Below are positions 1-64,000 of a stretch of 64,000 bases of DNA, piece after piece. The position numbers and the translations under genes are program-made. How positions within the stretch are numbered: position 1 is the first letter of the stretch; each line of letters starts with the position of its first letter. This DNA comes from a virus: the IMG/VR virus record IMGVR_UViG_3300027917_001949, positions 88,754 to 152,753 of that record. One strand, written 5' to 3'. The notes beneath the pieces were generated by a model, which worked only from the letters and a program-made list of their open reading frames with translations, was not told where the DNA came from and did not search any database.

Positions 1-450
1 AACATCACCTGAGCAACCCTCACCATAGTCACCGATACGGAAGCAATAAACGACTTTCCCAGGAAAATTTACCAGGAGTCTTTCGGCTCTCTCGATACAC
101 TTTTCCATGTATTCGCTATCCCATTCCCACTCATAATCCCACTTGTAGGCATCTGCTTCGGTTTCGTCATCGTAACGCCAACCACCTGTACGTATCAGTC
201 TGGCTAATTCACTCCTTTTTCCATTGCCGGTGAAGCACTTAAACCTTTCTTTGCACGAGTCGCACTCTGGTTGCGGTGGGTTGCAAAGTAATATTCCTTT
301 CTGTCGTTTCATCCACGTAAGTAATAACTCAGCTTCTTCAAGACTTGCACCTTTGGACATAAGTTCAATAGGCAGAGTCGGTCTCTTATCCAATACGATA
401 AGAAAACTAGCCGAACTGCTATTACTTACGAAACCACTACGAATTTTCAT
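1..450 (-). CDS. Phage protein starting MKIRSGFVSNSSSASF and carrying the CxxCxxRFxC module (partial; runs off left edge, absent from ORF track)
   Basis: Hand translation from ATG at 450: MKIRSGFVSNSSSASFLIV...LLCNPPQPECDSCKERFKCFTG...; no stop before position 1. Confidence 0.85.
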   Translation of the reverse strand, partial: MKIRSGFVSNSSSASFLIVLDKRPTLPIELMSKGASLEEAELLLTWMKRQKGILLCNPPQPECDSCKERFKCFTGNGKRSELARLIRTGGWRYDDETEADAYKWDYEWEWDSEYMEKCIERAERLLVNFPGKVVYCFRIGDYGEGCSGDV

Positions 451-652
451 GCTTTATCCATTGACTTGTCCAGCATGTGAATCTAAACTCACACCCACCA
501 CAAGCTTCGTTCTTCTCCATCCACGTTGCACTATTTTCACTTGCTTTAAATGTCACCGCTCGACATCTGTCCATGTATGACTGCATTGTATATGAATTTT
601 CAGTGCCGAACGGTGACAATAATACATTGATATATCTAGTCTTACGTGTCAT
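437..652 (-). CDS. Small hypothetical protein with C-terminal CxxCxxRFxC module
   Basis: ACGGCEFRFTCWTS; overlaps both neighbours in operon style. Confidence 0.75.
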   Translation of the reverse strand: MTRKTRYINVLLSPFGTENSYTMQSYMDRCRAVTFKASENSATWMEKNEACGGCEFRFTCWTSQWIKHENS

Positions 653-2508
653 CGCAATAGACTTATAAACGTATCCTTTTCAATGGTCTCAGGAGACAGG
701 TCAATGTCGGCATCATCTGGTGAATCAACCATTTCCGCACCTGCATCAGATAGAACCTCAGCTAGGTCAATCGGATTCTTGTAGTAGTTGATTAACCACT
801 GCCTGCTATGCTCTGAATAGTCATTTGAGCGTGACGTTATTGACCTACCAAGATTTGTCTCGGCAAAGTAGAATCTCGTCATCTCAGAACCAGTAACCAA
901 TAACCCCAACATTTTTTGTTTGTCGGTTTGCGTAGAGTTTGTGATAACCTCGACGTTATTAGGGTCAACGGTACGCTTGTTCCATAATCTTTCCTTGTTT
1001 GATGCTACTAATATCTTGAATGGTACAGGAACGCTCGCATTGTAATTGAAGTAGTTCAAGTACATTAGATACGCTTTTTCCTCTTTCTGCTTCTTCACGT
1101 AGTACAACTCTGTCGCACCATTACGTGCATCAGTAAGGTCACCTGAGAATAGAACCCTATCCTCGTAACGGTATGAGGCATCCCATCCAAATTTCGTGTT
1201 CAGTTCAACTAACGAAAGGTCAAGGTCGATTCTGTGACCATCGACATTCTTCCAGTAGACACCGGCAACCATGTTCGTTGGTAACTCTACATAACTTCCA
1301 GATGGTAAGTTACCAGTAAACTGCTTCTCTGTAGCAGGAAGAGCATAGTGTATGGTATCAGGTATGTATACTTTCTTACCCTCTACATTACCTGCTATAT
1401 CCTCAACGATTGAATACATCACATCATCAAGAACTGATGTAACTTCGTCCTGCTTAATAAAGCTGAATGACTTCGCATAACCACGCCCATTACGTATCCT
1501 ATAAAGGATTGATGGTGACTCGCTCAACCTGAACTTAAGAGCATATGCAAGTCTAATCTTTCTGAATACATTTACGTCATTAATTGCATTAGCAAATGTT
1601 TCGTGGTCAAATGTACCCTGAGCTATCTTTGCTGTAACAAGATTAAGGTAGTCCTCCGGTAGTGGTGTGTGATGTTTAGGGGCAAGACGACGTACCTTGT
1701 TAACCAATGTCTTTAGTCTCTGATTAGTTCTGAATGCTAAGAACAGCGGTTTGAACCTGTAGAATATCTTTGCCAATTCCTGTAATCCATACTGCTTCTC
1801 GTAATCGGTGAATATTTTGGTTACATGAAGATTGTCTGTTGATTTGATTTCCTGTATTACAGCACGGCTCTTGATTAGAAGAGTCTTACCGGTTGCCTTG
1901 TAGATGGCATAACGTAATAGCTCAGTCGGATTCTTTGGAATTAGACCGGCATATTCATATAGCATTATTTTGACTTCTTTATTCTTCACCTTTTCGAAGT
2001 CAGTGAAGTCAACAAACAGAGCAACCTCTACCACCGCTTTGATGGTGTCGGTATGTAATGCAATACCAGATTCAAGCATTGCTATCAGCTTCTCAGTTAG
2101 TTCCTCTTTCGTATACCCCTTGATGACAGTCAGCTTTATTTTATCCAACTTCACCTTGGGAACGTTTAGAGCTTCATCCGGTATATACACATAGTCGCTG
2201 TCAATACCAAAAGCTTCGAAACCATAGGTAGTAAAGTAGTGCATGATTTGCTCAATAACAAGTTGCTCGATACTGGCATCACGAACTTTTGCCCAGGATT
2301 TGTGGAAGGTGCTGTTCATTTGCTCGCCAGAAAGACCAACGGTCTTGGTGACCAGTTCGACTAACTCGTTATAGTTGGTATAATTAGCAATAACCTCCGG
2401 TGCAAAAACGAATCCGAGTGGTATCGTTCGTTTCATCAATGCTTCATCGGTCTTTGTCTCCCTCTTGTTTATAGGTAATGCTCTGAATAATTTAATTGTT
2501 GCTTCCAT
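649..2508 (-). CDS. Large phage protein with probable C-terminal TerD-related domain
   Basis: Long ORF; likely start MEATIKL at 2508 (purine-rich RBS); RIDLDLS and FSGDLTDARNGATE resemble TerD-family motifs. Confidence 0.55.
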   Translation of the reverse strand: MEATIKLFRALPINKRETKTDEALMKRTIPLGFVFAPEVIANYTNYNELVELVTKTVGLSGEQMNSTFHKSWAKVRDASIEQLVIEQIMHYFTTYGFEAFGIDSDYVYIPDEALNVPKVKLDKIKLTVIKGYTKEELTEKLIAMLESGIALHTDTIKAVVEVALFVDFTDFEKVKNKEVKIMLYEYAGLIPKNPTELLRYAIYKATGKTLLIKSRAVIQEIKSTDNLHVTKIFTDYEKQYGLQELAKIFYRFKPLFLAFRTNQRLKTLVNKVRRLAPKHHTPLPEDYLNLVTAKIAQGTFDHETFANAINDVNVFRKIRLAYALKFRLSESPSILYRIRNGRGYAKSFSFIKQDEVTSVLDDVMYSIVEDIAGNVEGKKVYIPDTIHYALPATEKQFTGNLPSGSYVELPTNMVAGVYWKNVDGHRIDLDLSLVELNTKFGWDASYRYEDRVLFSGDLTDARNGATELYYVKKQKEEKAYLMYLNYFNYNASVPVPFKILVASNKERLWNKRTVDPNNVEVITNSTQTDKQKMLGLLVTGSEMTRFYFAETNLGRSITSRSNDYSEHSRQWLINYYKNPIDLAEVLSDAGAEMVDSPDDADIDLSPETIEKDTFISLLR

Positions 2509-2522
2509 TCTTCTCCCTCTGC

Positions 2523-2743
2523 CGGAAAGGGTGGTCATATTCACGGTATTTCCGATTGTGGAACTAATCCACTCAGCCTGACCACCCTTCCGAACTAATG
2601 CGGCGAGCAGTATAAAAATGCAAAGTTTATTTTATAGGAACTGCTTCTGCCGTTATTTACCTGAGCGAGTAGTAAATATCGCACAGCCATCCCACCCGTA
2701 GGTAGGTAGGCTGTAAGTCAGAAATAGGAACTACTTATGCTCA
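2523..2743 (-). ncRNA. Cluster of three stem-loops, two sharing a conserved motif; candidate structured RNA or leader
   Basis: Inverted repeats 2523-2537/2579-2592, 2601-2612/2635-2652 and 2662-2674/2725-2743; units 2 and 3 share GCGAGYAGTA...TAGGAACTRCTT with compensatory changes. Confidence 0.5.
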
Positions 2744-3744
2744 TATTCCAAACTGAGATTATACACTGGACAACTTCTACAATTACTTAATACTCGTGTA
2801 CGGAACATCTTTGTTTCCTCAGCATTCCACACATCTCGTACAAAATCCTCACATCCCAGTACATCCACACCGGAGAACTCGGGTTCACCCTCAGAAAAAC
2901 TGCATGGGTATCCTATTCCATCGACATTAATGTAGTAGGAAAACAGTGTACTCTCACACGGTTCGGACATTGTTTTGTATAGTTCGTAATTCTTATCGTC
3001 CTTAACAGCTTCCAAGAAATTGTTAGCCGTACAACTATCGAATCCGAACTTACCACCGACCTTGACCGCAAGGTCTATCAACTCTTTGAATTTCTCCATA
3101 GAGTCCAGTTGTTTTAGAGTATTCCTTTCCCCTTTCGGTTTTAACCACAAGAACACTACAGCGTTTAATTTCGCTAGACGGGGGTCTGCAATCCGGTCAC
3201 GCAGCACGTTGCAGCATTTTTCATAGGTTAGTTTTGAAAGGAGACAGTGTATGTTAACCTGTTCCATGCCTTTGTCTGTTAAATTCTTAACAGCATTGTA
3301 ACAGGTATCCTTGTCGTAGAGACTGACGGCGACTGCACCGCAGGTTTTCACCAGTCGGTCATACCGCTCGTCAGTCATCCGTTCACCGTTTATGGTGACA
3401 TTGGGGATAACGTTGTTATCACGACAGTAATCCATTATCTTCCACATATCGGGATTGCCGTCAATGTCCCCGATTCCGAAAGCAATTTGTGTGAGGTGTT
3501 TGGGGAATTTATCGAACATTGTCTTAAATGTTTCAAATTCCATGTAGTCACCGTACTTAATGTTAGATTTGTAACACCATAGACATTGTCTACTACATAC
3601 AGTGCTAATTTCTATGTCCATTATCTCCGGTCCAAATGGCGACCAATCAGGGTCATCATCTTCAGTCTTACCCCAACGAGCAAAGAACCCGTTAGTTGTG
3701 TTGAATACAAAATTATAATCCGGTGATTTGAATTCTTTAAACAA
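2731..3744 (-). CDS. Radical SAM protein with SPASM/twitch-like C-terminus
   Basis: CSRQCLWC (CxxxCxxC); C-terminal CESTLFSYYINVDGIGYPC...CRSC. Confidence 0.9.
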   Translation of the reverse strand: MFKEFKSPDYNFVFNTTNGFFARWGKTEDDDPDWSPFGPEIMDIEISTVCSRQCLWCYKSNIKYGDYMEFETFKTMFDKFPKHLTQIAFGIGDIDGNPDMWKIMDYCRDNNVIPNVTINGERMTDERYDRLVKTCGAVAVSLYDKDTCYNAVKNLTDKGMEQVNIHCLLSKLTYEKCCNVLRDRIADPRLAKLNAVVFLWLKPKGERNTLKQLDSMEKFKELIDLAVKVGGKFGFDSCTANNFLEAVKDDKNYELYKTMSEPCESTLFSYYINVDGIGYPCSFSEGEPEFSGVDVLGCEDFVRDVWNAEETKMFRTRVLSNCRSCPVYNLSLEYEHK

Positions 3745-4805
3745 CTGCTTTCTCCAATATCGACATTAAGTGGTCGATATTATCTTTAATTTTGTCTGGT
3801 TCGATGTAGAAATATTTACCGTTAGTATAATCACCCCTGACAGCTAATACCGACCGCCATAATTCCTCATCATCTCGGTCTGTGTCCAAGTTTAAGTGGA
3901 AAAAACAGCTACCACACGTCCAACCATTATGTTGGATACCACAGCCTGTTTTGTCCAACAGTAACCTCTTAAGTTTACCAAGTTTATAATTGCTGATAAT
4001 CATTTATACTCCAATTTTCTCTGCAAAGTTTGCTACGTTGAGCATCTCGTCGATTAAATTATGTAGTCCGTTCGATAATTCTATGTAAACTTCTAATGGT
4101 ATTGTTGGTTTCTCAATACGATTATCCCTAGTAAATGTCCTACTCCAATTATCTGCCGCTGACCATCGTGACTTTTTCTGCTTTCTGGTTTGTCGTTGGT
4201 AATGGTCAAGATATAGTCGTGATTGCGACATGTCCACACTCATGTAGAACGTATATACTTCTCGCTCTAGGTCATTGACGTTATGTGTTATTTCGAATCT
4301 CATTTAATCCGTACCCATTTGTGCTTCTTCATATTCTCGAACAATATCCCATCTCAGAATCAGTAGGAAGTATAATTCCTCAGCCGCTTCTTTGAGACGT
4401 AAACTTACGTCGAGTAGTTCGTCCATCGCTTTGGCTCGTTTCTTTGCTGCCCATCGTATCATTAACCAAGAGCAAACTCCGACGAACGCTGGAAGAGCAA
4501 TACCAACCACCACTGCACCAGTTGTATTAATCATAGTGAAATGCTCTCTTTTCTGCCAGTTGTTTTTCGATGTCCATGCTTAATGAGTAAACTTCCATGA
4601 TTCTCTGCATGTTTACATCATCATATTCAGCTTCGACTTCACGAACATCTTGGTCTCTCGTCACAAATACCGGATAATCTTCCCAACTAAAGGTGTCGCA
4701 CACAACAATCATATGCGTTAAGTCATCCGGTGAGTAACCATGCATACGACAATAAAACTCTCGGTATTCGTTGCTTAACCACTCTTTTATTTCAGCAGTT
4801 GTCAT
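3737..4805 (-). CDS. Four small hypothetical genes (3737-4003, 4004-4303, 4304-4534 membrane, 4527-4805)
   Basis: Abutting or overlapping ORFs directly downstream of the promoter at 4824-4852. Confidence 0.7.
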
Positions 4806-4823
4806 ATCTTCTCCAGTATCTTT

Positions 4824-4852
4824 ATTATAACATGTGCCAGGAGATTTGTCAA
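4824..4852 (-). promoter_or_regulatory. Sigma70-type promoter
   Basis: TTGACA-17 nt-TATAAT on the minus strand. Confidence 0.85.
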
Positions 4853-4865
4853 GACTGGGTAACGG

Positions 4866-5435
4866 CTATTCATAATCCTTTGATTGGAGTAACTTAATTG
4901 CATTAAGGAATTCATCAGCGTCCGGTAAGTCATCTAAGGCAAACACCGCCACAGGTTTAACGGTGTCGTAATCACCATCAGTATCGTAGTCATCAAACCT
5001 ACCAATAATAGTAATATCTTCCCTATCGTTCTTATCTCGGTCTATTTTCATACCACCTTCAAACACTTCAAACGTGTTCTCGTCAAGGTCAATCACATAT
5101 GCCCACTCGCAAAATAAACTGTCACCGGCGAAATCAATGTTGTTGACCAGCTTCAATTTTCTCTTGCTGTTTTGAATCATTGGCAATAGCTTGGCACTGG
5201 TATCACGGCTAAATTCTGCACGGTCTGCCAGTGTCTTCTGTGGTATTTTATCGTATTCTGCACCGGTTATCCATGTTAATTTGTCTACCTGTTTCTCAAA
5301 CTTCGGTCTGTCCCACGTATGCAAGAACTGTAAAATGTCAATCCCCTGACCGCTAGGATAACCATCCCATTGTCCGTATTGAGCAACCTTGTACTCACCA
5401 CCTTTATACACACAAATTAAATGTCTCGTTCCCAC
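4866..5435 (-). CDS. Conserved hypothetical phage protein (MGTR...QWDGYP type)
   Basis: GTG start at 5435 after GGAGGA; GTRHLI...AQYGQWDGYPSGQG...FCEWAYVIDLD. Confidence 0.75.
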   Translation of the reverse strand: MGTRHLICVYKGGEYKVAQYGQWDGYPSGQGIDILQFLHTWDRPKFEKQVDKLTWITGAEYDKIPQKTLADRAEFSRDTSAKLLPMIQNSKRKLKLVNNIDFAGDSLFCEWAYVIDLDENTFEVFEGGMKIDRDKNDREDITIIGRFDDYDTDGDYDTVKPVAVFALDDLPDADEFLNAIKLLQSKDYE

Positions 5436-5830
5436 TATAGTCCTCCCGTATGACGAAATTCTTTTTCGGTATAACAACGAAACCTATCGTAACAGTCATC
5501 ACATGACTTCACTGTAAAGGTTTCTTTAAGAAACTCCATACTATCGGTGTCACCATCCTCTGCCTTTTTCCTGATAAACTCAATCATCTTTGGTGATGCA
5601 CAGATTATGTCAGCATTGGCTTTGTCTTCTACCTCACAATTCAAACCATGCGTGAACCCTATGCTTCTTCCTTCTTGATGGAGTGTGGCAATTTCCATGA
5701 CCGCTTCTCCGGTAAGCTCTCGCAAGCATTTCGAAGCTTTTTTACGGACACAAATATCCTTGCATCCGTTGTCATCAGACGGATACCACTCGCCTTGTGT
5801 ATAGTTAGGTAACTTAATTCTAACTGCCAT
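5435..5830 (-). CDS. Hypothetical protein with C-terminal CxxCxxRFxC module
   Basis: Likely start MAVRIKL at 5830; ANADIICASP..., SCDDCYDRFRCYTE. Confidence 0.75.
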   Translation of the reverse strand: MAVRIKLPNYTQGEWYPSDDNGCKDICVRKKASKCLRELTGEAVMEIATLHQEGRSIGFTHGLNCEVEDKANADIICASPKMIEFIRKKAEDGDTDSMEFLKETFTVKSCDDCYDRFRCYTEKEFRHTGGL

Positions 5831-6530
5831 AACTGCTACGTGTTCCTTCGATGTATGTCCTACCCTCAATAATGAAGTCATCCAGTTCTTCTTCGTTGAG
5901 CCATTCCTTAATCTTGATGACTCGACCATTCCTAGTCGTCTCTCGTATGACCTTTATTTGATTTGGCATCTCTTTTGCAAGCATTTCAAAGTTGTTGCGA
6001 ACCACTCCAAGATAGTTAAAGTTTCTTTCGCACCACTTCACAGTACCTTCTTCCTGCCAACGTTCCTCAATTCGCTCAATGTTCCACTCTAATGGGGGAA
6101 GGAGAACGATGAACTTCTCCGGTTTTGGTGTGTTTGATATTTCATATTGAAAATCAGCATTAATAAGAATCTTCTCAGCGTAATGAGCCGGTAACCACCC
6201 CATCTCCACACATGTACGCACATATGCGGTGTCATCAAGAAAACACCTGTCGCCAATCACAACTGACTTAGGTGGTTGTGTCATCGCATAGTTAAGGTTC
6301 TCCCTATGTTCAATACAGTGTAGTGCGTTTCTCCAAAGTTGGCGGCTGACATTATCTGTCAATCCCTCCATATGAGCTATTTGCTCTTTAACCCGACCAG
6401 TATCAAATTGTTTTAAGTCATCTATCAGCGTTGATTTGCCGACCCCATGTGGACCACACAGATACACGATTTGTCTGTTGACCCTCGTATCAAACTCGAA
6501 TACTGGTGGTGGTGTTATTTCACAAGTCAT
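5820..6530 (-). CDS. Thymidylate/deoxynucleoside monophosphate kinase
   Basis: P-loop GPHGVGKST, VIGDR motif, lid-like ERIEER. Confidence 0.8.
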   Translation of the reverse strand: MTCEITPPPVFEFDTRVNRQIVYLCGPHGVGKSTLIDDLKQFDTGRVKEQIAHMEGLTDNVSRQLWRNALHCIEHRENLNYAMTQPPKSVVIGDRCFLDDTAYVRTCVEMGWLPAHYAEKILINADFQYEISNTPKPEKFIVLLPPLEWNIERIEERWQEEGTVKWCERNFNYLGVVRNNFEMLAKEMPNQIKVIRETTRNGRVIKIKEWLNEEELDDFIIEGRTYIEGTRSSYGS

Positions 6531-6883
6531 TCTTCGTCCTCCACAGTTACTTGAATGTGCCCAAATTCCGCAGGTACTTTAACGTGCCGTAACTCATCAG
6601 TATAAACCACGTCATTCTTTAATTCTGGTGTGGCTATTTTCTTAACTAAGTCACGGGCGGTCACATCTCGTAGTGACTTAACTCCCTTAAATGATGACAA
6701 TGGTATCTCAATAGGTTCATTACGGTCTGTAAAACACTGAAATCGCAGACTACATTGCCCGCACAACGTATCAATGCTTCGCTCTCGCCCGTAACAATGA
6801 TACTCCTTATATCTCTCGTTATCATAATTATGATTCTTGTCATCAAATACTATTCGTATTACCTGACCATGGTCTCTACTCAT
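6527..6883 (-). CDS. Hypothetical protein with internal CxxCxxRFxC module
   Basis: Likely start MSRDH at 6883 overlapping the UDG stop; CYG...LCGQCSLRFQCFTD. Confidence 0.75.
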   Translation of the reverse strand: MSRDHGQVIRIVFDDKNHNYDNERYKEYHCYGRERSIDTLCGQCSLRFQCFTDRNEPIEIPLSSFKGVKSLRDVTARDLVKKIATPELKNDVVYTDELRHVKVPAEFGHIQVTVEDEE

Positions 6884-7604
6884 AACAGTAAAACCTCTGT
6901 TTACATGATTTACATTTATTATCTCCCGTCCACCACTTCTCACACGTGTCTCGGAATGCGTTCATTTCGGCAATAATAGGTTTTGCATTAATGTCCTTGC
7001 TGAGTGGTGAATCAACTAGACGGAATTGCTTATCGACATGCTGATGTTGCATAGCATATTCGACAGCCTCTTTTATCTTAGTCCTTATATCTCTACCACG
7101 TTCGCTATTCTTTCCCCCACTATGAGCTATTGCCGCAGGATGGTATGACACGATTACATCATAATTTCTCCAATCAAAGGTAGTGCAGACAATCTCTTTC
7201 ATTGGTATCTTACCATTCCCACCAAGAGCTACGTACGGTACTTTACCCATACAAACAATGACTTCTGGTAATAGATTATCTATCTCCGCTATCATCCGTT
7301 CGTTGCACCACGTAATTTCTGCGTCGTTGGGGGTGCGATTATAGATTCGTCCGTCATTTACCTTTGTAGGTCTACATGTGACAGCGTTAACATAACTCGC
7401 ATCTTCACGCCTGCCACCACACTCCTCTATAATATCCATCAAGTCTCTGCCAGCAATCCCCACTAGAGGACGACCTTCTTGTGTCTCATTGAATCCTGGA
7501 GCTTCGGCAAGATAAAGTATCTTAGTGTCGTTTATCTCTGACGGCACAAGAACTGCTTGTTTTAGCGTACATTCGTCGCACTTACCCTTTGGTGCTTTTT
7601 CCAT
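6876..7604 (-). CDS. udg: Uracil-DNA glycosylase family 4 with an extra C-terminal CxxCxxRFxC module
   Basis: CDEC; LAEAPG, GRPLVG, NAVTCRP, YHPAA; tail KCKSCKQRFYCYE. Confidence 0.9.
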   Translation of the reverse strand: MEKAPKGKCDECTLKQAVLVPSEINDTKILYLAEAPGFNETQEGRPLVGIAGRDLMDIIEECGGRREDASYVNAVTCRPTKVNDGRIYNRTPNDAEITWCNERMIAEIDNLLPEVIVCMGKVPYVALGGNGKIPMKEIVCTTFDWRNYDVIVSYHPAAIAHSGGKNSERGRDIRTKIKEAVEYAMQHQHVDKQFRLVDSPLSKDINAKPIIAEMNAFRDTCEKWWTGDNKCKSCKQRFYCYE

Positions 7605-8050
7605 TTATCCTTGTCGTTCTCCCATTTATAACTGCCCATGCACTTCCGCCTTGGTCAACTGCCAGTCCACAATTAGGACATGCAACAATAGTCATCGCTA
7701 TCTCAGGTTCATTCTCCCATACAAATTCATGCCCACAGCTACTACACGTTATCTTGTCCATCATCCCATCCATTAAAAGGTTTGAAACATCTACCAGTTT
7801 TTAGGAAGTCATCTTCGGTCTCCATTATTGCTGGTTCTCTGTCAGGACAATAATGAAACCCTCTTTTAAGCATTTCTGCCTCGACAGTTTTTACCAACCT
7901 ATCTAGAAATTGCTTATAAGTTTCAGATGATTCTCTAAGATAGATAAACTCATGGTCACATACACCGGACATTGGCAATATATGTCTACCCTTAAACTTT
8001 TGGTCTTGCCAACCGTCTACGAATATCCAACCGTCTTTATATCGTGTCAT
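7582..8050 (-). CDS. Two small hypothetical genes (7582-7773 Zn-ribbon; 7742-8050)
   Basis: CSSC...CPNC in the first; tandem overlaps. Confidence 0.65.
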
Positions 8051-8379
8051 TCTAAATTCTCTGGATAGTTTTTATCGCTCTTATCGACCTTTACCACATC
8101 TTTACCGGTTGCCACATAAGAGTCATGTTTGCTCATCGTATAGTTTATTCTTCCCTCACCAAACATATACTCCGCCAACCCCTTTAAGTCCTTTATTCCG
8201 TGTTCAAGTGCCATCTCCTGAGAAATGAACACCTCATTCCGTTCCGATAGACATTTGAATCTCAATCGACAACCCACACACAGATATTTCTCTCTGCCAC
8301 GACAATCAAATCTCTCTGTTGTCGTTATTATATCATGGTTGTGAGTTACCTTTGGTAATTCAAGCTTAATTGTTACCAT
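8047..8379 (-). CDS. Hypothetical protein with CxxCxxRFxC module
   Basis: DCRGREKYLCVGCRLRFKCLSE. Confidence 0.75.
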   Translation of the reverse strand: MVTIKLELPKVTHNHDIITTTERFDCRGREKYLCVGCRLRFKCLSERNEVFISQEMALEHGIKDLKGLAEYMFGEGRINYTMSKHDSYVATGKDVVKVDKSDKNYPENLE

Positions 8380-9359
8380 ATTTCCACTGGTTGTCTGTCT
8401 CCCAAGATTCTTCCTCTTGATGTGCGTTGCACAAATCCATGTGTAAGGAGATAAGGCTCAACCGTCTCTTCCAATGTTGCTCGGTCAAGTCCGGTCATTG
8501 CCGATAAATTCTGAAGACCTATTGGTTTATCGGACAAACACTTCAGATATGCTCGGTCAGCGTTGTCCAACCCATCTGGGTCAATCTCCATGTCATCAAA
8601 CCATTGCTTCAGTAACTCTGGGGTTACTTGTTTGTCATTAAGGATTATCCGGTCATAGATTCGTTTGAAGAGGAAGAGTGCAATTCTCGCAACCGTCTTA
8701 CCTCGACGAGCTACCTCGTAGCTCACATAGTCTGGACAATCATACTTCAAGTTACGTGCCGCACCTGTTACCATCTTCTGTAATTCACCTACTGAGTAGG
8801 GTTGTAACACCAACGATACGAAACGAGAACGAAGAGGACCACTCAGACTACCTGCCGTAGTTGTTGCAGCGAGTACTGTTTGTGTCCCCTTATCCATGAC
8901 AGTCAATAACCATTCCTCGTCTCGAATTGTGTGTACCTCATCTACGACCACAACTTGAGAGGTCGGAAAGTCATCAATGTCACGTAAGTTGACAGCAGTA
9001 ACATAATCATTACGACCTATCATGTCAGCAAATATCCTTGCCAAGGTGGTTTTACCGAGACCGAAACTGCCGCTAAATAATACGTGCTGTACCGGAATTC
9101 CATGCACCTTTGTTGCTTTAAGTATTGTGTCAAGTTCATCCTTAATGACCTCTTGACCTATAAAACTCTTAAAATCAGTTGGTGTAATCAGGTCATTCCA
9201 GGCACGTTTAGAACCCTTACTCCTTCGTCTTGGCTTATCCTGTTTCTTTATACATTCCTTACATATATATCGACCATCATCAAGCGGAGTTAATTTACTA
9301 TTATTTCTACCGCAGATATAACATTTATCATATATATCAAAGAATTTAAAGATGTTCAA
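8373..9359 (-). CDS. ruvB: RuvB-like Holliday junction ATPase with N-terminal C4 zinc finger
   Basis: FIGQE, GSFGLGKTT, VDEVH, AATT..GSLSGPLRSRF, winged-helix C-terminus EPYL...VQRTSRGR; N-terminal CYIC...ICKEC. Confidence 0.85.
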   Translation of the reverse strand: MNIFKFFDIYDKCYICGRNNSKLTPLDDGRYICKECIKKQDKPRRRSKGSKRAWNDLITPTDFKSFIGQEVIKDELDTILKATKVHGIPVQHVLFSGSFGLGKTTLARIFADMIGRNDYVTAVNLRDIDDFPTSQVVVVDEVHTIRDEEWLLTVMDKGTQTVLAATTTAGSLSGPLRSRFVSLVLQPYSVGELQKMVTGAARNLKYDCPDYVSYEVARRGKTVARIALFLFKRIYDRIILNDKQVTPELLKQWFDDMEIDPDGLDNADRAYLKCLSDKPIGLQNLSAMTGLDRATLEETVEPYLLTHGFVQRTSRGRILGDRQPVEIW

Positions 9360-9382
9360 ATTTTCCTCACCCGTTTATTTGT

Positions 9383-9418
9383 TGGGGGATACCAGTTTAG
9401 TAGGGTTAGTATCCCCCA
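9383..9418. other. 10-bp perfect inverted repeat upstream of ruvB (hairpin; possible terminator or attenuator)
   Basis: TGGGGGATAC...GTATCCCCCA. Confidence 0.45.
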
Positions 9419-9637
9419 CCACCTAAATCAACTTTCTTTTCATCCTCATTTACTCAAGTTAAGTATTATAACAAATCCTACAAAATTTCTGGTGACTGAC
9501 ACCAGTCCTCAAAATAACCTCTCATCGTATTGGCGACTCGTTCACCAAGGTCAGTTAAATCTTTACATGCCAATTTATCAGACCAAAACTTGAAACTCAC
9601 CTCCGAACATATTTGGGTTCTATTACCCCACATATCT

Positions 9638-9666
9638 ATTATACCACACAACTGTTCTCATGTCAA
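9638..9666 (-). promoter_or_regulatory. Sigma70-type promoter
   Basis: TTGACA-17-TATAAT with TG extension. Confidence 0.85.
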
Positions 9667-9669
9667 CCC

Positions 9670-10233
9670 CTAGTAATGGGCATCTGCTGGTACTGCATAT
9701 ATATTGAGGTCGGCATATTCTTTTCTTGGTGACCCGTCATTGAGTACACTCCACTTCGATAAAACATTTTTTAGATGTTCCTCGTTACGAATACCCTCAC
9801 CGTCTTGGTCGTATAGTTTTATAGTATAACCAGCATACCTGCCACAATTATAACACCAATGTCTGAATTGACCATCATCCATTAATTCATCATCCGTTTT
9901 AATGTTTATGTCATTTCTGATGTACCTGATGTTCTCTATAAAATGTTCCTTCGTATACCCCATCGCCTCGTCAAGAATACTATTAATTTTTCCGGTGAAG
10001 CAACGAAATCTTTCACTACAAAAATCACACTTAACAGACCCAAATTCACCACATATCTTCGTAGCCACGGGAAGCTCACCCCACCGTGCAGTGGCATATG
10101 TTTCTTTAAAGGTACTGTAGTAATCGAATGGGAAATGTGATTCACCACAAAGGTCATCAAAGATACTCTCTGCCTGTGCTAGAGCATCTTCCTCATCCTC
10201 AGCGTAGACTAACGCATATATAACTGTGTGCAT
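9670..10233 (-). CDS. Hypothetical protein with internal CxxCxxRFxC module
   Basis: FDYY...RWGELP-[ICGEFGSVKCDFCSERFRCFTG]-...YDQDGEGIR...VPADAHY. Confidence 0.8.
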   Translation of the reverse strand: MHTVIYALVYAEDEEDALAQAESIFDDLCGESHFPFDYYSTFKETYATARWGELPVATKICGEFGSVKCDFCSERFRCFTGKINSILDEAMGYTKEHFIENIRYIRNDINIKTDDELMDDGQFRHWCYNCGRYAGYTIKLYDQDGEGIRNEEHLKNVLSKWSVLNDGSPRKEYADLNIYAVPADAHY

Positions 10234-10682
10234 TATTCTTCACCCCATCCAAGTTTGTCTAAACCAAATTCTCGTACAATCTTATTCGCAGTTTTCTCAC
10301 CCCACCCCGATGCTACCGACCTCAATGAAAGGGTGATTATGTTGTGAGAGTATTCTTTCACATCAACGTATGGTAGCTCATTCAGAATCAAGTTCTTCCA
10401 CTGTAGTAACGTCCTACCTGTTCCGTTCGTTGTATCAACTTGCTTCCACTCCTCTGCCGTCAGGATAAGGTCATCACGATGCGTCCAGCACTTGAAACGA
10501 GCAGGGCATCGATTACATGTCATACGTGGACATTTCTCCGTAACAATTTCATTCCATCCGTTTTCTGGGTTCAAGTATTCAACACGAATCTGACGAACTT
10601 TCCTACGTACTCGTCGCTTCTTTGGTTCTTGTGATGCCAGTACTCGGTAGCGTTTATTCCACGCTTCTTCTACCTTGTTCAT
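10233..10682 (-). CDS. Hypothetical protein with CxxCxxRFxC module
   Basis: Likely start MNKV at 10682; KCPRMTCNRCPARFKCWTH. Confidence 0.75.
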   Translation of the reverse strand: MNKVEEAWNKRYRVLASQEPKKRRVRRKVRQIRVEYLNPENGWNEIVTEKCPRMTCNRCPARFKCWTHRDDLILTAEEWKQVDTTNGTGRTLLQWKNLILNELPYVDVKEYSHNIITLSLRSVASGWGEKTANKIVREFGLDKLGWGEE

Positions 10683-10687
10683 ACCGG

Positions 10688-11149
10688 TTATCTCTCCGTA
10701 AAACATTTGAATCGATGTAAACAAGTATTGCAATTGTTACCTAACTCCATGTTTACCTGTGACCCCGCATCGTTTAATAACGAAGCAAGCTGGATGAGTT
10801 GCCCTTTTGTAAAGTCATTGGCAGTAAAGATACGTGGTACGGTCTCTTGAACAGCTTCGACCCAATCTTTACTTTCCTTTAACCCCCAATATGTGACTTC
10901 ACGTACCGCACGAATTACCGCAATCTTATTCATCCCAATATCGGTAATCTTCATGGTACACATGTTAGGTTGATACGCTGTTCTACGATACTCGGTATCA
11001 CATGTTAGGCATTTGATTATCATTTCAGCTTCGTTAGTGTCGGTGTTGACTAACCGGATATAAAATGCTTCTTGCCCACAGCGTTCGCATGTAGCGTGTT
11101 CGAGTACGGTGTCTCCTATCAGCATTTTATTGGGTGGTGGTGGTTTCAT
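10688..11149 (-). CDS. Zn-ribbon + ribosomal L7/L12 C-terminal-like domain + CxxCxxRFxC module
   Basis: CERC...CLTC; NKIAVIRAVREVTYWGLKESKDWVE (L7/L12 CTD signature); NCNTCLHRFKCFTER. Confidence 0.8.
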   Translation of the reverse strand: MKPPPPNKMLIGDTVLEHATCERCGQEAFYIRLVNTDTNEAEMIIKCLTCDTEYRRTAYQPNMCTMKITDIGMNKIAVIRAVREVTYWGLKESKDWVEAVQETVPRIFTANDFTKGQLIQLASLLNDAGSQVNMELGNNCNTCLHRFKCFTER

Positions 11150-11962
11150 GTAAGTACTCGTCCTTAATCTCTATAGTCAAATCAAACACGTTAGGCATCT
11201 CCATACCTATATAGTCACCAAAGGTCTCTATCAGATTCCACATCTGCCACTCACTCCATCCGTCCTCATCCTCTTGGATTAATGGTCGGTTATACCATAG
11301 TGAATCAGGAGTACGTGAAGTTAGCGGAGTATGTGGCAATTGGCACATTAGTTCGTCACGTTTTTGTTGCAACACCTTTCGTCCATGTTCTGTTAATCTG
11401 ACTCTTACATTGTCGTTAATGTTGAACATCATACGATAATCACCCAATCATCGTTTTTACCGACAAGGATAACACCAGTTCCGTTGCCCTCTTTTACTTC
11501 TTCGTCACCGGTAGGAATTTCTACACCATATTTCTCAAACTCGTACCAACTGGCAAGACCGTACGAAATATAACTACCCTGCATTAGCTCATATATCTCG
11601 TCCCCACTATACTCACTGGTATCAGGGTCTCGTAATACTAATAATGTTATTGCCGATTCCTCATTACTCCACCCACGTAATTCCATACCATGTTCACGAG
11701 CGTAGTCTCGAATGATATTGACTTTACCCACCGTCCAACTGTATTTGTTGTTACCGAACGCATGGTACGCATACTGTGCCGGAGGATACCCTCTCATTTT
11801 TCTCATTTCCTCAAGGTATCCATCAATATCGTCACTGGTAAACCTAGCTTCTAACTCTGCCAGACCCGTCTTTTCAATCTTAATATCCAGAGTCGGTGGT
11901 ATAGGAGACTCTGCAAGCACAATATTATCATTGTGTAGTAGTTTTATTTTATCGACTGCCAT
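11127..11962 (-). CDS. Two hypothetical genes (11127-11447, 11429-11962)
   Basis: Continuous overlapping ORFs in the operon. Confidence 0.7.
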
Positions 11963-12469
11963 CTATATTGCTTCCTTCATATCTTTTAACTCATTATATG
12001 AGTCCACAACAATATCTGTATCGTTCGCCCACTGCCAATTACCGGTGGTACATTTCACACCGTATGGGTATCCATTACACTCAAGGTTGCTTATCAGGAT
12101 ACCATACTCACGCTCATTATTCAATGCCTTCAACTGGTCAACAGTCCATCTCTCACCGAACAGTATCTCTGGTGACTCATTCTTTTTCTTACCCCTAATT
12201 TCCTCTGTCTTGTGAGATGTAGCACACTTAAATCTCTGACCACAGTCTTGGCACACATCTTCCAACCCCAACCGGTCAGCTTTGAACTCAATATCCTCGT
12301 CACATAGGACGTTTTGTGCTGAAATTACTTCTTGGTCGTAGAAGTACAAACCATATGTACCTCTTGGTATGTCGTCTAAGTTGGCAGGTATGCGAGTAGT
12401 CACCTCTCGTGTTTCGCTCTCTGCCACAAAAGCTCCTGGTTGATAAAAAGTTACGTAATGTTTTAACAT
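11963..12469 (-). CDS. Hypothetical protein with internal CxxCxxRFxC module
   Basis: MLKHYVTFYQPG...VCQDCGQRFKCATS...ILISNLECNG. Confidence 0.8.
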   Translation of the reverse strand: MLKHYVTFYQPGAFVAESETREVTTRIPANLDDIPRGTYGLYFYDQEVISAQNVLCDEDIEFKADRLGLEDVCQDCGQRFKCATSHKTEEIRGKKKNESPEILFGERWTVDQLKALNNEREYGILISNLECNGYPYGVKCTTGNWQWANDTDIVVDSYNELKDMKEAI

Positions 12470-12723
12470 CGAATCACTCTCTCCACTAATTTCACTTGGT
12501 ACGTCCCACCATATTCTTCCCTTACGACTCTGCCGCTTCGTACCAAGCTTTTAATTACTGACTCTGGTAGTGCTTTATATTTATGCTTCTCGTCAAACCT
12601 TGTCGCAAAACACGGAAATCTTGCCGGACAATCATCACACTGGTCATCACAGGTAAGAATGCACATATCGTCAAGTAGACACTCTTCCTGACACTCGCTT
12701 CCACAATCAATTGATATTTTCAT
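12463..12723 (-). CDS. Small Cys-rich protein with CxxCxxRFxC module
   Basis: CILTCDDQCDDCPARFPCFAT. Confidence 0.75.
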   Translation of the reverse strand: MKISIDCGSECQEECLLDDMCILTCDDQCDDCPARFPCFATRFDEKHKYKALPESVIKSLVRSGRVVREEYGGTYQVKLVERVIRC

Positions 12724-13575
12724 TCTATTGGTGTACCAACTCCCTCTCTATCTACTGCAAAGCAGTCCTCGAAACCACGTCGTTTTTTGTACTCAGTCAA
12801 CTCGGTTTCATCGTCGTATGCAACCACTTCGAGAAGAGTGTTGCTGTCTAGGAGTGCCAAGTTTTCATGTTCAGGGTATACATTATACATAACTTTCGTA
12901 AGATGTAACCCTAAAAACAATGACTCAGTGAACACAGGACGAATCCCGTATTGCTGACACACAAATATAAGTTCCGGTAAGTTGGTCGCTGCCTTGATTG
13001 TTCGTATCATCCTGTCCTCATAAAAGTTATTTCTAGTTGCTGTTCTCCCCGCACATTCAACACTTGTTGCACGTTCATGATAGTCCATTGACCATGTGAT
13101 ACGTTGTGATTATAATCATATTTTAACATACCTTGACACGATATGTCAAATCTTGTCGGAACAATTGCCTTAGTCTTTAATATTGACGACACGGGATGAC
13201 TATACACCACATGCCTTGCTCGTGTCATGCACTTGAACCTGTTCTCACAATCGTCACAATAGTCACCGATTATGTCTTTGGTAGATAATGATAAAGCCAT
13301 TTTCATTGTATTGCTCGGTTACGGATGTAGTACATGACGTACCCCAAATCAGGGGAACGAAATGTATATCCCATATCTTCCTCAGTATCATTCTCGTCCT
13401 CGTAGTCATACCGCAACCACTCAATCTCGTGTTCGTAGTCACTCTCTGCCACTCGCTTTGCTTCATCAATATCATGATAAAGACCCATCGAATGTTCGGT
13501 AGTATACTCTGTTCCCATCGGTCCGCCAAGATGAGTTAAGTCCTCGTAGATGAGTTCGTACACACTATCGGTCAC
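12720..13575 (-). CDS. Three small hypothetical genes (12720-13088; 13007-13306 with CxxCxxRFxC; 13303-13575)
   Basis: YCDDCENRFKCMTR in the middle gene; tandem overlaps. Confidence 0.7.
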
Positions 13576-13933
13576 GATACACCCCCGCTTGCCGGAGCTT
13601 GTTCAAGTCAAACTCGGCTTCTCTGTTCGTCCAGCAGATGAATCTCATGTTACATTCGGTACACTGGTCGGGGTAGTTCTTACATAGTATTGGTACTTTC
13701 TGACCCCAATGTGATGCGTCCACACCCATGATTAATCTGCCCTGACCGTCCACAGTCAATCCGTCACGACGTAACGCATCGATGTGTTTACATGTACGGT
13801 TACCACGCTGGTTGTATATCCAGCTTGGGCAGTTACAGGAGAATAAGCCATTTTGGTCTACCTTGATGGTGTAGTTTCGTCTGCCACTAGACGATGGTAC
13901 TTCTGCAAAAAAGTTATATTTCATTAATCCCAC
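13565..13933 (-). CDS. SWIM zinc-finger protein with C-terminal CxxCxxRFxC module
   Basis: SSSG..YTI...SCNCPSW...RTCKH (SWIM); LCKNYPDQCTECNMRFICWTN. Confidence 0.8.
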   Translation of the reverse strand: MGLMKYNFFAEVPSSSGRRNYTIKVDQNGLFSCNCPSWIYNQRGNRTCKHIDALRRDGLTVDGQGRLIMGVDASHWGQKVPILCKNYPDQCTECNMRFICWTNREAEFDLNKLRQAGVYRDR

Positions 13934-14501
13934 TCCAGATTAATAGTATCACATTCTTCCATAATTGGACACAGTGTGCCCTGTTTCTGAGAAATCGAAC
14001 ATCCTTTACACTTACTGAAGTCAACGATTCTCGTTTCTTCTTCAGTATAGTCGTAATCGTTGAGGGATGTCATCATCGCAGCTTGTGATGCCTCATCGAT
14101 GTCACTAACATCAATATCATAAAATCCCTTGAGCTTCTTGTATATTCTTATTTCCATACTGCACTTCCTACCCAACTCGGATTGCCAATTAATACTCCCC
14201 GTTCATCTATTTGGCGTGAACCATGATTAAATTTACGACAATAATGACACATGAATTTCAAGTTATAGTTGTACTGATGTTCGTTTATCGCAAATATACG
14301 GTTACAATACGGACATTGCATAAGATAGTAACCCTGTAGTTCTGCCCCGATTACGATGGTTTTCGTTGGTTCAATATTCTCCAACACCAACCACCGGTCT
14401 GTTCTCGTAGTGTAACATTTAAACCGCCACGGACACTCGTCGCAGTTTCCCTCACATTCACCCCAAATTGCAGTATTACCAAAGTGTGTTATTATCTTCA
14501 T
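13924..14501 (-). CDS. Two Cys-rich genes (13924-14175; 14148-14501 with N-terminal CxxCxxRFxC plus Zn ribbon)
   Basis: ECEGNCDECPWRFKCYTT; CPYC...CHYC. Confidence 0.7.
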
Positions 14502-14522
14502 CTAATCATCTGCCACGATATT

Positions 14523-15512
14523 TCACCCACCCAAACTCTGGTACAACACGTATGTACCTAAGTCTTTCTCTTTGACGGCTATCATACATTCTTCGGAAGG
14601 GTTACCGTATGGTATTATCTCGGTATCGTACATACAATCTCGTCTAAACTCATTTACCTGTGATGTAAAAGATACTATTTTATCTCGTCTGTTCTTAGGT
14701 TTAGCCAGAGTGACAACTATCAATGAATTAGGGAATTGCTCTTTCAGTCTGTTAATATATGCTGCCTTCTGGAATATTCCATACCCATCAACAATAATGA
14801 CAGTTCGTTCCTGACTTCTCGTGAGCAAGTCTGCCGCATCTTTGCAGATAGCTCTGACTTCTATTCCTTTTAGCTCTCCATATCGCACGACCTGATTTAG
14901 CTGGTGCAAGTCTATTGAGTTGGCTAAAACATAATTAATCTTCACGTCCGAACAGTAGTCGATAAATTTTGCAGTATTCAGATACGCTCTTTTATATTTA
15001 CCCTTGATGAATCCCTCAATTGCACCACAGCAAACAAAGATTCCATTCTTAGCTTTATATTTCGATGTGTGTAAATATTGGTACAACTTTTTAGCCTTAT
15101 CAACCTCTCCCTCTCCGGTTAAAAAAGGGTGACTCAGTATATTTTTAGATGTTTGTAAGAAGTTAACAAGGTAGAAGTCACTTATTTTGCTCATGACCGT
15201 ATTAAAGTCATCGATTGCTGGTAACATAGTTACTGTTTCTTCTAGGTCTTTTGCCGGATTTAATACTAACTTAGAAACAGCCCCATTAAATTTTGACTTC
15301 CCTTTCTTACCATACATTCCAGAACCTTTACGAATAGTATTCATTCCTTTAGTAAATACATCTATGGTTACTAACCAAGATTCTGGATATTTGTATACTA
15401 TCTGCTCTGCCATGGCTACTTTGTCCATGTCTTTATCCAACATAGAAAGTCCGGTATTTGGTATGCACTTTCGATTAAAAGCGTCCGTTATAATCTCAGT
15501 AAAGTTTATCAT
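14523..15512 (-). CDS. Hypothetical protein (329 aa)
   Basis: Long ORF; no motif recognised. Confidence 0.7.
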   Translation of the reverse strand: MINFTEIITDAFNRKCIPNTGLSMLDKDMDKVAMAEQIVYKYPESWLVTIDVFTKGMNTIRKGSGMYGKKGKSKFNGAVSKLVLNPAKDLEETVTMLPAIDDFNTVMSKISDFYLVNFLQTSKNILSHPFLTGEGEVDKAKKLYQYLHTSKYKAKNGIFVCCGAIEGFIKGKYKRAYLNTAKFIDYCSDVKINYVLANSIDLHQLNQVVRYGELKGIEVRAICKDAADLLTRSQERTVIIVDGYGIFQKAAYINRLKEQFPNSLIVVTLAKPKNRRDKIVSFTSQVNEFRRDCMYDTEIIPYGNPSEECMIAVKEKDLGTYVLYQSLGG

Positions 15513-16381
15513 AGTCCAATCTCACTTAGGAATATCGTTGCTAATCTATCAATGTTTTGTTTATAGGCATCGTCTACGACGTATTCCGTCAGATTTGCAT
15601 TATTCTTATCCAACACATAGTGAAGCTGTGCCCCTAACCACGTCCTATTGCTAGGAGTTACCATAGTTGTCTGTGTGGCAATTTTTGATGTATACATGTC
15701 ATCCATAAACTTCTGAACAATGGGTGAAGTTATACTTGGTGTCATTGAAGGATTACTCGCATAATTACACATGATGTTAAATTGCTCGACGATGTATTCC
15801 TCGTTGGTGGGATTCTCCCATAGTTGAAGCACCACCGCTTTTAATGAATGAGCTTGCCGATAAACTGGTGCGTTACTGTCACAAAGCTTTGACAGGTAAT
15901 GCTTCATCTTATCATGAGCTTTTATTAGTTCATCTACAGATGCTTTAGCCCTCGTATGACCGCTACTTAAAAGTGCGTTAAGTGTACTCTGTTCATTTTT
16001 AACCAACCTGTCATTAACATAGCTGTTAAAAATAGCCGTAGTTGTTCGTGGAAGTCCCCTATCCATGTGGATTATCAGTTCTTTCGGTACATGACGAGCA
16101 ATAAAGAATGTTATACTTGCATCAGGAAATTTTGTAGTGTATTTCTTAGTCGCTTCCATACGATGTTGCCCATTCATCATTTCTTCTGTTCCATCATCGG
16201 CATCACAGAATACGATTGGGTCAAGTATTCCAGAAGTCCAGTTACCGTTCTCCATGTCTCTGGCATAGGAGTCCGCTGTAGCCTGATTTATATTTCTAAT
16301 ATTGTTTCCCTTAGCCAAATATTCAACTGCTATTGCGTGGGTAACTTCAACCATTTCCAGTGTATATGGAAGTCCTTTCAT
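15509..16381 (-). CDS. ParB/Srx-like N-terminal domain protein
   Basis: NIRNI...YARDM..G.W...DPIVF...NGQHR...MDRG.PRT. Confidence 0.65.
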   Translation of the reverse strand: MKGLPYTLEMVEVTHAIAVEYLAKGNNIRNINQATADSYARDMENGNWTSGILDPIVFCDADDGTEEMMNGQHRMEATKKYTTKFPDASITFFIARHVPKELIIHMDRGLPRTTTAIFNSYVNDRLVKNEQSTLNALLSSGHTRAKASVDELIKAHDKMKHYLSKLCDSNAPVYRQAHSLKAVVLQLWENPTNEEYIVEQFNIMCNYASNPSMTPSITSPIVQKFMDDMYTSKIATQTTMVTPSNRTWLGAQLHYVLDKNNANLTEYVVDDAYKQNIDRLATIFLSEIGL

Positions 16382-16386
16382 TATTT

Positions 16387-16596
16387 TTATCCTCCTTTAT
16401 CTGCCACAATTCTCCAGGTGTCGATGCCAGGAATTAGCGATAATGTCCTACCATTATCCCAGTGCATCAGTAAGTGTCCCAGTCCGTCTACATCGTAGCA
16501 TGTACCAACAGTACCGGCAGGCACTGGGTTGGGGTCGTACGGCATGGAGATTAGTTCTATTCGTTTGCCGATGTACTCGTTACTCATCTCCCTCAC
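16387..16596 (-). CDS. DUF4314-like protein
   Basis: RIELISM..DPNPVPAGT.GT..VD.LG..WDNGRTLSLIPG.D. Confidence 0.8.
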   Translation of the reverse strand: MREMSNEYIGKRIELISMPYDPNPVPAGTVGTCYDVDGLGHLLMHWDNGRTLSLIPGIDTWRIVADKGG

Positions 16597-16813
16597 CCCT
16601 AAGTTCGTTAAGTATCGCTCCCAAGAATGCCACCGCTACCATCGGGAACAATGTTCCGACAAACCAGAGAATCAACCACATCTGCCAATATCCGATGTGT
16701 GGTACATTAAATATCTCAGTAATCGGACCATTCCATACCAACATGGCGATAAGTGCTTCTACAAATGAACCAACAAATAACGAACCAAACCATAGTCTGG
16801 TTGATAATTTCAA
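16580..16813 (-). CDS. Small membrane protein
   Basis: Two hydrophobic segments. Confidence 0.65.
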   Translation of the reverse strand: MKLSTRLWFGSLFVGSFVEALIAMLVWNGPITEIFNVPHIGYWQMWLILWFVGTLFPMVAVAFLGAILNELRGEGDE

Positions 16814-16957
16814 ATTAAAGTACCTCTAGTTTAGCTTCAAGTTCTGCCAACCGTTCTCTATCCGCAGCAGACATGCCTATTGTCCCAATCTGCTCTGCTA
16901 CAGTCAAGTATTTCTTGTATATTGTTACCATTTCCTGTAATATTGTTTCTCGTTCTG

Positions 16958-17440
16958 TCATCGCCAAAACCTCTTTGTTGTTCTCGTGTTCCGTTGCATT
17001 TTTTGTGGGTCTTGTGAGAATACCTTACTATCACGAGGTTCTTCGTGTTGTGTTGTATAACATTTGAACCTATCCTGACAAGTGGTGCATATCTCACGTA
17101 TCTCCTTATTTAATAACTGCCGAATCTCGGAGTGTGGTCTGTTCTTACACTCTCGACATAGCGGTATGACAAAGTTACATGTGCTGTTCGTGTTAAATTG
17201 TAGCCGTTCAACTGTGGTGGGGAACAGGTTTTCACCTTTTACCAATCCACACAACGTGCAATACACCATGCGACTACGCTGACGTTCTTCCTTCCGGCAC
17301 TTATCACAGATAGGTTTAATGACGGTAACTCCGTCCTCTACCATCGTGTATGCCCGTACATTTTCATGTACGAAACCACAATTAACACACCAACCTATAC
17401 GATGTTTTGTGTTACTCATAATTTTTTCTGTGCTGAACAA
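16958..17440 (-). CDS. Double Zn-finger protein with CxxCxxRFxC module
   Basis: CVNC/CDKC, CTLC/CREC, ICTTCQDRFKCYTT; probable ATG at 17419. Confidence 0.75.
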   Translation of the reverse strand: MFSTEKIMSNTKHRIGWCVNCGFVHENVRAYTMVEDGVTVIKPICDKCRKEERQRSRMVYCTLCGLVKGENLFPTTVERLQFNTNSTCNFVIPLCRECKNRPHSEIRQLLNKEIREICTTCQDRFKCYTTQHEEPRDSKVFSQDPQKMQRNTRTTKRFWR

Positions 17441-17639
17441 TTGCGGATAATCTATCTTCTCTGCTGAACAATTGCGGATAATCTAGTCGTACCTGCTTAA
17501 GCCGTTGCCAAACTTCCTCCGTAGGAGTGTCCAATTTCAGCATATCGATTCCGCTGTCTGCCATCCGTACCACAGCTTCCGCAAATTGCGTGTCTGACAT
17601 GTTAAGTAAATCTTGTGCCGTACAGTTTGAATAGTCCAT
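17412..17639 (-). CDS. Small hypothetical protein whose 3' end is formed by a 31-bp duplication
   Basis: ORF track; see repeat at 17424-17485. Confidence 0.6.
   Translation of the reverse strand: MDYSNCTAQDLLNMSDTQFAEAVVRMADSGIDMLKLDTPTEEVWQRLKQVRLDYPQLFSREDRLSAIVQHRKNYE
17424..17485. repeat. Tandem 31-bp duplication (24 bp perfect core)
   Basis: TGCTGAACAATTGCGGATAATCTA at 17431 and 17462. Confidence 0.95.
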
Positions 17640-17643
17640 TCTT

Positions 17644-18126
17644 TTACCTCATCGTTGTGAGACACTTAAATCTATCTGGACAAGTGCCACAATTCTCACC
17701 TTCTCCTAGTGGTAACTCCTCGATAGTTATTCGTAAAAATTTATTGAGATTCTTCGTGAGTATATCAGTCACGTCTTTCAATGCTGAATATCGAACCGGA
17801 CGGTGATTATAGTGCCATGCCCTTTTGGTTGCGGTGTTATCTCTGAAATCTGGACAACCTAGATAGTGATAGATTAGATAACGAGTACCGTCCTCAAGTC
17901 GTTCCACCGCATCCTCTTCCTCTTTGAGAAAGCCTTCCATCACCGCAGGTTGTCTTGCCGCTTTAGATTCTCTTACCAGAAGTTCCTTTCGAGCATCCTG
18001 AACTTTGTCAATCAGATTATCAGCTTCGAAATGAAACTCTTGTGGTATAACTGACAAACGTTTCATTAGGGCAGCAAGTTGTTCACGTATCTCATCGAAT
18101 TCTTTAGCCGCTTCCGTTCTGTTCAA
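17644..18126 (-). CDS. Hypothetical protein with C-terminal CxxCxxRFxC module
   Basis: NCGTCPDRFKCLTTMR*. Confidence 0.75.
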   Translation of the reverse strand: MNRTEAAKEFDEIREQLAALMKRLSVIPQEFHFEADNLIDKVQDARKELLVRESKAARQPAVMEGFLKEEEDAVERLEDGTRYLIYHYLGCPDFRDNTATKRAWHYNHRPVRYSALKDVTDILTKNLNKFLRITIEELPLGEGENCGTCPDRFKCLTTMR

Positions 18127-18458
18127 CAGTCACTTCCGACACTTTCTTTATACACTGTGGGCACTCGCTTCGACGTGGGGTATGTTCCCACATTCTGCCA
18201 CACTCTTTGCATACCTGCATCAATACTTTAATACATGCTACCATTTTATTTTCCAAACTTTCTCATAATATCAAAACCGCTTAACCCGATTTTTGGCTAA
18301 GAAAATTTTTCAAACTTCGCCCTGTTCTGCTGGTGGTTCATTTCTTTTTCACCACTATCAATATTAGAAAGAGTAACCAAATAATACCCATAACAACAAT
18401 TGCCCACCCTGCATAGGTTGGGTTATGCCAAAGGTTGATGTACCAGTTACCAATTGTC

Positions 18459-20207
18459 TCAATCATCTTCCATCACAATTATCTTGCCCAAACTTGGATT
18501 CCATCCGTTTGTATAGTTATTGGGAGTCATTACCCATATTGTAGGACAAGTTATTTTGCTAGGATAAGAACCTGCCCCATCAGTACAGTAGATAACACCA
18601 TCGACCTTCTTCTTGAGATGGAATGTTTCGCCATTATTATTGGTGTATACCCTTTTTTCGACCAGTTCAAATACCGGTCTAAAATCAGTACCACCATAAC
18701 CATATCTTTTTATGCCCTCACCCTTCGGTGGTTTGCGTTTATAATCCTGAACGTGAGTTATATCCGCATCACATTCGACATGGGTAATACCAATCCCTGC
18801 CTTAAACATAGCTCCTATTTCTTTCCAGAACATAGCAAATTCTTTGTCATCTACACTGCCGGAGCTATCTGTTGCTACCACGAAGTGAGCTTTACGTTTC
18901 ACTCGATAGCCTGGAAATGTTATCGGGAAACGTCGATTCAGCCGTTTACGAGTCGATACCCAACTAGCAAATTCTCTGAATCCATAGAATCTCTTTAACT
19001 CTGATTTCCAAGTGATAGTCTTGTGGTACAGACATTCATCGATTAAACCCTTTAACCAAGCAGGCATCGTACCCTGAGACTTGTTCGCTGATTTATGTAC
19101 CGCTTTCTTGACCATCTCTTTAATTTTCTCGTGAGCTAATTCACGGTTATCGCTACCCGCTGCCCATGCTGAATGATTATCCATCGGCATCGGTATCTTT
19201 GTACCGTTTACATCAACGTTACAACCACTTCCAGTATGCGGAACGCTGCCGTCACCCTGATTTCCACTGCCGTTTCCGCTGTCCTGTTTCTGTTGATATT
19301 CACCTTTTCCTTGTCCTTGACCATTGCCGGTTTGCTGATTCTGGTCTTGACCTTGACTCTGTCCATCCTTACCACCACCTTGTCCACTGCCTTGTTGTCC
19401 CTGACCTTGACCATCACCACCCTGACCCTGACCTTGACCACTGTCTTGTTCCTGCCCCTCACCCTGACCAGCACCTTGCTGTTGCTGTTGACCGTCACCC
19501 TGCTGACCTTGCCCCTGTCCTTCACCCATTTGCTGACGAGCCGCAGACTCTTGTTGAGAAGTAACAGATGTACCAATTTCTACATACTGCTTCGGCATCT
19601 TATTCCAGATTATGTCGTAGTATATCTCAGATGCCTTATTTTCTTCAAGCGGTATTTTCTCGTCACCGATAAAGAACGATTTCAAATTCAAGGTTTCAAA
19701 TTTGTGCGTATCTGGGTTAAGTGGCATGTCACATACTGGACATTCCTTACGATTTGCACCGGACGAGGTTTTACGAACAAAGATGTTACACTCTGGACAC
19801 ATCAGTCCGCTTGGTAGCCCTTTGATGAACTGGTTTATTGCAACATCATTTGCCAAATTCCACACATAGTGATTTCTATTCTCTGCTCTGATAAGATGTT
19901 TGTTGAGTATGTGCAAAATTTCATGCTCAAGACAAGCTATTTTTTCTTCTTGAGTCAACCCCCAAGATTGGGCACTTGGATTGCTTTTATTATAGTCACC
20001 ACTGTTGTAAAAATCGGTATTAATAAACAGATGAGGCTGTAACTCACTACTAATCATTACTGCCATAGTAGTGATTACCCGACCACCGATGTTCAAAGGA
20101 GAGTTTTTGTTTACAGTGTGTCTACGAAACTGCTGTAACAAATGCCCATAGAAGTGCTTTTGCTCAAGTAGTAATTCAATTACTTCCGGTTCGATTAATT
20201 CTTTCAT
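18459..20207 (-). CDS. Metallopeptidase (HExxH) + VWA-like protein (DUF2201 type) with Zn-ribbon insert and Q/G-rich linker
   Basis: HEILH...WNLANDVAIN; DSSGS MIDAS; GGTDFRP; TDG; CPEC...CPVC. Confidence 0.9.
   Translation of the reverse strand: MKELIEPEVIELLLEQKHFYGHLLQQFRRHTVNKNSPLNIGGRVITTMAVMISSELQPHLFINTDFYNSGDYNKSNPSAQSWGLTQEEKIACLEHEILHILNKHLIRAENRNHYVWNLANDVAINQFIKGLPSGLMCPECNIFVRKTSSGANRKECPVCDMPLNPDTHKFETLNLKSFFIGDEKIPLEENKASEIYYDIIWNKMPKQYVEIGTSVTSQQESAARQQMGEGQGQGQQGDGQQQQQGAGQGEGQEQDSGQGQGQGGDGQGQGQQGSGQGGGKDGQSQGQDQNQQTGNGQGQGKGEYQQKQDSGNGSGNQGDGSVPHTGSGCNVDVNGTKIPMPMDNHSAWAAGSDNRELAHEKIKEMVKKAVHKSANKSQGTMPAWLKGLIDECLYHKTITWKSELKRFYGFREFASWVSTRKRLNRRFPITFPGYRVKRKAHFVVATDSSGSVDDKEFAMFWKEIGAMFKAGIGITHVECDADITHVQDYKRKPPKGEGIKRYGYGGTDFRPVFELVEKRVYTNNNGETFHLKKKVDGVIYCTDGAGSYPSKITCPTIWVMTPNNYTNGWNPSLGKIIVMEDD
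19240..19560 (-). repeat. Coding low-complexity Gly/Gln repeat (GQGQG) in the VWA gene
   Basis: Repeated CCTTGACC/CCCTGACC units. Confidence 0.85.
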
Positions 20208-20209
20208 AT

Positions 20210-21400
20210 TTACCCAATGTCATTCTTTCTGGCGTCTCTTAGGATAGCAAACAAGTCGTCACGTGCGAGAAGGAGACGTTCGTTTATGTCGTTATTATTT
20301 GACAGTTCCTTGAGAACATCAAATGCCAAGTCTTGAGGTAACATGACAAAGAAGTCCGCAGCATTGTTAAGCTGTTTATCATTATAGTCATGTGATGTTT
20401 CTTCGCTTAAGCATTGCCCGATTTCATCAAGAGTAATACGAAGTAGGTCAAACCTAGTTGTACCATCACCTGCCTCGACCTGCTCAAGTATCCGGTCTTT
20501 AACTTTATCGAAACCATCAAATATCTCACGAGCTTTAATTGGTTTATCGATTTCAGTCTTAAGCGACTGCCAGAAGCTTGTCGCTGCCGCAGAACCTATG
20601 ACCATTTCTGCAACGTCCAACCAGTGTTTGCGTGGGATAGGTGTGCCTTTCTTAACCTTGTCGCTTATTAACAAGCTAAGAAATTCATAACCACGTGGAG
20701 TAGGAAGAATTTCAATCGGAATGTCGATTGACTCATTGCCGAGGAATGATTCCTCTATCGCAATAAAGTCTACAATATTCTGGTCAATCCCATGTTTACG
20801 TGCCCACTTCAACCAGTTATCTGTTGATGTTACGTACTTAATATGTACGAATCTGTTCATTAATGCAGGGTCAAGTTCTGTAACATTGTAATCCTGACCA
20901 GTGCCCGCATCACTTGACGGTGGATTACCGGCACATATTATCGGACAATCATCCGGTATTTCATGGGTATGGATACGTCGGTCAAGTACAATCTGAAACG
21001 CTGCCTGTTGAACGTCCTCTCGACCACGATTGAACTCATCGAAGAAGAGAGCAACTTTTTCACCTGGCTGAGGAAACCAACTGGGTGGTAACCAAACCAT
21101 TTTGCCAGCAATCGGTATGGTTGCACCGTCCTGTTCGCACATCGGACAATTGGTGAACCGTGCCGCAAACCCATATTCCGTACCACATTTTGGACAATAA
21201 TACAGTGAAGCAGGATGCCCAATAAGGTCACCAACTTCCATCTGACCGAGACGCAAGTCTCGTACTTTGTAGCCAAGAGCTTCATATACTGCTCTGGTAA
21301 TCTGACTTTTACCGATTCCATGTTTGCCCCACAGGAACGGTGTCAGACCGACTTCGCCACACCTTTTAAGAACCAATTCGATAAGTGCTATATCCTGCAT
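20210..21400 (-). CDS. MoxR/AAA_5-type AAA+ ATPase with Zn-ribbon insert
   Basis: GKHGIGKS, FFDEFNR, AGNP, LDPALMNRF, TPR; insert CPKC...CPMC. Confidence 0.9.
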   Translation of the reverse strand: MQDIALIELVLKRCGEVGLTPFLWGKHGIGKSQITRAVYEALGYKVRDLRLGQMEVGDLIGHPASLYYCPKCGTEYGFAARFTNCPMCEQDGATIPIAGKMVWLPPSWFPQPGEKVALFFDEFNRGREDVQQAAFQIVLDRRIHTHEIPDDCPIICAGNPPSSDAGTGQDYNVTELDPALMNRFVHIKYVTSTDNWLKWARKHGIDQNIVDFIAIEESFLGNESIDIPIEILPTPRGYEFLSLLISDKVKKGTPIPRKHWLDVAEMVIGSAAATSFWQSLKTEIDKPIKAREIFDGFDKVKDRILEQVEAGDGTTRFDLLRITLDEIGQCLSEETSHDYNDKQLNNAADFFVMLPQDLAFDVLKELSNNNDINERLLLARDDLFAILRDARKNDIG

Positions 21401-21420
21401 ATATATCCCCCACTGTAATT

Positions 21421-21450
21421 ATTATACCATAAAGCCCTAGTCACTGTCAA
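21421..21450 (-). promoter_or_regulatory. Sigma70-type promoter for the AAA/VWA operon
   Basis: TTGACA-18-TATAAT with TG extension. Confidence 0.7.
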
Positions 21451-22793
21451 CATCCTCTTTAGGCACGATTTGAAACCAACCGTCGAACGTCTCGTCGGTT
21501 AGCTTCGGTACTTGCGCCAATTTGTTGACCTGCCGTTTTGCGATGTTTCGCATTGCTCTCATCTGCCCAAATGAAAGTGGTCTACTGCTACTTTTGAACA
21601 TTACATCATTTACAAACGTAAACGCATTGCCGAGATTAAGTTCAAGCAACCGGTATCCGAGTTTGCGTGCTTCTTGTTGTTCCTCTATCTTATCATCTGA
21701 GGTCATACAGGCATCAAGATAGAGTTTAGTAGCAAGACTCCTTTGTTTATCGGATAGTTCACCCTTAACAATTATCTGACTTTGGAGACTGTCAACCAAA
21801 GAACGTAGCCACGGTAATCTAGCCCTCGTCTCTTCTAGTCTGTCCCACAAAGTGGCATTACCAGGAAGTTTTGCCCTGAACTCTTCCAGAGCTTTCTCCC
21901 TGTCAGCCATGGTAAAGCTGTCTTGGGGTATCTCCCTCCAATCGAGCTTATGACTAGTCACTGATTGAAATATGTTACGCTTTCTTCGATTCGCCATCAT
22001 CAAGCTTATCCAGTCCTTTCAATCCGTCCGTACCAAACCATTTTGACATTGTGTCTGAAAATTCACTATCTGTCACACTACTGCCAATTCCGAGGTTAAT
22101 CACACCAAGAATAAGCATATACTCCAATGCTATCGACACAGCAATAGATTGTGGGTCACTTACAGCCAGTGCTCCCATCGCAAACTTATTTGCCCTGTCC
22201 GTGAGGAACTTGTACAAAGTAGGGTTCGTGGTCTGTAATGCTGTAAGCTGTTCGTCCAGCCACTGTTGAACCTGCCCCTGTGTTATGCTTTGGTTCAACG
22301 CTTTGAACTGCTCTCTTATATGTTTATCTGTGATTACTGGCAGATTTTCCATATTTTCTCCCTACATTTCGATGAGTATAATAACACCGAGTCGGGCAGG
22401 TGACGAATTAACTCCTCTGGTCAACTCGCCCCCTGCACCGCAACTCCCTTACTGAAAGTGTCTGCGGTAACCGAAGTTAACTGGTTCGCCACCGGTCTTT
22501 GGTTTCCTTCGTGATGTTATTACAGTTGACCATAGCATTGTCCATACCTTGCCAACACGCAGTACAATAACTATCGCATATACCAATAAGACGCTCTGTA
22601 ACGCAGTAAGCCAATCGATAGATGCAACGGTTGGTAGTAGCGATGGTACAACATAATTCCACAACACCATGACAAGCAATGCCACCGCACATGCGGTAGC
22701 CCCTGCTGTAATTGCAAGGACTAACGCACTAGCGATTATGCCGATGAGAAAACCAACACCGACAGCAAACAATGATAGCGGATTTAATTTCAT
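21437..22793 (-). CDS. Three hypothetical genes (21437-22003, 21975-22352, 22449-22793 membrane protein)
   Basis: ORF track; hydrophobic helices in the third. Confidence 0.7.
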
Positions 22794-23551
22794 TATTCAC
22801 TCTCCGCCAACGCTTTGAGTGCGTCCTCAATATTCTGCTGTGGTACTTCCGGTTGACTGGTAATCACAATGTCCTTACCAGCAAGTTTATCTTCCGCCAT
22901 CTTGTTGAGTGCATCCATGTAGTTATCTGAGTAATCATCATGACGGAATGGTTTTGAAAACTTGCCGATAACCTGAGTTATCAGGTCAACCTGAACATCT
23001 GATACCTCTGATGCAGGTACTGCCGGTGATTCCTTCATCTCACCTGACCAATAAAGGGTTGACAACACCAGACTCTTACCGGTGGGGCGAATAACACAGA
23101 GGTTTTCCCTCCGACTTATTGCCACCTTACCCACAGCAACCTTACCAGTTTTCTTCAATCCTTCAAACAGAAGGTTGAAGGCTGTGACCCCGACTTCGTC
23201 CGGTGAAATATGGTATGTCTTATCGGTCAGTAAAGGATTAACATCACCTGCCTGAACGAACCGGTCAATCTCGATGTTCTTTGTGGTACTTAATGGTAGG
23301 CTATCGAGTTCCTCTTTCGTAAAGGTAACCACCTGCCCTTTACTTATCTCGATACCTTTGATAATGTCAGCCTCAGTCAAATCCGCATTACATTTCTTAC
23401 AGATTTTCTTTCTGCCACCATTACCCATATCATCTTTGTGGTACTCGTGCAGGTTGCTCTTAGCTTCCGTTGCTACCCCGCCAAGTCGTACTGGTATGAG
23501 GAATGTACCACCAATGGAAATTGTCATTTTCCATCCTCTACTTTGTGCCAT
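22793..23551 (-). CDS. ku: Ku DNA end-binding protein
   Basis: WKMTISIG..IPVRL, DIIKGIE...VTFTKEEL..LP...IEI.RFV, YHISP, D.Y...L...I..K. Confidence 0.9.
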   Translation of the reverse strand: MAQSRGWKMTISIGGTFLIPVRLGGVATEAKSNLHEYHKDDMGNGGRKKICKKCNADLTEADIIKGIEISKGQVVTFTKEELDSLPLSTTKNIEIDRFVQAGDVNPLLTDKTYHISPDEVGVTAFNLLFEGLKKTGKVAVGKVAISRRENLCVIRPTGKSLVLSTLYWSGEMKESPAVPASEVSDVQVDLITQVIGKFSKPFRHDDYSDNYMDALNKMAEDKLAGKDIVITSQPEVPQQNIEDALKALAESE

Positions 23552-23756
23552 TTTTCACCTCAATCCTGAAAATGTCTTATATTTCCGGTATCTGTAAATG
23601 CCGGTCTTACGCAGTCTCGTAGATGTTTCAATCCAGAGGTAGGTTTGTTACTGTATTCGGCATCTTGTATTTCCGCATCAATAACGTCGGCTATCCTCTG
23701 ACGTGCTTTTTCATCTGATATTTCTTCTTTAAAACCCATGCACTTCCCCCATTATA

Positions 23757-23785
23757 ATTATAGCAGATGCCAACGATAATGTCAA
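23757..23785 (-). promoter_or_regulatory. Sigma70-type promoter upstream of ku
   Basis: TTGACA-17-TATAAT. Confidence 0.8.
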
Positions 23786-24456
23786 CTGTTAGACTTATTC
23801 GCCAGGATTTCCGAGTTGAGCAATATCATTGCCACTTTTGGATTAATTTTCCGTTTTTCAAGCGTATTACGTATCATCATAGTTTTATCGGTATCCCACA
23901 GTAATTTAAGTATTGATAGTAAATCATCTTTAGTTAGTTTCCACTTTGTGCCACCAAACTGAGCATACCATAAACCATTTTCGCACCGGAAACTCAGACC
24001 TATGTTGCCACACTCCTTCCGTAGTTTGTTAAGATTCACAACTCTATCAAGCTCTTTCTTCTTTTCAACATGTGCCTTCGCTTTCTCTACCCTCTCTTCA
24101 TATGTCGGCTCTACCGGTACATTGTATGTACCATCATCAACATTGCCCGTCCAACAGTTGAAGAAGCTCTTACAAGTTTTGTCACACTCACACGACAATC
24201 CTTTAGCACTTGTCACACTACCCCACACATGAGGTCGGCATTGTGGGTGAAGTATTATTGGTGGGATATTGACATCTGTAACCTCTTGGCTAAACGGATT
24301 CCACCTACCACCACTCTTATATCCTGCGTTGGTAGCGTGACAGTGTGGGCATTCCATTTTGTTTAATTGGACACCATGAATGGCACGCTTCTTCGCCTTA
24401 TCTCTAATCGATAATGTAGTGAAATCGTTACCACATATATTACAGTGAAACTTCAT
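23782..24456 (-). CDS. Zn-ribbon protein with variant Cys module
   Basis: CNIC...CPHC; CECDKTCKSFFNCWTG. Confidence 0.75.
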   Translation of the reverse strand: MKFHCNICGNDFTTLSIRDKAKKRAIHGVQLNKMECPHCHATNAGYKSGGRWNPFSQEVTDVNIPPIILHPQCRPHVWGSVTSAKGLSCECDKTCKSFFNCWTGNVDDGTYNVPVEPTYEERVEKAKAHVEKKKELDRVVNLNKLRKECGNIGLSFRCENGLWYAQFGGTKWKLTKDDLLSILKLLWDTDKTMMIRNTLEKRKINPKVAMILLNSEILANKSNS

Positions 24457-24550
24457 TTATACAGTGCCAAAGCATAGTCCATATACTGCTAACGCTACCA
24501 CCAAACCAACGACTATGATGTATATAGCCTTGAGTGCGTTTTCAGTTATG

Positions 24551-25563
24551 TCAATTTTGATGATTTTCATCTACTTCCCCATCCTCTATTATTTTAGCAC
24601 GAGCCGCAATTTTTTGCAAGTCCACTCCATTCATTGCCAAGAACCTATCTATCAACTCATGAATGGTTGGCTCTTGCATACCATTGAACGGTACTTTGGT
24701 CAAGTCTTTATCGACATTAATATTCAAGGCATCACCGGAGTAGCATTTGAATTTTAATTTGCAATCCTTACATATATGGTCGTAATCGAGCTTGCCAAGA
24801 CACCGCTTGTCGGTGAGTAGTTTGTATTTCTTGTTATCAAAGGTAAGGTAAATCGGTTTGCCAGGAGCTTCCTTTAGCTCCTTAATTTCAGCCGTAAATA
24901 CAACAGTATCATCCATTATTAACCTCTTTCTTTTTTAGATATGCTACCCAATAATCGGCAGCGTCCACTCTAACATCCCTACGACCACGACCTGCACCAC
25001 GACCACGCCACCGTATACCCCACCGTTGATGAACAAGAAATTTACTACACAAACGTCTGAACTCCTGCCCCTCTTTATCATTAGGTACTTCGAATGTGTA
25101 ATTTACGTCAATAGATACAGAATTTAATTGTCTACTTGTGACACAAGCAAACTTGTCATGACAACTAAGACATGGTTCATCATCATAATTAGGAGTGCCA
25201 ATCTCTTGTCTACACCTTGCTATTCTTCTATCTACCGGTTTCATCGACTGGTACATCTAATCCCTCTTTCTTTAGGGTATAACATTTGAATCTATCCTCA
25301 CATACCCCACAAGCATCCAGTGCCCTGAACGTATGACAATCTCTAACGTCTACGAAGTCTTTCATTTGAGATGTATTTAGTATCCAAGAATTACCGTCCT
25401 CGAACGCTAGCCAGAAGCTGTCTTTACCTACCTTATGCCCGATGTATCTAATCCAACCAAACTTTCCGAGAAACGTCTCTTCTCCGATTCTGCCGGTTTC
25501 CTTGACATAGACTCTATCACCGACATGGTATGTATTAGTCTCTAACCGTAATGATTTACTCAA
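24551..25563 (-). CDS. Three consecutive genes each with the CxxCxx[RK]FxC module (24551-24916, 24909-25256, 25228-25563)
   Basis: ICKDCKLKFKCYSG; PCLSCHDKFACVTS; ACGVCEDRFKCYTL. Confidence 0.8.
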
Positions 25564-26488
25564 TGGTATCTATCTGCTCAACAGTTTTATCAAGTCTGAT
25601 ACCCCTGAACTGAGGATGCCGTATCGAACTAACACTACCATCAATATTGCGTATAATACCATAATGTTTGACCGTAACAACAATCTCCGGTATCACTGTA
25701 TACACGTCACCTTGCTTGCCGGTAGTAATTAGCTGTAGTTTCTTGAGCATATCCTCTTTCGTCATGGTCTTTGAGCCAAATCCACCACCAACTCTTGTGA
25801 GTCTTTCTACCTTACCATCAACCATATGCCCTACGACCACCGTCAAATTTTTTGCCCTCTTTGTACCGGTCTCGTATCCCATAATCACAAGGTCAGCATC
25901 TGCCACATACTTACGCTTTGCCCATCTCCCTGTCATACCATCGATGTATCTGGATAGGGGGTCTTTCACTACTACACCCTCAAACCCCGCACTAACCACC
26001 TTATTAAAGAAGGCATCAAGCTCTGCCTGGTTGTTGCATATTGCCATCGGTACGAGTCCAACCTTCTTGTTGTAGAACGTTTGACGTTGTAGTAATTTCC
26101 TGATTTCTATATGGTTAGATGTTTTCCACACTTCCTCGCCATCATACTTCAAACAACCGAACACTCCCAAGTTTAGGTCATCATCCAACTTGTGACGTGC
26201 GAAGTCATAGAAGTTATTCCCGCCACCATATACCAACTCAGCTAAGAACACGCTATCATCTGGTATATCTATTTGAGTCACCGGCATGTCAGTGCGTATC
26301 CTACCATGCTCTGGTTTGTTTGCGAGATAAATGTCTCCCTGTTTCTTTATCAGATATTGAAACTCACCGTCCAGTTTAACCTCGGCAATGTTAGGAAATG
26401 AAATGTAATCACCCTCTATTTCCATGAAAGGTAATCCCTGATAAAGTGGGCTATTCTTATCTTGATATGTTTTCATAATGTCCAACAC
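25556..26488 (-). CDS. lig: ATP-dependent DNA ligase (minimal adenylation + OB domains)
   Basis: Motif I EVKLDG, AEL, EGVVVK, WAKRK, VGGGF, SIRHPQF.GIRLDK. Confidence 0.9.
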   Translation of the reverse strand: MLDIMKTYQDKNSPLYQGLPFMEIEGDYISFPNIAEVKLDGEFQYLIKKQGDIYLANKPEHGRIRTDMPVTQIDIPDDSVFLAELVYGGGNNFYDFARHKLDDDLNLGVFGCLKYDGEEVWKTSNHIEIRKLLQRQTFYNKKVGLVPMAICNNQAELDAFFNKVVSAGFEGVVVKDPLSRYIDGMTGRWAKRKYVADADLVIMGYETGTKRAKNLTVVVGHMVDGKVERLTRVGGGFGSKTMTKEDMLKKLQLITTGKQGDVYTVIPEIVVTVKHYGIIRNIDGSVSSIRHPQFRGIRLDKTVEQIDTIE

Positions 26489-27002
26489 CTGAATCTATAT
26501 TTGCAACCTCGACATGCCTTGTCTCGTGTTAGGTATTTAGGATTTCTTAGGCTACCAAGTCTGGTTATTCCTTGACACTCGCTGAGGTCATGGTCAAATA
26601 CGTTTCCGTCTGGATAATTCATACTATACTTTTTACGCATTGACTCACATACATCTATGTACCGCTTCCTCACTTCGTACTCCAACACGCAAATCGTGCC
26701 TTGCACTCGCTACAATCATCTGGTGTAAGTGCCGTACGCCTACAAAAGGCAAAGATTGTAATATCGGATATACTCTCCCTTTCACGTGTTTCCACAACCA
26801 ACTCTGCTTTTAGTTTTCGCCATGCCTTGACAAATGCTTCTGTATACGCTACCGGTGTATTTGCTATTAACCTTGCGACTGCCGCAGCCGACTTCTCCAT
26901 CTCCTGTCTACCGGCTGCACGGGTGACAGGAACAGATGTTATGTCATATAAGTCACTATCAGCGTCACCTGCCAACATAATCTTTGGTTCGTTAGCTTCC
27001 AC
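26473..27002 (-). CDS. Two genes with C-terminal CxxCxxRFxC module (26473-26706, 26670-27002)
   Basis: ACRGCKYRFRCWTL*; FCRRTALTPDDCSECKARFACWSTK*. Confidence 0.75.
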
Positions 27003-27234
27003 CTACTATTATCCTTTTATTCTTTGGGTCTGTTATCCAGTGCCATCCAATATGACATTCCTCGCAATATACAACCACATCTAACCAATATCGACTACAA
27101 TGATGAACTGTTAGATGTGTCACCACACCGCAATTCTCACAGTGACCTACCCACTCTCTGATGTGCCGTAATATTCTAGTTTTGAGTATACCGACACGAG
27201 CTTTTTCCTCGTCCCATACGATGAGTGCCGTCAT
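26992..27234 (-). CDS. Small HNH-like/Zn-binding protein
   Basis: CENCG...LTVHH...YCEECH..WH resembles an HNH core. Confidence 0.5.
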   Translation of the reverse strand: MTALIVWDEEKARVGILKTRILRHIREWVGHCENCGVVTHLTVHHCSRYWLDVVVYCEECHIGWHWITDPKNKRIIVGGS

Positions 27235-27588
27235 TCGGTTAGTAAGTATCCTATTGCATTTTCAACCCGTAGTGCTTCCAGAAACCACTCACTCATACTC
27301 GTATTGTATGCCTCGTAACGGTCAACCAACTTCGGATTAAATTGACGTACCAAGTGCAACCCACAGTCATACTTATCTAATTCTTCCTCGCAATCACAGA
27401 AGTTTAAGTATGCCGCTTTCAAGTTTTTATTTGCGTGTTTAAGTAACTTTTCCAGTCCTTTTAGTTGTTTGTCCCGCCTCATTTTGTCCTCTTTAATAAT
27501 AGCGATAACCAACCCAGAACGCAACCCAAGAGAAATCCTCCGATGGCACAGAGACAGATGAGTCCTGTCCATTCAAAGATAGTATCCA

Positions 27589-28767
27589 TTAGTCACCGCC
27601 TGCCTTAAAGTTGTATACTGGTTTCATCATAAACTCAATATCAACGGTCTCACCGATAGCATCGACTATCATGTCTTTATCCTTGTACGCCATCGGTGAC
27701 TCGTCGATTGTATCCAGTGTTGCGGTAGTAGTATAAATACCGTCCATCTGAGCCGTAAACTCATCCATTGATAGGGTTGCTTTTGCTTTCTTTCTCGATA
27801 GGATTCTTCCAGCCCCATGCGGTGCGGAGTAATTCCATTTCTGATTGCCCTTACCAATACATACCGCAACACCGTCACGCATATTGAATGGTATAACTAA
27901 CCGTTCACCATCATGTGCCGCAACTGCACCCTTACGGATGATTTTATCTTTGAAATTGATGTAATTGTGAACTGTATCGAAGGCATTGTCCGGTGATATA
28001 ATCTTACCACCTGTCTGAGAAGTCGCTACACCGAAATAATTGAGTATAATCTCAAGCATGATACCACGATTTAGTGTGGCGTAGTGTTGTGCTATTCGCA
28101 TTGCCTGTAGATATTGATAACCACCATGTTCCATTGGTAAATACTCAAGATTATGATAAGCTGATGCCCCTACGAACATTTCTTTCAATAATTCTTTAGC
28201 TTTATTTTGGTAGTAATTTGCAATCTTTAACCCGAAATTTCTGCTACCGGAATGAACCAGAAGCCAGTACGTACCATCCTCTGCTTCGTCAATCTCGATG
28301 AAATGGTTACCACCACCAAGAGTGCCAAGCGAACCTTTAACCCTGCTTGACTCTTGTTTTGTCTCATTTGCATAGTACATAATCTCACTATCATCCGGTA
28401 TGTATGAATCTGGTCGATAGCCGTTTATCATTCGCTGTGAATAATTTCTTATACTGAATCCACTTGGTATATTAGCCTTGATAAAGTTGTCAAGTTCCTC
28501 GAAATCGATTGAGTGAACTGGTAACGGACATGACAACACACCACAGCCAATATCTACTCCTACTACGTTCGGTATAACATAGTTATTCATCTTTGCTGTG
28601 AAACCAATGACCGCACCAGCACCAGCATGACAGTCTGGCATGATTGCTATGTACGTTTTAGCAAATGCCGGATGATTCAAGAATGAGTATATTTGTTTTA
28701 CCGTTTCCTCATCTATCTCATCAATCATGACATTTGCCGAGTTGTATTTACCCTTGTATGTTATCAT
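27589..28767 (-). CDS. rtcB: RtcB RNA ligase
   Basis: MPDCHAG, VGVDIGCG, GTLGGGNHF, HSGSR, HNY, IPFNMRDG, SAPHGAGR, DESPMAYK. Confidence 0.95.
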   Translation of the reverse strand: MITYKGKYNSANVMIDEIDEETVKQIYSFLNHPAFAKTYIAIMPDCHAGAGAVIGFTAKMNNYVIPNVVGVDIGCGVLSCPLPVHSIDFEELDNFIKANIPSGFSIRNYSQRMINGYRPDSYIPDDSEIMYYANETKQESSRVKGSLGTLGGGNHFIEIDEAEDGTYWLLVHSGSRNFGLKIANYYQNKAKELLKEMFVGASAYHNLEYLPMEHGGYQYLQAMRIAQHYATLNRGIMLEIILNYFGVATSQTGGKIISPDNAFDTVHNYINFKDKIIRKGAVAAHDGERLVIPFNMRDGVAVCIGKGNQKWNYSAPHGAGRILSRKKAKATLSMDEFTAQMDGIYTTTATLDTIDESPMAYKDKDMIVDAIGETVDIEFMMKPVYNFKAGGD

Positions 28768-30281
28768 CCTCTACCTCTACTGTCACTGTCACTTTCTTGC
28801 CAATAAGTTTGTCAAAGTCAACGTGGTCTTTGTACTCGTCCCAACTCTGTAGCCGAACGAACATTCCCTCATCCTTATCATCGTTCGGTACGAACTGGTA
28901 CATCTTTGCCATTCCACCATCTTCCACCGCAATCCAATCCTCATCGACAATCTCTGTAACCTGAAAAACTATAGATTTTTTATCCATTTTTATTGCCTTT
29001 TATTAACTGTTTTAACATAAATTTCTGTTATTTTATGCTATTTTATTGCCGTTTTTTAACCGTTATTTTCGTCATTTTTTACTGATTTAGCTTCAGATTT
29101 TCCGGTTTCACTGGAGATTTCCGGCTTATTTCTAAAATTACGCACTTCTGAACCGCATAAAACACACTTTAGATAGTGCTGTTCCACACCTTTTACCCAA
29201 TCCTTTTCCCATGCCATCGTTCCGTTCGCACACCTAGTACATGGGTATGCCCAGAAGTCACCATCGAATGTCTTGACCACCTTAGTTCTTGGTTTCATAC
29301 TCTGCCTCTTCCTTCCGGTGTCTACATGATGGACACAGGCTTTCAAGAATGTCGTTATCGCTCGTTGATATTATGTCTAGGTATGCCTCTACCATCGAAC
29401 CTTCGATAATTTCCTCAAACAATTCTCCACAGTTGATGCACTTAAACTTGAATGCTTGTCTCATACCCAACTGACTAAGAGCCTGATTATGAATCAGTTG
29501 CTTGATATTTCCAGGCAAATCGATAAAGTCCATCCCATATTCTTCTTTGGCTATCTTATCTTCCAATGTCTCTGTACTATGAACCATCATCCCCTTCCCT
29601 CAGAGCATCGAACTTTAGTGCCGCTTCGATGCTTAATTCTTCAAGTTTTCTCCTCGCTTCTTTCATTTCCTGCCAGACTTCCATTCCTCGTTCTGTTCTT
29701 ATCTCATCGATAAGCCTTTGCTGTTCTTCCTCATCAATGTTCATTTGCCTGCCCCTCATATTGCTCTCGTTCTCTATTAAGAGCCACTTTTACTTGGTTG
29801 CGTAATATATATGCTGTTAGGTTAGTATCCAAAGTGAGATAGTACGTTAATGCCCTCAGTTCAAGAACGGATAACCCGTCAAGCATTGGTTCAATTTTTC
29901 GCCAATACTCTCTATTAGCTTCCCAGAATCCTTCTGGGGCTACGAGATTACCATGTTCATTGAAATGAATTTTAGTTGGGTCGCTGTTCTGCATTATTAA
30001 TGTTTCTCCATAACCACTTGTGCAGGGCATTACTATATCCACCACTACAAAATTTCTTATGGATACAAGTGATGCAAACTCCTGCCGAACACGCTGTTCT
30101 AATCTTTATCATTTAATTTCTCTATTATCTTATCTAGTGCCGCTTTTAGTTCTGGTGACATGATTGACTCCTCTGTTGGTTCAGGTGGCTGTCTATATGG
30201 GTTTGTTTCCCACAGCCGTGACCAGTCAATGATAAATGGATACTCTGTATACTTGTCGCTATCCATACACTCTCCCATCAT
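28748..30281 (-). CDS. Run of six small hypothetical genes, two with CxxC pairs
   Basis: ORFs 28748-28987, 29056-29346, 29282-29590, 29577-29759, 29734-30045, 30099-30281. Confidence 0.6.
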
Positions 30282-30282
30282 T

Positions 30283-30312
30283 ATTATACCATATAGCCAC
30301 GCTATCAGTCAA
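30283..30312 (-). promoter_or_regulatory. Probable sigma70 promoter
   Basis: TTGACT-18-TATAAT with TG extension. Confidence 0.6.
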
Positions 30313-30766
30313 CCGGATGAAAGATGCCGTCCACCATCTCCTCCACGAAATATTCGTCCTCTGTATCATCACCATGCTCACCTTCGAACAGGCTAGTCCA
30401 GTCACCTAACGTATCTTTCGCTTCATCGTCCGTCTCTCCATATACAAAATAGGTTGTATAACTGGTATATGTCTGAGTAATACGGAATTTTCTAGCTTTG
30501 ATACTTAAACATTTGAAACGGTAACCACACTTGTCACACATGTCACTGCCACCATGTACAACCTGGCATGCAAGCATTTTCTGCCGATACTCAACTTTCT
30601 TCCCTCGACATTCCCTACATTCACCCTCATGTGATTGATTCTTACCACAGTGAGGACACCTATACCATGTCAGTTTCCTGCCGGTGCGTACGTAATGACA
30701 GTCCTTGCAGTAACCATGATATGTTGGTACACCTTTCTTACCACAGCCGACACATGTGTTAATCAT
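30305..30766 (-). CDS. Zn-finger + CxxCxxRFxC protein, paralog of 30973-31350
   Basis: CPHCG...CREC; ACQ...MCDKCGYRFKCLSI. Confidence 0.75.
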   Translation of the reverse strand: MINTCVGCGKKGVPTYHGYCKDCHYVRTGRKLTWYRCPHCGKNQSHEGECRECRGKKVEYRQKMLACQVVHGGSDMCDKCGYRFKCLSIKARKFRITQTYTSYTTYFVYGETDDEAKDTLGDWTSLFEGEHGDDTEDEYFVEEMVDGIFHPVD

Positions 30767-30972
30767 CGTCGTTCCAATAATCCAGTGTTAGTGTGTCTCC
30801 ATCTGGGCAATGTAAGTAAATACCATATCCATGTTCTATCCAGTATCCATCAGCTTCGAGTTCTGCCAATAGAGCTTCGTATCCCTTACGATAGTGTGCC
30901 ACAGCAGACTTATTTGCCCATCTCTCTCGATGGACATAGTAGTATAGTTCTACTAATGTATATCTACGAAAA

Positions 30973-31350
30973 TCATTTTGGTCTGACATAATAATTCTGG
31001 TCTAATTCCTCAACGTCTGTATCGTCGCCCCACGAGTTACTATTACCTTCCTCGTATACGTCTCTACCATTATCCCACACCAGTTCCCGTGCCTCATCCT
31101 TGTTCGTTGCATAGACGATACAACTATCGTAGCCGGAATAATACTCCATCACATGGTATCGTTTCATTTTAACAGTATGACACTTGAATCGAAAGTCACA
31201 ACACTGACACGCATCGATAGGTGTGCCAATAATATATCCACATTTAAGTATTTCCTGCCGGAGTTTTTCACCACGCATTTCACAATACCAACATGAATCA
31301 TATTGGTTATGTATTCGCCCACATTCAGGACATTTCCAAGTATTAGCCAT
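30973..31350 (-). CDS. Zn-finger + CxxCxxRFxC protein, paralog of 30305-30766
   Basis: CPECG...CWYC; KCG...ACQCCDFRFKCHTV. Confidence 0.75.
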   Translation of the reverse strand: MANTWKCPECGRIHNQYDSCWYCEMRGEKLRQEILKCGYIIGTPIDACQCCDFRFKCHTVKMKRYHVMEYYSGYDSCIVYATNKDEARELVWDNGRDVYEEGNSNSWGDDTDVEELDQNYYVRPK

Positions 31351-32118
31351 CGCTCACCGAGGATTCCTTTGCCGGACACCCATCAAGTTTTTTCGTGGTT
31401 CGTTCTCCGGTGTATTCAATTTCCGCATTAAGATAATTACAGTACAGGTCATATTCGTAGCCAGCACCATTATCAAACAGTGGGCATTCTTCGCAGTACT
31501 CACCTTTCGGTATCCTGACCTTAACCTCGACGTATTTATCTGCCTCGATTAATGTCTCAAAAAATTCAATGGTAGACCTGACGAAATATGCTGCCGTGGA
31601 TAACCGTTCCGCTGATTTGGCATGAGTATGCATCGCACACCCATCAACCCGCCACTCATTACCGTTGCTGTCCGGTGGGTTTAGTGGTATTAAACTCACA
31701 CTGAGTTTATCTCTCTTGCCGTTAGAAAATTTAACCCAACAGTGAAATGTCTCACTACCGTCACGATGAGTGACAACCGCCACCTCCACCGGATATACAC
31801 CGCAATCGGTTTTTAATTCTATTTTATGCTTTTTCATTTTGCCAACTTCTTTGGTACTCTCCCTGTACCGTTACACTTGAGACAAGTCCAGTTAGTAGTC
31901 GGTGAGCGATGCCCTGACGAACATACACCTGTACCCTTACACTCAGGGCACTGCTCGTAGAACTTAACTTCCATAGCTATCAAGTTAAGTTTCAGGTCGG
32001 TGTATGCAAATGCCAGTTCTTTGAAGCGAGGGTTCAAATAGAACCAGTCCTCATCAACCCCCGCTTCTCTGGCAAGTTCGTGAGTACAATCCATTAGGTA
32101 TTCTTTCATAGCACCCAT
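31343..32118 (-). CDS. Two hypothetical genes; 31834-32118 ends in a DnaJ-type CxxCxGxG zinc finger
   Basis: CPECKGTG...CLKCNGTG. Confidence 0.7.
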
Positions 32119-32906
32119 TATAATTCACCCCAAATATTTTCGTAATGCGATATTACCGTGCCAACCATAAGTTCGGTCTTGGTTCGTATGGTTGACTCGA
32201 AGTCACGTCCTTTACCGGTTGCCCATGATTCACCACCAATCGTAACTTCATAGCTCGGTAGTTCAATGCTTTCCCTGATGCGTGCCCTTATCTTTCCTTC
32301 CTTTGTGATAAAGACTTCAACCTTTGGGAAGTGCTTCTGTGTATTTTCTGCCTCTATCACTCGGTCAATTATCGGTTTACACTCATGGTCAAGCATGTAG
32401 TGAGGACTGTCATAAAAGCCCCAACAACTGTCCACGTGTTCACCATCAGCGTCCTCGATAACGTAGCCGTACACCTGACCGGTGAGGTATTTATCATATG
32501 TTTCTACTTCACCCTCTAGTAACTTGATAGCCTTCTGCTCAACTGCTTTGCTAATCCGTTGCTTGCCGTACTCTTTTCTTAACGTGTCCTTTTCTACGTA
32601 GATGAATCCTACCTGCCCCCAATCCCATCCTTGTGGGTCGCAGTGCCTGAATCCACCGGTGTTCATGCTGATACCGGAATGGTCAATCAGAAATAGCGGT
32701 AATGCCACAACATCATCCTGCTCTACGAATTCAATCAAGTCGTGAGCATCACCGAAGTCGTGACTATCACCCAAGTCATAGCGTCTGTGAAAACATGCCA
32801 TTGTCCCGAGATTATCCCAATCTCTAGGACTGCCAGGGTCTATGTCCTGATAGATTTTAATTTTGTAACCCCTGTATTCCTCGTCCAGTGCCAAATATTC
32901 GTCCAT
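32118..32906 (-). CDS. Conserved hypothetical phage protein
   Basis: SPRDWDNLGTM, LPLFLIDHSGISM, WDWGQVGFIY, SCWGFY. Confidence 0.75.
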   Translation of the reverse strand: MDEYLALDEEYRGYKIKIYQDIDPGSPRDWDNLGTMACFHRRYDLGDSHDFGDAHDLIEFVEQDDVVALPLFLIDHSGISMNTGGFRHCDPQGWDWGQVGFIYVEKDTLRKEYGKQRISKAVEQKAIKLLEGEVETYDKYLTGQVYGYVIEDADGEHVDSCWGFYDSPHYMLDHECKPIIDRVIEAENTQKHFPKVEVFITKEGKIRARIRESIELPSYEVTIGGESWATGKGRDFESTIRTKTELMVGTVISHYENIWGEL

Positions 32907-33326
32907 TTTTCTTCCTTCTGAGGCTTAGCCCCATACTTTATTTTACCAACAGACTGTGATTAGATAATCTCCCGCTTCAATGATGCCCTTCCAGACAAGG
33001 TAACATAAGATGCCACCTGCTCGGTACATCAACTTACCTGATTCTATATCACTCACATCAAAGTCTGTCATGTAATCAACCTTTGCCACGTATGTTTTCG
33101 CTATATCGTTCGGTAATTCTTCGTACGCAACAAACTCATATGTGCCGTTTGCTGATGGTATATTGTCGTTTACGAGCCGGTCAAATTCCTGATAGTCCAT
33201 AACATTATAAGTCAATTTTTTCATGCCATCCACACCTATAACAGAAAAAGAATCGATATTTCCAACCCTTTACATTACGGTCAACGTAATGAGTCTCATG
33301 TCTTTGTAGGAAGTGCCGTAGATTTA

Positions 33327-33746
33327 TCATAAGTCCTTTTTCCTTTTCACATCGAAGCAACGAACCAGATATTTCTGCCGGTTTTCCATCTGGTCATGTC
33401 TGAACTTACCTCTGGCATCCCACCTGTTTCGTGATTCAAGCGTGGTTTGATATTCATTTGGTTGACCGGCATTAACAGTGATAAGTTCATCGGTTTTTTC
33501 ATACGGAAACATACCCCATTCAGCAAGTATGTCAAAAGCCGTCTCGATATACTGTTCACCGTAACCGTAAGTAAATGGTACTCTACCTATCAACTCATTA
33601 TTTACATAAACATTTACGCTATGGTACGTGTTGCCATTTGTTCGTTCAAACCATCTCTTTGCTTCAATCATCACGATACAATTGCCAGCACGATTTCCGG
33701 TCAAACATTTGAATCGATTATTGCATTGTTCACATACATTATCCAT
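33327..33746 (-). CDS. Hypothetical protein with N-terminal CxxCxxRFxC module
   Basis: Likely start at 33746 after AAGGAG: MDNVCEQCNNRFKCLTG...RWFERTNGNTYHS...YGYGEQY. Confidence 0.8.
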   Translation of the reverse strand: MDNVCEQCNNRFKCLTGNRAGNCIVMIEAKRWFERTNGNTYHSVNVYVNNELIGRVPFTYGYGEQYIETAFDILAEWGMFPYEKTDELITVNAGQPNEYQTTLESRNRWDARGKFRHDQMENRQKYLVRCFDVKRKKDL

Positions 33747-36236
33747 TGCCGTCTCCTTCATCCGGTATGACATTATCGAATGCCGTACTTCGTTTCTCAA
33801 GGTTTATTTCGTATACCGTACACGTACAATCGATTGTTGTCATTGTAACATCATATACGTCACCCAATGTATGTAGTAGCCAAGTTAATTCGTTCAGGTC
33901 AAGTTCCATGTTTTGTGGTGTGTGTAGGTGTAGTTTAATTTTAGTGCCCATTAATCCCACCTTACCGAATTGAACAGGAAGTATTTATACTCGCCACCAG
34001 ACTTCGGAAACTGCTTGTTGAAATCCTGTGCCAGTTTGTTCACCGCTTCCTTCATCCAGTCGAACTTAGCTTTCCTATCGTCAAGCCGTTGCTGTTCTTC
34101 CTGTTCTGTCATTGGTTTCGCATGTCTCATGTTGCTACCCCACTCTGGCGCCATTGTTCACCTCGCTGTTCTATGCCCTACGACCACCTTATAGTCTCGC
34201 AAGTTCACTATGATTATCTCGTTGTGCATCAGTTCCCGTGCCGTATCTATCGGTATACCCAACTCTGCCAGGATTTTCGCTGTTCCATTCGGACCTTCGC
34301 CACCATAACCACAGGTACAACCAGACAGCAGAATATCATCTTGTGTGCCAATAATCATGACGTTCCACTCAAGAGGATATGACATACCATCATCCTCTAC
34401 CATTTCATGATAAACGCCATCCTTACGAGCGTACACTGATAGAGGTTCACCGAGTCTACTTTTGTTCTCTTGCCAGAACTCAAGACTCCTTCGTGTAATT
34501 CCGTGCCCTTCGTCTTTAAGAATCATCTGACACCCCCAATTACTTTTAGCTTCTTGAATCGTTCCGCCACACGAGTCTGTGGTACGGTTATATGACCGGA
34601 TTTAACGCCATCCATAAAAGCAAATAATGTTTCGACATATTTATCTCTACGGTGGTCACAAACAATCCGATACTTATCTTTCTTATTAACTCCCTTTGCC
34701 AGTGACATTATCTTACCCCCAACTTTCGCTGTGCAACAACGAGCGATGCTTGTATGTTCTGCCTTTGCGATAGCTTTGTGATAACCTCACGTTCGACCTT
34801 GCCATCTTTTATCTGCTTTATCAGTTCTACCAGAACATCAGCAACTCGATTGATGCCACTGTGGACACCATCACCCGACTGGTATCGTTCAGCATCCCTG
34901 ACCTTCTGTAGCCAATAATTGACTACTCCATTCTCATCAGAATTACTTGCTCGATTTTCTGTTGACCGGTGTGTGCCAAGTTCTCGCTTACGTTCTTTCT
35001 GTTTACTCATGGATGCAACTCCCAACTAAAATTATGCCAGTACCCGCACTTCATGCACTCGAATGCGGCGTATACATTATCCGGTTCAATGTGTCCATTT
35101 TCATCGTAACTATGCCACGTATCCAAACTAAGTTGTATGTTCCTATGTGCCACTGTGTTCTTAACCGGACACACGTAACTCAGTTTGAGTTCAAAGCCAT
35201 TAATAGTCATACTATTATGTATCATTTTGCCGTGAAATAGATTGCATCTATCCTCTCATTATTATTATACACCCTGCCGCTTAATTAATCAAGTCTCGGT
35301 GTGATGTGTCTCGGAGTTATCTGACAGCGTATGCCAAATATCACCTGTTCAACATCTCTCACGTCATTTAAAAAGCCGTCCGCTTCCTCTACCGTATCAA
35401 ATTCGTGGGTATGTATCTCTTCTCGGTAGTCCTCATACATTTGCCCGTTGTTTGACTTGACGAGTAATAAATACTTTGAGTGTTCTAGCAGTTTCAATGC
35501 ATCTTCTGCCACCGCTAGTGCTTCGTTGAAACTGTTCGCTTCCTCTAAACCAGTATCGTCTGCCATTCCTACTCCCCTGTGTAGTATTTCTCGTGCCGTT
35601 TTGTAGTTCATTATTTCACTATCTCCAATGCTAGATAATGGTAGTCAAATTGCCGACAGTAGTCAAACCACTGTTTACGTGTCATAAATATCGGATGCTC
35701 ACAACCATTGGCATCAATCTCTATTGCGTGGGTAAATGTTACGCTACCACATTTAGGGCATGACCATCGAACCAACTCTTGCATTGTAGTTATACTATAA
35801 CAATGACTTGATTCAATGACGCCAGACCCACATTCACAAAATTCACTCATAGCCATACATACCTATTAAACCGTAATTCACCGAATAACCCACCGGACGC
35901 ATACAGACGATAGCCAACTGTTCTACCATCATGAGTCACCGGTTCTCGGTAATGTGTGAATATCCAGTTCAAGCCGTACTCCTTTCGTTGTTCCTCTGTT
36001 AATTGTTCTTTAGCCATGTTGTTCTCCTTTTATTCTAATGGATATAACTCTGACCATGTTCTAAACCTGTCGCCATCTTTCAACGGTTGCTTGAATTTAA
36101 CTCCAAGCCAATCCTCATATATTCCGTATGTATCACCTTTCATAACATAGTCTATGTCGGCTTCATATCTGTTCAATAACTCTTTGAGTTCTTTCTTAAA
36201 TTCTACTAACTTCTGCTTGTCGTCCATTTTAGCCAT
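33739..36236 (-). CDS. Array of about nine small hypothetical genes
   Basis: Tandem minus-strand ORFs with RBS-like purine tracts. Confidence 0.6.
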
Positions 36237-36252
36237 GACACTCCTCTCTGTT

Positions 36253-36564
36253 CTATACCACCAATAGAAATGTATTCCATGCCACCACCATTACCATCAT
36301 TAGATTGAACACTCCAAACGATACCAGACCAATTCGCTTGTGGCGTTTGCACACAATGACCATCATCATCGCTGCCAGGATTGTACCGACTATCTTTAAT
36401 AGCCAGAAGTCAACTGAACTACCGGATAACAACCCATCCACGAATACGTTCCCTTCCATGCCATACTCGTGTGTGAGTAGATACTGGGTCAGCAGAGCGT
36501 CAGCCACACCAAGCATGACTAACGCTCCTGCCATTCCCCGCACCGAGAACATTTCTGCCCTCAT
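36253..36564 (-). CDS. DUF5658-like membrane protein
   Basis: DALLT...G.EGN.F...LLK plus three hydrophobic helices. Confidence 0.7.
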   Translation of the reverse strand: MRAEMFSVRGMAGALVMLGVADALLTQYLLTHEYGMEGNVFVDGLLSGSSVDFWLLKIVGTILAAMMMVIVCKRHKRIGLVSFGVFNLMMVMVVAWNTFLLVV

Positions 36565-37463
36565 TAGTCTACCCTTCCATCAGCCGACCACGAACCGATT
36601 GCTCGATTCTCATATGCCTTGAAGATGAGTGGGTGGTCACTGTTGGATAATTTCAGCATCGGATGTTCCTGACGACTGTGCCGAATGTGTCCTGATACAT
36701 ACGTGTCACCGTTTAACATGATACCCCTTGTGGCGATGTGCGAACTTCCACCGGTATCACGATTCGGCAAGACAAACTTGTTTTCCATTGTTTTGTACAT
36801 AAGTTTATTCAACTTATCTACTGGTATCGGATTGCCGTCCTTCAATACTTCCATCGGTGCTTCTGTCTGGACGAAGAACCATTCACCCTGCCGGAGAAAG
36901 TCGTTGGTGGTCACTTCTTTCGGTTTCAGAAGTTCAAACGCATCCTCTACCGTTTCAGCCGGTTCAGGTAGTTCACAGATAAAATACTGTTGACCATCCA
37001 TAGAAGATAGGAAGTATCTGCCATCCTGCTCTATCACTGCCGATTCTGGTCTACGTTCCTCGTTAGGAAACCAGCCATCCTGAGCTAGTCCACTCAATGC
37101 CTCATACTCTGCAACCGTAATGTGGATGGTTTTATCCATCGAATCCCTTTTCGAATAGCCAACCAAATCCCACCGCTGTTGTTCATGGTCAACTAAGTTA
37201 AACAGCATGTAGTCTATCTTTGCCTGTCTCAAAGTAGTGAATGGTAACTGGATGGTGGCGTGTCGGAAACACTTCGACTGGTGTGCCGACGTTGAACTGG
37301 AGTATTTGTCTGCGTTTAGTACGAAGCCCCAGTCTCTCCGTACCAGTAGAGGGAAGTGTCTGCCGTAGGAGTACAACACGTCACCCCCGATAAACATGTG
37401 ACTTGCTTCTCCGTAGACTGCCCCCTCTACAAACTCATCGATAAGTACACTATGCCTTTTCAT
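36564..37463 (-). CDS. Conserved hypothetical phage protein
   Basis: LYSYGRHFPL, YSSSTSAHQ, RQGEWFF, H...EH. Confidence 0.75.
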   Translation of the reverse strand: MKRHSVLIDEFVEGAVYGEASHMFIGGDVLYSYGRHFPLLVRRDWGFVLNADKYSSSTSAHQSKCFRHATIQLPFTTLRQAKIDYMLFNLVDHEQQRWDLVGYSKRDSMDKTIHITVAEYEALSGLAQDGWFPNEERRPESAVIEQDGRYFLSSMDGQQYFICELPEPAETVEDAFELLKPKEVTTNDFLRQGEWFFVQTEAPMEVLKDGNPIPVDKLNKLMYKTMENKFVLPNRDTGGSSHIATRGIMLNGDTYVSGHIRHSRQEHPMLKLSNSDHPLIFKAYENRAIGSWSADGRVD

Positions 37464-38857
37464 TAACTGTCCCTCTCTTTCAATAGATTCATATTTAACC
37501 CACCGTATGGGATTCGTGCCTTTTCTTTATTCAGGACTATCGTTAGCCCTAAGTCAGCGATAATATCAGTCAAGTCATTCTCAAATGCACGAGTGTTATC
37601 GGTGTGCCTGCCGTTCATATGTGCGTACTCATGTATCGCTGTGCCTATGAAACGTCGATAGTCTTGTTCCTGAATTATGCTGTATGATACAGCTATGATA
37701 CCTGCCGCATGGTCAGCGTAACCCTCATCTTCAAATATTTTTATACCATCAATAGGTGGGTTGCTGAATATCTTTATTGGGTAAGTGTTAAGACAGGCTT
37801 CCGAAGCAATCATGGTTGCGAGACTAGATGCTCTTTCAAAGAACCTCTTCTCTCCTGCCTTTAACTTTGACAGTGGTATCGGTTTCTTAATATCTTTATT
37901 GATTACATCGGTTGAGTACTCGATGAATCTGCCAAGTGACCTGAGTAATCCCCAAGGCAACATCAGTACCACCCAGTTCCTTTCTAACGCTGCCAAATCA
38001 ACGCTTGGGTCACCGCAAGATAAACATACACGTTTGCCATATAGCTTGTGTATCACCGTTCTCCACTCTTGGCTTGGACTGAACATTACATCGTATTCTA
38101 TCGGTATTTTACCACCACCACTTTGCTCAAACTCGATGCCCTCTGTCAACAGAGTTTCCATGATTTCCTTTGTCTTTGTGCAGGTCAAAGCGGTAGCAAT
38201 TGCCTCTCGTATCGATGATTGGTTGATTGCCGACCTGTCTCGGTTTACCAAGTCTTTATCAAAGAAATTGTAACCATAGACTGAGTCAACTTCAGTTACT
38301 TTCAGACCATTCACCCAGACAGTGCCAGGAGCATCCATTATCTGGTATCGGTAATATTCGCCATCACGTATCCTACTTTCAATGATGGTAGCAGGTGAGA
38401 ACTTCAAGAATAGATTGCGTGCCTCTTCCAGTTCCTCATCCGAACATTGTAGATAAATCTGAGTACCACTACGTGTTTCGCCGCTGTCGGTTATATCGAT
38501 GGTCAGTAGCTCTGATTGCCACCTCTCATCGAACTGTAGCGAAAATACGTAATTCTTACCGAGAGATTGAATATGGACTTGCCGTCCCTCACGTGCAAAT
38601 ACAAGGCATCCAATCTTCATCCCCTCACCGAACTGCCCGATTGCGTCAGTATCACGTTTTGATGTTTTACCGAGAATAAAATCAGATAGGTGGACACCGA
38701 TGCCATTGTCGCATATAACCTGAAAGTCACCGCTTTCCTCGAATGTCAGGTCAGTGCCGGTATCGATAGCGTTCTGGATTATCTCTCGGATGGCGTCTCT
38801 GACCGTCCAATTCTCACAATAATTACGTTCAATGGTTAGTACTTGTTTATTTGCCAC
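37463..38857 (-). CDS. GHKL (HATPase_c) ATPase fused to a C-terminal HExxH metalloprotease-like domain
   Basis: REIIQNAID, DNGIG, IGQFGEGMK, GT; IHEYAH. Confidence 0.8.
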   Translation of the reverse strand: MANKQVLTIERNYCENWTVRDAIREIIQNAIDTGTDLTFEESGDFQVICDNGIGVHLSDFILGKTSKRDTDAIGQFGEGMKIGCLVFAREGRQVHIQSLGKNYVFSLQFDERWQSELLTIDITDSGETRSGTQIYLQCSDEELEEARNLFLKFSPATIIESRIRDGEYYRYQIMDAPGTVWVNGLKVTEVDSVYGYNFFDKDLVNRDRSAINQSSIREAIATALTCTKTKEIMETLLTEGIEFEQSGGGKIPIEYDVMFSPSQEWRTVIHKLYGKRVCLSCGDPSVDLAALERNWVVLMLPWGLLRSLGRFIEYSTDVINKDIKKPIPLSKLKAGEKRFFERASSLATMIASEACLNTYPIKIFSNPPIDGIKIFEDEGYADHAAGIIAVSYSIIQEQDYRRFIGTAIHEYAHMNGRHTDNTRAFENDLTDIIADLGLTIVLNKEKARIPYGGLNMNLLKERDS

Positions 38858-39124
38858 TGTCTGTCTCCTTTGTTTTTTCGCCTTTGACTGTTCGTATCTG
38901 GTTAGTCAGAATGCCTCGTGACCGTTTCAACCTTGTCTGCTCTGCCACCAGATTCTTTATATCAGACTTGTTTTTTATAATCTGATACTTGACATGGTTA
39001 AGCTCATGTTCGAGGATACCAGCTACCATGTCAAATGCCTCTTGTCTAGCTTTGGTCATTTTCATTGCCACTCCTTTCAAAATATTTCCCACTAACCTAT
39101 TGTACCACATAGCCTGAATTTTGG

Positions 39125-39583
39125 TCAAGTGTCTGTTCTTCCTGCCAGTCTATCAATCACCTGTCCTATGTCATACTCTAACCATGCGAGTGCCGCTTCC
39201 TTTTTGTCACCACCATGAGATTTACAACCTGCGCCGTTCTCACTAGGTTCAAGTAACCTACAACCTGCCGGTCTCTGTTCTGGTGGTAGTTCGCATCCGT
39301 TCTCTGCCTGGAAGGTACATCCAATACTGCCCCATGTTGGGTCGGTCAATATTCCTTCCATGCCTTTACCTACCGGTCTGATGAAATAGGCTCTGCTCAA
39401 GATGAATTTATCTTCACGTGGGTCGCCTTCCCACCAATCTACGCAGAATCTGCCGAGCCGAAGTGCTTCTTCTACCAAGTCAATGTCGTTGCCGAAGTCT
39501 TCCGGTAGACAGCAACCTGCCACTTTGCTACAGCAGTATCCACCGCAATTTTTACATATCTCTGGATTTAGGTAATTTGCCAT
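39125..39583 (-). CDS. YkgJ/CxxCxxCC Fe-S or Zn cluster protein
   Basis: CKNCGGYCC...CTF...GC...RPAGC. Confidence 0.75.
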   Translation of the reverse strand: MANYLNPEICKNCGGYCCSKVAGCCLPEDFGNDIDLVEEALRLGRFCVDWWEGDPREDKFILSRAYFIRPVGKGMEGILTDPTWGSIGCTFQAENGCELPPEQRPAGCRLLEPSENGAGCKSHGGDKKEAALAWLEYDIGQVIDRLAGRTDT

Positions 39584-39728
39584 CTTTCTCCTCGTTCCAT
39601 CTCACTTGAATTATAGCAGATGGAGTATCTTCGGTTAGCCAATCATATCTGGAGTGGGTATCTTTCTCTGCCTCAACCCTCTCCCTATTCTCTTTTGCCT
39701 TCTGATAATCATCGCACATCAAATCCAT

Positions 39729-41752
39729 TTATCGCACCCCACCATACCTTTCTGCCAGTTTGTCCAGTCCCTGTTGAAATTTAATTCTACCGACACCGGA
39801 CTTGTGTTGAAACGCCTTACCACGTTCCTTCTCAGCAATGTAGCCGATTCCATCACAACCCCAGATATTTCCAGGCTTTGACATGTGAAAGAATGATAGA
39901 ATTACAGAAGTTTTGCTGAGTGCATCGTCAAAGTCGCCATCATCATCTTGACGTACGGTGACGACTGACTGCCCATCATAACTGATGGAGAATTTTCTAT
40001 CGTGTGCTGTTACTTTATTCATTTGTGCCCTTCCTTAATTATAAGTTTCTCTTGCTGCCTCTTTAGCAGCTTCAGGATGAGCTTCTGCCCATTCCTTACA
40101 ATAGTTACCAGCGAAGTGAAAGTATCCGAACTCTGACCTTGGTTCGGCTGTCTGGTGACCGGAACAGAAGAACCAGCCATCTTCAAGTGCTTGACTTGCT
40201 TGTAAATCCCATCGTTCAAGTGTTTTATGAAAGTATGGCGATAACACGTCGATGTTACCGATAGCTTCCGAATCCCTACCGTCACGCTTTATCCAGACGT
40301 GGGCTTTGGTGTTTTCTCTGTCTGGATAGATACTAATGTATAATGACTGATAGATACTCATTAGCTGTCGGCTCATGCTCTTACGTAGATGGTCTCTATC
40401 CAAGTGCATCGACGACTCATGGTCTAACCTGCCATGTTTTATAGTGAAGTGATAACTGGAGTTATTCGACATGACTGCCGTAACATGCTCACCGTCTCTA
40501 AAGAAGTCAAACAGTGGATATAGCATTTGAAGCCTGTTATATTCCTCTTCCACCCTCTGCTCTGCCCGATAACATGCTTTGCATATCGTATCGCCATCGA
40601 TATTCCACTTGTGCAAGTCATAAGTATCTTTTATGTTACCACAATGGTTACATTTATATCCTGCCATTTTTGTACTCCTTATTTATTATTTTACCAGTCT
40701 ATTGGATTTGGTCTGTGTGCCAAGTAGTTTGCTACACCGTCCTTTGAGCAGCCAAAATCGACCAACACCCCATCGGATGCTTTGCCTACCCAAGACCTGG
40801 TTTTGGCATCATACCAGATAGTACCGTTTTGAATTAATTCGTTGAATTTCTCGAAGTCATGGGAACTACTTTTCATTGCCAGCTCCTACACGTTGCGTGC
40901 TTATTCGTTGACCTCTGGTTACCTTGATGCTACAGCCACGGTCATCCTCTGTTACGATGATATACTTTTTATTGCGTGACCGGTGGCGTTTGAAGTGTAT
41001 GTGAAACCTAGATACAACAGGGACACCATAACGACCAAATACCTCTAACCAGCCAAGTCTCTCATCGAGTATCTTGTCTACGTCATAGGCTTCAAGATAG
41101 AATATGTCGTTATCAGTGCCCTTACAGTCACATACATAGAATATACCGTTATGTTTATCACCAGTGAGAGTATCAACCTCTCTGGCGACACGGTACGACA
41201 TGTTACCCTTGTCTCTTTGTGCCTTTACTTCCTGCTGCTCGTGGCGCACGGAGTCAGCATTCCGCATAGCTTTTGCTTCGGCGTCTGTCATTATACCCCC
41301 CAGTTAAATACTTCGCCAGTGATGACATTCATCGCTGTTAATTCAGGTTTATCGCTAACATACTTCATAAGGCTCTTTTTGGTCTTGTATGCTTTGGCGA
41401 CGGAGTAGTTTGGACGGATAGCTTTGAATGGCGTCACTTCTATCACCTTACCGGTGAGGACTCGACTCGGCTTACGGAACATGTGCTTCCATTCAGTGCA
41501 ATGCCCACAGAGGTTATAGTTAGTCAGTGGACAAAGCCCTTTGGTCTTGCAGATGAATCGTTTCTGCCGATTCCACCCACTACCTGATTTCCGTATGTCG
41601 GCTTCGTCTACTTCACCACGTGAAGGGCAGACATTCGGATGGTAGTAAGGTTCACAGTGGTATACCTTGTTATCCTGTTTAGCCATTGCCATATCTCCTT
41701 TCATATTCTTTCCCACTATCTCTATTATAAGCGGCTTATTTCGATTTGTCAA
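39729..41752 (-). CDS. Five hypothetical early-type genes (39729-40022, 40035-40667, 40691-40876, 40866-41291, 41291-ca.41692)
   Basis: First genes downstream of the 41724-41752 promoter; AAGGAG RBSs. Confidence 0.65.
41724..41752 (-). promoter_or_regulatory. Strong sigma70 promoter driving the leftward arm
   Basis: TTGACA-17-TATAAT with GCCGCT before the -10 box. Confidence 0.9.
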
Positions 41753-42402
41753 CTATTATTTTCTGGCGCCTGGAAGAGGGTTGCTGTTCAGTCAAATGTC
41801 ATAATTGCCAAACCTTGGTGGGGGGTTCTGGTTCTGGCGAGATGCTCATACCTACCATATATACAGGCATCATATAGATAGTATAGTATTGTTCAAGCCA
41901 AACGTAAGGTTCTGTTCAGCAGATGCCAGCCCGACGACATACCCAGGATTACTTGCCGTATGTTTCCCGTACTCTGCTCGACGTTTGCCAGACATAGCTA
42001 TGAGTTCAACGTTTGCCATATATAGGGCTGAACGGTAACGTCATGCCTTCGTTGTTCAGAAAATTTGAAAACGTTGCCGCTCCTACGTCCAGCATATGTC
42101 CCACTGCCGTTCAGCGTACATGCTCCACGTATATGTCATTATTGCCGTGTATGTATATATGGTAGATATTTTGCCTAACGGAGACTATACAAGAACCCAC
42201 AGCCACCCCACGTTCTGTTCTGCGTTCATGGCGTTTATGCCGCTGTTCACTCTGTTCTGCCGAAACGGCGATTATGCCATACGAGCCACTGTTCTGCCAC
42301 GTGGCGATTATGCCGTTCGGTACTCTGTATATATGGTGGCATTTCTGCCGTACGACCTCTAAAGGTACGCTAATCCAGGATTATGGCTGATAAAATAAAG
42401 TC

Positions 42403-42431
42403 TTGACATCTGGTAATTCGCCGCTTATAAT
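42403..42431 (+). promoter_or_regulatory. Strong sigma70 promoter (cassette 1)
   Basis: TTGACA-tctggtaattcgccgct-TATAAT. Confidence 0.9.
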
Positions 42432-42452
42432 GTATATAGAGAGGTGAGAAAT

Positions 42453-43018
42453 ATGAGTAAAATACTACTGACAGTCTACAAAGACAACACGCACGAGGAA
42501 ACGACTCAAGCTATACGGTTTCTTAATTCCTTTGGTCGTGAGGTCGAAATCGTGAATTCGCCAAAGAAGCACCCGAAACGTAAAGAGAACTTTGGCAGGT
42601 TCATAAAGGAGAGTGCTAATGGGTAGTCAGTACCGGTGTCCGAAGTGTGGCGAGTTACATCACCCATTGAGGATGTGTCCCAAAGATTTAGGAAAGGAGA
42701 CGAATCATGGCGGAAGCACAAAAAGTTAATGCAGAAGATGTTATTGGCGAAATGTGTACCTGTGGTCACATCAAGGCATCTCACGCTGGACTGAATGGTC
42801 ACGGCTACTGCGAAGTTGACCTGTGTGACTGTGAACAGTACACATGGGACTTCTTCTTGGTTCAAAAGCCGAGATACTGTCCAGTATGTAGACAGCCGAT
42901 GCGACTCCTGGAGCTTTGTTATGTCGAAGACGTAACAGGCGAAGCCAAGACATGTTGGGCATGCGATTGCAACGAAGCATTCGTTTATATGGTTGAGCCG
43001 GTAGCCAGCCTTCAGTAA
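42453..43018 (+). CDS. Two small early genes (42453-42626; 42707-43018 Cys/His-rich)
   Basis: GAGG/AGGAG RBSs; CTCGH...H...C...CDC and CPVC motifs. Confidence 0.65.
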
Positions 43019-43147
43019 TGGCGTAGCTGTTCTGAGTAGGTGGCACGGATATGGGTGGCTGTTCAGTCACCCTGCCTGAAGATGGCATTTATGCCATACA
43101 TATCTAAAGGTACGCACTCCCAGGAGCTTTCGCCACGAAAATAATAG

Positions 43148-43176
43148 TTGACATCCGGTAATTTGCCTGCTATAAT
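43148..43176 (+). promoter_or_regulatory. Strong sigma70 promoter (cassette 2)
   Basis: TTGACA-tccggtaatttgcctgc-TATAAT. Confidence 0.9.
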
Positions 43177-43221
43177 ATATATGTAAAGGTCGAGTCCAGA
43201 GAACAGAAAAGGAGATAACCG

Positions 43222-43542
43222 ATGAGCCGAAGGAAAGATAGGGAACGAGCCAAGTCGGGATTAGTCTTTCGAAATTCTGCTGGTTTTTCTGGTTTAGTCA
43301 ATCGAGAGGAATGGGAAGCCGAACATCCTACCAAAACTCAACAGCGTGAGGCTCTTGACAAGTTCCTCAGAGAAGAGATGGCTAAAAAGAGAGCAGAACG
43401 TGAAGCACTCGATTTCAAAGACCAATCTGCTGTAGCAGCCGAAGCTATCCCGAACAGGTATTACTGCACAGCCTGTCGAAAGCATCACATCAAGACTTCG
43501 AAAATTGGCAGTGAACACTTGAATTTTTACTTGGAGGATTAA
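43222..43542 (+). CDS. Hypothetical early protein with C-terminal C2H2-like motif
   Basis: AAGGAG RBS; CTACRKHH...EH. Confidence 0.75.
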   Translation: MSRRKDRERAKSGLVFRNSAGFSGLVNREEWEAEHPTKTQQREALDKFLREEMAKKRAEREALDFKDQSAVAAEAIPNRYYCTACRKHHIKTSKIGSEHLNFYLED

Positions 43543-43819
43543 AATGAGTCAAGGATGTAAACTATTACTGGATAAAAAACATTGTACAGCATTCCCGAAA
43601 TGCATATTTCGAAAGGAATGCAAGGAGGCAAAGAATGGGTAAAGGTAATCCGGTAGTCGCAGCGGCGATAGACCAGGTGCATGAGCAAATCGATAAAGTT
43701 CAGCACCACATTGATGCGGGGGCTAGTTTACATATGCGAAATACCCAGATAGACAGGGCAATCGCTTCAGTAGACACTCTCAAGGCATCGCTCAAAGCAT
43801 TAAAGTAAAGGAGATAATC

Positions 43820-44212
43820 GTGAGAGATTATATGACAATCGGTAGTAGCCCTTACGATGAGGACTGTGCTCAAGTTGGTACGCCAGACTACTACGAACGA
43901 ACCAAGATTGAGTTAAATGCCCTCAAAAACCAGATGCTACGGGTTCTTGGTGAACCGCCAGCACTTACCAGTCTATCAATCAAAGCGTTTCCTCATGACT
44001 TTGGTACATACCATGAATTGGTTTGTAACTATGACGATGATGATGACGCCAGCACGGAATATGCGTTCAGATGCGAAGCTGAACTACCCGCCAAATGGGA
44101 CGATGAAGCATTGGCAGAGATGAAGGGACACGAGAAACCTACTTACGGTATCGGCACGATAGGTGACCTGAAGGAAAGTGGGTTCGGCGCCTGGAAGAAA
44201 GGGGGTGATTAA
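43820..44212 (+). CDS. Conserved hypothetical phage protein
   Basis: AAGGAG RBS; IGSSPYDEDCAQVG, FPHDFGTYHE. Confidence 0.8.
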   Translation: MRDYMTIGSSPYDEDCAQVGTPDYYERTKIELNALKNQMLRVLGEPPALTSLSIKAFPHDFGTYHELVCNYDDDDDASTEYAFRCEAELPAKWDDEALAEMKGHEKPTYGIGTIGDLKESGFGAWKKGGD

Positions 44213-44547
44213 ACCCTACAGCCAAATGTTCTAAGAGATAAGAATTAATATTGTAGCCAGGTCGAGATTGGGTAATCGTGATGACTAAGCCGTCTAAGAC
44301 GGAGTGCACTAGGGGCAGCGATTACCCTTTCTCATGTTCAGCCTGTTCTGCCATGTTCAGCCGAACCAGACATAGTTCATGGCTGTTCAGTTTTCCTCTT
44401 CAAACAGTCGGCGATTATGCCATGTTATGTAAAGTTCTGTTCAGTCTAATGGCGATTATGCCATGGAGCTAGTCCTGGTACTTGATGCCAAAGCCGCATC
44501 CGCTCTAAAGGTACGCAATCGATTTTTCCTGGCGGAGAAATTGGGGG

Positions 44548-44576
44548 TTGACATTTTATTATTCGCCGCTTATAAT
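44548..44576 (+). promoter_or_regulatory. Strong sigma70 promoter (cassette 3)
   Basis: TTGACA-ttttattattcgccgct-TATAAT. Confidence 0.9.
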
Positions 44577-44582
44577 GGTATT

Positions 44583-44906
44583 ATGATGGATACGAAACAG
44601 GATACAGAGTACACAACAGGAGAAGTCTACATTCTACACTTTAACAGACCATACTGGACGAATTGTCGCCATTACGTAGGGTATACCAAAGTAGGTGTAG
44701 AAAATCGTATCGCAAAGCATCGTGACGGTAAAGGCTCACTTTTAGTCGATTATGCACATAATAAAAAAGATATTGACTTTAAAGTAGGTCTCATTATCGG
44801 CTGCGAAAGCTTGACTCAAGCTAGACGTATTGAGATTCAACTCAAGCGTGAAGGTCATTTGAGTCGCCATTGCGAAATATGCGGAAAGGAGAAGGCTAAT
44901 GGGTAG
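44583..44906 (+). CDS. Minimal GIY-YIG nuclease, probably on a leaderless mRNA
   Basis: VYILHF...HYVGYT...RIAKH..G.GS...E..LK; ATG lies 6 nt after the -10 box. Confidence 0.8.
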   Translation: MMDTKQDTEYTTGEVYILHFNRPYWTNCRHYVGYTKVGVENRIAKHRDGKGSLLVDYAHNKKDIDFKVGLIIGCESLTQARRIEIQLKREGHLSRHCEICGKEKANG

Positions 44907-45839
44907 TCTGGTCGTGAAAATGCAAGAAGATAAAATCACCAAAAACAAGGTACGTCGTTTTACTGATAGCGATGGTCACAACATTTATCTTCAGCCAGAG
45001 GAATGGTCAGAACTCGGCAAACCGGTACACGTCAAGGTCACTGTAGAGAACGACGACGAATAATGAAAGAAAGGATTTCGGGCATTGCAATGCTTAATAC
45101 AGACCCTGGGAATTTTGGCTTTTTTCGGATTGTTCATTGCAGTGGCGTACATGAAATACCACCAGAAAAGAAAGTGGTGAGCCAATGAAGAGATAATCTG
45201 AAACCGGCAAAAAATTGAATAACCTGAGAGTAACAGCGTGGCATTGTTCACGCTGTTCAACTTTTATGGCGATTATGCCGCTACGGCAAGGCTGTTCAGC
45301 CAAAAAAGCCAGAAAGGCAGGCTGTTCAGCGAAAGCGGCGATTATGCCATTTTTTTTAGCTCCTATATGGCGATTATGCCCAGAGCCAGGAGTCACTTTC
45401 TGTTCAGCCAAAAAAGCCGACGGGGAGCTAACATTATGTAAACCTGGCTTTCCTGGCATTATGTCAACCTGGCTTATGTCAACCAATTTTTTCGTTACCG
45501 GAATTTTCGTTATTGGAGCTATCATTATGTAAAGTGGCATAATTGGTATCATCCTTTAGGAGTAGATAAAAGTAATACTTTAGTATCATAAAAAGTGATA
45601 CTTTTGATACTTGTATATTGGGCTTGAAAATTATAAAATTAGGTATACTAAAAAACAGGAGAAAACAAGAGAAAATAAAAAAAGTCCAGATACAAGACAA
45701 AAAGAAGTATCAAAAAGCTATCGGTAGACATACCGAATTCAGTTTGCTATTCTGATAATAAGTTAAGATTAACACTCTTAAGTGTAGACTAATAACAAGT
45801 TGAAAGTGTAAAATAAAATAAAAATTGGAGTCTTAACTC

Positions 45840-46598
45840 ATGAGTAAAGAAATTGATAATTCAACTTTAGGTAGAATGCGGAAAGCGTATGAAACATTCT
45901 TAACACTTGACGGAAAAACTGAAAACGACGCAAAAAACAAACTCAAGGATGATATTGCAATATATAACTCTCAGCATTCAACCAAATACACGTTAGATGA
46001 TATACTTTCGAAATTCGAGAGTATGAATAAATCATCGTCCGGTAATGGTACACGCAAACAAGATAAAGAGACACGAGAGAAAATGATTACAGATACTCAA
46101 AATTTTCTCAGTGTACCTAATCTCGCAACACTTTACAATCGGGGCGAAGTGAAATTGAATGATACTCAGAAAATCGCTTTATTTGATAAACTCGCTATTG
46201 ATAGCGATAACTTAAGTCAATTATTGAGTGAATCATTCAATAACATCGGGGGCATGACTTTGATATGGTCGCCGTATGACAATGATAAGTTTCCTAATCC
46301 TGATAAACTCTTATCCTGTCACGTGGGCGGATGGTATGATAACTCTCCTAATCTCAGGTATCAAGACGCCCCCAGAAAAATTCCTTTACCTAACACAGAG
46401 GAAACCATCAACAAAGAAACCAATATCCTACCACAAAATTATTCGCCTCGAAAAGTAACATCCGGTAAACGCTCAGGCTACAGAGATGAATCATTTACTC
46501 CAGTAGTCGCTATCATACCGGATGATACAATACCGGATGAAAAACCGAAACAGGAAAAACCGAAACAGGAAAAACAAACATCCGGTAAAAAGAAGTAA
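45840..46598 (+). CDS. Orphan protein in a compositionally distinct island; C-terminal EKPKQ repeats
   Basis: 252-aa ORF with GGAG RBS; 15-bp repeats at about 46540-46575. Confidence 0.75.
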   Translation: MSKEIDNSTLGRMRKAYETFLTLDGKTENDAKNKLKDDIAIYNSQHSTKYTLDDILSKFESMNKSSSGNGTRKQDKETREKMITDTQNFLSVPNLATLYNRGEVKLNDTQKIALFDKLAIDSDNLSQLLSESFNNIGGMTLIWSPYDNDKFPNPDKLLSCHVGGWYDNSPNLRYQDAPRKIPLPNTEETINKETNILPQNYSPRKVTSGKRSGYRDESFTPVVAIIPDDTIPDEKPKQEKPKQEKQTSGKKK

Positions 46599-46616
46599 TA
46601 AACTAGACTGATAGTC

Positions 46617-46649
46617 TGGTAGTCTTAACAGTATAAAATAAGACTACCA
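46617..46649 (+). terminator. Hairpin after the 252-aa ORF (possible terminator)
   Basis: TGGTAGTCTTA...TAAGACTACCA. Confidence 0.45.
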
Positions 46650-46987
46650 AAATAAAACCAAAGGATATAAAACAATGATTAATGAAACAATCGCAATAAT
46701 AAAATTAACACTTGAAATTATAGAGAATGATATTAACTTACCCTATCATGAAATACCAGTCGCCAAAACTCACGCCTTAAATTTTTACTGTAAACAATAC
46801 AATATAAACATGTATGAATTAATTACGGTATTACAGTAATGAACTATCGCCATAACAATGACTTGACATAATAGTAGCCGGTAACCCCGCCACCGCCTGA
46901 TAAAAAACCGACGCCGTTATGTCAAGTCGCTTTGTTGTGTTCCCCTAAAATGGCTAGAAAAAATTTCAAAATCGAGCCTAAAAAGAC

Positions 46988-47016
46988 TTGACTTGAGCCT
47001 ACTTTTGTGGTATAAT
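46988..47016 (+). promoter_or_regulatory. Sigma70-type promoter
   Basis: TTGACT-17-TATAAT with TG extension. Confidence 0.8.
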
Positions 47017-47037
47017 ATAATTAGAGGGAGAAGGACT

Positions 47038-47283
47038 ATGAATAAAGTTAAGATTGCGTGCGTGCTTCTTATCATTGGTGTCATCCTATCTATCCTGCTA
47101 ACGTCATGCGGACGTTCTGATACATCACGTACTGACCATTGGTATGTCGAACAGTCTCCCATAACGGGGAGGTATTACGAGATATACAAACACATGGATA
47201 ATTATGCAGCAGGATATTTCGGTATGTCTGAGATAACTGAAGAAGAGTATCTAGAAGGTGTGGAAGATGGATACGTCAGATAG
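47038..47283 (+). CDS. Putative lipoprotein
   Basis: MNKVK + hydrophobic core + LLTSC lipobox; AAGGA RBS. Confidence 0.7.
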   Translation: MNKVKIACVLLIIGVILSILLTSCGRSDTSRTDHWYVEQSPITGRYYEIYKHMDNYAAGYFGMSEITEEEYLEGVEDGYVR

Positions 47284-48412
47284 TTATGCTCAGATGTGTG
47301 CAGCAGCGTACGATTTGTATCCTGAATTATACTCCGAGTTTGTGCGGTGCGTTTCGTTTCCATCCAGTATCTTTTATGGTGATAGAGAACATCAGACGTT
47401 ACTTCCTCATGTCTATCAGCTTAAAGCAGTGATTACTTCGGATGATAGCTTGTTGGTCGCTTTTATGGTTCAGTATGCTGGTAAGTTTAAATATGACTCA
47501 CTGGAAAAACTACTATTGCATATATTGATGTACGAGCATTATAACCGTCTATGGAACGGAGAGACGTGGCGACGTAAGAGAATCTTATAAAGGGGTAGAG
47601 ATGAAAAGTAAATTACTTTGGTTAGGAGTCGGTATAATGTTAATCCTGATAACCATATACATAACAGCGTGTGGTTGTGAAGGTCAGGCATTTCCATTAC
47701 CGTATTTTAGATAATATGAATATGATGTGTGATAATTGTGGACGTAGAGAGGACTTCAGTCCTTTACGTCTTGGTAAGAGATGCGGACTTTGTAAGTCTG
47801 GTAAGTGGATTCCGGTTAAAAATCCGGCTTTTTCAGTCGTGACCAGTTCAGAATCTGTTAAAACCTAGTTGGTGGGGTGTTGGGTCTTGTTTTTCCGTAG
47901 GATTTTAGAATTTTTTTAAATTTGTTACCATTTTAGTGTAACAAAACTTGCCTAACTTCGTAGTATATAAGTAGGGGAAGGTATGCAGTATAGTATATGG
48001 TCAGAAGGATATAGAGCTACTGGTAACAGCAGCGGTGCTAATTTTGAAGGAGTAGGACATGGCGAAACGTTCAGAGAAGCGTGTGACGACCTCGCACGAC
48101 GTGACCAGGTTTTTGCTAAGTACTACAACCCAGAAAAGTTAACCTTGTGGGGTTGTAGGTTGTTCGATAATGAGAGCGATGCGAGAAAGAGCTTTGGATA
48201 AGTTAATAGATGATGTTATCATTAAGTTAATATCTTATGATGAAGAAGAGGACACAGAAACCGCACGATATTTCTGGAACATGTGGAAAGAAGGTATTAA
48301 TGAGGAACATTTCGGTGACTGCACGAATGAACCGAACACATGTACCCGTTGTTTAGCGGAACTTTATTATGAACGTGCAGAAGAACTCATTAATCTAATT
48401 ACGGGGATGTAA
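47258..48412 (+). CDS. Small hypothetical genes (47258-47590, 47671-47868, 47983-48201, 48170-48412)
   Basis: Tandem plus-strand ORFs. Confidence 0.6.
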
Positions 48413-48733
48413 GGGTTCGACAGGGTATTGAGGTATACATAAGCAGGTAGTCCAGGGTAAGACTTAAAACACCCGAAAAAAATAATTGCTGAATGTAATT
48501 TATTTGTAGTCCTCGATGAAGGACTACTCTTCGTGAATGAGGAAGCTGATACTCTTCTCGAAGACCGTTTATCAGCAGACCCTACTGAGTCTTTAGCAGT
48601 AGTTTAAAACTAAAGATGCTCCACGTACAGTAAGACGTTCCGCTGGACGTGTGTAAGAGAGTGAACGTCTGAACCTGAAGAAAGTGTATATGTAGGTATT
48701 CTGGACGGGGAGTTCGACTCTCCCCCATCTCCA
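48403..48733 (+). ncRNA. ssrA: tmRNA (SsrA), about 331 nt, CCA not encoded
   Basis: 5' GGGGATG pairs with 3' CATCTCC-A (G3.U70 alanine identity); TTCGAC D-region; T-arm GGGGAGTTCGACTCTCCCC; helix 2; pk1 AGTC/GACT + GGGT/ACCC; tag ORF 48488-48607. Confidence 0.92.
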
Positions 48734-48912
48734 CAGTGGTGGTAGTAGCTAAATAGTAGCATGCCGATGACGGTAAACGTCATAATCTGGGATAGGGTTC
48801 TTACATGCTTACTACCGCTAGGGATAATATCTGTCGTCGATTTCCAAGGACCTTACATGCTTATGACGTTACGTCATAGATTTTATTTAGCAGGTATATA
48901 TGCTTACGACAC

Positions 48913-49572
48913 ATGAAGACAAGGTTAATAAACTGTCCAGCAGAAGGTAGTATATGGTGCGACGCTTTACACTGTGAGAAGTGTCCAGAGAGATTTCTAT
49001 GCTACTCAACAAAAGGTACGATAAAAATAGTTTCAAGAATACGTTTTAAACGCTTTCGTATTTTCCACTGGATGAACAAGTACGACGACGATAATTTAAA
49101 GGAAATAATTGAAAAGCAGACACATAATAGCGTCAGTAATCGACAGAGAAAATAGTATGACCACGGATATGTACTGTGATGCATATAACTGTATAGAATG
49201 TCCAATACGGTTTAAATGCTTCACTACTACTGGACATTTATACGTGTCATACGAAGAGTATCTGGAAATGCAACCGTTCCGCTGGAAGCTTCACGATGGT
49301 AGTAAAGGTAGAGAAATCCGTCGAGAGACGTGGTGTATCTCTGAAAGGTGTGACCAATGTCCAATTCGCAGTCACTGTACTATGATTCGAGACACTTAAA
49401 TGACCCTTCACTGTGCGTAGCATGTGATAAGAGATTTCAATGTTATACTTCTAGAAAAAGAAGTGAGGACGGATACTGTAATATCGATAGATTTCTGAAG
49501 TTACCTGATGGAGTAGTCAGAGAGGTGCAGATAAGGAAAGCAAAACGGCAAGGTCATTACTTCACAGAATGA
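48913..49572 (+). CDS. Three tandem small CxxCxxRFxC proteins (48913-49155, 49157-49399, 49357-49572)
   Basis: WCDALHCEKCPERFLCYST; YCDAYNCIECPIRFKCFTT; LCVACDKRFQCYTS. Confidence 0.75.
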
Positions 49573-49585
49573 AAAAATATGCAAC

Positions 49586-49930
49586 GTGGACCGACCAATG
49601 GTTAAAGAAACGAATATGGGGGAGAAGTTTAAGATTTACAAGAACTCTCCGGTATGTCCAGGATGTGGGGAGTATATGAGGTATCTTTACTCTCAGCTAT
49701 CATCTGGCAGGTCTGTATGGTCATGTAGGGACTGTGATGTACAGACAGTTACCCATGAATTACCGGAAGAGGATGACCCGAGTAAAATTGTGCCAGTCAT
49801 TACTGGCTTTTTGTATTATGGATATAGAGACTTTGGAGAAGGTTATCTCGGGTTTAAAGATAAGCAAACCGAAATACCGTGGGAAAAATGTGGAGGACGC
49901 TTCACTCCCATTTATGCTTTCAACGTTTAG
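49586..49930 (+). CDS. Zn-ribbon protein
   Basis: CPGCG...WSCRDC. Confidence 0.65.
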   Translation: MDRPMVKETNMGEKFKIYKNSPVCPGCGEYMRYLYSQLSSGRSVWSCRDCDVQTVTHELPEEDDPSKIVPVITGFLYYGYRDFGEGYLGFKDKQTEIPWEKCGGRFTPIYAFNV

Positions 49931-50393
49931 AAAGCTAATAAAGAATGAAGTTCCCCCAACACAACAAGAATTCATTGATAAATTCAAAACTGAATTTCCA
50001 GATACGAAATCACATGGTTTAACATCAAGACTAAAAAGAGCTTACTTGTCATATGTTCGGGAGTACCATCTTGGGTATTTATTAAGGAAGTATTTTAAAA
50101 GGGTTATTTATGACGAGGAGATAGATATAGCTGGTGTTGACTACGTTATAAAATATCGAGGGAGAAAGTTTAATATACATGCATATGTTGATACGGCTGG
50201 TGGTAAGTATTGGAGAGAGATTAAAAACGGAAGACATAATTTTCGTGGTACTCACCTTGACTTACCTATGGATTTAACCACGGGAAAACGATGTGGTAAG
50301 CTTATACTTTACACCGATGACCAGATAATAAAACTAAAAGAGGAAATGGATAGGATTATAAAGGCAAAGCGGAAGGCTGAAGCTAGAAAATAG
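49914..50393 (+). CDS. Putative PD-(D/E)XK nuclease, TaqI-like
   Basis: RLKRAY.SY.REYH...D.AGVD...IHAY; likely start at 49914. Confidence 0.45.
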   Translation: MLSTFRKLIKNEVPPTQQEFIDKFKTEFPDTKSHGLTSRLKRAYLSYVREYHLGYLLRKYFKRVIYDEEIDIAGVDYVIKYRGRKFNIHAYVDTAGGKYWREIKNGRHNFRGTHLDLPMDLTTGKRCGKLILYTDDQIIKLKEEMDRIIKAKRKAEARK

Positions 50394-50482
50394 TCCTCTG
50401 ACATTCGGCTGTGCGTGTACTGACATTTTTTTACGGCTCGTGCCGATATAAATAAAACTATATATATAATATATAAGGACCA

Positions 50483-51210
50483 TTGGACCTCTTGGACCGA
50501 CAGATGAGTGACAAAGAAGACATTATTCAAAATTTGATAACACTAAGCGAATATCTGGATACTATGATTGATGGTCTGGATAAATTAGACAAGACTGACG
50601 ATAAAGCTACTAATCGTAATCTTGTCAATGAGGTCACTTTTGCAATGTTCAATTTGGTAGACAGGTTAGTAAACACAGAAGCTGATATTTATAATTATTT
50701 TCACAGGAGGGATAGGGATTAAATGGGATGCTCGTTAGAACCGATGTTAAAGAAAGCGCACGCTGAGATGCGTAACCCAAAACTTGGGAATATTATTTTA
50801 CATTGTCCAGTATTGAATAGACAAATATGTTTGTGGTGTTGTCTACATCTTGCGGATGCAGGTGACCCAAAGAAAAGAGAGCACATGCTCAATTTGTACC
50901 CTGAGTTGATGGATGTCCAAAAAGTTTCTAATCGTGATTTTGATTCAATGTTTGAAACATGTTCACGTTGTCGTGTAAGGTATTGACTTGGGGCAATTTG
51001 TATGGTATAATGGAAGTAGAGAAGGTAAAGAAGAGGACTAAAGAATTACAGGAACTGACCGCAAAGTTGGGAACTGGATTTTCTTACTCTGAACAAGAAC
51101 TTATACGACGTGTATTTAAAGCCGTAATTTCGCAGATGAAAAATAAAACTGATATAGGGGTCGCACAAGACATCCTAGAAAGGACAAAGTGGTTAGACAA
51201 TGGATTATGA
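50483..51210 (+). CDS. Three small hypothetical genes
   Basis: 50483-50722; 50723-50986 (Cys-rich); ca.51010-51210. Confidence 0.6.
50983..51011 (+). promoter_or_regulatory. Probable sigma70 promoter upstream of clpP
   Basis: TTGACT-17-TATAAT with TG extension. Confidence 0.7.
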
Positions 51211-51775
51211 ACCTATGATTGTTACTGAGTTTGAACGGAGAACACTCAGGGAAAAAAGGAAAATATTAGTTGCTGGTGAGATATGTGAAGGTGATGCTCA
51301 CGAATTCTTAGAGGACATGAATATATTGTTGTCCGAAGATTCGAACGAACCAATCAGACTTATTATAGCTTCTATCGGTGGTGAAGCATTCCCAGGATTT
51401 GCAATGATAAGAGCGATTAGAGCAGCACAGAGACGTGGTATTAGGGTAATCGGAGAGGTAAATGGTTGTGCTTGTTCTATGGCTTTTTTCATGCTTCAAA
51501 GTTGTGACGAGCGTCGCATGGGTACTCTTGACGTGTTGATGGCGCACGGTGTCACTACTGGTCTTATTGGTGATATGAAGAACATAGAGGCAGAAACTAA
51601 ATTACTAAACCACTGGCATACAGAGTGGTCGAGAATAGTTGCTGGTAGGTGCAAAGGTGATTACAACGAGGCTGGTTATTGGTTTGAAGTATTTAGAGAC
51701 AATACACCTTGCTGGTATACCGCAGATGAAGCACTAGAAATGGGATTGGTGGACACAGTAGATGACGCAAATTAA
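51200..51775 (+). CDS. clpP: ClpP-family serine protease
   Basis: PIRLII.S.GG, G.ACSMA (catalytic Ser), LMAH (His), YTADEALEMGLVD. Confidence 0.9.
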   Translation: MDYEPMIVTEFERRTLREKRKILVAGEICEGDAHEFLEDMNILLSEDSNEPIRLIIASIGGEAFPGFAMIRAIRAAQRRGIRVIGEVNGCACSMAFFMLQSCDERRMGTLDVLMAHGVTTGLIGDMKNIEAETKLLNHWHTEWSRIVAGRCKGDYNEAGYWFEVFRDNTPCWYTADEALEMGLVDTVDDAN

Positions 51776-52193
51776 AATAAAGAAGATAGATAAAAAAGCC
51801 ATTGTACCAAAGATAGCGACAAAAGGGTCAGCTTGTTTTGACTTATACTCTTGTGAGGACTTTGTAATGTCGAACGGTCACTTCCAATCAGTGAGGACTG
51901 GTTTGATTTTTGAGATACCGAAAGGGTATCATGTAAAAATATACTCACGCAGCGGAATATCGAAACGTGGTATCATTATTCCTAACTCACCTGGGATAGT
52001 AGACTCTGATTACCGTGGAGAAATTACTGTGATGTTGTATGGACTATTCGTAAAAGGACACGAAATATTCCAAGTTGGTCACAGGATTGCTCAAGCAGAG
52101 CTTGTACAAGGAACTCCAGCGGAGTTTAAAGTGGTTTCGAGTCTATCTGATACGGAGCGTGGGACAAAAGGATTCGGTTCAACGGGAAAATAA
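51762..52193 (+). CDS. dut: Trimeric dUTPase
   Basis: SACFDL, SRSG, GIVDSDYRGEI, RIAQ, RGTKGFGSTG. Confidence 0.97.
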   Translation: MTQIKIKKIDKKAIVPKIATKGSACFDLYSCEDFVMSNGHFQSVRTGLIFEIPKGYHVKIYSRSGISKRGIIIPNSPGIVDSDYRGEITVMLYGLFVKGHEIFQVGHRIAQAELVQGTPAEFKVVSSLSDTERGTKGFGSTGK

Positions 52194-52240
52194 CAATATT
52201 ATAAGCTTGTGTCTTATAGTACAAGGTAAGGAGATTGTAA

Positions 52241-52717
52241 ATGGGAAAGAACTATGAAGTTTATTTAGCGGGTAGGATAGCTAATCTTAGCTATGATGAA
52301 GCAATAAAGGAACGAGACGAACTGACAGAAAAACTTAATGCAATTGGTATCAAATGCCGGACTCCAATGCGGGGTAAACAACACCTACAAAACACTAATA
52401 AAATTACTGCTGATGCATTTAAAAATGGACTGACAGTCCAAGAAGTTATCCAGCGAGACCTTAGTGACTTGGCTGAGGTTGACGCCATTGTCGTATTGAC
52501 AGGAGATGACCCAAGTTGGGGTACAGCGGGTGAGTTTTATTATTGTACATGGATTGCAAAAACACCAACGTTGGTTATTGCCAAAAATCATGTCGGTGGA
52601 TGGATGGAATACTATGCCACCAAGATAGTTCCCGACTTTGATTCAGCGGTGGAAGTACTAAAACATTGGAAGACGTATTGGAATCACAAAGGTTCGGGAA
52701 TATATGATTCGAGGTAG
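52241..52717 (+). CDS. Nucleoside 2-deoxyribosyltransferase/N-glycosidase family protein
   Basis: VYLAG, RD..D...DA, SWGTAGE. Confidence 0.8.
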   Translation: MGKNYEVYLAGRIANLSYDEAIKERDELTEKLNAIGIKCRTPMRGKQHLQNTNKITADAFKNGLTVQEVIQRDLSDLAEVDAIVVLTGDDPSWGTAGEFYYCTWIAKTPTLVIAKNHVGGWMEYYATKIVPDFDSAVEVLKHWKTYWNHKGSGIYDSR

Positions 52718-52720
52718 TGA

Positions 52721-54754
52721 ATGAGAGTAATTAAGCGTGATGGAAGAATTGTTAAGTATAACCCAGATAAGATAGTTCTTGCTGTTACGAAAGCTATGAA
52801 GTCAATTGGTTTGTCTGATGATAAGATACCAAATGACATAGCCCAGAAAGTAACTGATAATATAAACGGTAGCAAAGAGATTTCGGTAGAGGATATACAG
52901 GATAAGGTTGAGAATGCCCTGATAGGGTTGGGCAATGCTAAACTTGCCAAAGAATATATTCTCTACAGAGCACGTCGAGCGCAGGTTCGTGGGTTCAGGG
53001 AAGCTATCGGTGTACAAGACGACGAATTGAAACTAGGTGTCAATGCTCTATCCTTACTTGACAAGCGTTATTTGAAGTCATTTGATGGGAAAAAGGAGAC
53101 ACCGTCACAGATGTTTAGGAGAGTTGCCAAACACGTTGCTTCAGTGGAGAAACAATACGGGTCAAATCCAGACTATTGGAGTAGGGTGTTTTACAATTTA
53201 ATGGCAAACCAGATATTTTTACCGAATACACCGTGTCTGGCAAATGCTGGCAACGTAGACCTAAACTTTTTGTTTGCCTGTTATGCGTTTGAAGTTGGTG
53301 ATTCGATGGAAGAAATTCTTCAGACTGCAAAAGATTGTGGAATGGTGCAGAAAACAGGTGGTGGAGTAGGTTTACATCTATCTAAATTAAGACCATCTGG
53401 TGACTTTGTAAAATCGACTGAGGGTATCGCTAGTGGACCTATTGACTTTATGAGGATATTTGATACCGTGAGCGACGTTATTAAACAGGGAGGTATTAGA
53501 CGTGGTGGTAACTTAGGCTTATTGCTTGTTAACCATCCAGATATTATCGAGTTTATCAAATGCAAAAACGATGAAACAAGGTTTAATAATTTTAATATAT
53601 CAGTTGCTTTTACTGATGAATTCATGCGGTGTGTTGAGAATGACGAGTTGTTTGAGTTGGTTAATCCAAAAGATAACTCAGTCGTCACGAAAATTAATCC
53701 GAGGCATCTTTTCAGGTTCATTGCAGAGTCTGCTTGGAGCAATGGAGAACCAGGATTCGTGTTCTGGGATAGAATGGAACTTGACAATCCAACCCCCGAC
53801 CAAGGTCATCTGATTAAGAACCTGTGTGGAGAGCAAGATTTACTTCCTTATGAAGCGTGTTGTCTTGGTTCAATTAATCTCGCTAAATTTGTTGAGGATG
53901 ACCAGATTGTGTACACCTCTCTCAGAAAAGTGGTAAATCATTCTGTGAGATTCTTGGATGACGTTATTGATGCTTCTAACTATCCGCTTGAAAGAATAGC
54001 AGATACAGTACATAATAATAGGAAGATAGGTTTAGGGGTCATGGGATTTGCTGATATGCTATTCCTGTTGGGTATACCTTATGACTCAGAAGAAGCTGAA
54101 GATGTGGCACACCATGTGATGTCATTTATAAATACAGAAGCTAGACGTGCGTCTGCAAAATTAGCGGAGGATAAGGGGTCGTTTCCAGCGTTGACGACAT
54201 CTGTAATTAATGAACCGAGAAGAAACGCAACCCTTACTACTATCGCACCAACTGGCAGTATTAGTATTATAGCAGAAACATCTAGCGGGATAGAACCAGC
54301 ATTTGCAATAGTATATCAGAAAACAAATATTCTTGAGAGTAACACCTTTTTTGAGATAAATCCTGTGTTTGAGGAAGTTGCCAAACGTGAGGGGTGGTAT
54401 TCTCAATCATTGATTAATAAGATAATAAAGAACGGTGGAATTGTTGCCGGTATACAAGACATTCCAGATAAGTGGCAACGTGTTTTCAGAACTGCTCTTG
54501 AGATAGCTCCTGAGTGGCACGTCAGGATGCAGGCAGCGTTCCAAAATAATATTGATAATTCAATCTCTAAGACAGTCAATTTACCATCATACGCAACGGT
54601 TGAAGACGTAGAACGAGTCATATTACAAGCGTACGCATCCGGCTTGAAGGGTCTTACAGTGTTTCGTGATAAGAGTCGAACTAAACAAGTATTAGAAACG
54701 TTGTGTATAGAGTGTGAGGACGACGTTTGTCCAATTACTCTTGACGACTCTTAA
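52721..54754 (+). CDS. nrdJ: Class II (B12-dependent) ribonucleotide reductase with ATP cone
   Basis: VIKRDG ATP cone, PNTP, QGGIRRG, NLCGEQ, IGLGVMG, TIAPTGSIS, SISKTVN, C-terminal Cys. Confidence 0.92.
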   Translation: MRVIKRDGRIVKYNPDKIVLAVTKAMKSIGLSDDKIPNDIAQKVTDNINGSKEISVEDIQDKVENALIGLGNAKLAKEYILYRARRAQVRGFREAIGVQDDELKLGVNALSLLDKRYLKSFDGKKETPSQMFRRVAKHVASVEKQYGSNPDYWSRVFYNLMANQIFLPNTPCLANAGNVDLNFLFACYAFEVGDSMEEILQTAKDCGMVQKTGGGVGLHLSKLRPSGDFVKSTEGIASGPIDFMRIFDTVSDVIKQGGIRRGGNLGLLLVNHPDIIEFIKCKNDETRFNNFNISVAFTDEFMRCVENDELFELVNPKDNSVVTKINPRHLFRFIAESAWSNGEPGFVFWDRMELDNPTPDQGHLIKNLCGEQDLLPYEACCLGSINLAKFVEDDQIVYTSLRKVVNHSVRFLDDVIDASNYPLERIADTVHNNRKIGLGVMGFADMLFLLGIPYDSEEAEDVAHHVMSFINTEARRASAKLAEDKGSFPALTTSVINEPRRNATLTTIAPTGSISIIAETSSGIEPAFAIVYQKTNILESNTFFEINPVFEEVAKREGWYSQSLINKIIKNGGIVAGIQDIPDKWQRVFRTALEIAPEWHVRMQAAFQNNIDNSISKTVNLPSYATVEDVERVILQAYASGLKGLTVFRDKSRTKQVLETLCIECEDDVCPITLDDS

Positions 54755-54780
54755 TACTAGGAGAGGAACGGAGAGTAAAA

Positions 54781-55092
54781 ATGTCTAGGAGAACGCAAGG
54801 TAATGTGGCAATAGAGCCGTTTGATTTCTATAGATACGAGAATGCGGAAAAGTGCTGCTCCATTTGCGGTCACGCTATTTACACAGCAAATCATAATACC
54901 TACTTTTGTAATAAGTGTTACCGGACGTGGAAGTACGAGATATTGGGGAAAGAACCTTGGGTTATCTATCTTCAACGATTGGAAAACAGGAGACGATATA
55001 GAAAAGAGAAGGTGGAGAGTAAAATAACGTTAATATATCTAGACAATAACCTAGACATAGACGATGAAGGTAACCTAGTTCAGAGGGATTAG
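54781..55092 (+). CDS. Zn-finger hypothetical protein
   Basis: CSIC...FCNKC. Confidence 0.65.
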   Translation: MSRRTQGNVAIEPFDFYRYENAEKCCSICGHAIYTANHNTYFCNKCYRTWKYEILGKEPWVIYLQRLENRRRYRKEKVESKITLIYLDNNLDIDDEGNLVQRD

Positions 55093-55694
55093 TGATGGGT
55101 AGGAAAAAGAAGGGTAGCGATTTACAAGATAAAATAGATAAATATTTGACTGACTATGAACTGGACGATTTGAATCAGTCAAATGATATGCAAGCATTGA
55201 CTACGATGTGCCAACTTGAGTTGAATATAGAGAAGATTCAGGAAGCACTGAGCAGTCTTGAATATAAGAAAAGTACTAAAAAAGGTAAAGAGACATCTAT
55301 TGATACGAAGCAGATACGTGAGTTGCATAGTGCATTACGTGATGCTAATCAGAACTGGGTGCAGCTACAGACTGAGTTAGGTATTAACAGACGGCAGAGA
55401 CGTAGCGATGATGATGAGACACCGTTGCAGCACGTCATGAAGATTCAGGATTTGGCACGTAAGTTCGTAGATAGTCGTTATAATAAGGTTGTATGTTCTG
55501 ACTGTGGTCAGTATCTTGGTAAATATTTGCTGTATGTTACCGAGAAGGGTGAGGAAGGGTCTATTGAAAGTAAAACGGAGAAAGTAGAACCCTATAAACA
55601 TACTTTTAGGGTAGAGTGTTGGAAGTGCGGGAAGATGGTTGAAGACTCCAACGAAGACATTGTTTTAACTTATGAAGGAAAAGGTAACATTTAA
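55092..55694 (+). CDS. Candidate terminase small subunit
   Basis: Directly upstream of and overlapping terL; helical N-terminus, ELGINR, C-terminal Zn ribbon. Confidence 0.5.
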   Translation: MMGRKKKGSDLQDKIDKYLTDYELDDLNQSNDMQALTTMCQLELNIEKIQEALSSLEYKKSTKKGKETSIDTKQIRELHSALRDANQNWVQLQTELGINRRQRRSDDDETPLQHVMKIQDLARKFVDSRYNKVVCSDCGQYLGKYLLYVTEKGEEGSIESKTEKVEPYKHTFRVECWKCGKMVEDSNEDIVLTYEGKGNI

Positions 55695-57264
55695 CGATGG
55701 TGAATTAGCTGTACTGGAATTACTGGAAGACCCAGTTCTTTTCGGTGAGTTTATTCGAAGTGCCGAAGATGAGATAGAAGAGGGTGAAGGGTGGCATTAT
55801 GACAATTATCAGCGCAAGATGCTAACTGATAGTAGTCACTACGTCAGTATTGCAACAGGTCGTACTACCGGTAAGACGGCTAGCATGGAGACTAAAATAA
55901 TCCAGTTAGCAATATCTAATATATATGCACGAGCAAGTGCTAATGAGATTTTACTGGTAGTTCAAAACAAATCACAGCTTGACCCAGTTTTTGCCAGGGT
56001 TGTTAAGTTCTTCAGGATGCACTGGTTCTTAAAGTACTTCATTGACAGAATGAGCGTTAATATGTCTAATCACGAAATAAAGTTGTTAAATGGTTGTGTG
56101 ATTAGGTGTAGAATTGTCGGTGCTACCGCTGATAGTAACGTTATCGGTCTTCACGTCCCATGCATCTTTGTTGATGAGGGTCAGGTGTTTGCATACTCAG
56201 CATGGAATTCACTTATGCAATGTCTTACCACGTGGGATGAAGACTTCTACTTGTGGGTAAGCGGTGTACCAAATGGTCTTCGTGAGAAGAATGTTCTTTA
56301 CGAATGTGACCAAATTGATGAGAAGTACTCACGACATAACGTATCACGTCTGAAAAGTACTAGATACACCGAGGAACAACATAATACTGACCTTAAGCAG
56401 TATGGTGGTGAGAACGGTGATGATTATGTTCATCTTGTTCTTGGTGAACACGGTTCTCCAGCATTCTCTGTCTTTGACAGAAAATTAATGTTGATTGAGG
56501 ATTATCCGGTTGACGTTCACTTGATGAACAATATTACATTAGAACAACATGCGGGTAACTTTAACGAAGTTCTTATGGTTAAGGACTTACCGCCAGATAT
56601 TGTTAAGAAATATGACCTTATCATAGCTGGTATTGATGCTGGTTTCTCTAATGACCCGACGATTATTACGATATTGTGGAGAAATGCTGATACATTGGTG
56701 TGGAGAGAGTTTACTAGAATAGAACTGAGAAGAATTAAATACCCAGACCAAGCTAAGATAATCGATTGGTTAGACAGTATTTACGGTTTCAACATGATTG
56801 CAATAGACGCTGGTAGTTCTGGATTAGCGTTGTGTCAAATACTGCAAGATGACAATGGTGAATTCAAACGTAAGGAATTCATTAAACGACTGATACCGGT
56901 TGATTTTCAAGCGAATGTTGTAACTGGGTACGACGATGAAGAGAAGGAAATAAAAAGCAGGGTAAGGAAGTTTACTATACAAACACTTCAAAAATGGTCA
57001 CAGAATGACCAGATTATTGCGTTTACAACTCAAGATGACGATGTCATTAATGAGCTTGAGCGAGTCGGGTTCACTAGGGATATGTTGGGAGAACCAAAAT
57101 TCTTTGTTTATTCTCCACAAGGTGGTCAAAGGGGCGAAGACCATATCTTAGCTTCTATCTTGACGTGGGTGTATGGTTATTATTATAAATATTATTCTCC
57201 AGAAAAACCAAAAACTAAAGGTAAGTTAAGCGACCTTGCTAAAGGTGGATGGTTTCAGAGGTAA
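55672..57264 (+). CDS. terL: Terminase large subunit
   Basis: YQ motif, GRTTGKT, IFVDE, SGVP, RNase H-like GIDAG, IDA, EDH. Confidence 0.88.
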   Translation: MKEKVTFNDGELAVLELLEDPVLFGEFIRSAEDEIEEGEGWHYDNYQRKMLTDSSHYVSIATGRTTGKTASMETKIIQLAISNIYARASANEILLVVQNKSQLDPVFARVVKFFRMHWFLKYFIDRMSVNMSNHEIKLLNGCVIRCRIVGATADSNVIGLHVPCIFVDEGQVFAYSAWNSLMQCLTTWDEDFYLWVSGVPNGLREKNVLYECDQIDEKYSRHNVSRLKSTRYTEEQHNTDLKQYGGENGDDYVHLVLGEHGSPAFSVFDRKLMLIEDYPVDVHLMNNITLEQHAGNFNEVLMVKDLPPDIVKKYDLIIAGIDAGFSNDPTIITILWRNADTLVWREFTRIELRRIKYPDQAKIIDWLDSIYGFNMIAIDAGSSGLALCQILQDDNGEFKRKEFIKRLIPVDFQANVVTGYDDEEKEIKSRVRKFTIQTLQKWSQNDQIIAFTTQDDDVINELERVGFTRDMLGEPKFFVYSPQGGQRGEDHILASILTWVYGYYYKYYSPEKPKTKGKLSDLAKGGWFQR

Positions 57265-57266
57265 TT

Positions 57267-58775
57267 ATGGCAGATGAAAAAGATAGTGTAGCTACAGGTG
57301 AAGCTACTGATAGTAAGAAATTAGTACAAGCGTCTGTTAATATTGTTAATACAGACCAAACACAGACAGGTTTATTGTTTACAAACACTGTTGATAAGAT
57401 GGAAGTGCCAACTGATTATCATAAACTGATAAAGATTTGTCGGTTCTTCTATAAGCATGACCCGATTGCGGGTACGGTACTAAACAAGATGGTAGATTGT
57501 GCGATTACTCCTATCAATAACCGTCGTGGTGAGTGCAGTGACGAGGAATATGAAACGTACGAGGCACTCGGAGACATGTTGCAGGAGTTCTTCAGAAACG
57601 CATGTCTTGAATATTTGTTATCTGGTATGGTCATTCCGCATTACGAATGGTCACGTGTCAAGGGTAGTGATTTGTCACCTGCACTTAACTCAAGACGTAG
57701 ACTTGAAGTACCTGATAACATATGGTTCAGAGACCCTGCTACTATAACCGTTAAGAACTCTCCTATTCCAAATAAAAAGTATTATTACGTTGAGGTTGAT
57801 GCCGACACTATTAGCTTTATCAAAAGTGGTGGTAAGTTGAAAGATGGTACGTATGATAAGGAAACGTATAACGAGTTGGAGAAGAATTATCCAGAGTTTG
57901 TGAAAGCTGTTAAAGAAATGAAGGGAACGAAGATGCAAGTTCGCTTGGATGGTATTAGACCGATTACGTCTAAGACATTACCCGAAGACGCATACCCTAT
58001 TCCTTACATGGAAAATGCTCTTGAGTCATTGATGCACAAGAGAAACTTGAAGAGAATGGATTATTCAGTTGCGTCACGTGTTATCGGTGCAATTCAATTG
58101 ATTAAATTGGGCAACGATGAATATCCGTGCACCGATGATTCAGACTTTGACGCTATCAAACATCAGATGAACTACAGGACTAGTAGCGGAGCACAGGAAA
58201 GGATATACCAGTTATTTGGTAATCATACCCTTGAAATATCTTGGGTGTTCCCAGATACTGAAGCAATGCTTAACCGTGAGAAGTATGGTGTTGTCGATGA
58301 TGATATTATTTCAGCTTTTGGATTTCCACGTACATTAATTACTGGTGAAACATTGCGTTCAAATGTGGCTGGTGGGTCTGATTTTGCTGCTTTCTCTCCT
58401 ATTGCCACCATGGAAACCATAAGGGATATTCTGATAGAATGGCTGAAGGTTTTATACAAAGAGATAAAAGAGACTAATAAATTTAAGAGCGCACCTATCC
58501 CTAGCTTCAAACCATTGAGATTATACAAGCTTGCTGACCTTAACTTGATTGGTCAGTCGCTTTACATGGAAGGTAACCTTTCTCGTACGACCAGACAAGA
58601 GTTGCTTGACATTGATTTTGATACTGAAGTTGAGCGTAAGGGATATGAGGAGAAGGTGATGGAAGAGAAGGGTATCCCACCAGCACCTCAGATTCCGTTC
58701 TCATCTCCTGAAATAGGTAACCCAAATAACAACCAAGTCGTGAAAAACCAAAATAAGGGGGATAATCAAGGTTAG
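57267..58775 (+). CDS. Portal protein
   Basis: About 500 aa directly after terL; RFFYKHDPI, YPIPY, IISAFGFP pattern; GAGG RBS. Confidence 0.75.
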   Translation: MADEKDSVATGEATDSKKLVQASVNIVNTDQTQTGLLFTNTVDKMEVPTDYHKLIKICRFFYKHDPIAGTVLNKMVDCAITPINNRRGECSDEEYETYEALGDMLQEFFRNACLEYLLSGMVIPHYEWSRVKGSDLSPALNSRRRLEVPDNIWFRDPATITVKNSPIPNKKYYYVEVDADTISFIKSGGKLKDGTYDKETYNELEKNYPEFVKAVKEMKGTKMQVRLDGIRPITSKTLPEDAYPIPYMENALESLMHKRNLKRMDYSVASRVIGAIQLIKLGNDEYPCTDDSDFDAIKHQMNYRTSSGAQERIYQLFGNHTLEISWVFPDTEAMLNREKYGVVDDDIISAFGFPRTLITGETLRSNVAGGSDFAAFSPIATMETIRDILIEWLKVLYKEIKETNKFKSAPIPSFKPLRLYKLADLNLIGQSLYMEGNLSRTTRQELLDIDFDTEVERKGYEEKVMEEKGIPPAPQIPFSSPEIGNPNNNQVVKNQNKGDNQG

Positions 58776-58777
58776 GT

Positions 58778-59725
58778 ATGAAATTTGAAGTAATTCATGA
58801 CTTCGTCCAATATGATGGTGTATTATTACCGATAGAGGACGAGTTGGAGAGTCGTGGGTGGACTGTTGTTAAGACTAGGGTTGCCACCTACGGTAAGGAT
58901 AAATCAGTAAAAGGTACGTTGGGATGTCAGACTGGACCGTGGATACCGAAGAGACCACCGACTAACCCGTCATTTCTTATTTTTCACGGTGTGTCTTTCA
59001 TAAAAAATTGGGCACGAAGGTATTCAACATGGGATTATGTAATTGTTCCGAGCGAGTTTTGGAAAACGTCACTGACACATGATGGATTTGCTGTGCCATT
59101 AGGTCTTGGTTGGTCTAAGTCAGATATTCTGATAAATGAAAGCGAGAAACGTGAATTCTATCATAATTTAATAAAAACACGGCACAAACTGGATAATCGT
59201 CCAATTATTGCTTTTGCACCAACGTACACTAAAAATGCAAGTAAGCAGAAACCAGGTTCAGCTAGACACCTACTTAAATTGGCGAAAGTGCTGTCTGACT
59301 ATAATCTTGTCTTTATACCACATGTGATGTGTGACTTTAGAGGTAAGTATAACGACTATCAACCGAGAACAAGTCATGATTACCCAAAAAAGCATGAGTA
59401 TCTTCTTGGAGCAGATATGTTAATTAGCGATACGTCTAGTATGGTGTTCGAGTTCGCTTTACTAGATAGACCAATAATTACCTTGAATGACCCACGTGAC
59501 CCGAAGTATATGAATATACAAGGAATGGACGAGAAGGTAGACATTGGTCGTATAGTTGATTACAACGACTTTGATAAATTACCAAAGATTGTCGCAGACG
59601 AGTTAACGAATCCATCACAACATCATGCTCGTCGAAAATATTGGGTAGACAAGTGTTTGGGGTACTGTGATGGTAATTCAACAACACGTATTGTCGATAA
59701 GATAGAGGAGATTTGCGGTGGGTGA
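58778..59725 (+). CDS. CDP-glycerol:glycerophosphate transferase (TagB/TagF-like, GT-B fold)
   Basis: FHG, G.SKSD, FAPT, ADMLISDTSSMVFEFALLDRPII, DGNST.RI. Confidence 0.85.
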   Translation: MKFEVIHDFVQYDGVLLPIEDELESRGWTVVKTRVATYGKDKSVKGTLGCQTGPWIPKRPPTNPSFLIFHGVSFIKNWARRYSTWDYVIVPSEFWKTSLTHDGFAVPLGLGWSKSDILINESEKREFYHNLIKTRHKLDNRPIIAFAPTYTKNASKQKPGSARHLLKLAKVLSDYNLVFIPHVMCDFRGKYNDYQPRTSHDYPKKHEYLLGADMLISDTSSMVFEFALLDRPIITLNDPRDPKYMNIQGMDEKVDIGRIVDYNDFDKLPKIVADELTNPSQHHARRKYWVDKCLGYCDGNSTTRIVDKIEEICGG

Positions 59726-60407
59726 CTTATACGGGATTGACACGGAAAAATATCCGATGGTTGATAACCCAGACTACGCATATTGGGGTAAATTAGGGGT
59801 CGGTGGAGGTGGAGGAACATTTACCAAGAAATCTTATGCGACACGGTATCGACCATATAACCACAGTATCGTTGATACTATCATTAAATTTTACGGTAGA
59901 CCGGAACGAGTTATATCACTTGGATGCGGAGTAGGTTTTGACGTTGAGAGGTTTGCACAGCTTGGTATTGACGTAGTAGGATTGGAAATTGCGGAACATA
60001 TGATAGAAGCTTCTCCAGTCGGGGAGCGCATTGTTCGTGGTTCGATGACGGATTTATCGCAGTTTAGAGATAACGAGTTTGACTTGGTAGTCTGTTTAGA
60101 GGTGATGGAACATTTACCACCAGAGTTAACGGAGCAAGCTATCAGTGAGATGAGACGAGTGGGTACAAAACGAGGAGTACTCACGATAGGTAGAGGTAAG
60201 AGTGACCCTACACATATTAACCTCAGACCTAGAGAGGCATGGATTGAACTATTAGCACCGATGGATGACCAGCTTCTGGCTAAGATTAGTAATAGTCTTA
60301 AAGAGAAGAGGTTAGTCGATATGGTGTGGGATAGAGTCTATACTATGAGGTTAGATGATGAAAGCAATAATACTGGCAGCGGGGATGGGAACAAGATTAG
60401 GTCTTGA
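59718..60407 (+). CDS. Class I SAM-dependent methyltransferase
   Basis: SLGCGVG, VVGLEI, FDLVVCLEVMEHL. Confidence 0.9.
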   Translation: MGDLYGIDTEKYPMVDNPDYAYWGKLGVGGGGGTFTKKSYATRYRPYNHSIVDTIIKFYGRPERVISLGCGVGFDVERFAQLGIDVVGLEIAEHMIEASPVGERIVRGSMTDLSQFRDNEFDLVVCLEVMEHLPPELTEQAISEMRRVGTKRGVLTIGRGKSDPTHINLRPREAWIELLAPMDDQLLAKISNSLKEKRLVDMVWDRVYTMRLDDESNNTGSGDGNKIRS

Positions 60408-61458
60408 CTTCCCCAAAGCGTTAGTGGAGATAGACGGAAAAACATTACTTGAACATAAGATAATTGGTTTAAAAGATAATGGGATTGACGATATTTACGT
60501 CGTTGTTGGTAAGTGGCATGAAAAATTTCCAACAGATTTAGATGTTAAGTATGTGGTTAATGATGAGTATGCCACCACCGGTAACTCATACAGCTTCAAA
60601 CTTGCATTGGATACGTGCGGTACGGATGATTACATTGTAGTGATGGACGGAGACCTTATGTTGGATTATAGGATATACTTCATGATTCAACCTAAGTTTC
60701 AGTATTTTGTAGATAACCTTAATCATCACTGGATGCCTGGAGACATCGGTATCAAGACTGACTTTAACAATAGAATAATCGATTTGGGTCGTGAGTATGA
60801 GTATTGCTCTATGTTGGGCATGGCAGTGTATCCACCAGAGTTTGTGAGGAGACTATATGCTAAGTTAACCGGTAAGGGGTATGATAAGAAGGACGAGTTA
60901 ATAGTATATGTTCGCAAACTGTTAAGTAATTTCCACGCCATACCAGAATTTGTACCATATCCTTGGGTCGAACTCGATTATCAAGGTGATGTAACCAAAG
61001 CACTCAATGCGTTTGATAAACCGTCACTAGAGACGGATGATTCAATAACGTTGAAGGAACTTAATTCGCTATACCGTGGTATGGGTGAGTTTGGTGGGTT
61101 ACATGTAAGTATGAGAAATCTTGATAGAGATAGTACGATTATAAAGAACTCAACATTTGCGGTGGTAAGACGTAACGGGAGAGTTGTTGGTAGTGGTCGT
61201 TACTTTACGGACGGAGCATATGCGGTTGCTATATGGGATGTAATGGTACGACCAGAATACCAAGGTCAAGGTATCGGCACGTCTATTACAAGACGACTCA
61301 TTGAAAGTGCAGAGAAGCTTCATCCGATAAAGATTTTTCTGATTGCTGACCCTGGAAAAGAGAGTTTCTACGAACAGTTTGGTTTTAAAATAACACGTGC
61401 ACCAGCGATGGAGAAGAGGTATGACTATGATAGATTTTCACCTAATTGGAACGGATAA
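60355..61458 (+). CDS. LicC-like cytidylyltransferase fused to a GNAT acetyltransferase
   Basis: AIILAAGMGTRL..PKAL, MDGD, W.ELD; C-terminal VMVRPEYQGQGIG...FYEQFGF. Confidence 0.88.
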   Translation: MMKAIILAAGMGTRLGLDFPKALVEIDGKTLLEHKIIGLKDNGIDDIYVVVGKWHEKFPTDLDVKYVVNDEYATTGNSYSFKLALDTCGTDDYIVVMDGDLMLDYRIYFMIQPKFQYFVDNLNHHWMPGDIGIKTDFNNRIIDLGREYEYCSMLGMAVYPPEFVRRLYAKLTGKGYDKKDELIVYVRKLLSNFHAIPEFVPYPWVELDYQGDVTKALNAFDKPSLETDDSITLKELNSLYRGMGEFGGLHVSMRNLDRDSTIIKNSTFAVVRRNGRVVGSGRYFTDGAYAVAIWDVMVRPEYQGQGIGTSITRRLIESAEKLHPIKIFLIADPGKESFYEQFGFKITRAPAMEKRYDYDRFSPNWNG

Positions 61459-62743
61459 AGACGCTGATTTAGAAGCTCTTCGAGAACCAAAACGTAGACT
61501 GGGCGTAGCGAGTGCAGGAGACCTAGATAGATTTTTTGTTATCAACCACGCATACAAAGAGTTTCTTTACGATGAGTGGGGTAATCAGTATATTGATTGC
61601 TGTTCACAGGGGTGGGTATCTACAATTGGACACAGTCATCCACGAGTCATTGATGCAGTAAAGGAAGTGATGGACTCTGGTTTGATTCACATTCGTCCAA
61701 GCTATTATACCATCCCAAAACTTGATTTAGCTTATAAATTAACAAATCTTGCACCAGAAGGTCTTAATAAGGTTAACTTTTGTCTCCATGGTTCGTTAGC
61801 AGTGGAGGGTGCGCTGAAGTTAGTGTTGATAAAACACCCAGATAAACCTATCGTCGTACTCGACACTGGATTTTGTGGTCGCAGTTTAGCCACCGGTTCG
61901 CTTAGTTGGGATTACGAGGAGAAACCAGAGTTTGATGTCCTGAAGACCGAGATTATACGAGCACCAAGTCCATATTGTTACAGGTGCAAGTTTGGTAAAA
62001 CTAAGGATAGCTGTAATTATGAATGTCTGAAAGAAACAGAGAGAATATTCGATGAGAAGAGACCTAGTGCTATTATTTATGAACCTATACAGGGTAATGG
62101 TGGTCAAATAACTTTTCCGTTCGAGTATCACGGGTTGCTTCGTGGTTTGTGTGATGCGTATGATGTTATCATGGTTGCTGATGAAATGCAAACCGCTTTC
62201 GGTAAATTACCAGAATTATTTGCGGCAGATTACTATGGCTTCAAGCCGGACATAATGGCAGTTGGTAAAGCTCTGGGTGGTGGGTTTCCTCTTGCAGCGA
62301 CATTGTACGGGGAAGGTCTTGATTTTAGGGGTGGAGACCAAACTTTTACCTTTGCTAGTTTCCCGTTGAGCATGGTAGCCAGTCTAGAAGCATTGCAGAT
62401 TATTCATGATGAGGAGATATGTGAGCAAGCTCGTGATAAAGGAAGTATTTTTGCCCTACGTTTAGCGGAATTACAGAGTCGGTATCCTATTATTGGTGAT
62501 GTTCGTCAGGAAGGGTTACTGATTGGTGTTGAGCTTGTCAAAGACCCAAATACAAAAGAACCTTATCCACAAAAAGTTCAGCAAATTATTGATTATGGTA
62601 TTTATGATGGTGGAGTAGTGTTCGGTTGCGACAAACACGCAGGTCTTGGCACAGTACTGAAAATAAAACCACCGTCTGTTATAAGTCATGAAAGTATAGA
62701 TAAAGTATTGTATGTATTGGAGTGCGGATTGAGTGAAAATTAA
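61421..62743 (+). CDS. Class III PLP-dependent aminotransferase
   Basis: GNQYID, GHSHP, EPIQGNGG, DEMQT, GKALGGG.P. Confidence 0.92.
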   Translation: MTMIDFHLIGTDKDADLEALREPKRRLGVASAGDLDRFFVINHAYKEFLYDEWGNQYIDCCSQGWVSTIGHSHPRVIDAVKEVMDSGLIHIRPSYYTIPKLDLAYKLTNLAPEGLNKVNFCLHGSLAVEGALKLVLIKHPDKPIVVLDTGFCGRSLATGSLSWDYEEKPEFDVLKTEIIRAPSPYCYRCKFGKTKDSCNYECLKETERIFDEKRPSAIIYEPIQGNGGQITFPFEYHGLLRGLCDAYDVIMVADEMQTAFGKLPELFAADYYGFKPDIMAVGKALGGGFPLAATLYGEGLDFRGGDQTFTFASFPLSMVASLEALQIIHDEEICEQARDKGSIFALRLAELQSRYPIIGDVRQEGLLIGVELVKDPNTKEPYPQKVQQIIDYGIYDGGVVFGCDKHAGLGTVLKIKPPSVISHESIDKVLYVLECGLSEN

Positions 62744-63458
62744 TAAAGTATTTGATTACGATGACTTTGACAGTGATGAACTCCAACCTTACCGAAATCT
62801 GTTTGGTGGACACACCCGAAAAACGTGGGAAAATCTTATGCTCTGCTATGGGGCAGATGCCTTACAGTGCGGTGGACGTGCTCTCGGTTTGGGGTGTTTA
62901 AAGGAAGCTCTGATGTTCGTATACGCTAACAAGTTTGAATCTGTTATAGCCACAGATAGAGCGTACTATCCTGGAAAGTATTGGGGTAAACAACATTATG
63001 ACGTAGACGAATTGTATCAGTACGCAAAAATATCGTATCCAGATAGCAGTATTACCTTTAAAGCCATGGACATGAAGGATATAGAGTTTGATGATGAGAC
63101 ATTTGACTATATTTGGAGTAGTTCGTCTGTTGAGCATGTTGGTTTACTACCAGATGTTGTCAAAGTATTCACTGAGATAGATAGAGTGCTAAAACCAAAT
63201 GGAATATGTGGTATTACTACGGAATGGAATCTTAAACCGACAGATACGATAATAAAATTTGCAAATGTATTGTGTTTTGACCAGAATGTATTGGATTCAA
63301 TAGATAAGGCGACGAGGTTAACATTGGTATCAGATTTAAGTGTCTGGCAAAGCGACAATCCGCATAATAGGGAGAAAGCATTTTATCGAGGTAAAACTAA
63401 CCACGGTACTAGACCGACAGATTATACGTCAGCGTCAATATTTTGGAGGAAGGAATGA
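62733..63458 (+). CDS. Class I SAM-dependent methyltransferase (type 11)
   Basis: LGLGC, FDDETFDYIWSSSSVEH, EIDRVLKPNG. Confidence 0.88.
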   Translation: MKINKVFDYDDFDSDELQPYRNLFGGHTRKTWENLMLCYGADALQCGGRALGLGCLKEALMFVYANKFESVIATDRAYYPGKYWGKQHYDVDELYQYAKISYPDSSITFKAMDMKDIEFDDETFDYIWSSSSVEHVGLLPDVVKVFTEIDRVLKPNGICGITTEWNLKPTDTIIKFANVLCFDQNVLDSIDKATRLTLVSDLSVWQSDNPHNREKAFYRGKTNHGTRPTDYTSASIFWRKE

Positions 63459-64000
63459 AGTCACTGTTTATAGGAAGATGGTCACCTTTTCATGATGGTC
63501 ATAAGAAATTAATTCAGAAAGTTATCGACGAAGGAAATGAAGTAATAGTTGCGATTCGTGATACTAAAATAGATGATAGGAATCCGTACACGGTTGAAGA
63601 ACGTGAGAAAATGATTCGTGACAAGATGGGTGACTCAGTAGATATATGTGTTATCCCAGATTTAGATGAGGTTTGTTATGGTCGTGGTGTCGGTTGGGGT
63701 GTTCGTGAGATTAGTATTGATGAACAGACTCAGCAAATATCAGCCACATCAATACGCAAAGGTATGGACACACCGAAACGTGTTGGTGGATTTGTCGTGT
63801 GGTTGACTGGTCTCCCGTGTTCTGGGAAAACTACAATAGCGGATGCGTTAGCGGAGAAACTCAAGGAAAAACGTTCTAAAGTAGAGAGATTGGACGGTGA
63901 TGTCACTAGAGTACTGTGGAGGGAACTAGGGTTCTCGAAGGGAGATAGGGATGAAAACATTCATAGGGTTGGAGTCTTGTGCGAGATGCTGGTTCGTAAC
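63455..64000 (+). CDS. cysC: HIGH-type nucleotidyltransferase fused to adenylylsulfate (APS) kinase (partial; not in ORF track)
   Basis: Hand translation: MKSLFIGRWSPFHDGH...ISATSIR then VVWLTGLPCSGKTTIA...LDGD...LGFSKGDRDENIHRVG. Confidence 0.88.
   Translation, partial: MKSLFIGRWSPFHDGHKKLIQKVIDEGNEVIVAIRDTKIDDRNPYTVEEREKMIRDKMGDSVDICVIPDLDEVCYGRGVGWGVREISIDEQTQQISATSIRKGMDTPKRVGGFVVWLTGLPCSGKTTIADALAEKLKEKRSKVERLDGDVTRVLWRELGFSKGDRDENIHRVGVLCEMLVRN

Follow-up and report, generated by a model that had tools for sequence, protein, structure and literature searches.

The Cas4/AddB/Dna2 family of nucleases carries an "iron staple", in which three clustered C-terminal cysteines with C-x2-C-x5-C spacing and one distant cysteine bind a [4Fe-4S] cluster that pins remote parts of the chain together (PMC3466216). 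The N-terminal CX5CX2CX5C motif of RseC/RnfF, in which the last three cysteines are conserved and the first is dispensable or variable, forms an O2-sensitive [4Fe-4S] cluster in the isolated domain (PMC11729352). WhiB-like proteins of actinobacteria and actinophages (PF02467) are small proteins with C-x(n)-C-x2-C-x5-C ligands, in which Arg is often found in the arrangement C-x2-C-P-V-R-x2-C and the cluster-bearing face is a docking surface for sigma factor. FNR also has a [4Fe-4S] site of this three-plus-one kind, and endonuclease III and MutY have an iron-sulfur cluster loop with C-x6-C-x2-C-x5-C spacing.

About one in five proteins of an uncultured phage with a genome of about 153 kb, and of its relatives, carries the same 12-residue module, C-x2-C-x2-[RK]-F-x-C-x-[TS]. 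The iron staple is an integral part of one PD-(D/E)XK nuclease fold, whereas the phage module is a free unit on dozens of unrelated small proteins, with its own R-F...aromatic-T residues and usually with the fourth cysteine only 3-20 residues away. Some copies read CGDCPVRFKC and share the Arg position of WhiB. However, there is no WhiB profile match, because only 1 of 149 segments hit the Pfam family, at E 0.012, and only 1 of 149 hit the PHROG WhiB family; the G[VI]WGG turn and the basic tail are absent, and WhiB is a single family rather than a graft on many. The RseC motif is single-copy in a membrane protein of the Rnf/Rsx system, lacks the R-F/aromatic-T signature and shows no detectable homology. 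The last three cysteines of the EndoIII/MutY loop are spaced identically, and a few copies, including the first in the window, also have x6 to the first cysteine, but that loop belongs to the HhH-GPD glycosylase fold, whereas here the upstream spacing varies from 0 to over 20 residues and no HhH-GPD domain is present.

Distribution of the module and its carriers

The window is a 64,000-nucleotide stretch of a 152,753-bp virus record. The initial annotation described the motif at 27 positions and a variant near 24150, on about 28 otherwise unrelated proteins, and this observation is confirmed. All 27 positions hold the motif in open frames, 25 as strict matches and two as near-variants, with 24 on the minus and three on the plus strand. 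The variant near 24150 is real and degenerate, and one more degenerate copy was found in a protein that already has a strict copy (Table 1). Fifty mononucleotide shuffles of the window gave no strict match. As had been stated, the 50-64 kb part lacks the module, and there are no copies in the window after 49.5 kb, which corresponds to the genome after 138.2 kb. However, the annotation undercounted, because the whole genome (G000) has 49 copies, and five other complete relatives from metagenomes (G001-G005) have 32-68 each.

The claim that conservation acts on protein rather than on a DNA repeat also holds. Codon use in the module matches that of the genome (Cys TGT 76% versus 72%, with Arg spread over six codons), and third-position identity between copies is 0.52 against 0.48 expected. 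With the module masked, only 1 pair of the 49 carriers shows BLAST similarity. Pfam names only the UDG and an L7/L12 C-terminal domain among 24 of the window's 27 carriers scanned. No Pfam, PHROG or PDB family covers the module, and a search of 1.84 billion proteins found it only in small proteins, the contigs examined being of this phage group. The statement that no such system has been described agrees with our searches, which found no paper but do not cover all the literature.

Table 1 Module copies and the radical SAM gene in the window
Position	Strand	Sequence	Feature
229..264	-	CDSCKERFKCFT	module; carrier also bears the N-terminal GFVSNSSS tag; upstream Cys at x6 (C-x6-C-x2-C-x5-C)
467..502	-	CGGCEFRFTCWT	module in a 71-aa protein
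2731-3744			radical SAM + SPASM protein
5468..5503	-	CDDCYDRFRCYT	module near the C-terminus of a 164-aa protein; the other Cys are distal
6728..6763	-	CGQCSLRFQCFT	internal module in a 138-aa protein
6879..6914	-	CKSCKQRFYCYE	variant at the end of a 45-aa C-terminal extension of a family-4-like UDG; extension absent in two orthologs
8245..8280	-	CVGCRLRFKCLS	module in a 110-aa protein; conserved in 3 orthologs
9994..10029	-	CDFCSERFRCFT	module in a 187-aa protein
10482..10517	-	CNRCPARFKCWT	module in a 166-aa protein
10697..10732	-	CNTCLHRFKCFT	C-terminal module on an L7/L12-CTD-like protein; fourth Cys distal (C64, just before strand 1), conserved, relocated in one ortholog
12218..12253	-	CQDCGQRFKCAT	module in a 168-aa protein
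12604..12639	-	CDDCPARFPCFA	variant in a Cys-rich 86-aa protein
13223..13258	-	CDDCENRFKCMT	N-terminal module; a conserved Cys about 30 aa downstream
13628..13663	-	CTECNMRFICWT	module in a 122-aa carrier core to all five genomes compared
14409..14444	-	CDECPWRFKCYT	N-terminal module; upstream Cys at x3
17054..17089	-	CTTCQDRFKCYT	module in a 160-aa protein
17656..17691	-	CGTCPDRFKCLT	C-terminal module; one distal Cys (C91) conserved in all five orthologs; four Cys in all
24148..24192	-	CECDKTCKSFFNCWT	degenerate variant (C-x3-C-x5-C-W-T)
24737..24772	-	CKDCKLKFKCYS	module in a carrier core to all five genomes
25137..25172	-	CLSCHDKFACVT	module
25276..25311	-	CGVCEDRFKCYT	module
26479..26514	-	CRGCKYRFRCWT	C-terminal module (one residue before the stop)
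26679..26714	-	CSECKARFACWS	C-terminal module
30503..30538	-	CDKCGYRFKCLS	module; body paralogous to the next carrier
31174..31209	-	CQCCDFRFKCHT	module
33699..33734	-	CEQCNNRFKCLT	N-terminal module; nearest extra Cys is downstream
48973..49008	+	CEKCPERFLCYS	module in an 80-aa protein
49190..49225	+	CIECPIRFKCFT	module in a 96-aa protein
49349..49384	+	CDQCPIRSHCTM	second, degenerate copy at the C-terminus of the same 96-aa protein
49414..49449	+	CVACDKRFQCYT	N-terminal module in a 71-aa protein

The three-plus-one cysteine rule

A new result of this analysis is that the module never stands alone. Among 243 single-module carriers, none lacks an additional Cys, whereas about 27.7 would be expected from the Cys frequency of small non-carriers, 19% of which have no Cys at all. 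The commonest class (78 carriers) has exactly one extra Cys. The extra Cys lies within 25 residues upstream in 79%, only downstream in 8% and at a distal site in 13%, and the usual upstream distance is 3-20 residues. Distal cysteines are conserved among orthologs. In the L7/L12-like family, the distal Cys is kept in four orthologs, whereas in the fifth it is lost and a new Cys appears 3 residues before the module. In small paralogs of G001, the single extra Cys sits either at residues 8-14 or at about residues 29-38 and is never absent. This points to a four-thiolate metal site built from three plus one cysteines. Consistently, the phage's own Cas4-like PD-(D/E)XK nuclease has exactly C14 plus C226-x2-C229-x5-C235, which is the iron-staple arrangement.

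The fixed positions are nearly invariant, while the x positions of the module change faster (27% identity) than the protein bodies (42%) in 90 ortholog pairs, a pattern that fits a ligand loop. The CxxC of the module is not a classical zinc knuckle: Gly follows it in under 5% of copies, against 33% for other CxxC motifs in the same proteomes, and Pro after the first Cys, at 26% in those other motifs, is not among the six commonest residues in the module, which has D/E/N there in 69%. The module is gained and lost as a unit. The UDG works with its own four canonical cysteines and carries the module in 2 of 4 aligned orthologs, only in G000 and G003, and decayed copies also exist.

Inferred function and alternative readings

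The interpretation in the initial annotation is partly supported. A genome-wide, protein-level, portable and lineage-specific add-on, placed N-terminally, internally or C-terminally on accessory proteins, is borne out, and the Fe-S-type ligand reading is strengthened by the obligatory fourth Cys, whereas its suggestions of a degron for ClpP, a sorting signal or a shared partner remain hypotheses. The favored explanation, held with moderate confidence, is that the motif is the invariant core of a phage-clade-specific, portable metal-binding mini-domain, in which the three cysteines and one further cysteine of the carrier, usually at the end of a hydrophobic segment, would bind a single metal centre, most likely a [4Fe-4S] cluster with Zn(II) as the alternative. 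The invariant Arg7, Phe8, aromatic 11 and Thr12 would pack around and shield the site. Our analysis establishes that the module is real and spread throughout the clade, that it is under protein-level selection, that it is gained and lost modularly and that it obeys the cysteine rule, whereas metal binding, the identity of the metal and what the bound module does for its carrier are inferred from sequence alone.

Weak single-sequence Pfam and PHROG hits go to NifQ, WhiB and Cas4 among others. The phage's NifU-like protein is closest (74-82% identity) to those of Dehalococcoidia MAGs, a class that is mostly anaerobic, so that exposed clusters would be tenable, although this is only a hint. However, Fe-S biogenesis genes are not a clade trait, because NifU is present in only 1 of 5 genomes, where it sits inside the radical-SAM/tag array, and no IscA or NifS homologs were found. 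AlphaFold2 gives only moderate confidence for the isolated module (pLDDT 67 overall, 75-81 in the core) and low confidence (44-53) for the tag on the L7/L12-like protein, and no fold or sequence match to any solved Fe-S or Zn site was found. Furthermore, on the UDG the module is a separate appendix on an already complete enzyme, so stabilization cannot be its whole role, and the near-invariance of R, F and T would also suit a recognition motif.

A structural Zn(Cys)4 knuckle, which would fold around one zinc ion and simply stabilize small proteins as zinc ribbons do in many viral and archaeal small proteins, is possible but less likely. The four-Cys stoichiometry, the inconsistent presence of Fe-S assembly genes and weak Pfam hits to some zinc-ribbon families are compatible with it, and short self-contained knuckles are typical of zinc. 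The same cysteine arrangement holds zinc in one crystal structure of a Cas4-like nuclease (DUF3799, cited in PMC3466216), so that the cysteine grammar does not decide the metal. However, C-x2-C-x5-C plus a distal Cys is the recurrent [4Fe-4S] grammar of Cas4/AddB and RseC (PMC3466216, PMC11729352), rather than the paired-knuckle grammar of zinc ribbons. The same grammar recurs in WhiB, FNR and EndoIII. The module also lacks the C-P-x-C-G signature of other CxxC motifs in the same proteomes, and zinc in recombinant proteins can be an artefact that replaces Fe-S (PMC3466216).

It is a tentative possibility that the module is chiefly an address or docking handle, in which the metal only shapes a constant R-F-aromatic-T surface that brings many variable proteins to one phage or host partner, candidates being the core MoxR AAA+/metallopeptidase-vWA pair, a protease, the virion or a host hub. 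R7, F8 and T12 are as invariant as the cysteines, and the module is kept while bodies turn over, since 24 of 49 G000 carriers and 62 of 67 G001 carriers have no ortholog in the other four genomes. The module is appended to a complete UDG by a linker, about a third of copies are at the extreme C-terminus, and MoxR and the vWA-peptidase are core to all five genomes. However, no partner has been identified, the position is free, unlike that of cleaved targeting peptides, the x positions evolve faster than the bodies, and the distal fourth-Cys cases show the module folding back on its own carrier. The module was absent, beyond chance, from 301 Dehalococcoidia genomes, so no cellular prototype with a known partner exists there.

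A metal-free thiol or redox switch, in which the CxxC and the third Cys would form reversible disulfides that gate carrier activity, is unlikely. CxxC is the classic redox-active pair, and the host may be an anaerobe, again only as a hint from the NifU-like protein. However, an even four-Cys requirement with a movable fourth Cys fits a tetrahedral or cubane site better than a redox-active CxxC pair, although two disulfides would also use four cysteines; there is no thioredoxin-like context, and the invariant R, F and aromatic residues have no role in this model. The proposal that the module is a substrate of the phage radical SAM/SPASM enzyme, which would install thioether-type cross-links between the Cys and the conserved Phe or Thr, all of them donor and acceptor residues in sactipeptides and ranthipeptides, is not supported and very unlikely, because G002, a complete genome with terminal repeats, has 49 modules and no homolog of the enzyme, G004 has 32 modules and only a 69-aa remnant, and the enzyme instead sits beside, and co-varies with, arrays of genes that start MKxRxGFVSNSSSSSF (7-8 in G000, G001 and G003, 1 in G004 and 0 in G002).

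In the favored view, the module would be either a small cofactor-dependent knob at a chain end or a staple that pins the chain end to the body, and either would give small, fast-evolving accessory proteins of these phages a stable fold and a common exposed surface.

Distribution of the cysteine module

A six-frame scan of the window with the pattern C-x2-C-x2-[RK]-F-x-C-x-[TS] finds 25 exact matches, all of which lie in open frames at the positions listed in the initial annotation, and a slightly relaxed pattern adds two more copies, one of which is the tail of the UDG. The variant that had been placed near 24150 is present, and a further degenerate copy ends the protein that also holds the copy at 49190. 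Fifty shuffles of the window gave no strict match. The observation made in the initial annotation is real and highly non-random. The 152,753-bp virus record, of which the window is the last 64 kb, holds 49 copies between 47 and 138 kb and none in its structural and packaging parts. Anchored comparison of the copies gives the consensus [C]-x(3-20)-C-[DEN]-x-C-x-x-R-F-[KR]-C-[FYW]-T-x-[RK]. Codon use inside the module equals that of the genome, and third-position identity between copies is 0.52 against 0.48 expected. Therefore, selection acts on the protein, and the module is not a DNA repeat or an RPE-like in-frame mobile element. Paralogy of the carriers is also rejected because only one pair of the 49 carriers shows BLAST similarity when the module is masked. 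Among the 24 of the window's 27 carriers that were scanned against Pfam, only the UDG and a protein with an L7/L12 C-terminal domain are recognized.

The module is a trait of a phage clade. A degenerate DNA pattern scan of IMG/VR hit several 130-150-kb viral contigs many times each, and at protein level those loci are dense with the module, with up to 21 copies in 12.9 kb. Four complete relatives (G001 to G004; the present genome is G000), whose terminases are 70-78% identical to that of this phage, carry 68, 49, 51 and 32 copies, and a fifth complete relative has 34 profile matches. A profile of 149 module segments run against 1.84 billion representative proteins found 87 proteins at E<=0.001, all of them 56-187 aa long. 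The ten that were looked up come only from metagenome sources, and their only name is "hypothetical protein". The contigs that were inspected are of the same kind of phage, with 17 and 6 copies in about 20 kb. Two of the metagenome proteins, P0013 and P0014, represent a subfamily with an extended version of the module (D-D-x-F-M-x-E-C-W-R-R-T...K-C-D-x-C-x-L-R-F-K-C-Y-T), which is followed in some members by collagen-like G-x-x repeats.

In contrast, searches beyond this clade gave nothing that names the module. A word-based homolog search with the module profile found only the genome's own proteins. No Pfam or PHROG family recognizes the module, as at most 6 of 149 segments hit any one family, at E>=0.012. 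A PDB sequence search found only a chance RFYCYT match in an RNase P subunit (E 1.4), and Foldseek and VIA-align searches with a 42-aa model found no fold match. An ESM Atlas look-up of the core 122-aa carrier gave only unnamed viral clusters, one with SWIM on 11% of its members. In 301 Dehalococcoidia genomes, there were only three hits of 18-21 bits, about the chance number at this E-value cut-off. A literature search found no paper describing the module. No cultured relative of the phage was found: blastn with terminase plus portal gave no hit, and tblastn with the portal reached at most 27% identity to Bacillus and Clostridium phages. A terminase profile search of IMG/VR returned only members of the same clade, and hence no module-free sister group was found that would allow a phyletic-profile search for a protein reading the module. 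In one relative, the large terminase matches in two pieces about 160 bp apart (query residues 1-263 and 252-530), suggesting an insertion or a frameshift.

Coordinates of the module variants and neighboring features (positions refer to the window unless a genome or an individual locus, L, is named)
Feature	Position	Strand	Description
Variant copy	6879-6914		CKSCKQRFYCYE, UDG tail; the UDG lies at 6879-7604 on the minus strand
Variant copy	12604-12639		CDDCPARFPCFA
Degenerate variant	24148-24192		CECDKTCKSFFNCWT
Second, degenerate copy			CDQCPIRSHCTM, end of the protein that also holds the 49190 copy
Radical SAM/SPASM gene	2731-3744	-	Next to the array of tagged genes
Array of tagged genes	L005:8997-13203 and window 1-450	-	7-8 small genes that all begin MKxRxGFVSNSSSSSF, with a NifU-like gene inside the array
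L7/L12-like carrier	10691-11149	-	Pfam E 3e-10 for the ribosomal L7/L12 C-terminal domain; in this genome only, two extra CxxC pairs (C21/C24, C47/C50) in the N-terminal part
160-aa carrier family	17647-18126
MoxR-like AAA+ ATPase and metallopeptidase-vWA pair	18462-21400	-	DUF2201_N + DUF2201 in the latter; conserved in all five genomes; the pair noted for group 2.2 jumbo phages (PMC7824862)
tmRNA gene	48403-48736	+	Rfam RF00023, 115.9 bits; not reported by ARAGORN; three module genes follow directly downstream
Cas4-like PD-(D/E)XK nuclease	G000:52436-53179 (L003:14436-15179)	+	Core gene; exactly four Cys (C14, C226, C229, C235)
UDG ortholog of G004	G004:74971-76473 (= L101:5679-7181)		501 aa
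Large terminase in two pieces	L271/L272 (IMGVR_UViG_3300037067_002514)
Extended-module subfamily (P0013, P0014)	L118:9633-10070

Evolution of the carriers and the fourth cysteine

Across the five genomes G000 to G004, 34 ortholog clusters consist only of carriers with the module at the homologous place, and three clusters are mixed. In the UDG, the module sits at the end of a 45-residue C-terminal extension in G000 and G003, and this extension is missing in G001 and G002, although all four proteins keep the Cys of the glycosylase body. In the UDG ortholog of G004, residues 1-77 and 366-501 match the 242-aa UDG, so that about 290 residues are inserted (intein-like or a homing-endonuclease insert). 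A second family shows a decayed copy, CNQDCENYHMRFICLTN. Many carriers have no ortholog in the other four genomes, namely 24 of 49 in this genome and 62 of 67 in G001. In 90 ortholog pairs, the fixed positions of the module are nearly invariant, whereas its x positions are only 27% identical, less than the protein bodies at 42%.

Of 245 modules, 79% have another Cys within 25 residues upstream, 8% have one only downstream, and 13% have none nearby. However, none of the 243 single-module carriers lacks a further Cys anywhere in the protein, although about 28 such carriers would be expected from the background Cys frequency and 19% of small non-carrier ORFs have no Cys at all. The modal class (78 proteins) has exactly one extra Cys. 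Where the extra Cys is distal, it is conserved among orthologs. In the 160-aa family, it is a single Cys, C91 in the protein of this phage, about 55 residues upstream in all five orthologs. In the L7/L12-like family, it is the residue just before the first strand of the L7/L12 domain, C64 in the protein of this phage, in four orthologs, and in the fifth ortholog that Cys is gone and a new one appears three residues before the module. In a set of small G001 proteins that end in C-x2-C-x2-RF-x-C-W-T-x-stop, the single extra Cys sits either at residues 8-14 or at about residues 29-38 and is never absent. The nearest upstream Cys is typically preceded by hydrophobic residues. Such a pattern is what a four-ligand metal site looks like when three ligands come from a portable loop and the fourth from whatever the loop closes on.

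AlphaFold2 folded the L7/L12 domain of the L7/L12-like carrier (pLDDT 71-87) but did not place the tag (44-53), so that the model does not show whether C64 is close to the module. The predicted strand 65-70 starts right after C64, and the tag starts four residues after the last strand (131-135). In the split beta-alpha-beta topology of this domain, those two points should be neighbors, although this is inferred from the topology alone.

Putative metal centre and comparison with known cysteine motifs

The invariant C-x2-C-x5-C spacing plus a fourth, separate Cys is the arrangement of the [4Fe-4S] iron staple of Cas4 and AddB (PMC3466216), and the phage's own Cas4-like nuclease has exactly this pattern. 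A DruA-like protein, an archaeal-type Holliday-junction-resolvase-like endonuclease, RecA, a dCMP deaminase and a CCA-adding enzyme are core proteins as well. However, the module is not embedded in a RecB/PD-(D/E)XK nuclease domain: Pfam finds PDDEXK_1 only in the separate core nuclease, and among the 24 of the window's 27 carriers scanned only the UDG and the L7/L12-like protein have a Pfam hit. The same arrangement is found in the O2-sensitive cluster of RseC, where only the last three Cys are conserved (PMC11729352). WhiB, FNR, endonuclease III and NifQ share it too. Nevertheless, the module does not match the WhiB-like family PF02467, since only 1 of 149 segments hits the Pfam model (E 0.012) and 1 of 149 the PHROG WhiB-like family (E 0.0075). 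Nor does it fit the iron-sulfur loop of endonuclease III and MutY, C-x6-C-x2-C-x5-C at the C-terminus of an HhH-GPD domain: the upstream spacing is variable, being x6 in 10 of 194 copies from partial loci, and there is no HhH-GPD Pfam hit among the carriers scanned. The auxiliary-cluster motif of SPASM/Twitch proteins, C-x2-C-x5-C-x3-C within a radical SAM enzyme, is likewise excluded because no Cys is conserved at x3 after the third Cys and the carriers have no radical SAM domain.

Zinc remains the alternative to iron-sulfur. The same Cys arrangement has been crystallized with zinc (PMC3466216), and no Fe-S assembly gene is common to the clade. The NifU-like protein is rejected as clade-wide support for Fe-S because it is present in only 1 of 5 genomes, being confined to this genome, where it lies inside the array of tagged genes. 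However, the module does not have the two CxxC knuckles, typically C-P-x-C-G, of zinc ribbons and rubredoxin-type sites. It has only one CxxC, it lacks the C-P-x-C-G signature that other CxxC motifs of the same proteomes show (Gly follows the CxxC in under 5% of copies against 33% in those motifs), and no Zn-ribbon Pfam family matches more than 2 of 149 segments. The NifU-like protein is closest to those of Dehalococcoidia MAGs, at 74-82% identity against 71% or less for all other taxa listed, which is a weak hint of an anaerobic host. Host assignment by DNA matches to 401 Dehalococcoidia genomes failed, because the recurrent 33-39-nt hits are the conserved 3' end of the phage tmRNA gene, which matches the tmRNA 3' end of many Dehalococcoidia genomes at 94-100%, and the rest are RNR coding similarity. 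On present evidence, a four-Cys metal site is likely, and within that reading Fe-S is modestly favored over Zn. The distribution of the module, the action of selection on the protein and the three-plus-one Cys pattern come directly from the sequences, whereas metal binding, the identity of the metal and any partner are inferred.

Possible roles and implications

The interpretation in the initial annotation was partly supported. The module is portable and phage-clade-specific, and it probably acts as a cofactor-dependent clasp or knob. Because it is also appended by a linker to an already complete UDG, and because R, F and T are as invariant as the Cys, an added role as a common handle for one partner remains possible. 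The core MoxR AAA+/metallopeptidase-vWA pair is a candidate, although without evidence. By contrast, the suggestion that the module is a substrate for the phage radical SAM enzyme, as in RiPP-like systems, is rejected: the enzyme is present in G000, G001 and G003, is a remnant in G004 and is absent from G002, which still has 49 modules, and it tracks exactly the genes that begin MKxRxGFVSNSSSSSF, which number 7-8, 7, 8, 1 and 0 in those genomes, so that the enzyme belongs to that other tag. Two of the tagged proteins also carry the Cys module.

A broader reading, which is not excluded but is considered unlikely, is that a whole clade of roughly 130-150-kb phages, possibly of anaerobic hosts, builds about a fifth of its proteome on one portable, solvent-exposed [4Fe-4S] staple. 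Folding or activity of some 30-70 accessory proteins per genome would then be tied to the host's Fe-S supply and to anoxia, amounting to a proteome-wide iron/oxygen switch, while the module would at the same time present one common surface to a still unknown hub.

Fe-S staples and Cys4 knuckles are known, whereas the module itself, its portability and its load of roughly one protein in five are new. If confirmed, it is an unnamed protein module that marks a widespread uncultured phage group and annotates a fifth of its otherwise blank genes at a stroke. It would be a natural example of a minimal (12-30 residue) transferable metal-cluster site, one ligand of which can be supplied from anywhere in the host fold, and this is of interest for protein design and for understanding how new small proteins gain a stable fold. 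If the metal is iron-sulfur, the infection programme of these phages would, to an extent that as far as could be found has not been described for any virus, depend on host Fe-S assembly and oxygen.

Follow-up and report, generated by a model that had tools for sequence, protein, structure and literature searches.

Genes carrying a short Cys motif in the window

Positions 9,670–12,469 of the window, the 64,000-nucleotide stretch analysed here, contain ORFs 9670–10233, 10233–10733, 10688–11149, and 11963–12469, all on the minus strand, and the product of each carries the same short cysteine motif. The motif (C-x2-C-x2-[RK]F-x-C-[FYW]-[TS]-x-[RK]), 14 residues in full length, was found in 27 ORFs of the window and in 48–49 ORFs across the whole 152,753-bp phage genome. 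This number is far above chance: a degenerate DNA pattern for the motif matched the genome at 45 sites, versus 0 for the reversed control pattern. Every motif copy has the spacing C-x2-C-x5-C. Across 48 copies, R6, F7, the aromatic residue at position 10, and T11 showed near cysteine-level conservation, and R/K13 was also nearly invariant in these sequences without other mutual similarity. No conservation was observed outside the 14 residues, including beyond position +13. Other proteins of the same phage share an N-terminal serine-rich leader as a tag, and the product of ORF 1–450 carries both this leader and the Cys motif.

We compared eight motif-rich relatives, which together gave 335 carriers, with 20–67 carriers per record (records of 55–153 kb). 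The motif lies 6 or fewer residues from the protein end in 32% of carriers. Ten 32-residue module pieces gave no match to Pfam profiles, including Whib, at E ≤ 10, and the Whib profile matched none of 20 whole carriers at E ≤ 0.1. A PHROGs family was assigned to 6 of 26 carriers; all of these families are of unknown function except that of the uracil-DNA glycosylase (UDG)-like carrier, which matched DNA polymerase. Megablast of window positions 8000–14000 against GenBank phages gave no match. A 20-base motif pattern was searched in 596 Gb of bacterial and archaeal genomes, and the matches listed were single matches per contig from unrelated taxa, as chance predicts, with no motif-rich cellular genome or prophage among them. 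A literature search for CX2CX5C in phages found nothing relevant.

Position of the module in conserved protein families

ORF 9670–10233 encodes a 187-residue protein (family A; precomputed Pfam label PF25958), in which RWGELP forms residues 50–55. The sequence-only reading had proposed that the module interrupts the segment after RWGELP, and alignment A4 of 21 sequences bore this out: nine sequences carry the module and align through the region, while in 12 more distant homologs the invariant G65 is followed at once by a clean gap of 18 columns. The in-frame insert, S66–I83 (positions 9985–10038, 54 nt), consists almost exactly of the motif (C69–K82) plus four residues. Cys61 (codon at 10051–10053), eight residues upstream of the motif and outside the insert, is Cys only in the module-bearing homologs and A, I, V, or N in the others, and is likely the fourth ligand. 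The insert was absent from 21 of 24 IMG/VR loci, which were retrieved with the alignment as query; a single family A protein as query gave nothing. The bearers formed one clade (support 96/91), requiring one change in the unrooted tree, which fits either loss or gain. The relatives that carry the module in their family A protein had 18–32 pattern matches each. In the relatives without it, no real motif copy was found: G004 had none, and the one match in G005 contains an in-frame TGA.

ORF 11963–12469 encodes a 168-residue member (family B) of a widespread phage family of ca. 126-residue proteins of unknown function. Searching 1.84 billion representatives with a profile yielded 515 homologs, of which the best 150 were examined. 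A stretch of ca. 35 residues that separates FYDQE from the GK.KN.S block was missing from 147 of these 150, and the motif was present in 3. The matches were mostly split in two, covering about residues 1–52 and 85–167 of the query. About 40 residues between FYDQEV (residues 43–48) and GKKKNES (93–99) had been proposed as the inserted segment; the gap in alignment A5 corresponds to about V48–C82, 35 residues encoded by ca. 105 nt (positions 12224–12328), which bears out that estimate. This insert contains the upstream Cys56 and C73, C76, and C82 of the motif, whose final A83-T84 lie just past it. In the family B tree, five bearers formed one clade (support 95) and all six fell inside a supported set of 15 rows. 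The few bearers are nested among more than 140 representatives that have no module.

The AlphaFold2 models of both proteins were confident overall (pLDDT 84.4 for family A and 86.6 for family B) and low at the inserts. In family A, the insert had a pLDDT of 53–57 and lies between strand 58–60 and helix 80–111. In family B, confidence was low for residues 51–89, between strands 40–51 and 89–96, placing the insert at the tip of a β-hairpin. Foldseek of the two models against the PDB gave no match at E ≤ 0.001.

In two other minus-strand genes, the module follows a complete domain, in agreement with the sequence-only reading. ORF 6876–7604 encodes a 242-residue family-4 UDG (Pfam UDG, 8.8e-19; PDB 1L9G/1VK2, 3–4e-19), and its own Fe-S cysteines C9, C12, C77, and C100 align with those of family 4. 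The UDG domain ends at about residue 190 (Pfam, 25–166; PDB 1L9G, to 173; tblastn, up to 217), and a 45-residue tail (positions 6879–7013) carries the motif at residues 231–242 and the cysteine series C220-x10-C231-x2-C234-x5-C240. The tail is missing in G006, G008, and G009, and its start coincides exactly with their UDG stop. It showed no similarity beyond the motif to the small neighbouring genes expected as donors in a fusion, and a fusion origin was not supported: a four-tail profile ranked the genes beside tail-less UDGs no higher than other carriers. Nor was a clear frameshift path found in the junction DNA. ORF 10688–11149 encodes a 153-residue protein whose residues 66–132 match the L7/L12 C-terminal domain (PF00542; 3.3e-10, 40.6 bits, cut-off 25.9). 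Its 18-residue C-terminal tail (positions 10691–10744) carries the motif at residues 140–153 and is retained in the orthologs of G002 and G003. Identification as L7/L12 proper was rejected, as no N-terminal dimerisation domain or hinge was matched. Since only the C-terminal domain matches and the N-terminus holds a Cys4 ribbon, the product is an L12-CTD-like phage protein.

The remaining carriers considered, also on the minus strand, have the module near either end or lack homologs. In the phrog_6246-like product of ORF 33327–33800, a 21-residue segment, V22–I42 (positions 33675–33737), contains the motif and a downstream Cys41 and is absent from E. coli and Pseudomonas phage homologs. It had been described as an extra head of ORF 33327–33746. 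A motif near the N-terminus that homologs lack was indeed found, but these homologs have a short leader themselves, which makes the segment an N-proximal insert and not purely an extra head. The phrog_32202-like product of ORF 30973–31350 has an N-terminal extension with the motif at residue 48 (family domain, 65–118), and the phrog_1273-like product of ORF 5435–5929 has a C-terminal tail with the motif at residue 143 (family match, 42–119). The long ORF 10233–10733, a homolog-less carrier, has the motif at residue 73; a search of 5.8 billion clusters with 10233–10682 returned only itself. A seemingly 'head-less' ortholog in G009 was an ORF-calling artefact, its motif being encoded in frame ahead of the first canonical start codon.

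Homologs that align continuously through the module would have spoken against insertion; gaps were found instead. The module segments are lacking in 12 of 21 sequences in A4 and in 147 of the best 150 family B representatives. With the bearers forming one clade in family A and nested in family B, this absence of the module from homologs and relatives supports the proposed repeated independent acquisition, in at least seven families.

The fourth cysteine and the DNA around the copies

An extra Cys beyond the motif was present in 334 of 335 carriers, 12 or fewer residues upstream in 211 of them and usually at a distance of 3–12 residues. Among carriers with orthologs, 202 of 203 had an extra Cys, versus a background of 76–86%. 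The 14-residue motif probably binds metal, either zinc or an iron-sulfur cluster. A NifU-domain gene was present in G000 and absent from the five other complete clade genomes; NifU is thus ruled out as a clade-wide Fe-S partner, and no clade-wide Fe-S carrier backs the Fe-S reading. The near cysteine-level conservation of R6, F7, the aromatic residue at position 10, and T11 exceeds the needs of a bare metal site and would also fit recognition by a partner. With low AlphaFold2 confidence in both modelled inserts, the four-Cys geometry is putative.

In the 60-nt flanks of the copies, information was approximately 0 outside −9 to +42 nt, and flank identity between copies was 10–21 of 60 nt, about the level of unrelated DNA. 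The copies in the window's genome had a mean pairwise identity of 22.59 nt (null, 22.58) and a maximum of 33 nt (null range, 30–35). No target duplication was seen at the module flanks, as had been noted from the sequence alone. An excess of synonymous-site identity between copies was not detected in seven of the eight genomes, including that of the window (P = 0.08–0.91). G006 showed a weak excess (P = 0.02–0.04, uncorrected), and two of its tandem genes, otherwise dissimilar, share 35 identical nt from the first Cys codon to within the first Thr codon. These results do not support the special spreading mechanism that had been invoked for the acquisitions. Orthologs across the compared clade genomes are only 42–67% identical at the protein level, so that the events are old and whatever signature the junctions once had, including that of a dedicated copying mechanism, would no longer be visible.

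Several differences were observed within the clade. Besides the UDG tail that begins at its relatives' stop, we found Cys-to-Tyr decay of the motif in G008, two families whose orthologs have other metal-type sites, of Cys or His, at the module's position, and tandem duplication of small carriers. These polymorphisms point to ordinary routes of change.

Origin of the copies and comparison with known systems

The gaps in homologs, the nesting of bearers, the loop positions, the co-gained fourth cysteine, the link between a module in one protein and a motif-rich genome, and the missing DNA signature are established by the alignments, trees, and genome comparisons above. We consider it probable, at roughly 60%, that a compact metal-binding clasp was added many separate times by ordinary mutation and kept by lineage-specific selection. 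In this clasp, the three cysteines of C-x2-C-x5-C and a nearby fourth Cys would hold a predicted zinc ion or Fe-S cluster. One clade of uncultured 134–153 kb phages would have grafted it onto unrelated protein families at sites that spare the host fold, namely surface loops, a β-hairpin tip, and N- or C-terminal ends. The candidate routes are short in-frame loop insertions, a reading frame running past the old stop codon into a gene-dense region rich in small module genes, stepwise remodelling of existing Cys sites, and duplication of small carriers. Selection for the four-cysteine metal site, acting in this lineage only, would account for its retention.

The motif may instead be an address label: a clade-specific factor, such as a chaperone, a protease, a modifying enzyme, or a packaging receptor, would read C-x2-C-x2-RF-x-C-aromatic-T, and the grafted motif would enrol any protein in a common pathway, with metal binding secondary or absent. 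The near invariance of R6, F7, aromatic 10, T11, and R/K13 in 48 otherwise dissimilar copies is consistent with such a label, as are the exposed loops and termini in which the module lies and the 32% of carriers that end within 6 residues of the motif in the manner of a C-terminal tag. The serine-rich leader, present together with the motif in ORF 1–450, likewise shows that this phage shares a tag among its proteins. However, a linear tag needs no further cysteine, while 334 of 335 carriers have one and that of family A was gained outside the insert. The alternative Cys/His metal-type sites held by orthologs of two families at the same place also argue against a label, and no candidate partner gene was found, the NifU-domain gene occurring in one of six complete clade genomes. 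We therefore regard the label as doubtful. Should the copies be the work of a mobile coding cassette, a dedicated process, e.g., short-patch recombination templated by existing copies and carried out by a phage recombinase, would paste motif DNA into genes. The family A insert, approximately the motif plus four residues and without a counterpart in homologs, is most simply explained by inserted DNA that already encoded the motif, and in G006 the 35-nt identity is confined to the motif between otherwise dissimilar tandem genes and is accompanied by the weak synonymous excess. This excess, however, fails correction for eight genomes, is absent from the other seven, and sits in a tandem array of paralogs, in which ordinary gene conversion is to be expected. 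The flanks are unconserved without target duplication, and the inserts, of 18, 21, and ca. 35 residues, have nothing in common outside the 14 residues. Conserved ends, repeats, target-site duplications, and copies of recent descent, by which a mobile DNA element would be recognised, were all lacking, and such a cassette appears improbable.

Equally improbable in our estimation is a combination of these two readings, in which the motif would be a portable handle for a clade-specific factor and its copies would be written by an active templated short-patch process, with the 35-nt identity in G006 as the first trace. If true, repair enzymes, translation-factor mimics, and host-takeover proteins would be enrolled in one pathway. 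Precise deletion of the module by most lineages, from families born with it, can be given very little credence. The unrooted family A tree allows it, since one change suffices in either direction, but only 3 of the best 150 family B representatives carry the insert, and as the bearers are nested among non-bearers, loss would take several identical precise deletions. At least seven unrelated families, among them family-4 UDG and the L7/L12 C-terminal domain, whose solved or curated members end without the motif, would also need an ancestor that carried it, and the non-bearers belong to phages without the motif altogether.

Under the preferred reading of a metal-binding clasp gained many times, these phages provide a natural case in which one tiny module was repeatedly grafted into the loops and ends of unrelated folds in a single virus lineage. 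The module-free homologs are built-in controls, and the matched pairs (family A and B proteins that have or lack the insert, UDGs that have or lack the tail) could reveal what a minimal four-cysteine clasp adds, while the graft sites mark insertion-tolerant loops. Binding of Fe-S or of a common partner by the module, if confirmed, would link about one in five genes of these phages to a single cofactor or pathway and would change the reading of many unannotated small phage proteins.

Ligand sets of the form C-Xn-C-X2-C-X5-C hold [4Fe-4S] clusters in WhiB-like (Wbl, PF02467) proteins, in FNR, in the cluster loop of endonuclease III/MutY, and in the 'iron staple' of AddB/Cas4/Dna2. The module resembles these sets in its C-x2-C-x5-C spacing with a fourth Cys at a variable distance, and its four cysteines conform to the Wbl pattern. 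Many Wbl sequences read C-x2-C-P-V-R, and the module likewise has an Arg three residues past the second Cys. It differs from Wbl in having no conserved turn or basic C-terminal tail and no Whib profile match, and from the iron staple in that no scanned carrier contains a RecB-type (PD-(D/E)XK) nuclease domain. Unlike all these sets, the module usually has its fourth Cys 3–12 residues away and occurs in approximately 180 unrelated carrier groups instead of one family.

Makarova, Ponomarev and Koonin reportedly described, in 2001 under the title 'Two C or not two C', the recurrent disruption of Zn-ribbons in bacterial ribosomal proteins. There, as in the UDG tail, the Cys-to-Tyr change, and the alternative sites of the phage module, a small Cys4 site is present in some orthologs and missing or degraded in others while the fold is kept. 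In contrast, the ribosomal case concerns pre-existing ribbons lost or disrupted family by family, whereas in the phages a single virus lineage gained one signature in many unrelated families, in part by clean insertion into loops.

In haloarchaea, small zinc-finger proteins with C(P)xCG motifs form sets that span the proteome (PMC2253796, PMC10117724). These sets are similar to the phage carriers in that many small unrelated proteins per genome share a short Cys motif and a putative metal site. However, the haloarchaeal motifs are paired CxxC knuckles of a generic kind, encoded by cellular genomes, while the phage motif joins one CxxC to a lone Cys, has R, F, aromatic, and T residues at fixed places, and, unlike the haloarchaeal motifs, is also grafted into larger conserved domains.

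The Cys motif and its distribution

The window spans positions 88,754–152,753 of an IMG/VR virus record that comprises 152,753 bp and is rated 99% complete; no close DNA-level relative was found among GenBank phages. The GC content of the window is ca. 41%, and its gene orientation switches from the minus to the plus strand at ca. 42 kb. A six-frame scan found 27 window ORFs with C-x2-C-x2-[RK]F-x-C, all on the coding strand. In the whole genome, a degenerate DNA pattern gave 45 matches versus 0 for the reversed control pattern, and an ORF-based count gave 48–49 carriers, i.e., proteins having the module. The consensus of 48 copies in an anchored alignment was C-[DE]-x-C-x-x-R-F-[KR]-C-[FYW]-T-x-[RK], with conservation confined to these 14 residues save a further Cys at variable distance. 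Third codon positions of the motif vary freely (0.03 bits at the third base of Thr, every Arg codon in use); therefore, the constraint operates at the protein level rather than on the nucleic acid (DNA or RNA). Whole carriers and 32-residue module pieces matched no Pfam family, and a literature search for the motif returned nothing relevant. The module is undescribed in Pfam.

In IMG/VR, multiple pattern matches were limited to a handful of contigs of 134–153 kb, and four more contigs of this handful had 26–52 copies. When one genome per prokaryote species was scanned, the matches listed were single matches per contig only, as expected by chance. Three related virus records whose family A protein (described below) has the module (G001–G003) contained 18–32 matches each; of the records with a module-free homolog, G004 had none and G005 had a single match broken by an in-frame TGA, so that neither contains a genuine copy. 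The 335 carriers of eight motif-rich records fell into 57 families with the motif in every member, 10 mixed families, and 112 singletons. Orthologs between the motif-rich phages were 42–67% identical, and their motif state was concordant in about nine of ten pairs.

Several other genes were noted. The ORF at window 1–450 (minus strand), which runs past the window start (G000:88694–89203; 169 aa), has the module at residue 63 and an N-terminal serine-rich leader, M-K-x-R-x-G-F-V-S-N-S-S-S, common to other proteins of this phage; another leader family in its relatives has the module as a C-terminal tail. The 328-aa protein at 8373–9359 (minus strand) appears by eye to be a RuvB-like AAA+ protein (GxxGxGKT, C-terminal RuvB-like region) with an N-terminal C-x2-C ... 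C-x2-C ribbon, a Cys site distinct from the module. The ORF at 52721–54754 (plus strand) encodes a class II (B12-dependent) ribonucleotide reductase, whose best matches among phages come from those of Moorella and Microcystis (41–43% identity).

The module as an addition to conserved proteins

The sequence-only reading held that the module interrupts the otherwise conserved protein of 187 aa encoded at 9670–10233 (family A). A word-based search gave nine homologs, of which seven close ones (48–54% identity) had the module and two distant ones (33–36%) did not. Among 24 loci obtained by scanning IMG/VR with the family A alignment, the module was present in 3 and absent in 21, where the whole protein has just 1–3 Cys. 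In the alignment of 21 sequences (A4), nine bearers have 18 residues, S66–I83 (window 9985–10038), right after an invariant Gly, and the other 12 show a clean gap there, in agreement with that reading. Cys61, eight residues upstream of the first motif Cys and outside the inserted segment, is Cys in the bearers only. In a maximum-likelihood tree from which the insert columns were left out, the nine bearers formed one clade (96/91), requiring one state change; with midpoint rooting, this clade was sister to two module-free sequences within a module-free family. AlphaFold2 modelled the protein with a mean pLDDT of 84.4 and placed the insert, as an excursion of low confidence, between strand 58–60 and helix 80–111.

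For the 168-aa protein at 11963–12469 (family B), about 40 aa containing the module had been placed between FYDQEV and GKKKNES. Its seven close homologs (53–99% identity) all align through the module, and the claim could not be judged at that depth. Searching 1.84 billion representatives with a profile gave 515 homologs, most of which match in two stretches (ca. query 1–52 and 85–167), and only 3 of the best 150 had the motif. Bearers are 151–168 aa long, and the median of the other matches in the set is 126 aa. The family B alignment (A5) has a gap at ca. V48–C82, flanked by FYDQE and a conserved GK.KN.S block, which bears out this placement; the inserted segment also contains the upstream Cys56. 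In a more distant metagenome bearer (P0019), the insert occupies the same site, and its motif is an R-Y variant. A tree built from 94 sequences grouped five bearers in a supported clade, and a supported set of 15 rows united all six bearers with nine non-bearers. Two changes are needed on this tree, and a single origin in family B may nevertheless apply. AlphaFold2 predicted one compact domain from residues 1–50 and 90–168 (pLDDT 93–98), and residues 51–89 (pLDDT 46–62) lie between strands 40–51 and 89–96, placing the insert at a hairpin tip. Apart from the bearers, homologs of these families do not align continuously through the module.

At protein ends, the module had been read as an extra tail in two proteins, and both cases held. 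The family-4 uracil-DNA glycosylase (UDG) at 6876–7604 (Pfam, 8.8e-19; PDB 1L9G, 3.4e-19) retains all four cluster cysteines proper to family-4. Homologs cover it to residue 217 at most, and its final 45 residues make up a tail with C220-x10-C231-x2-C234-x5-C240. Four phages have this tail and three lack it. In the latter, the UDG gene ends directly after K-Q-x-[RKQ]-L-[LF], so that the tail starts exactly at the old stop, and the next gene is a small carrier overlapping the UDG stop codon. The tail has no similarity to these small genes outside the motif. In the L7/L12-like protein at 10688–11149 (minus strand), the L12 C-terminal domain occupies residues 66–132 and the motif the last 14 residues. 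The protein combines a Cys4 ribbon at its N-terminus with the ribosomal L7/L12 C-terminal domain and is kept in G002 and G003; that domain is the part recruiting translation GTPases, and the protein may be a translation factor mimic.

An extra head had been proposed for 33327–33746. The ORF at 33327–33800 matches phrog_6246 from residue 41 onward, and tblastn matches in 183 phage records begin at residues 43–45. Annotated proteins of one Pseudomonas phage and one E. coli phage have a gap opposite 21 internal residues, V22–I42, a segment that contains the downstream Cys41; an addition near the N-terminus therefore stands, but it is not a pure head. By PHROG coordinates, the motif lies in an N-terminal extension of carrier 30973–31350 and in a C-terminal tail of carrier 5435–5929, suggesting the same end-addition pattern. 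Approximately one-third of all carriers terminate within six residues of the motif. Together with families A and B, these end-carrying proteins make the module an addition in at least seven unrelated families. The sequence-only observation is thus confirmed on every point, and its reading of repeated independent acquisition is upheld.

Two carrier loci in relatives differ in gene structure. In G001, the counterpart of carrier 13565–13933 (122 aa) is the C-terminus of a longer ORF of 477 aa (G001:146192–147625). Residues 1–385 of this ORF are similar to a 917-aa protein also encoded by G001; the arrangement represents either a fusion or an insertion ahead of the carrier. At G009:103846–104286, an ortholog of a head-bearing carrier, the motif is in frame six codons past a stop codon and no ATG, GTG, or TTG lies upstream of it, suggesting a non-canonical or damaged start.

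Putative metal site and mode of addition

A further (fourth) Cys occurs in 334 of the 335 carriers, within 12 residues upstream in 211; among carriers with orthologs, it is found in 202 of 203, versus 76–86% of comparable ORFs. Four mapped additions contained their own fourth Cys or came together with one. This pattern fits a putative four-ligand metal site. C-x2-C-x5-C is the spacing of Wbl, FNR, endonuclease III, and Cas4-type clusters, and the module has the identical spacing; profile and architecture tests failed to place it in these families. A NifU-domain gene (L158; PF01106, 1.8e-28) is located at G000:86767–86967 (minus strand), ca. 1.8 kb before the window. Five other motif-rich genomes of the clade, each ≥90% complete, lack it, and it therefore lends iron-sulfur no clade-wide support. 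Orthologs with His or alternative Cys variants tip the balance slightly toward a structural zinc site.

The sequence-only reading had noted no flanking DNA repeats or target duplications. Across 49 copies, information content was confined to the stretch from 9 nt upstream to 42 nt downstream of the first Cys codon, and flank identity between copies was at the level of unrelated DNA. That reading had also invoked an unknown spreading mechanism. The 42-nt cores had a mean pairwise identity of 22.59, versus 22.58 expected with independent synonymous codons, and a maximum of 33, versus 30–35 expected. By the synonymous-codon test, seven of eight genomes had no excess core identity, and G006 was weakly positive (P 0.02–0.04, uncorrected). 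In G006, two otherwise dissimilar tandem small genes (G006:33486–33752 and 34288–34545) have 35 identical nt in common, running from the first motif Cys codon into the first Thr codon. Gene conversion limited to the motif may recently have taken place here; its statistical support is weak. Both genes look SH3-like by eye.

The C-terminal module of the serine-leader family (proteins with a shared N-terminal serine-rich leader) remains intact in three phages, whereas G008 has a Tyr in place of the second Cys and G006 has no module. In two other families, the position of the module is taken in orthologs by a different site, C-x2-C-x2-R-L-x-H (G009) or C-x2-C-x10-C (G002 and G007), which suggests remodelling in place and interchangeability with other metal-type sites. 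A special spreading mechanism finds no support in these data; the events are old, however, and one may still have operated, since such age could hide it. Small metal sites are known to be gained and lost, and the process resembles this, here with a single fixed signature and on an unusual scale.
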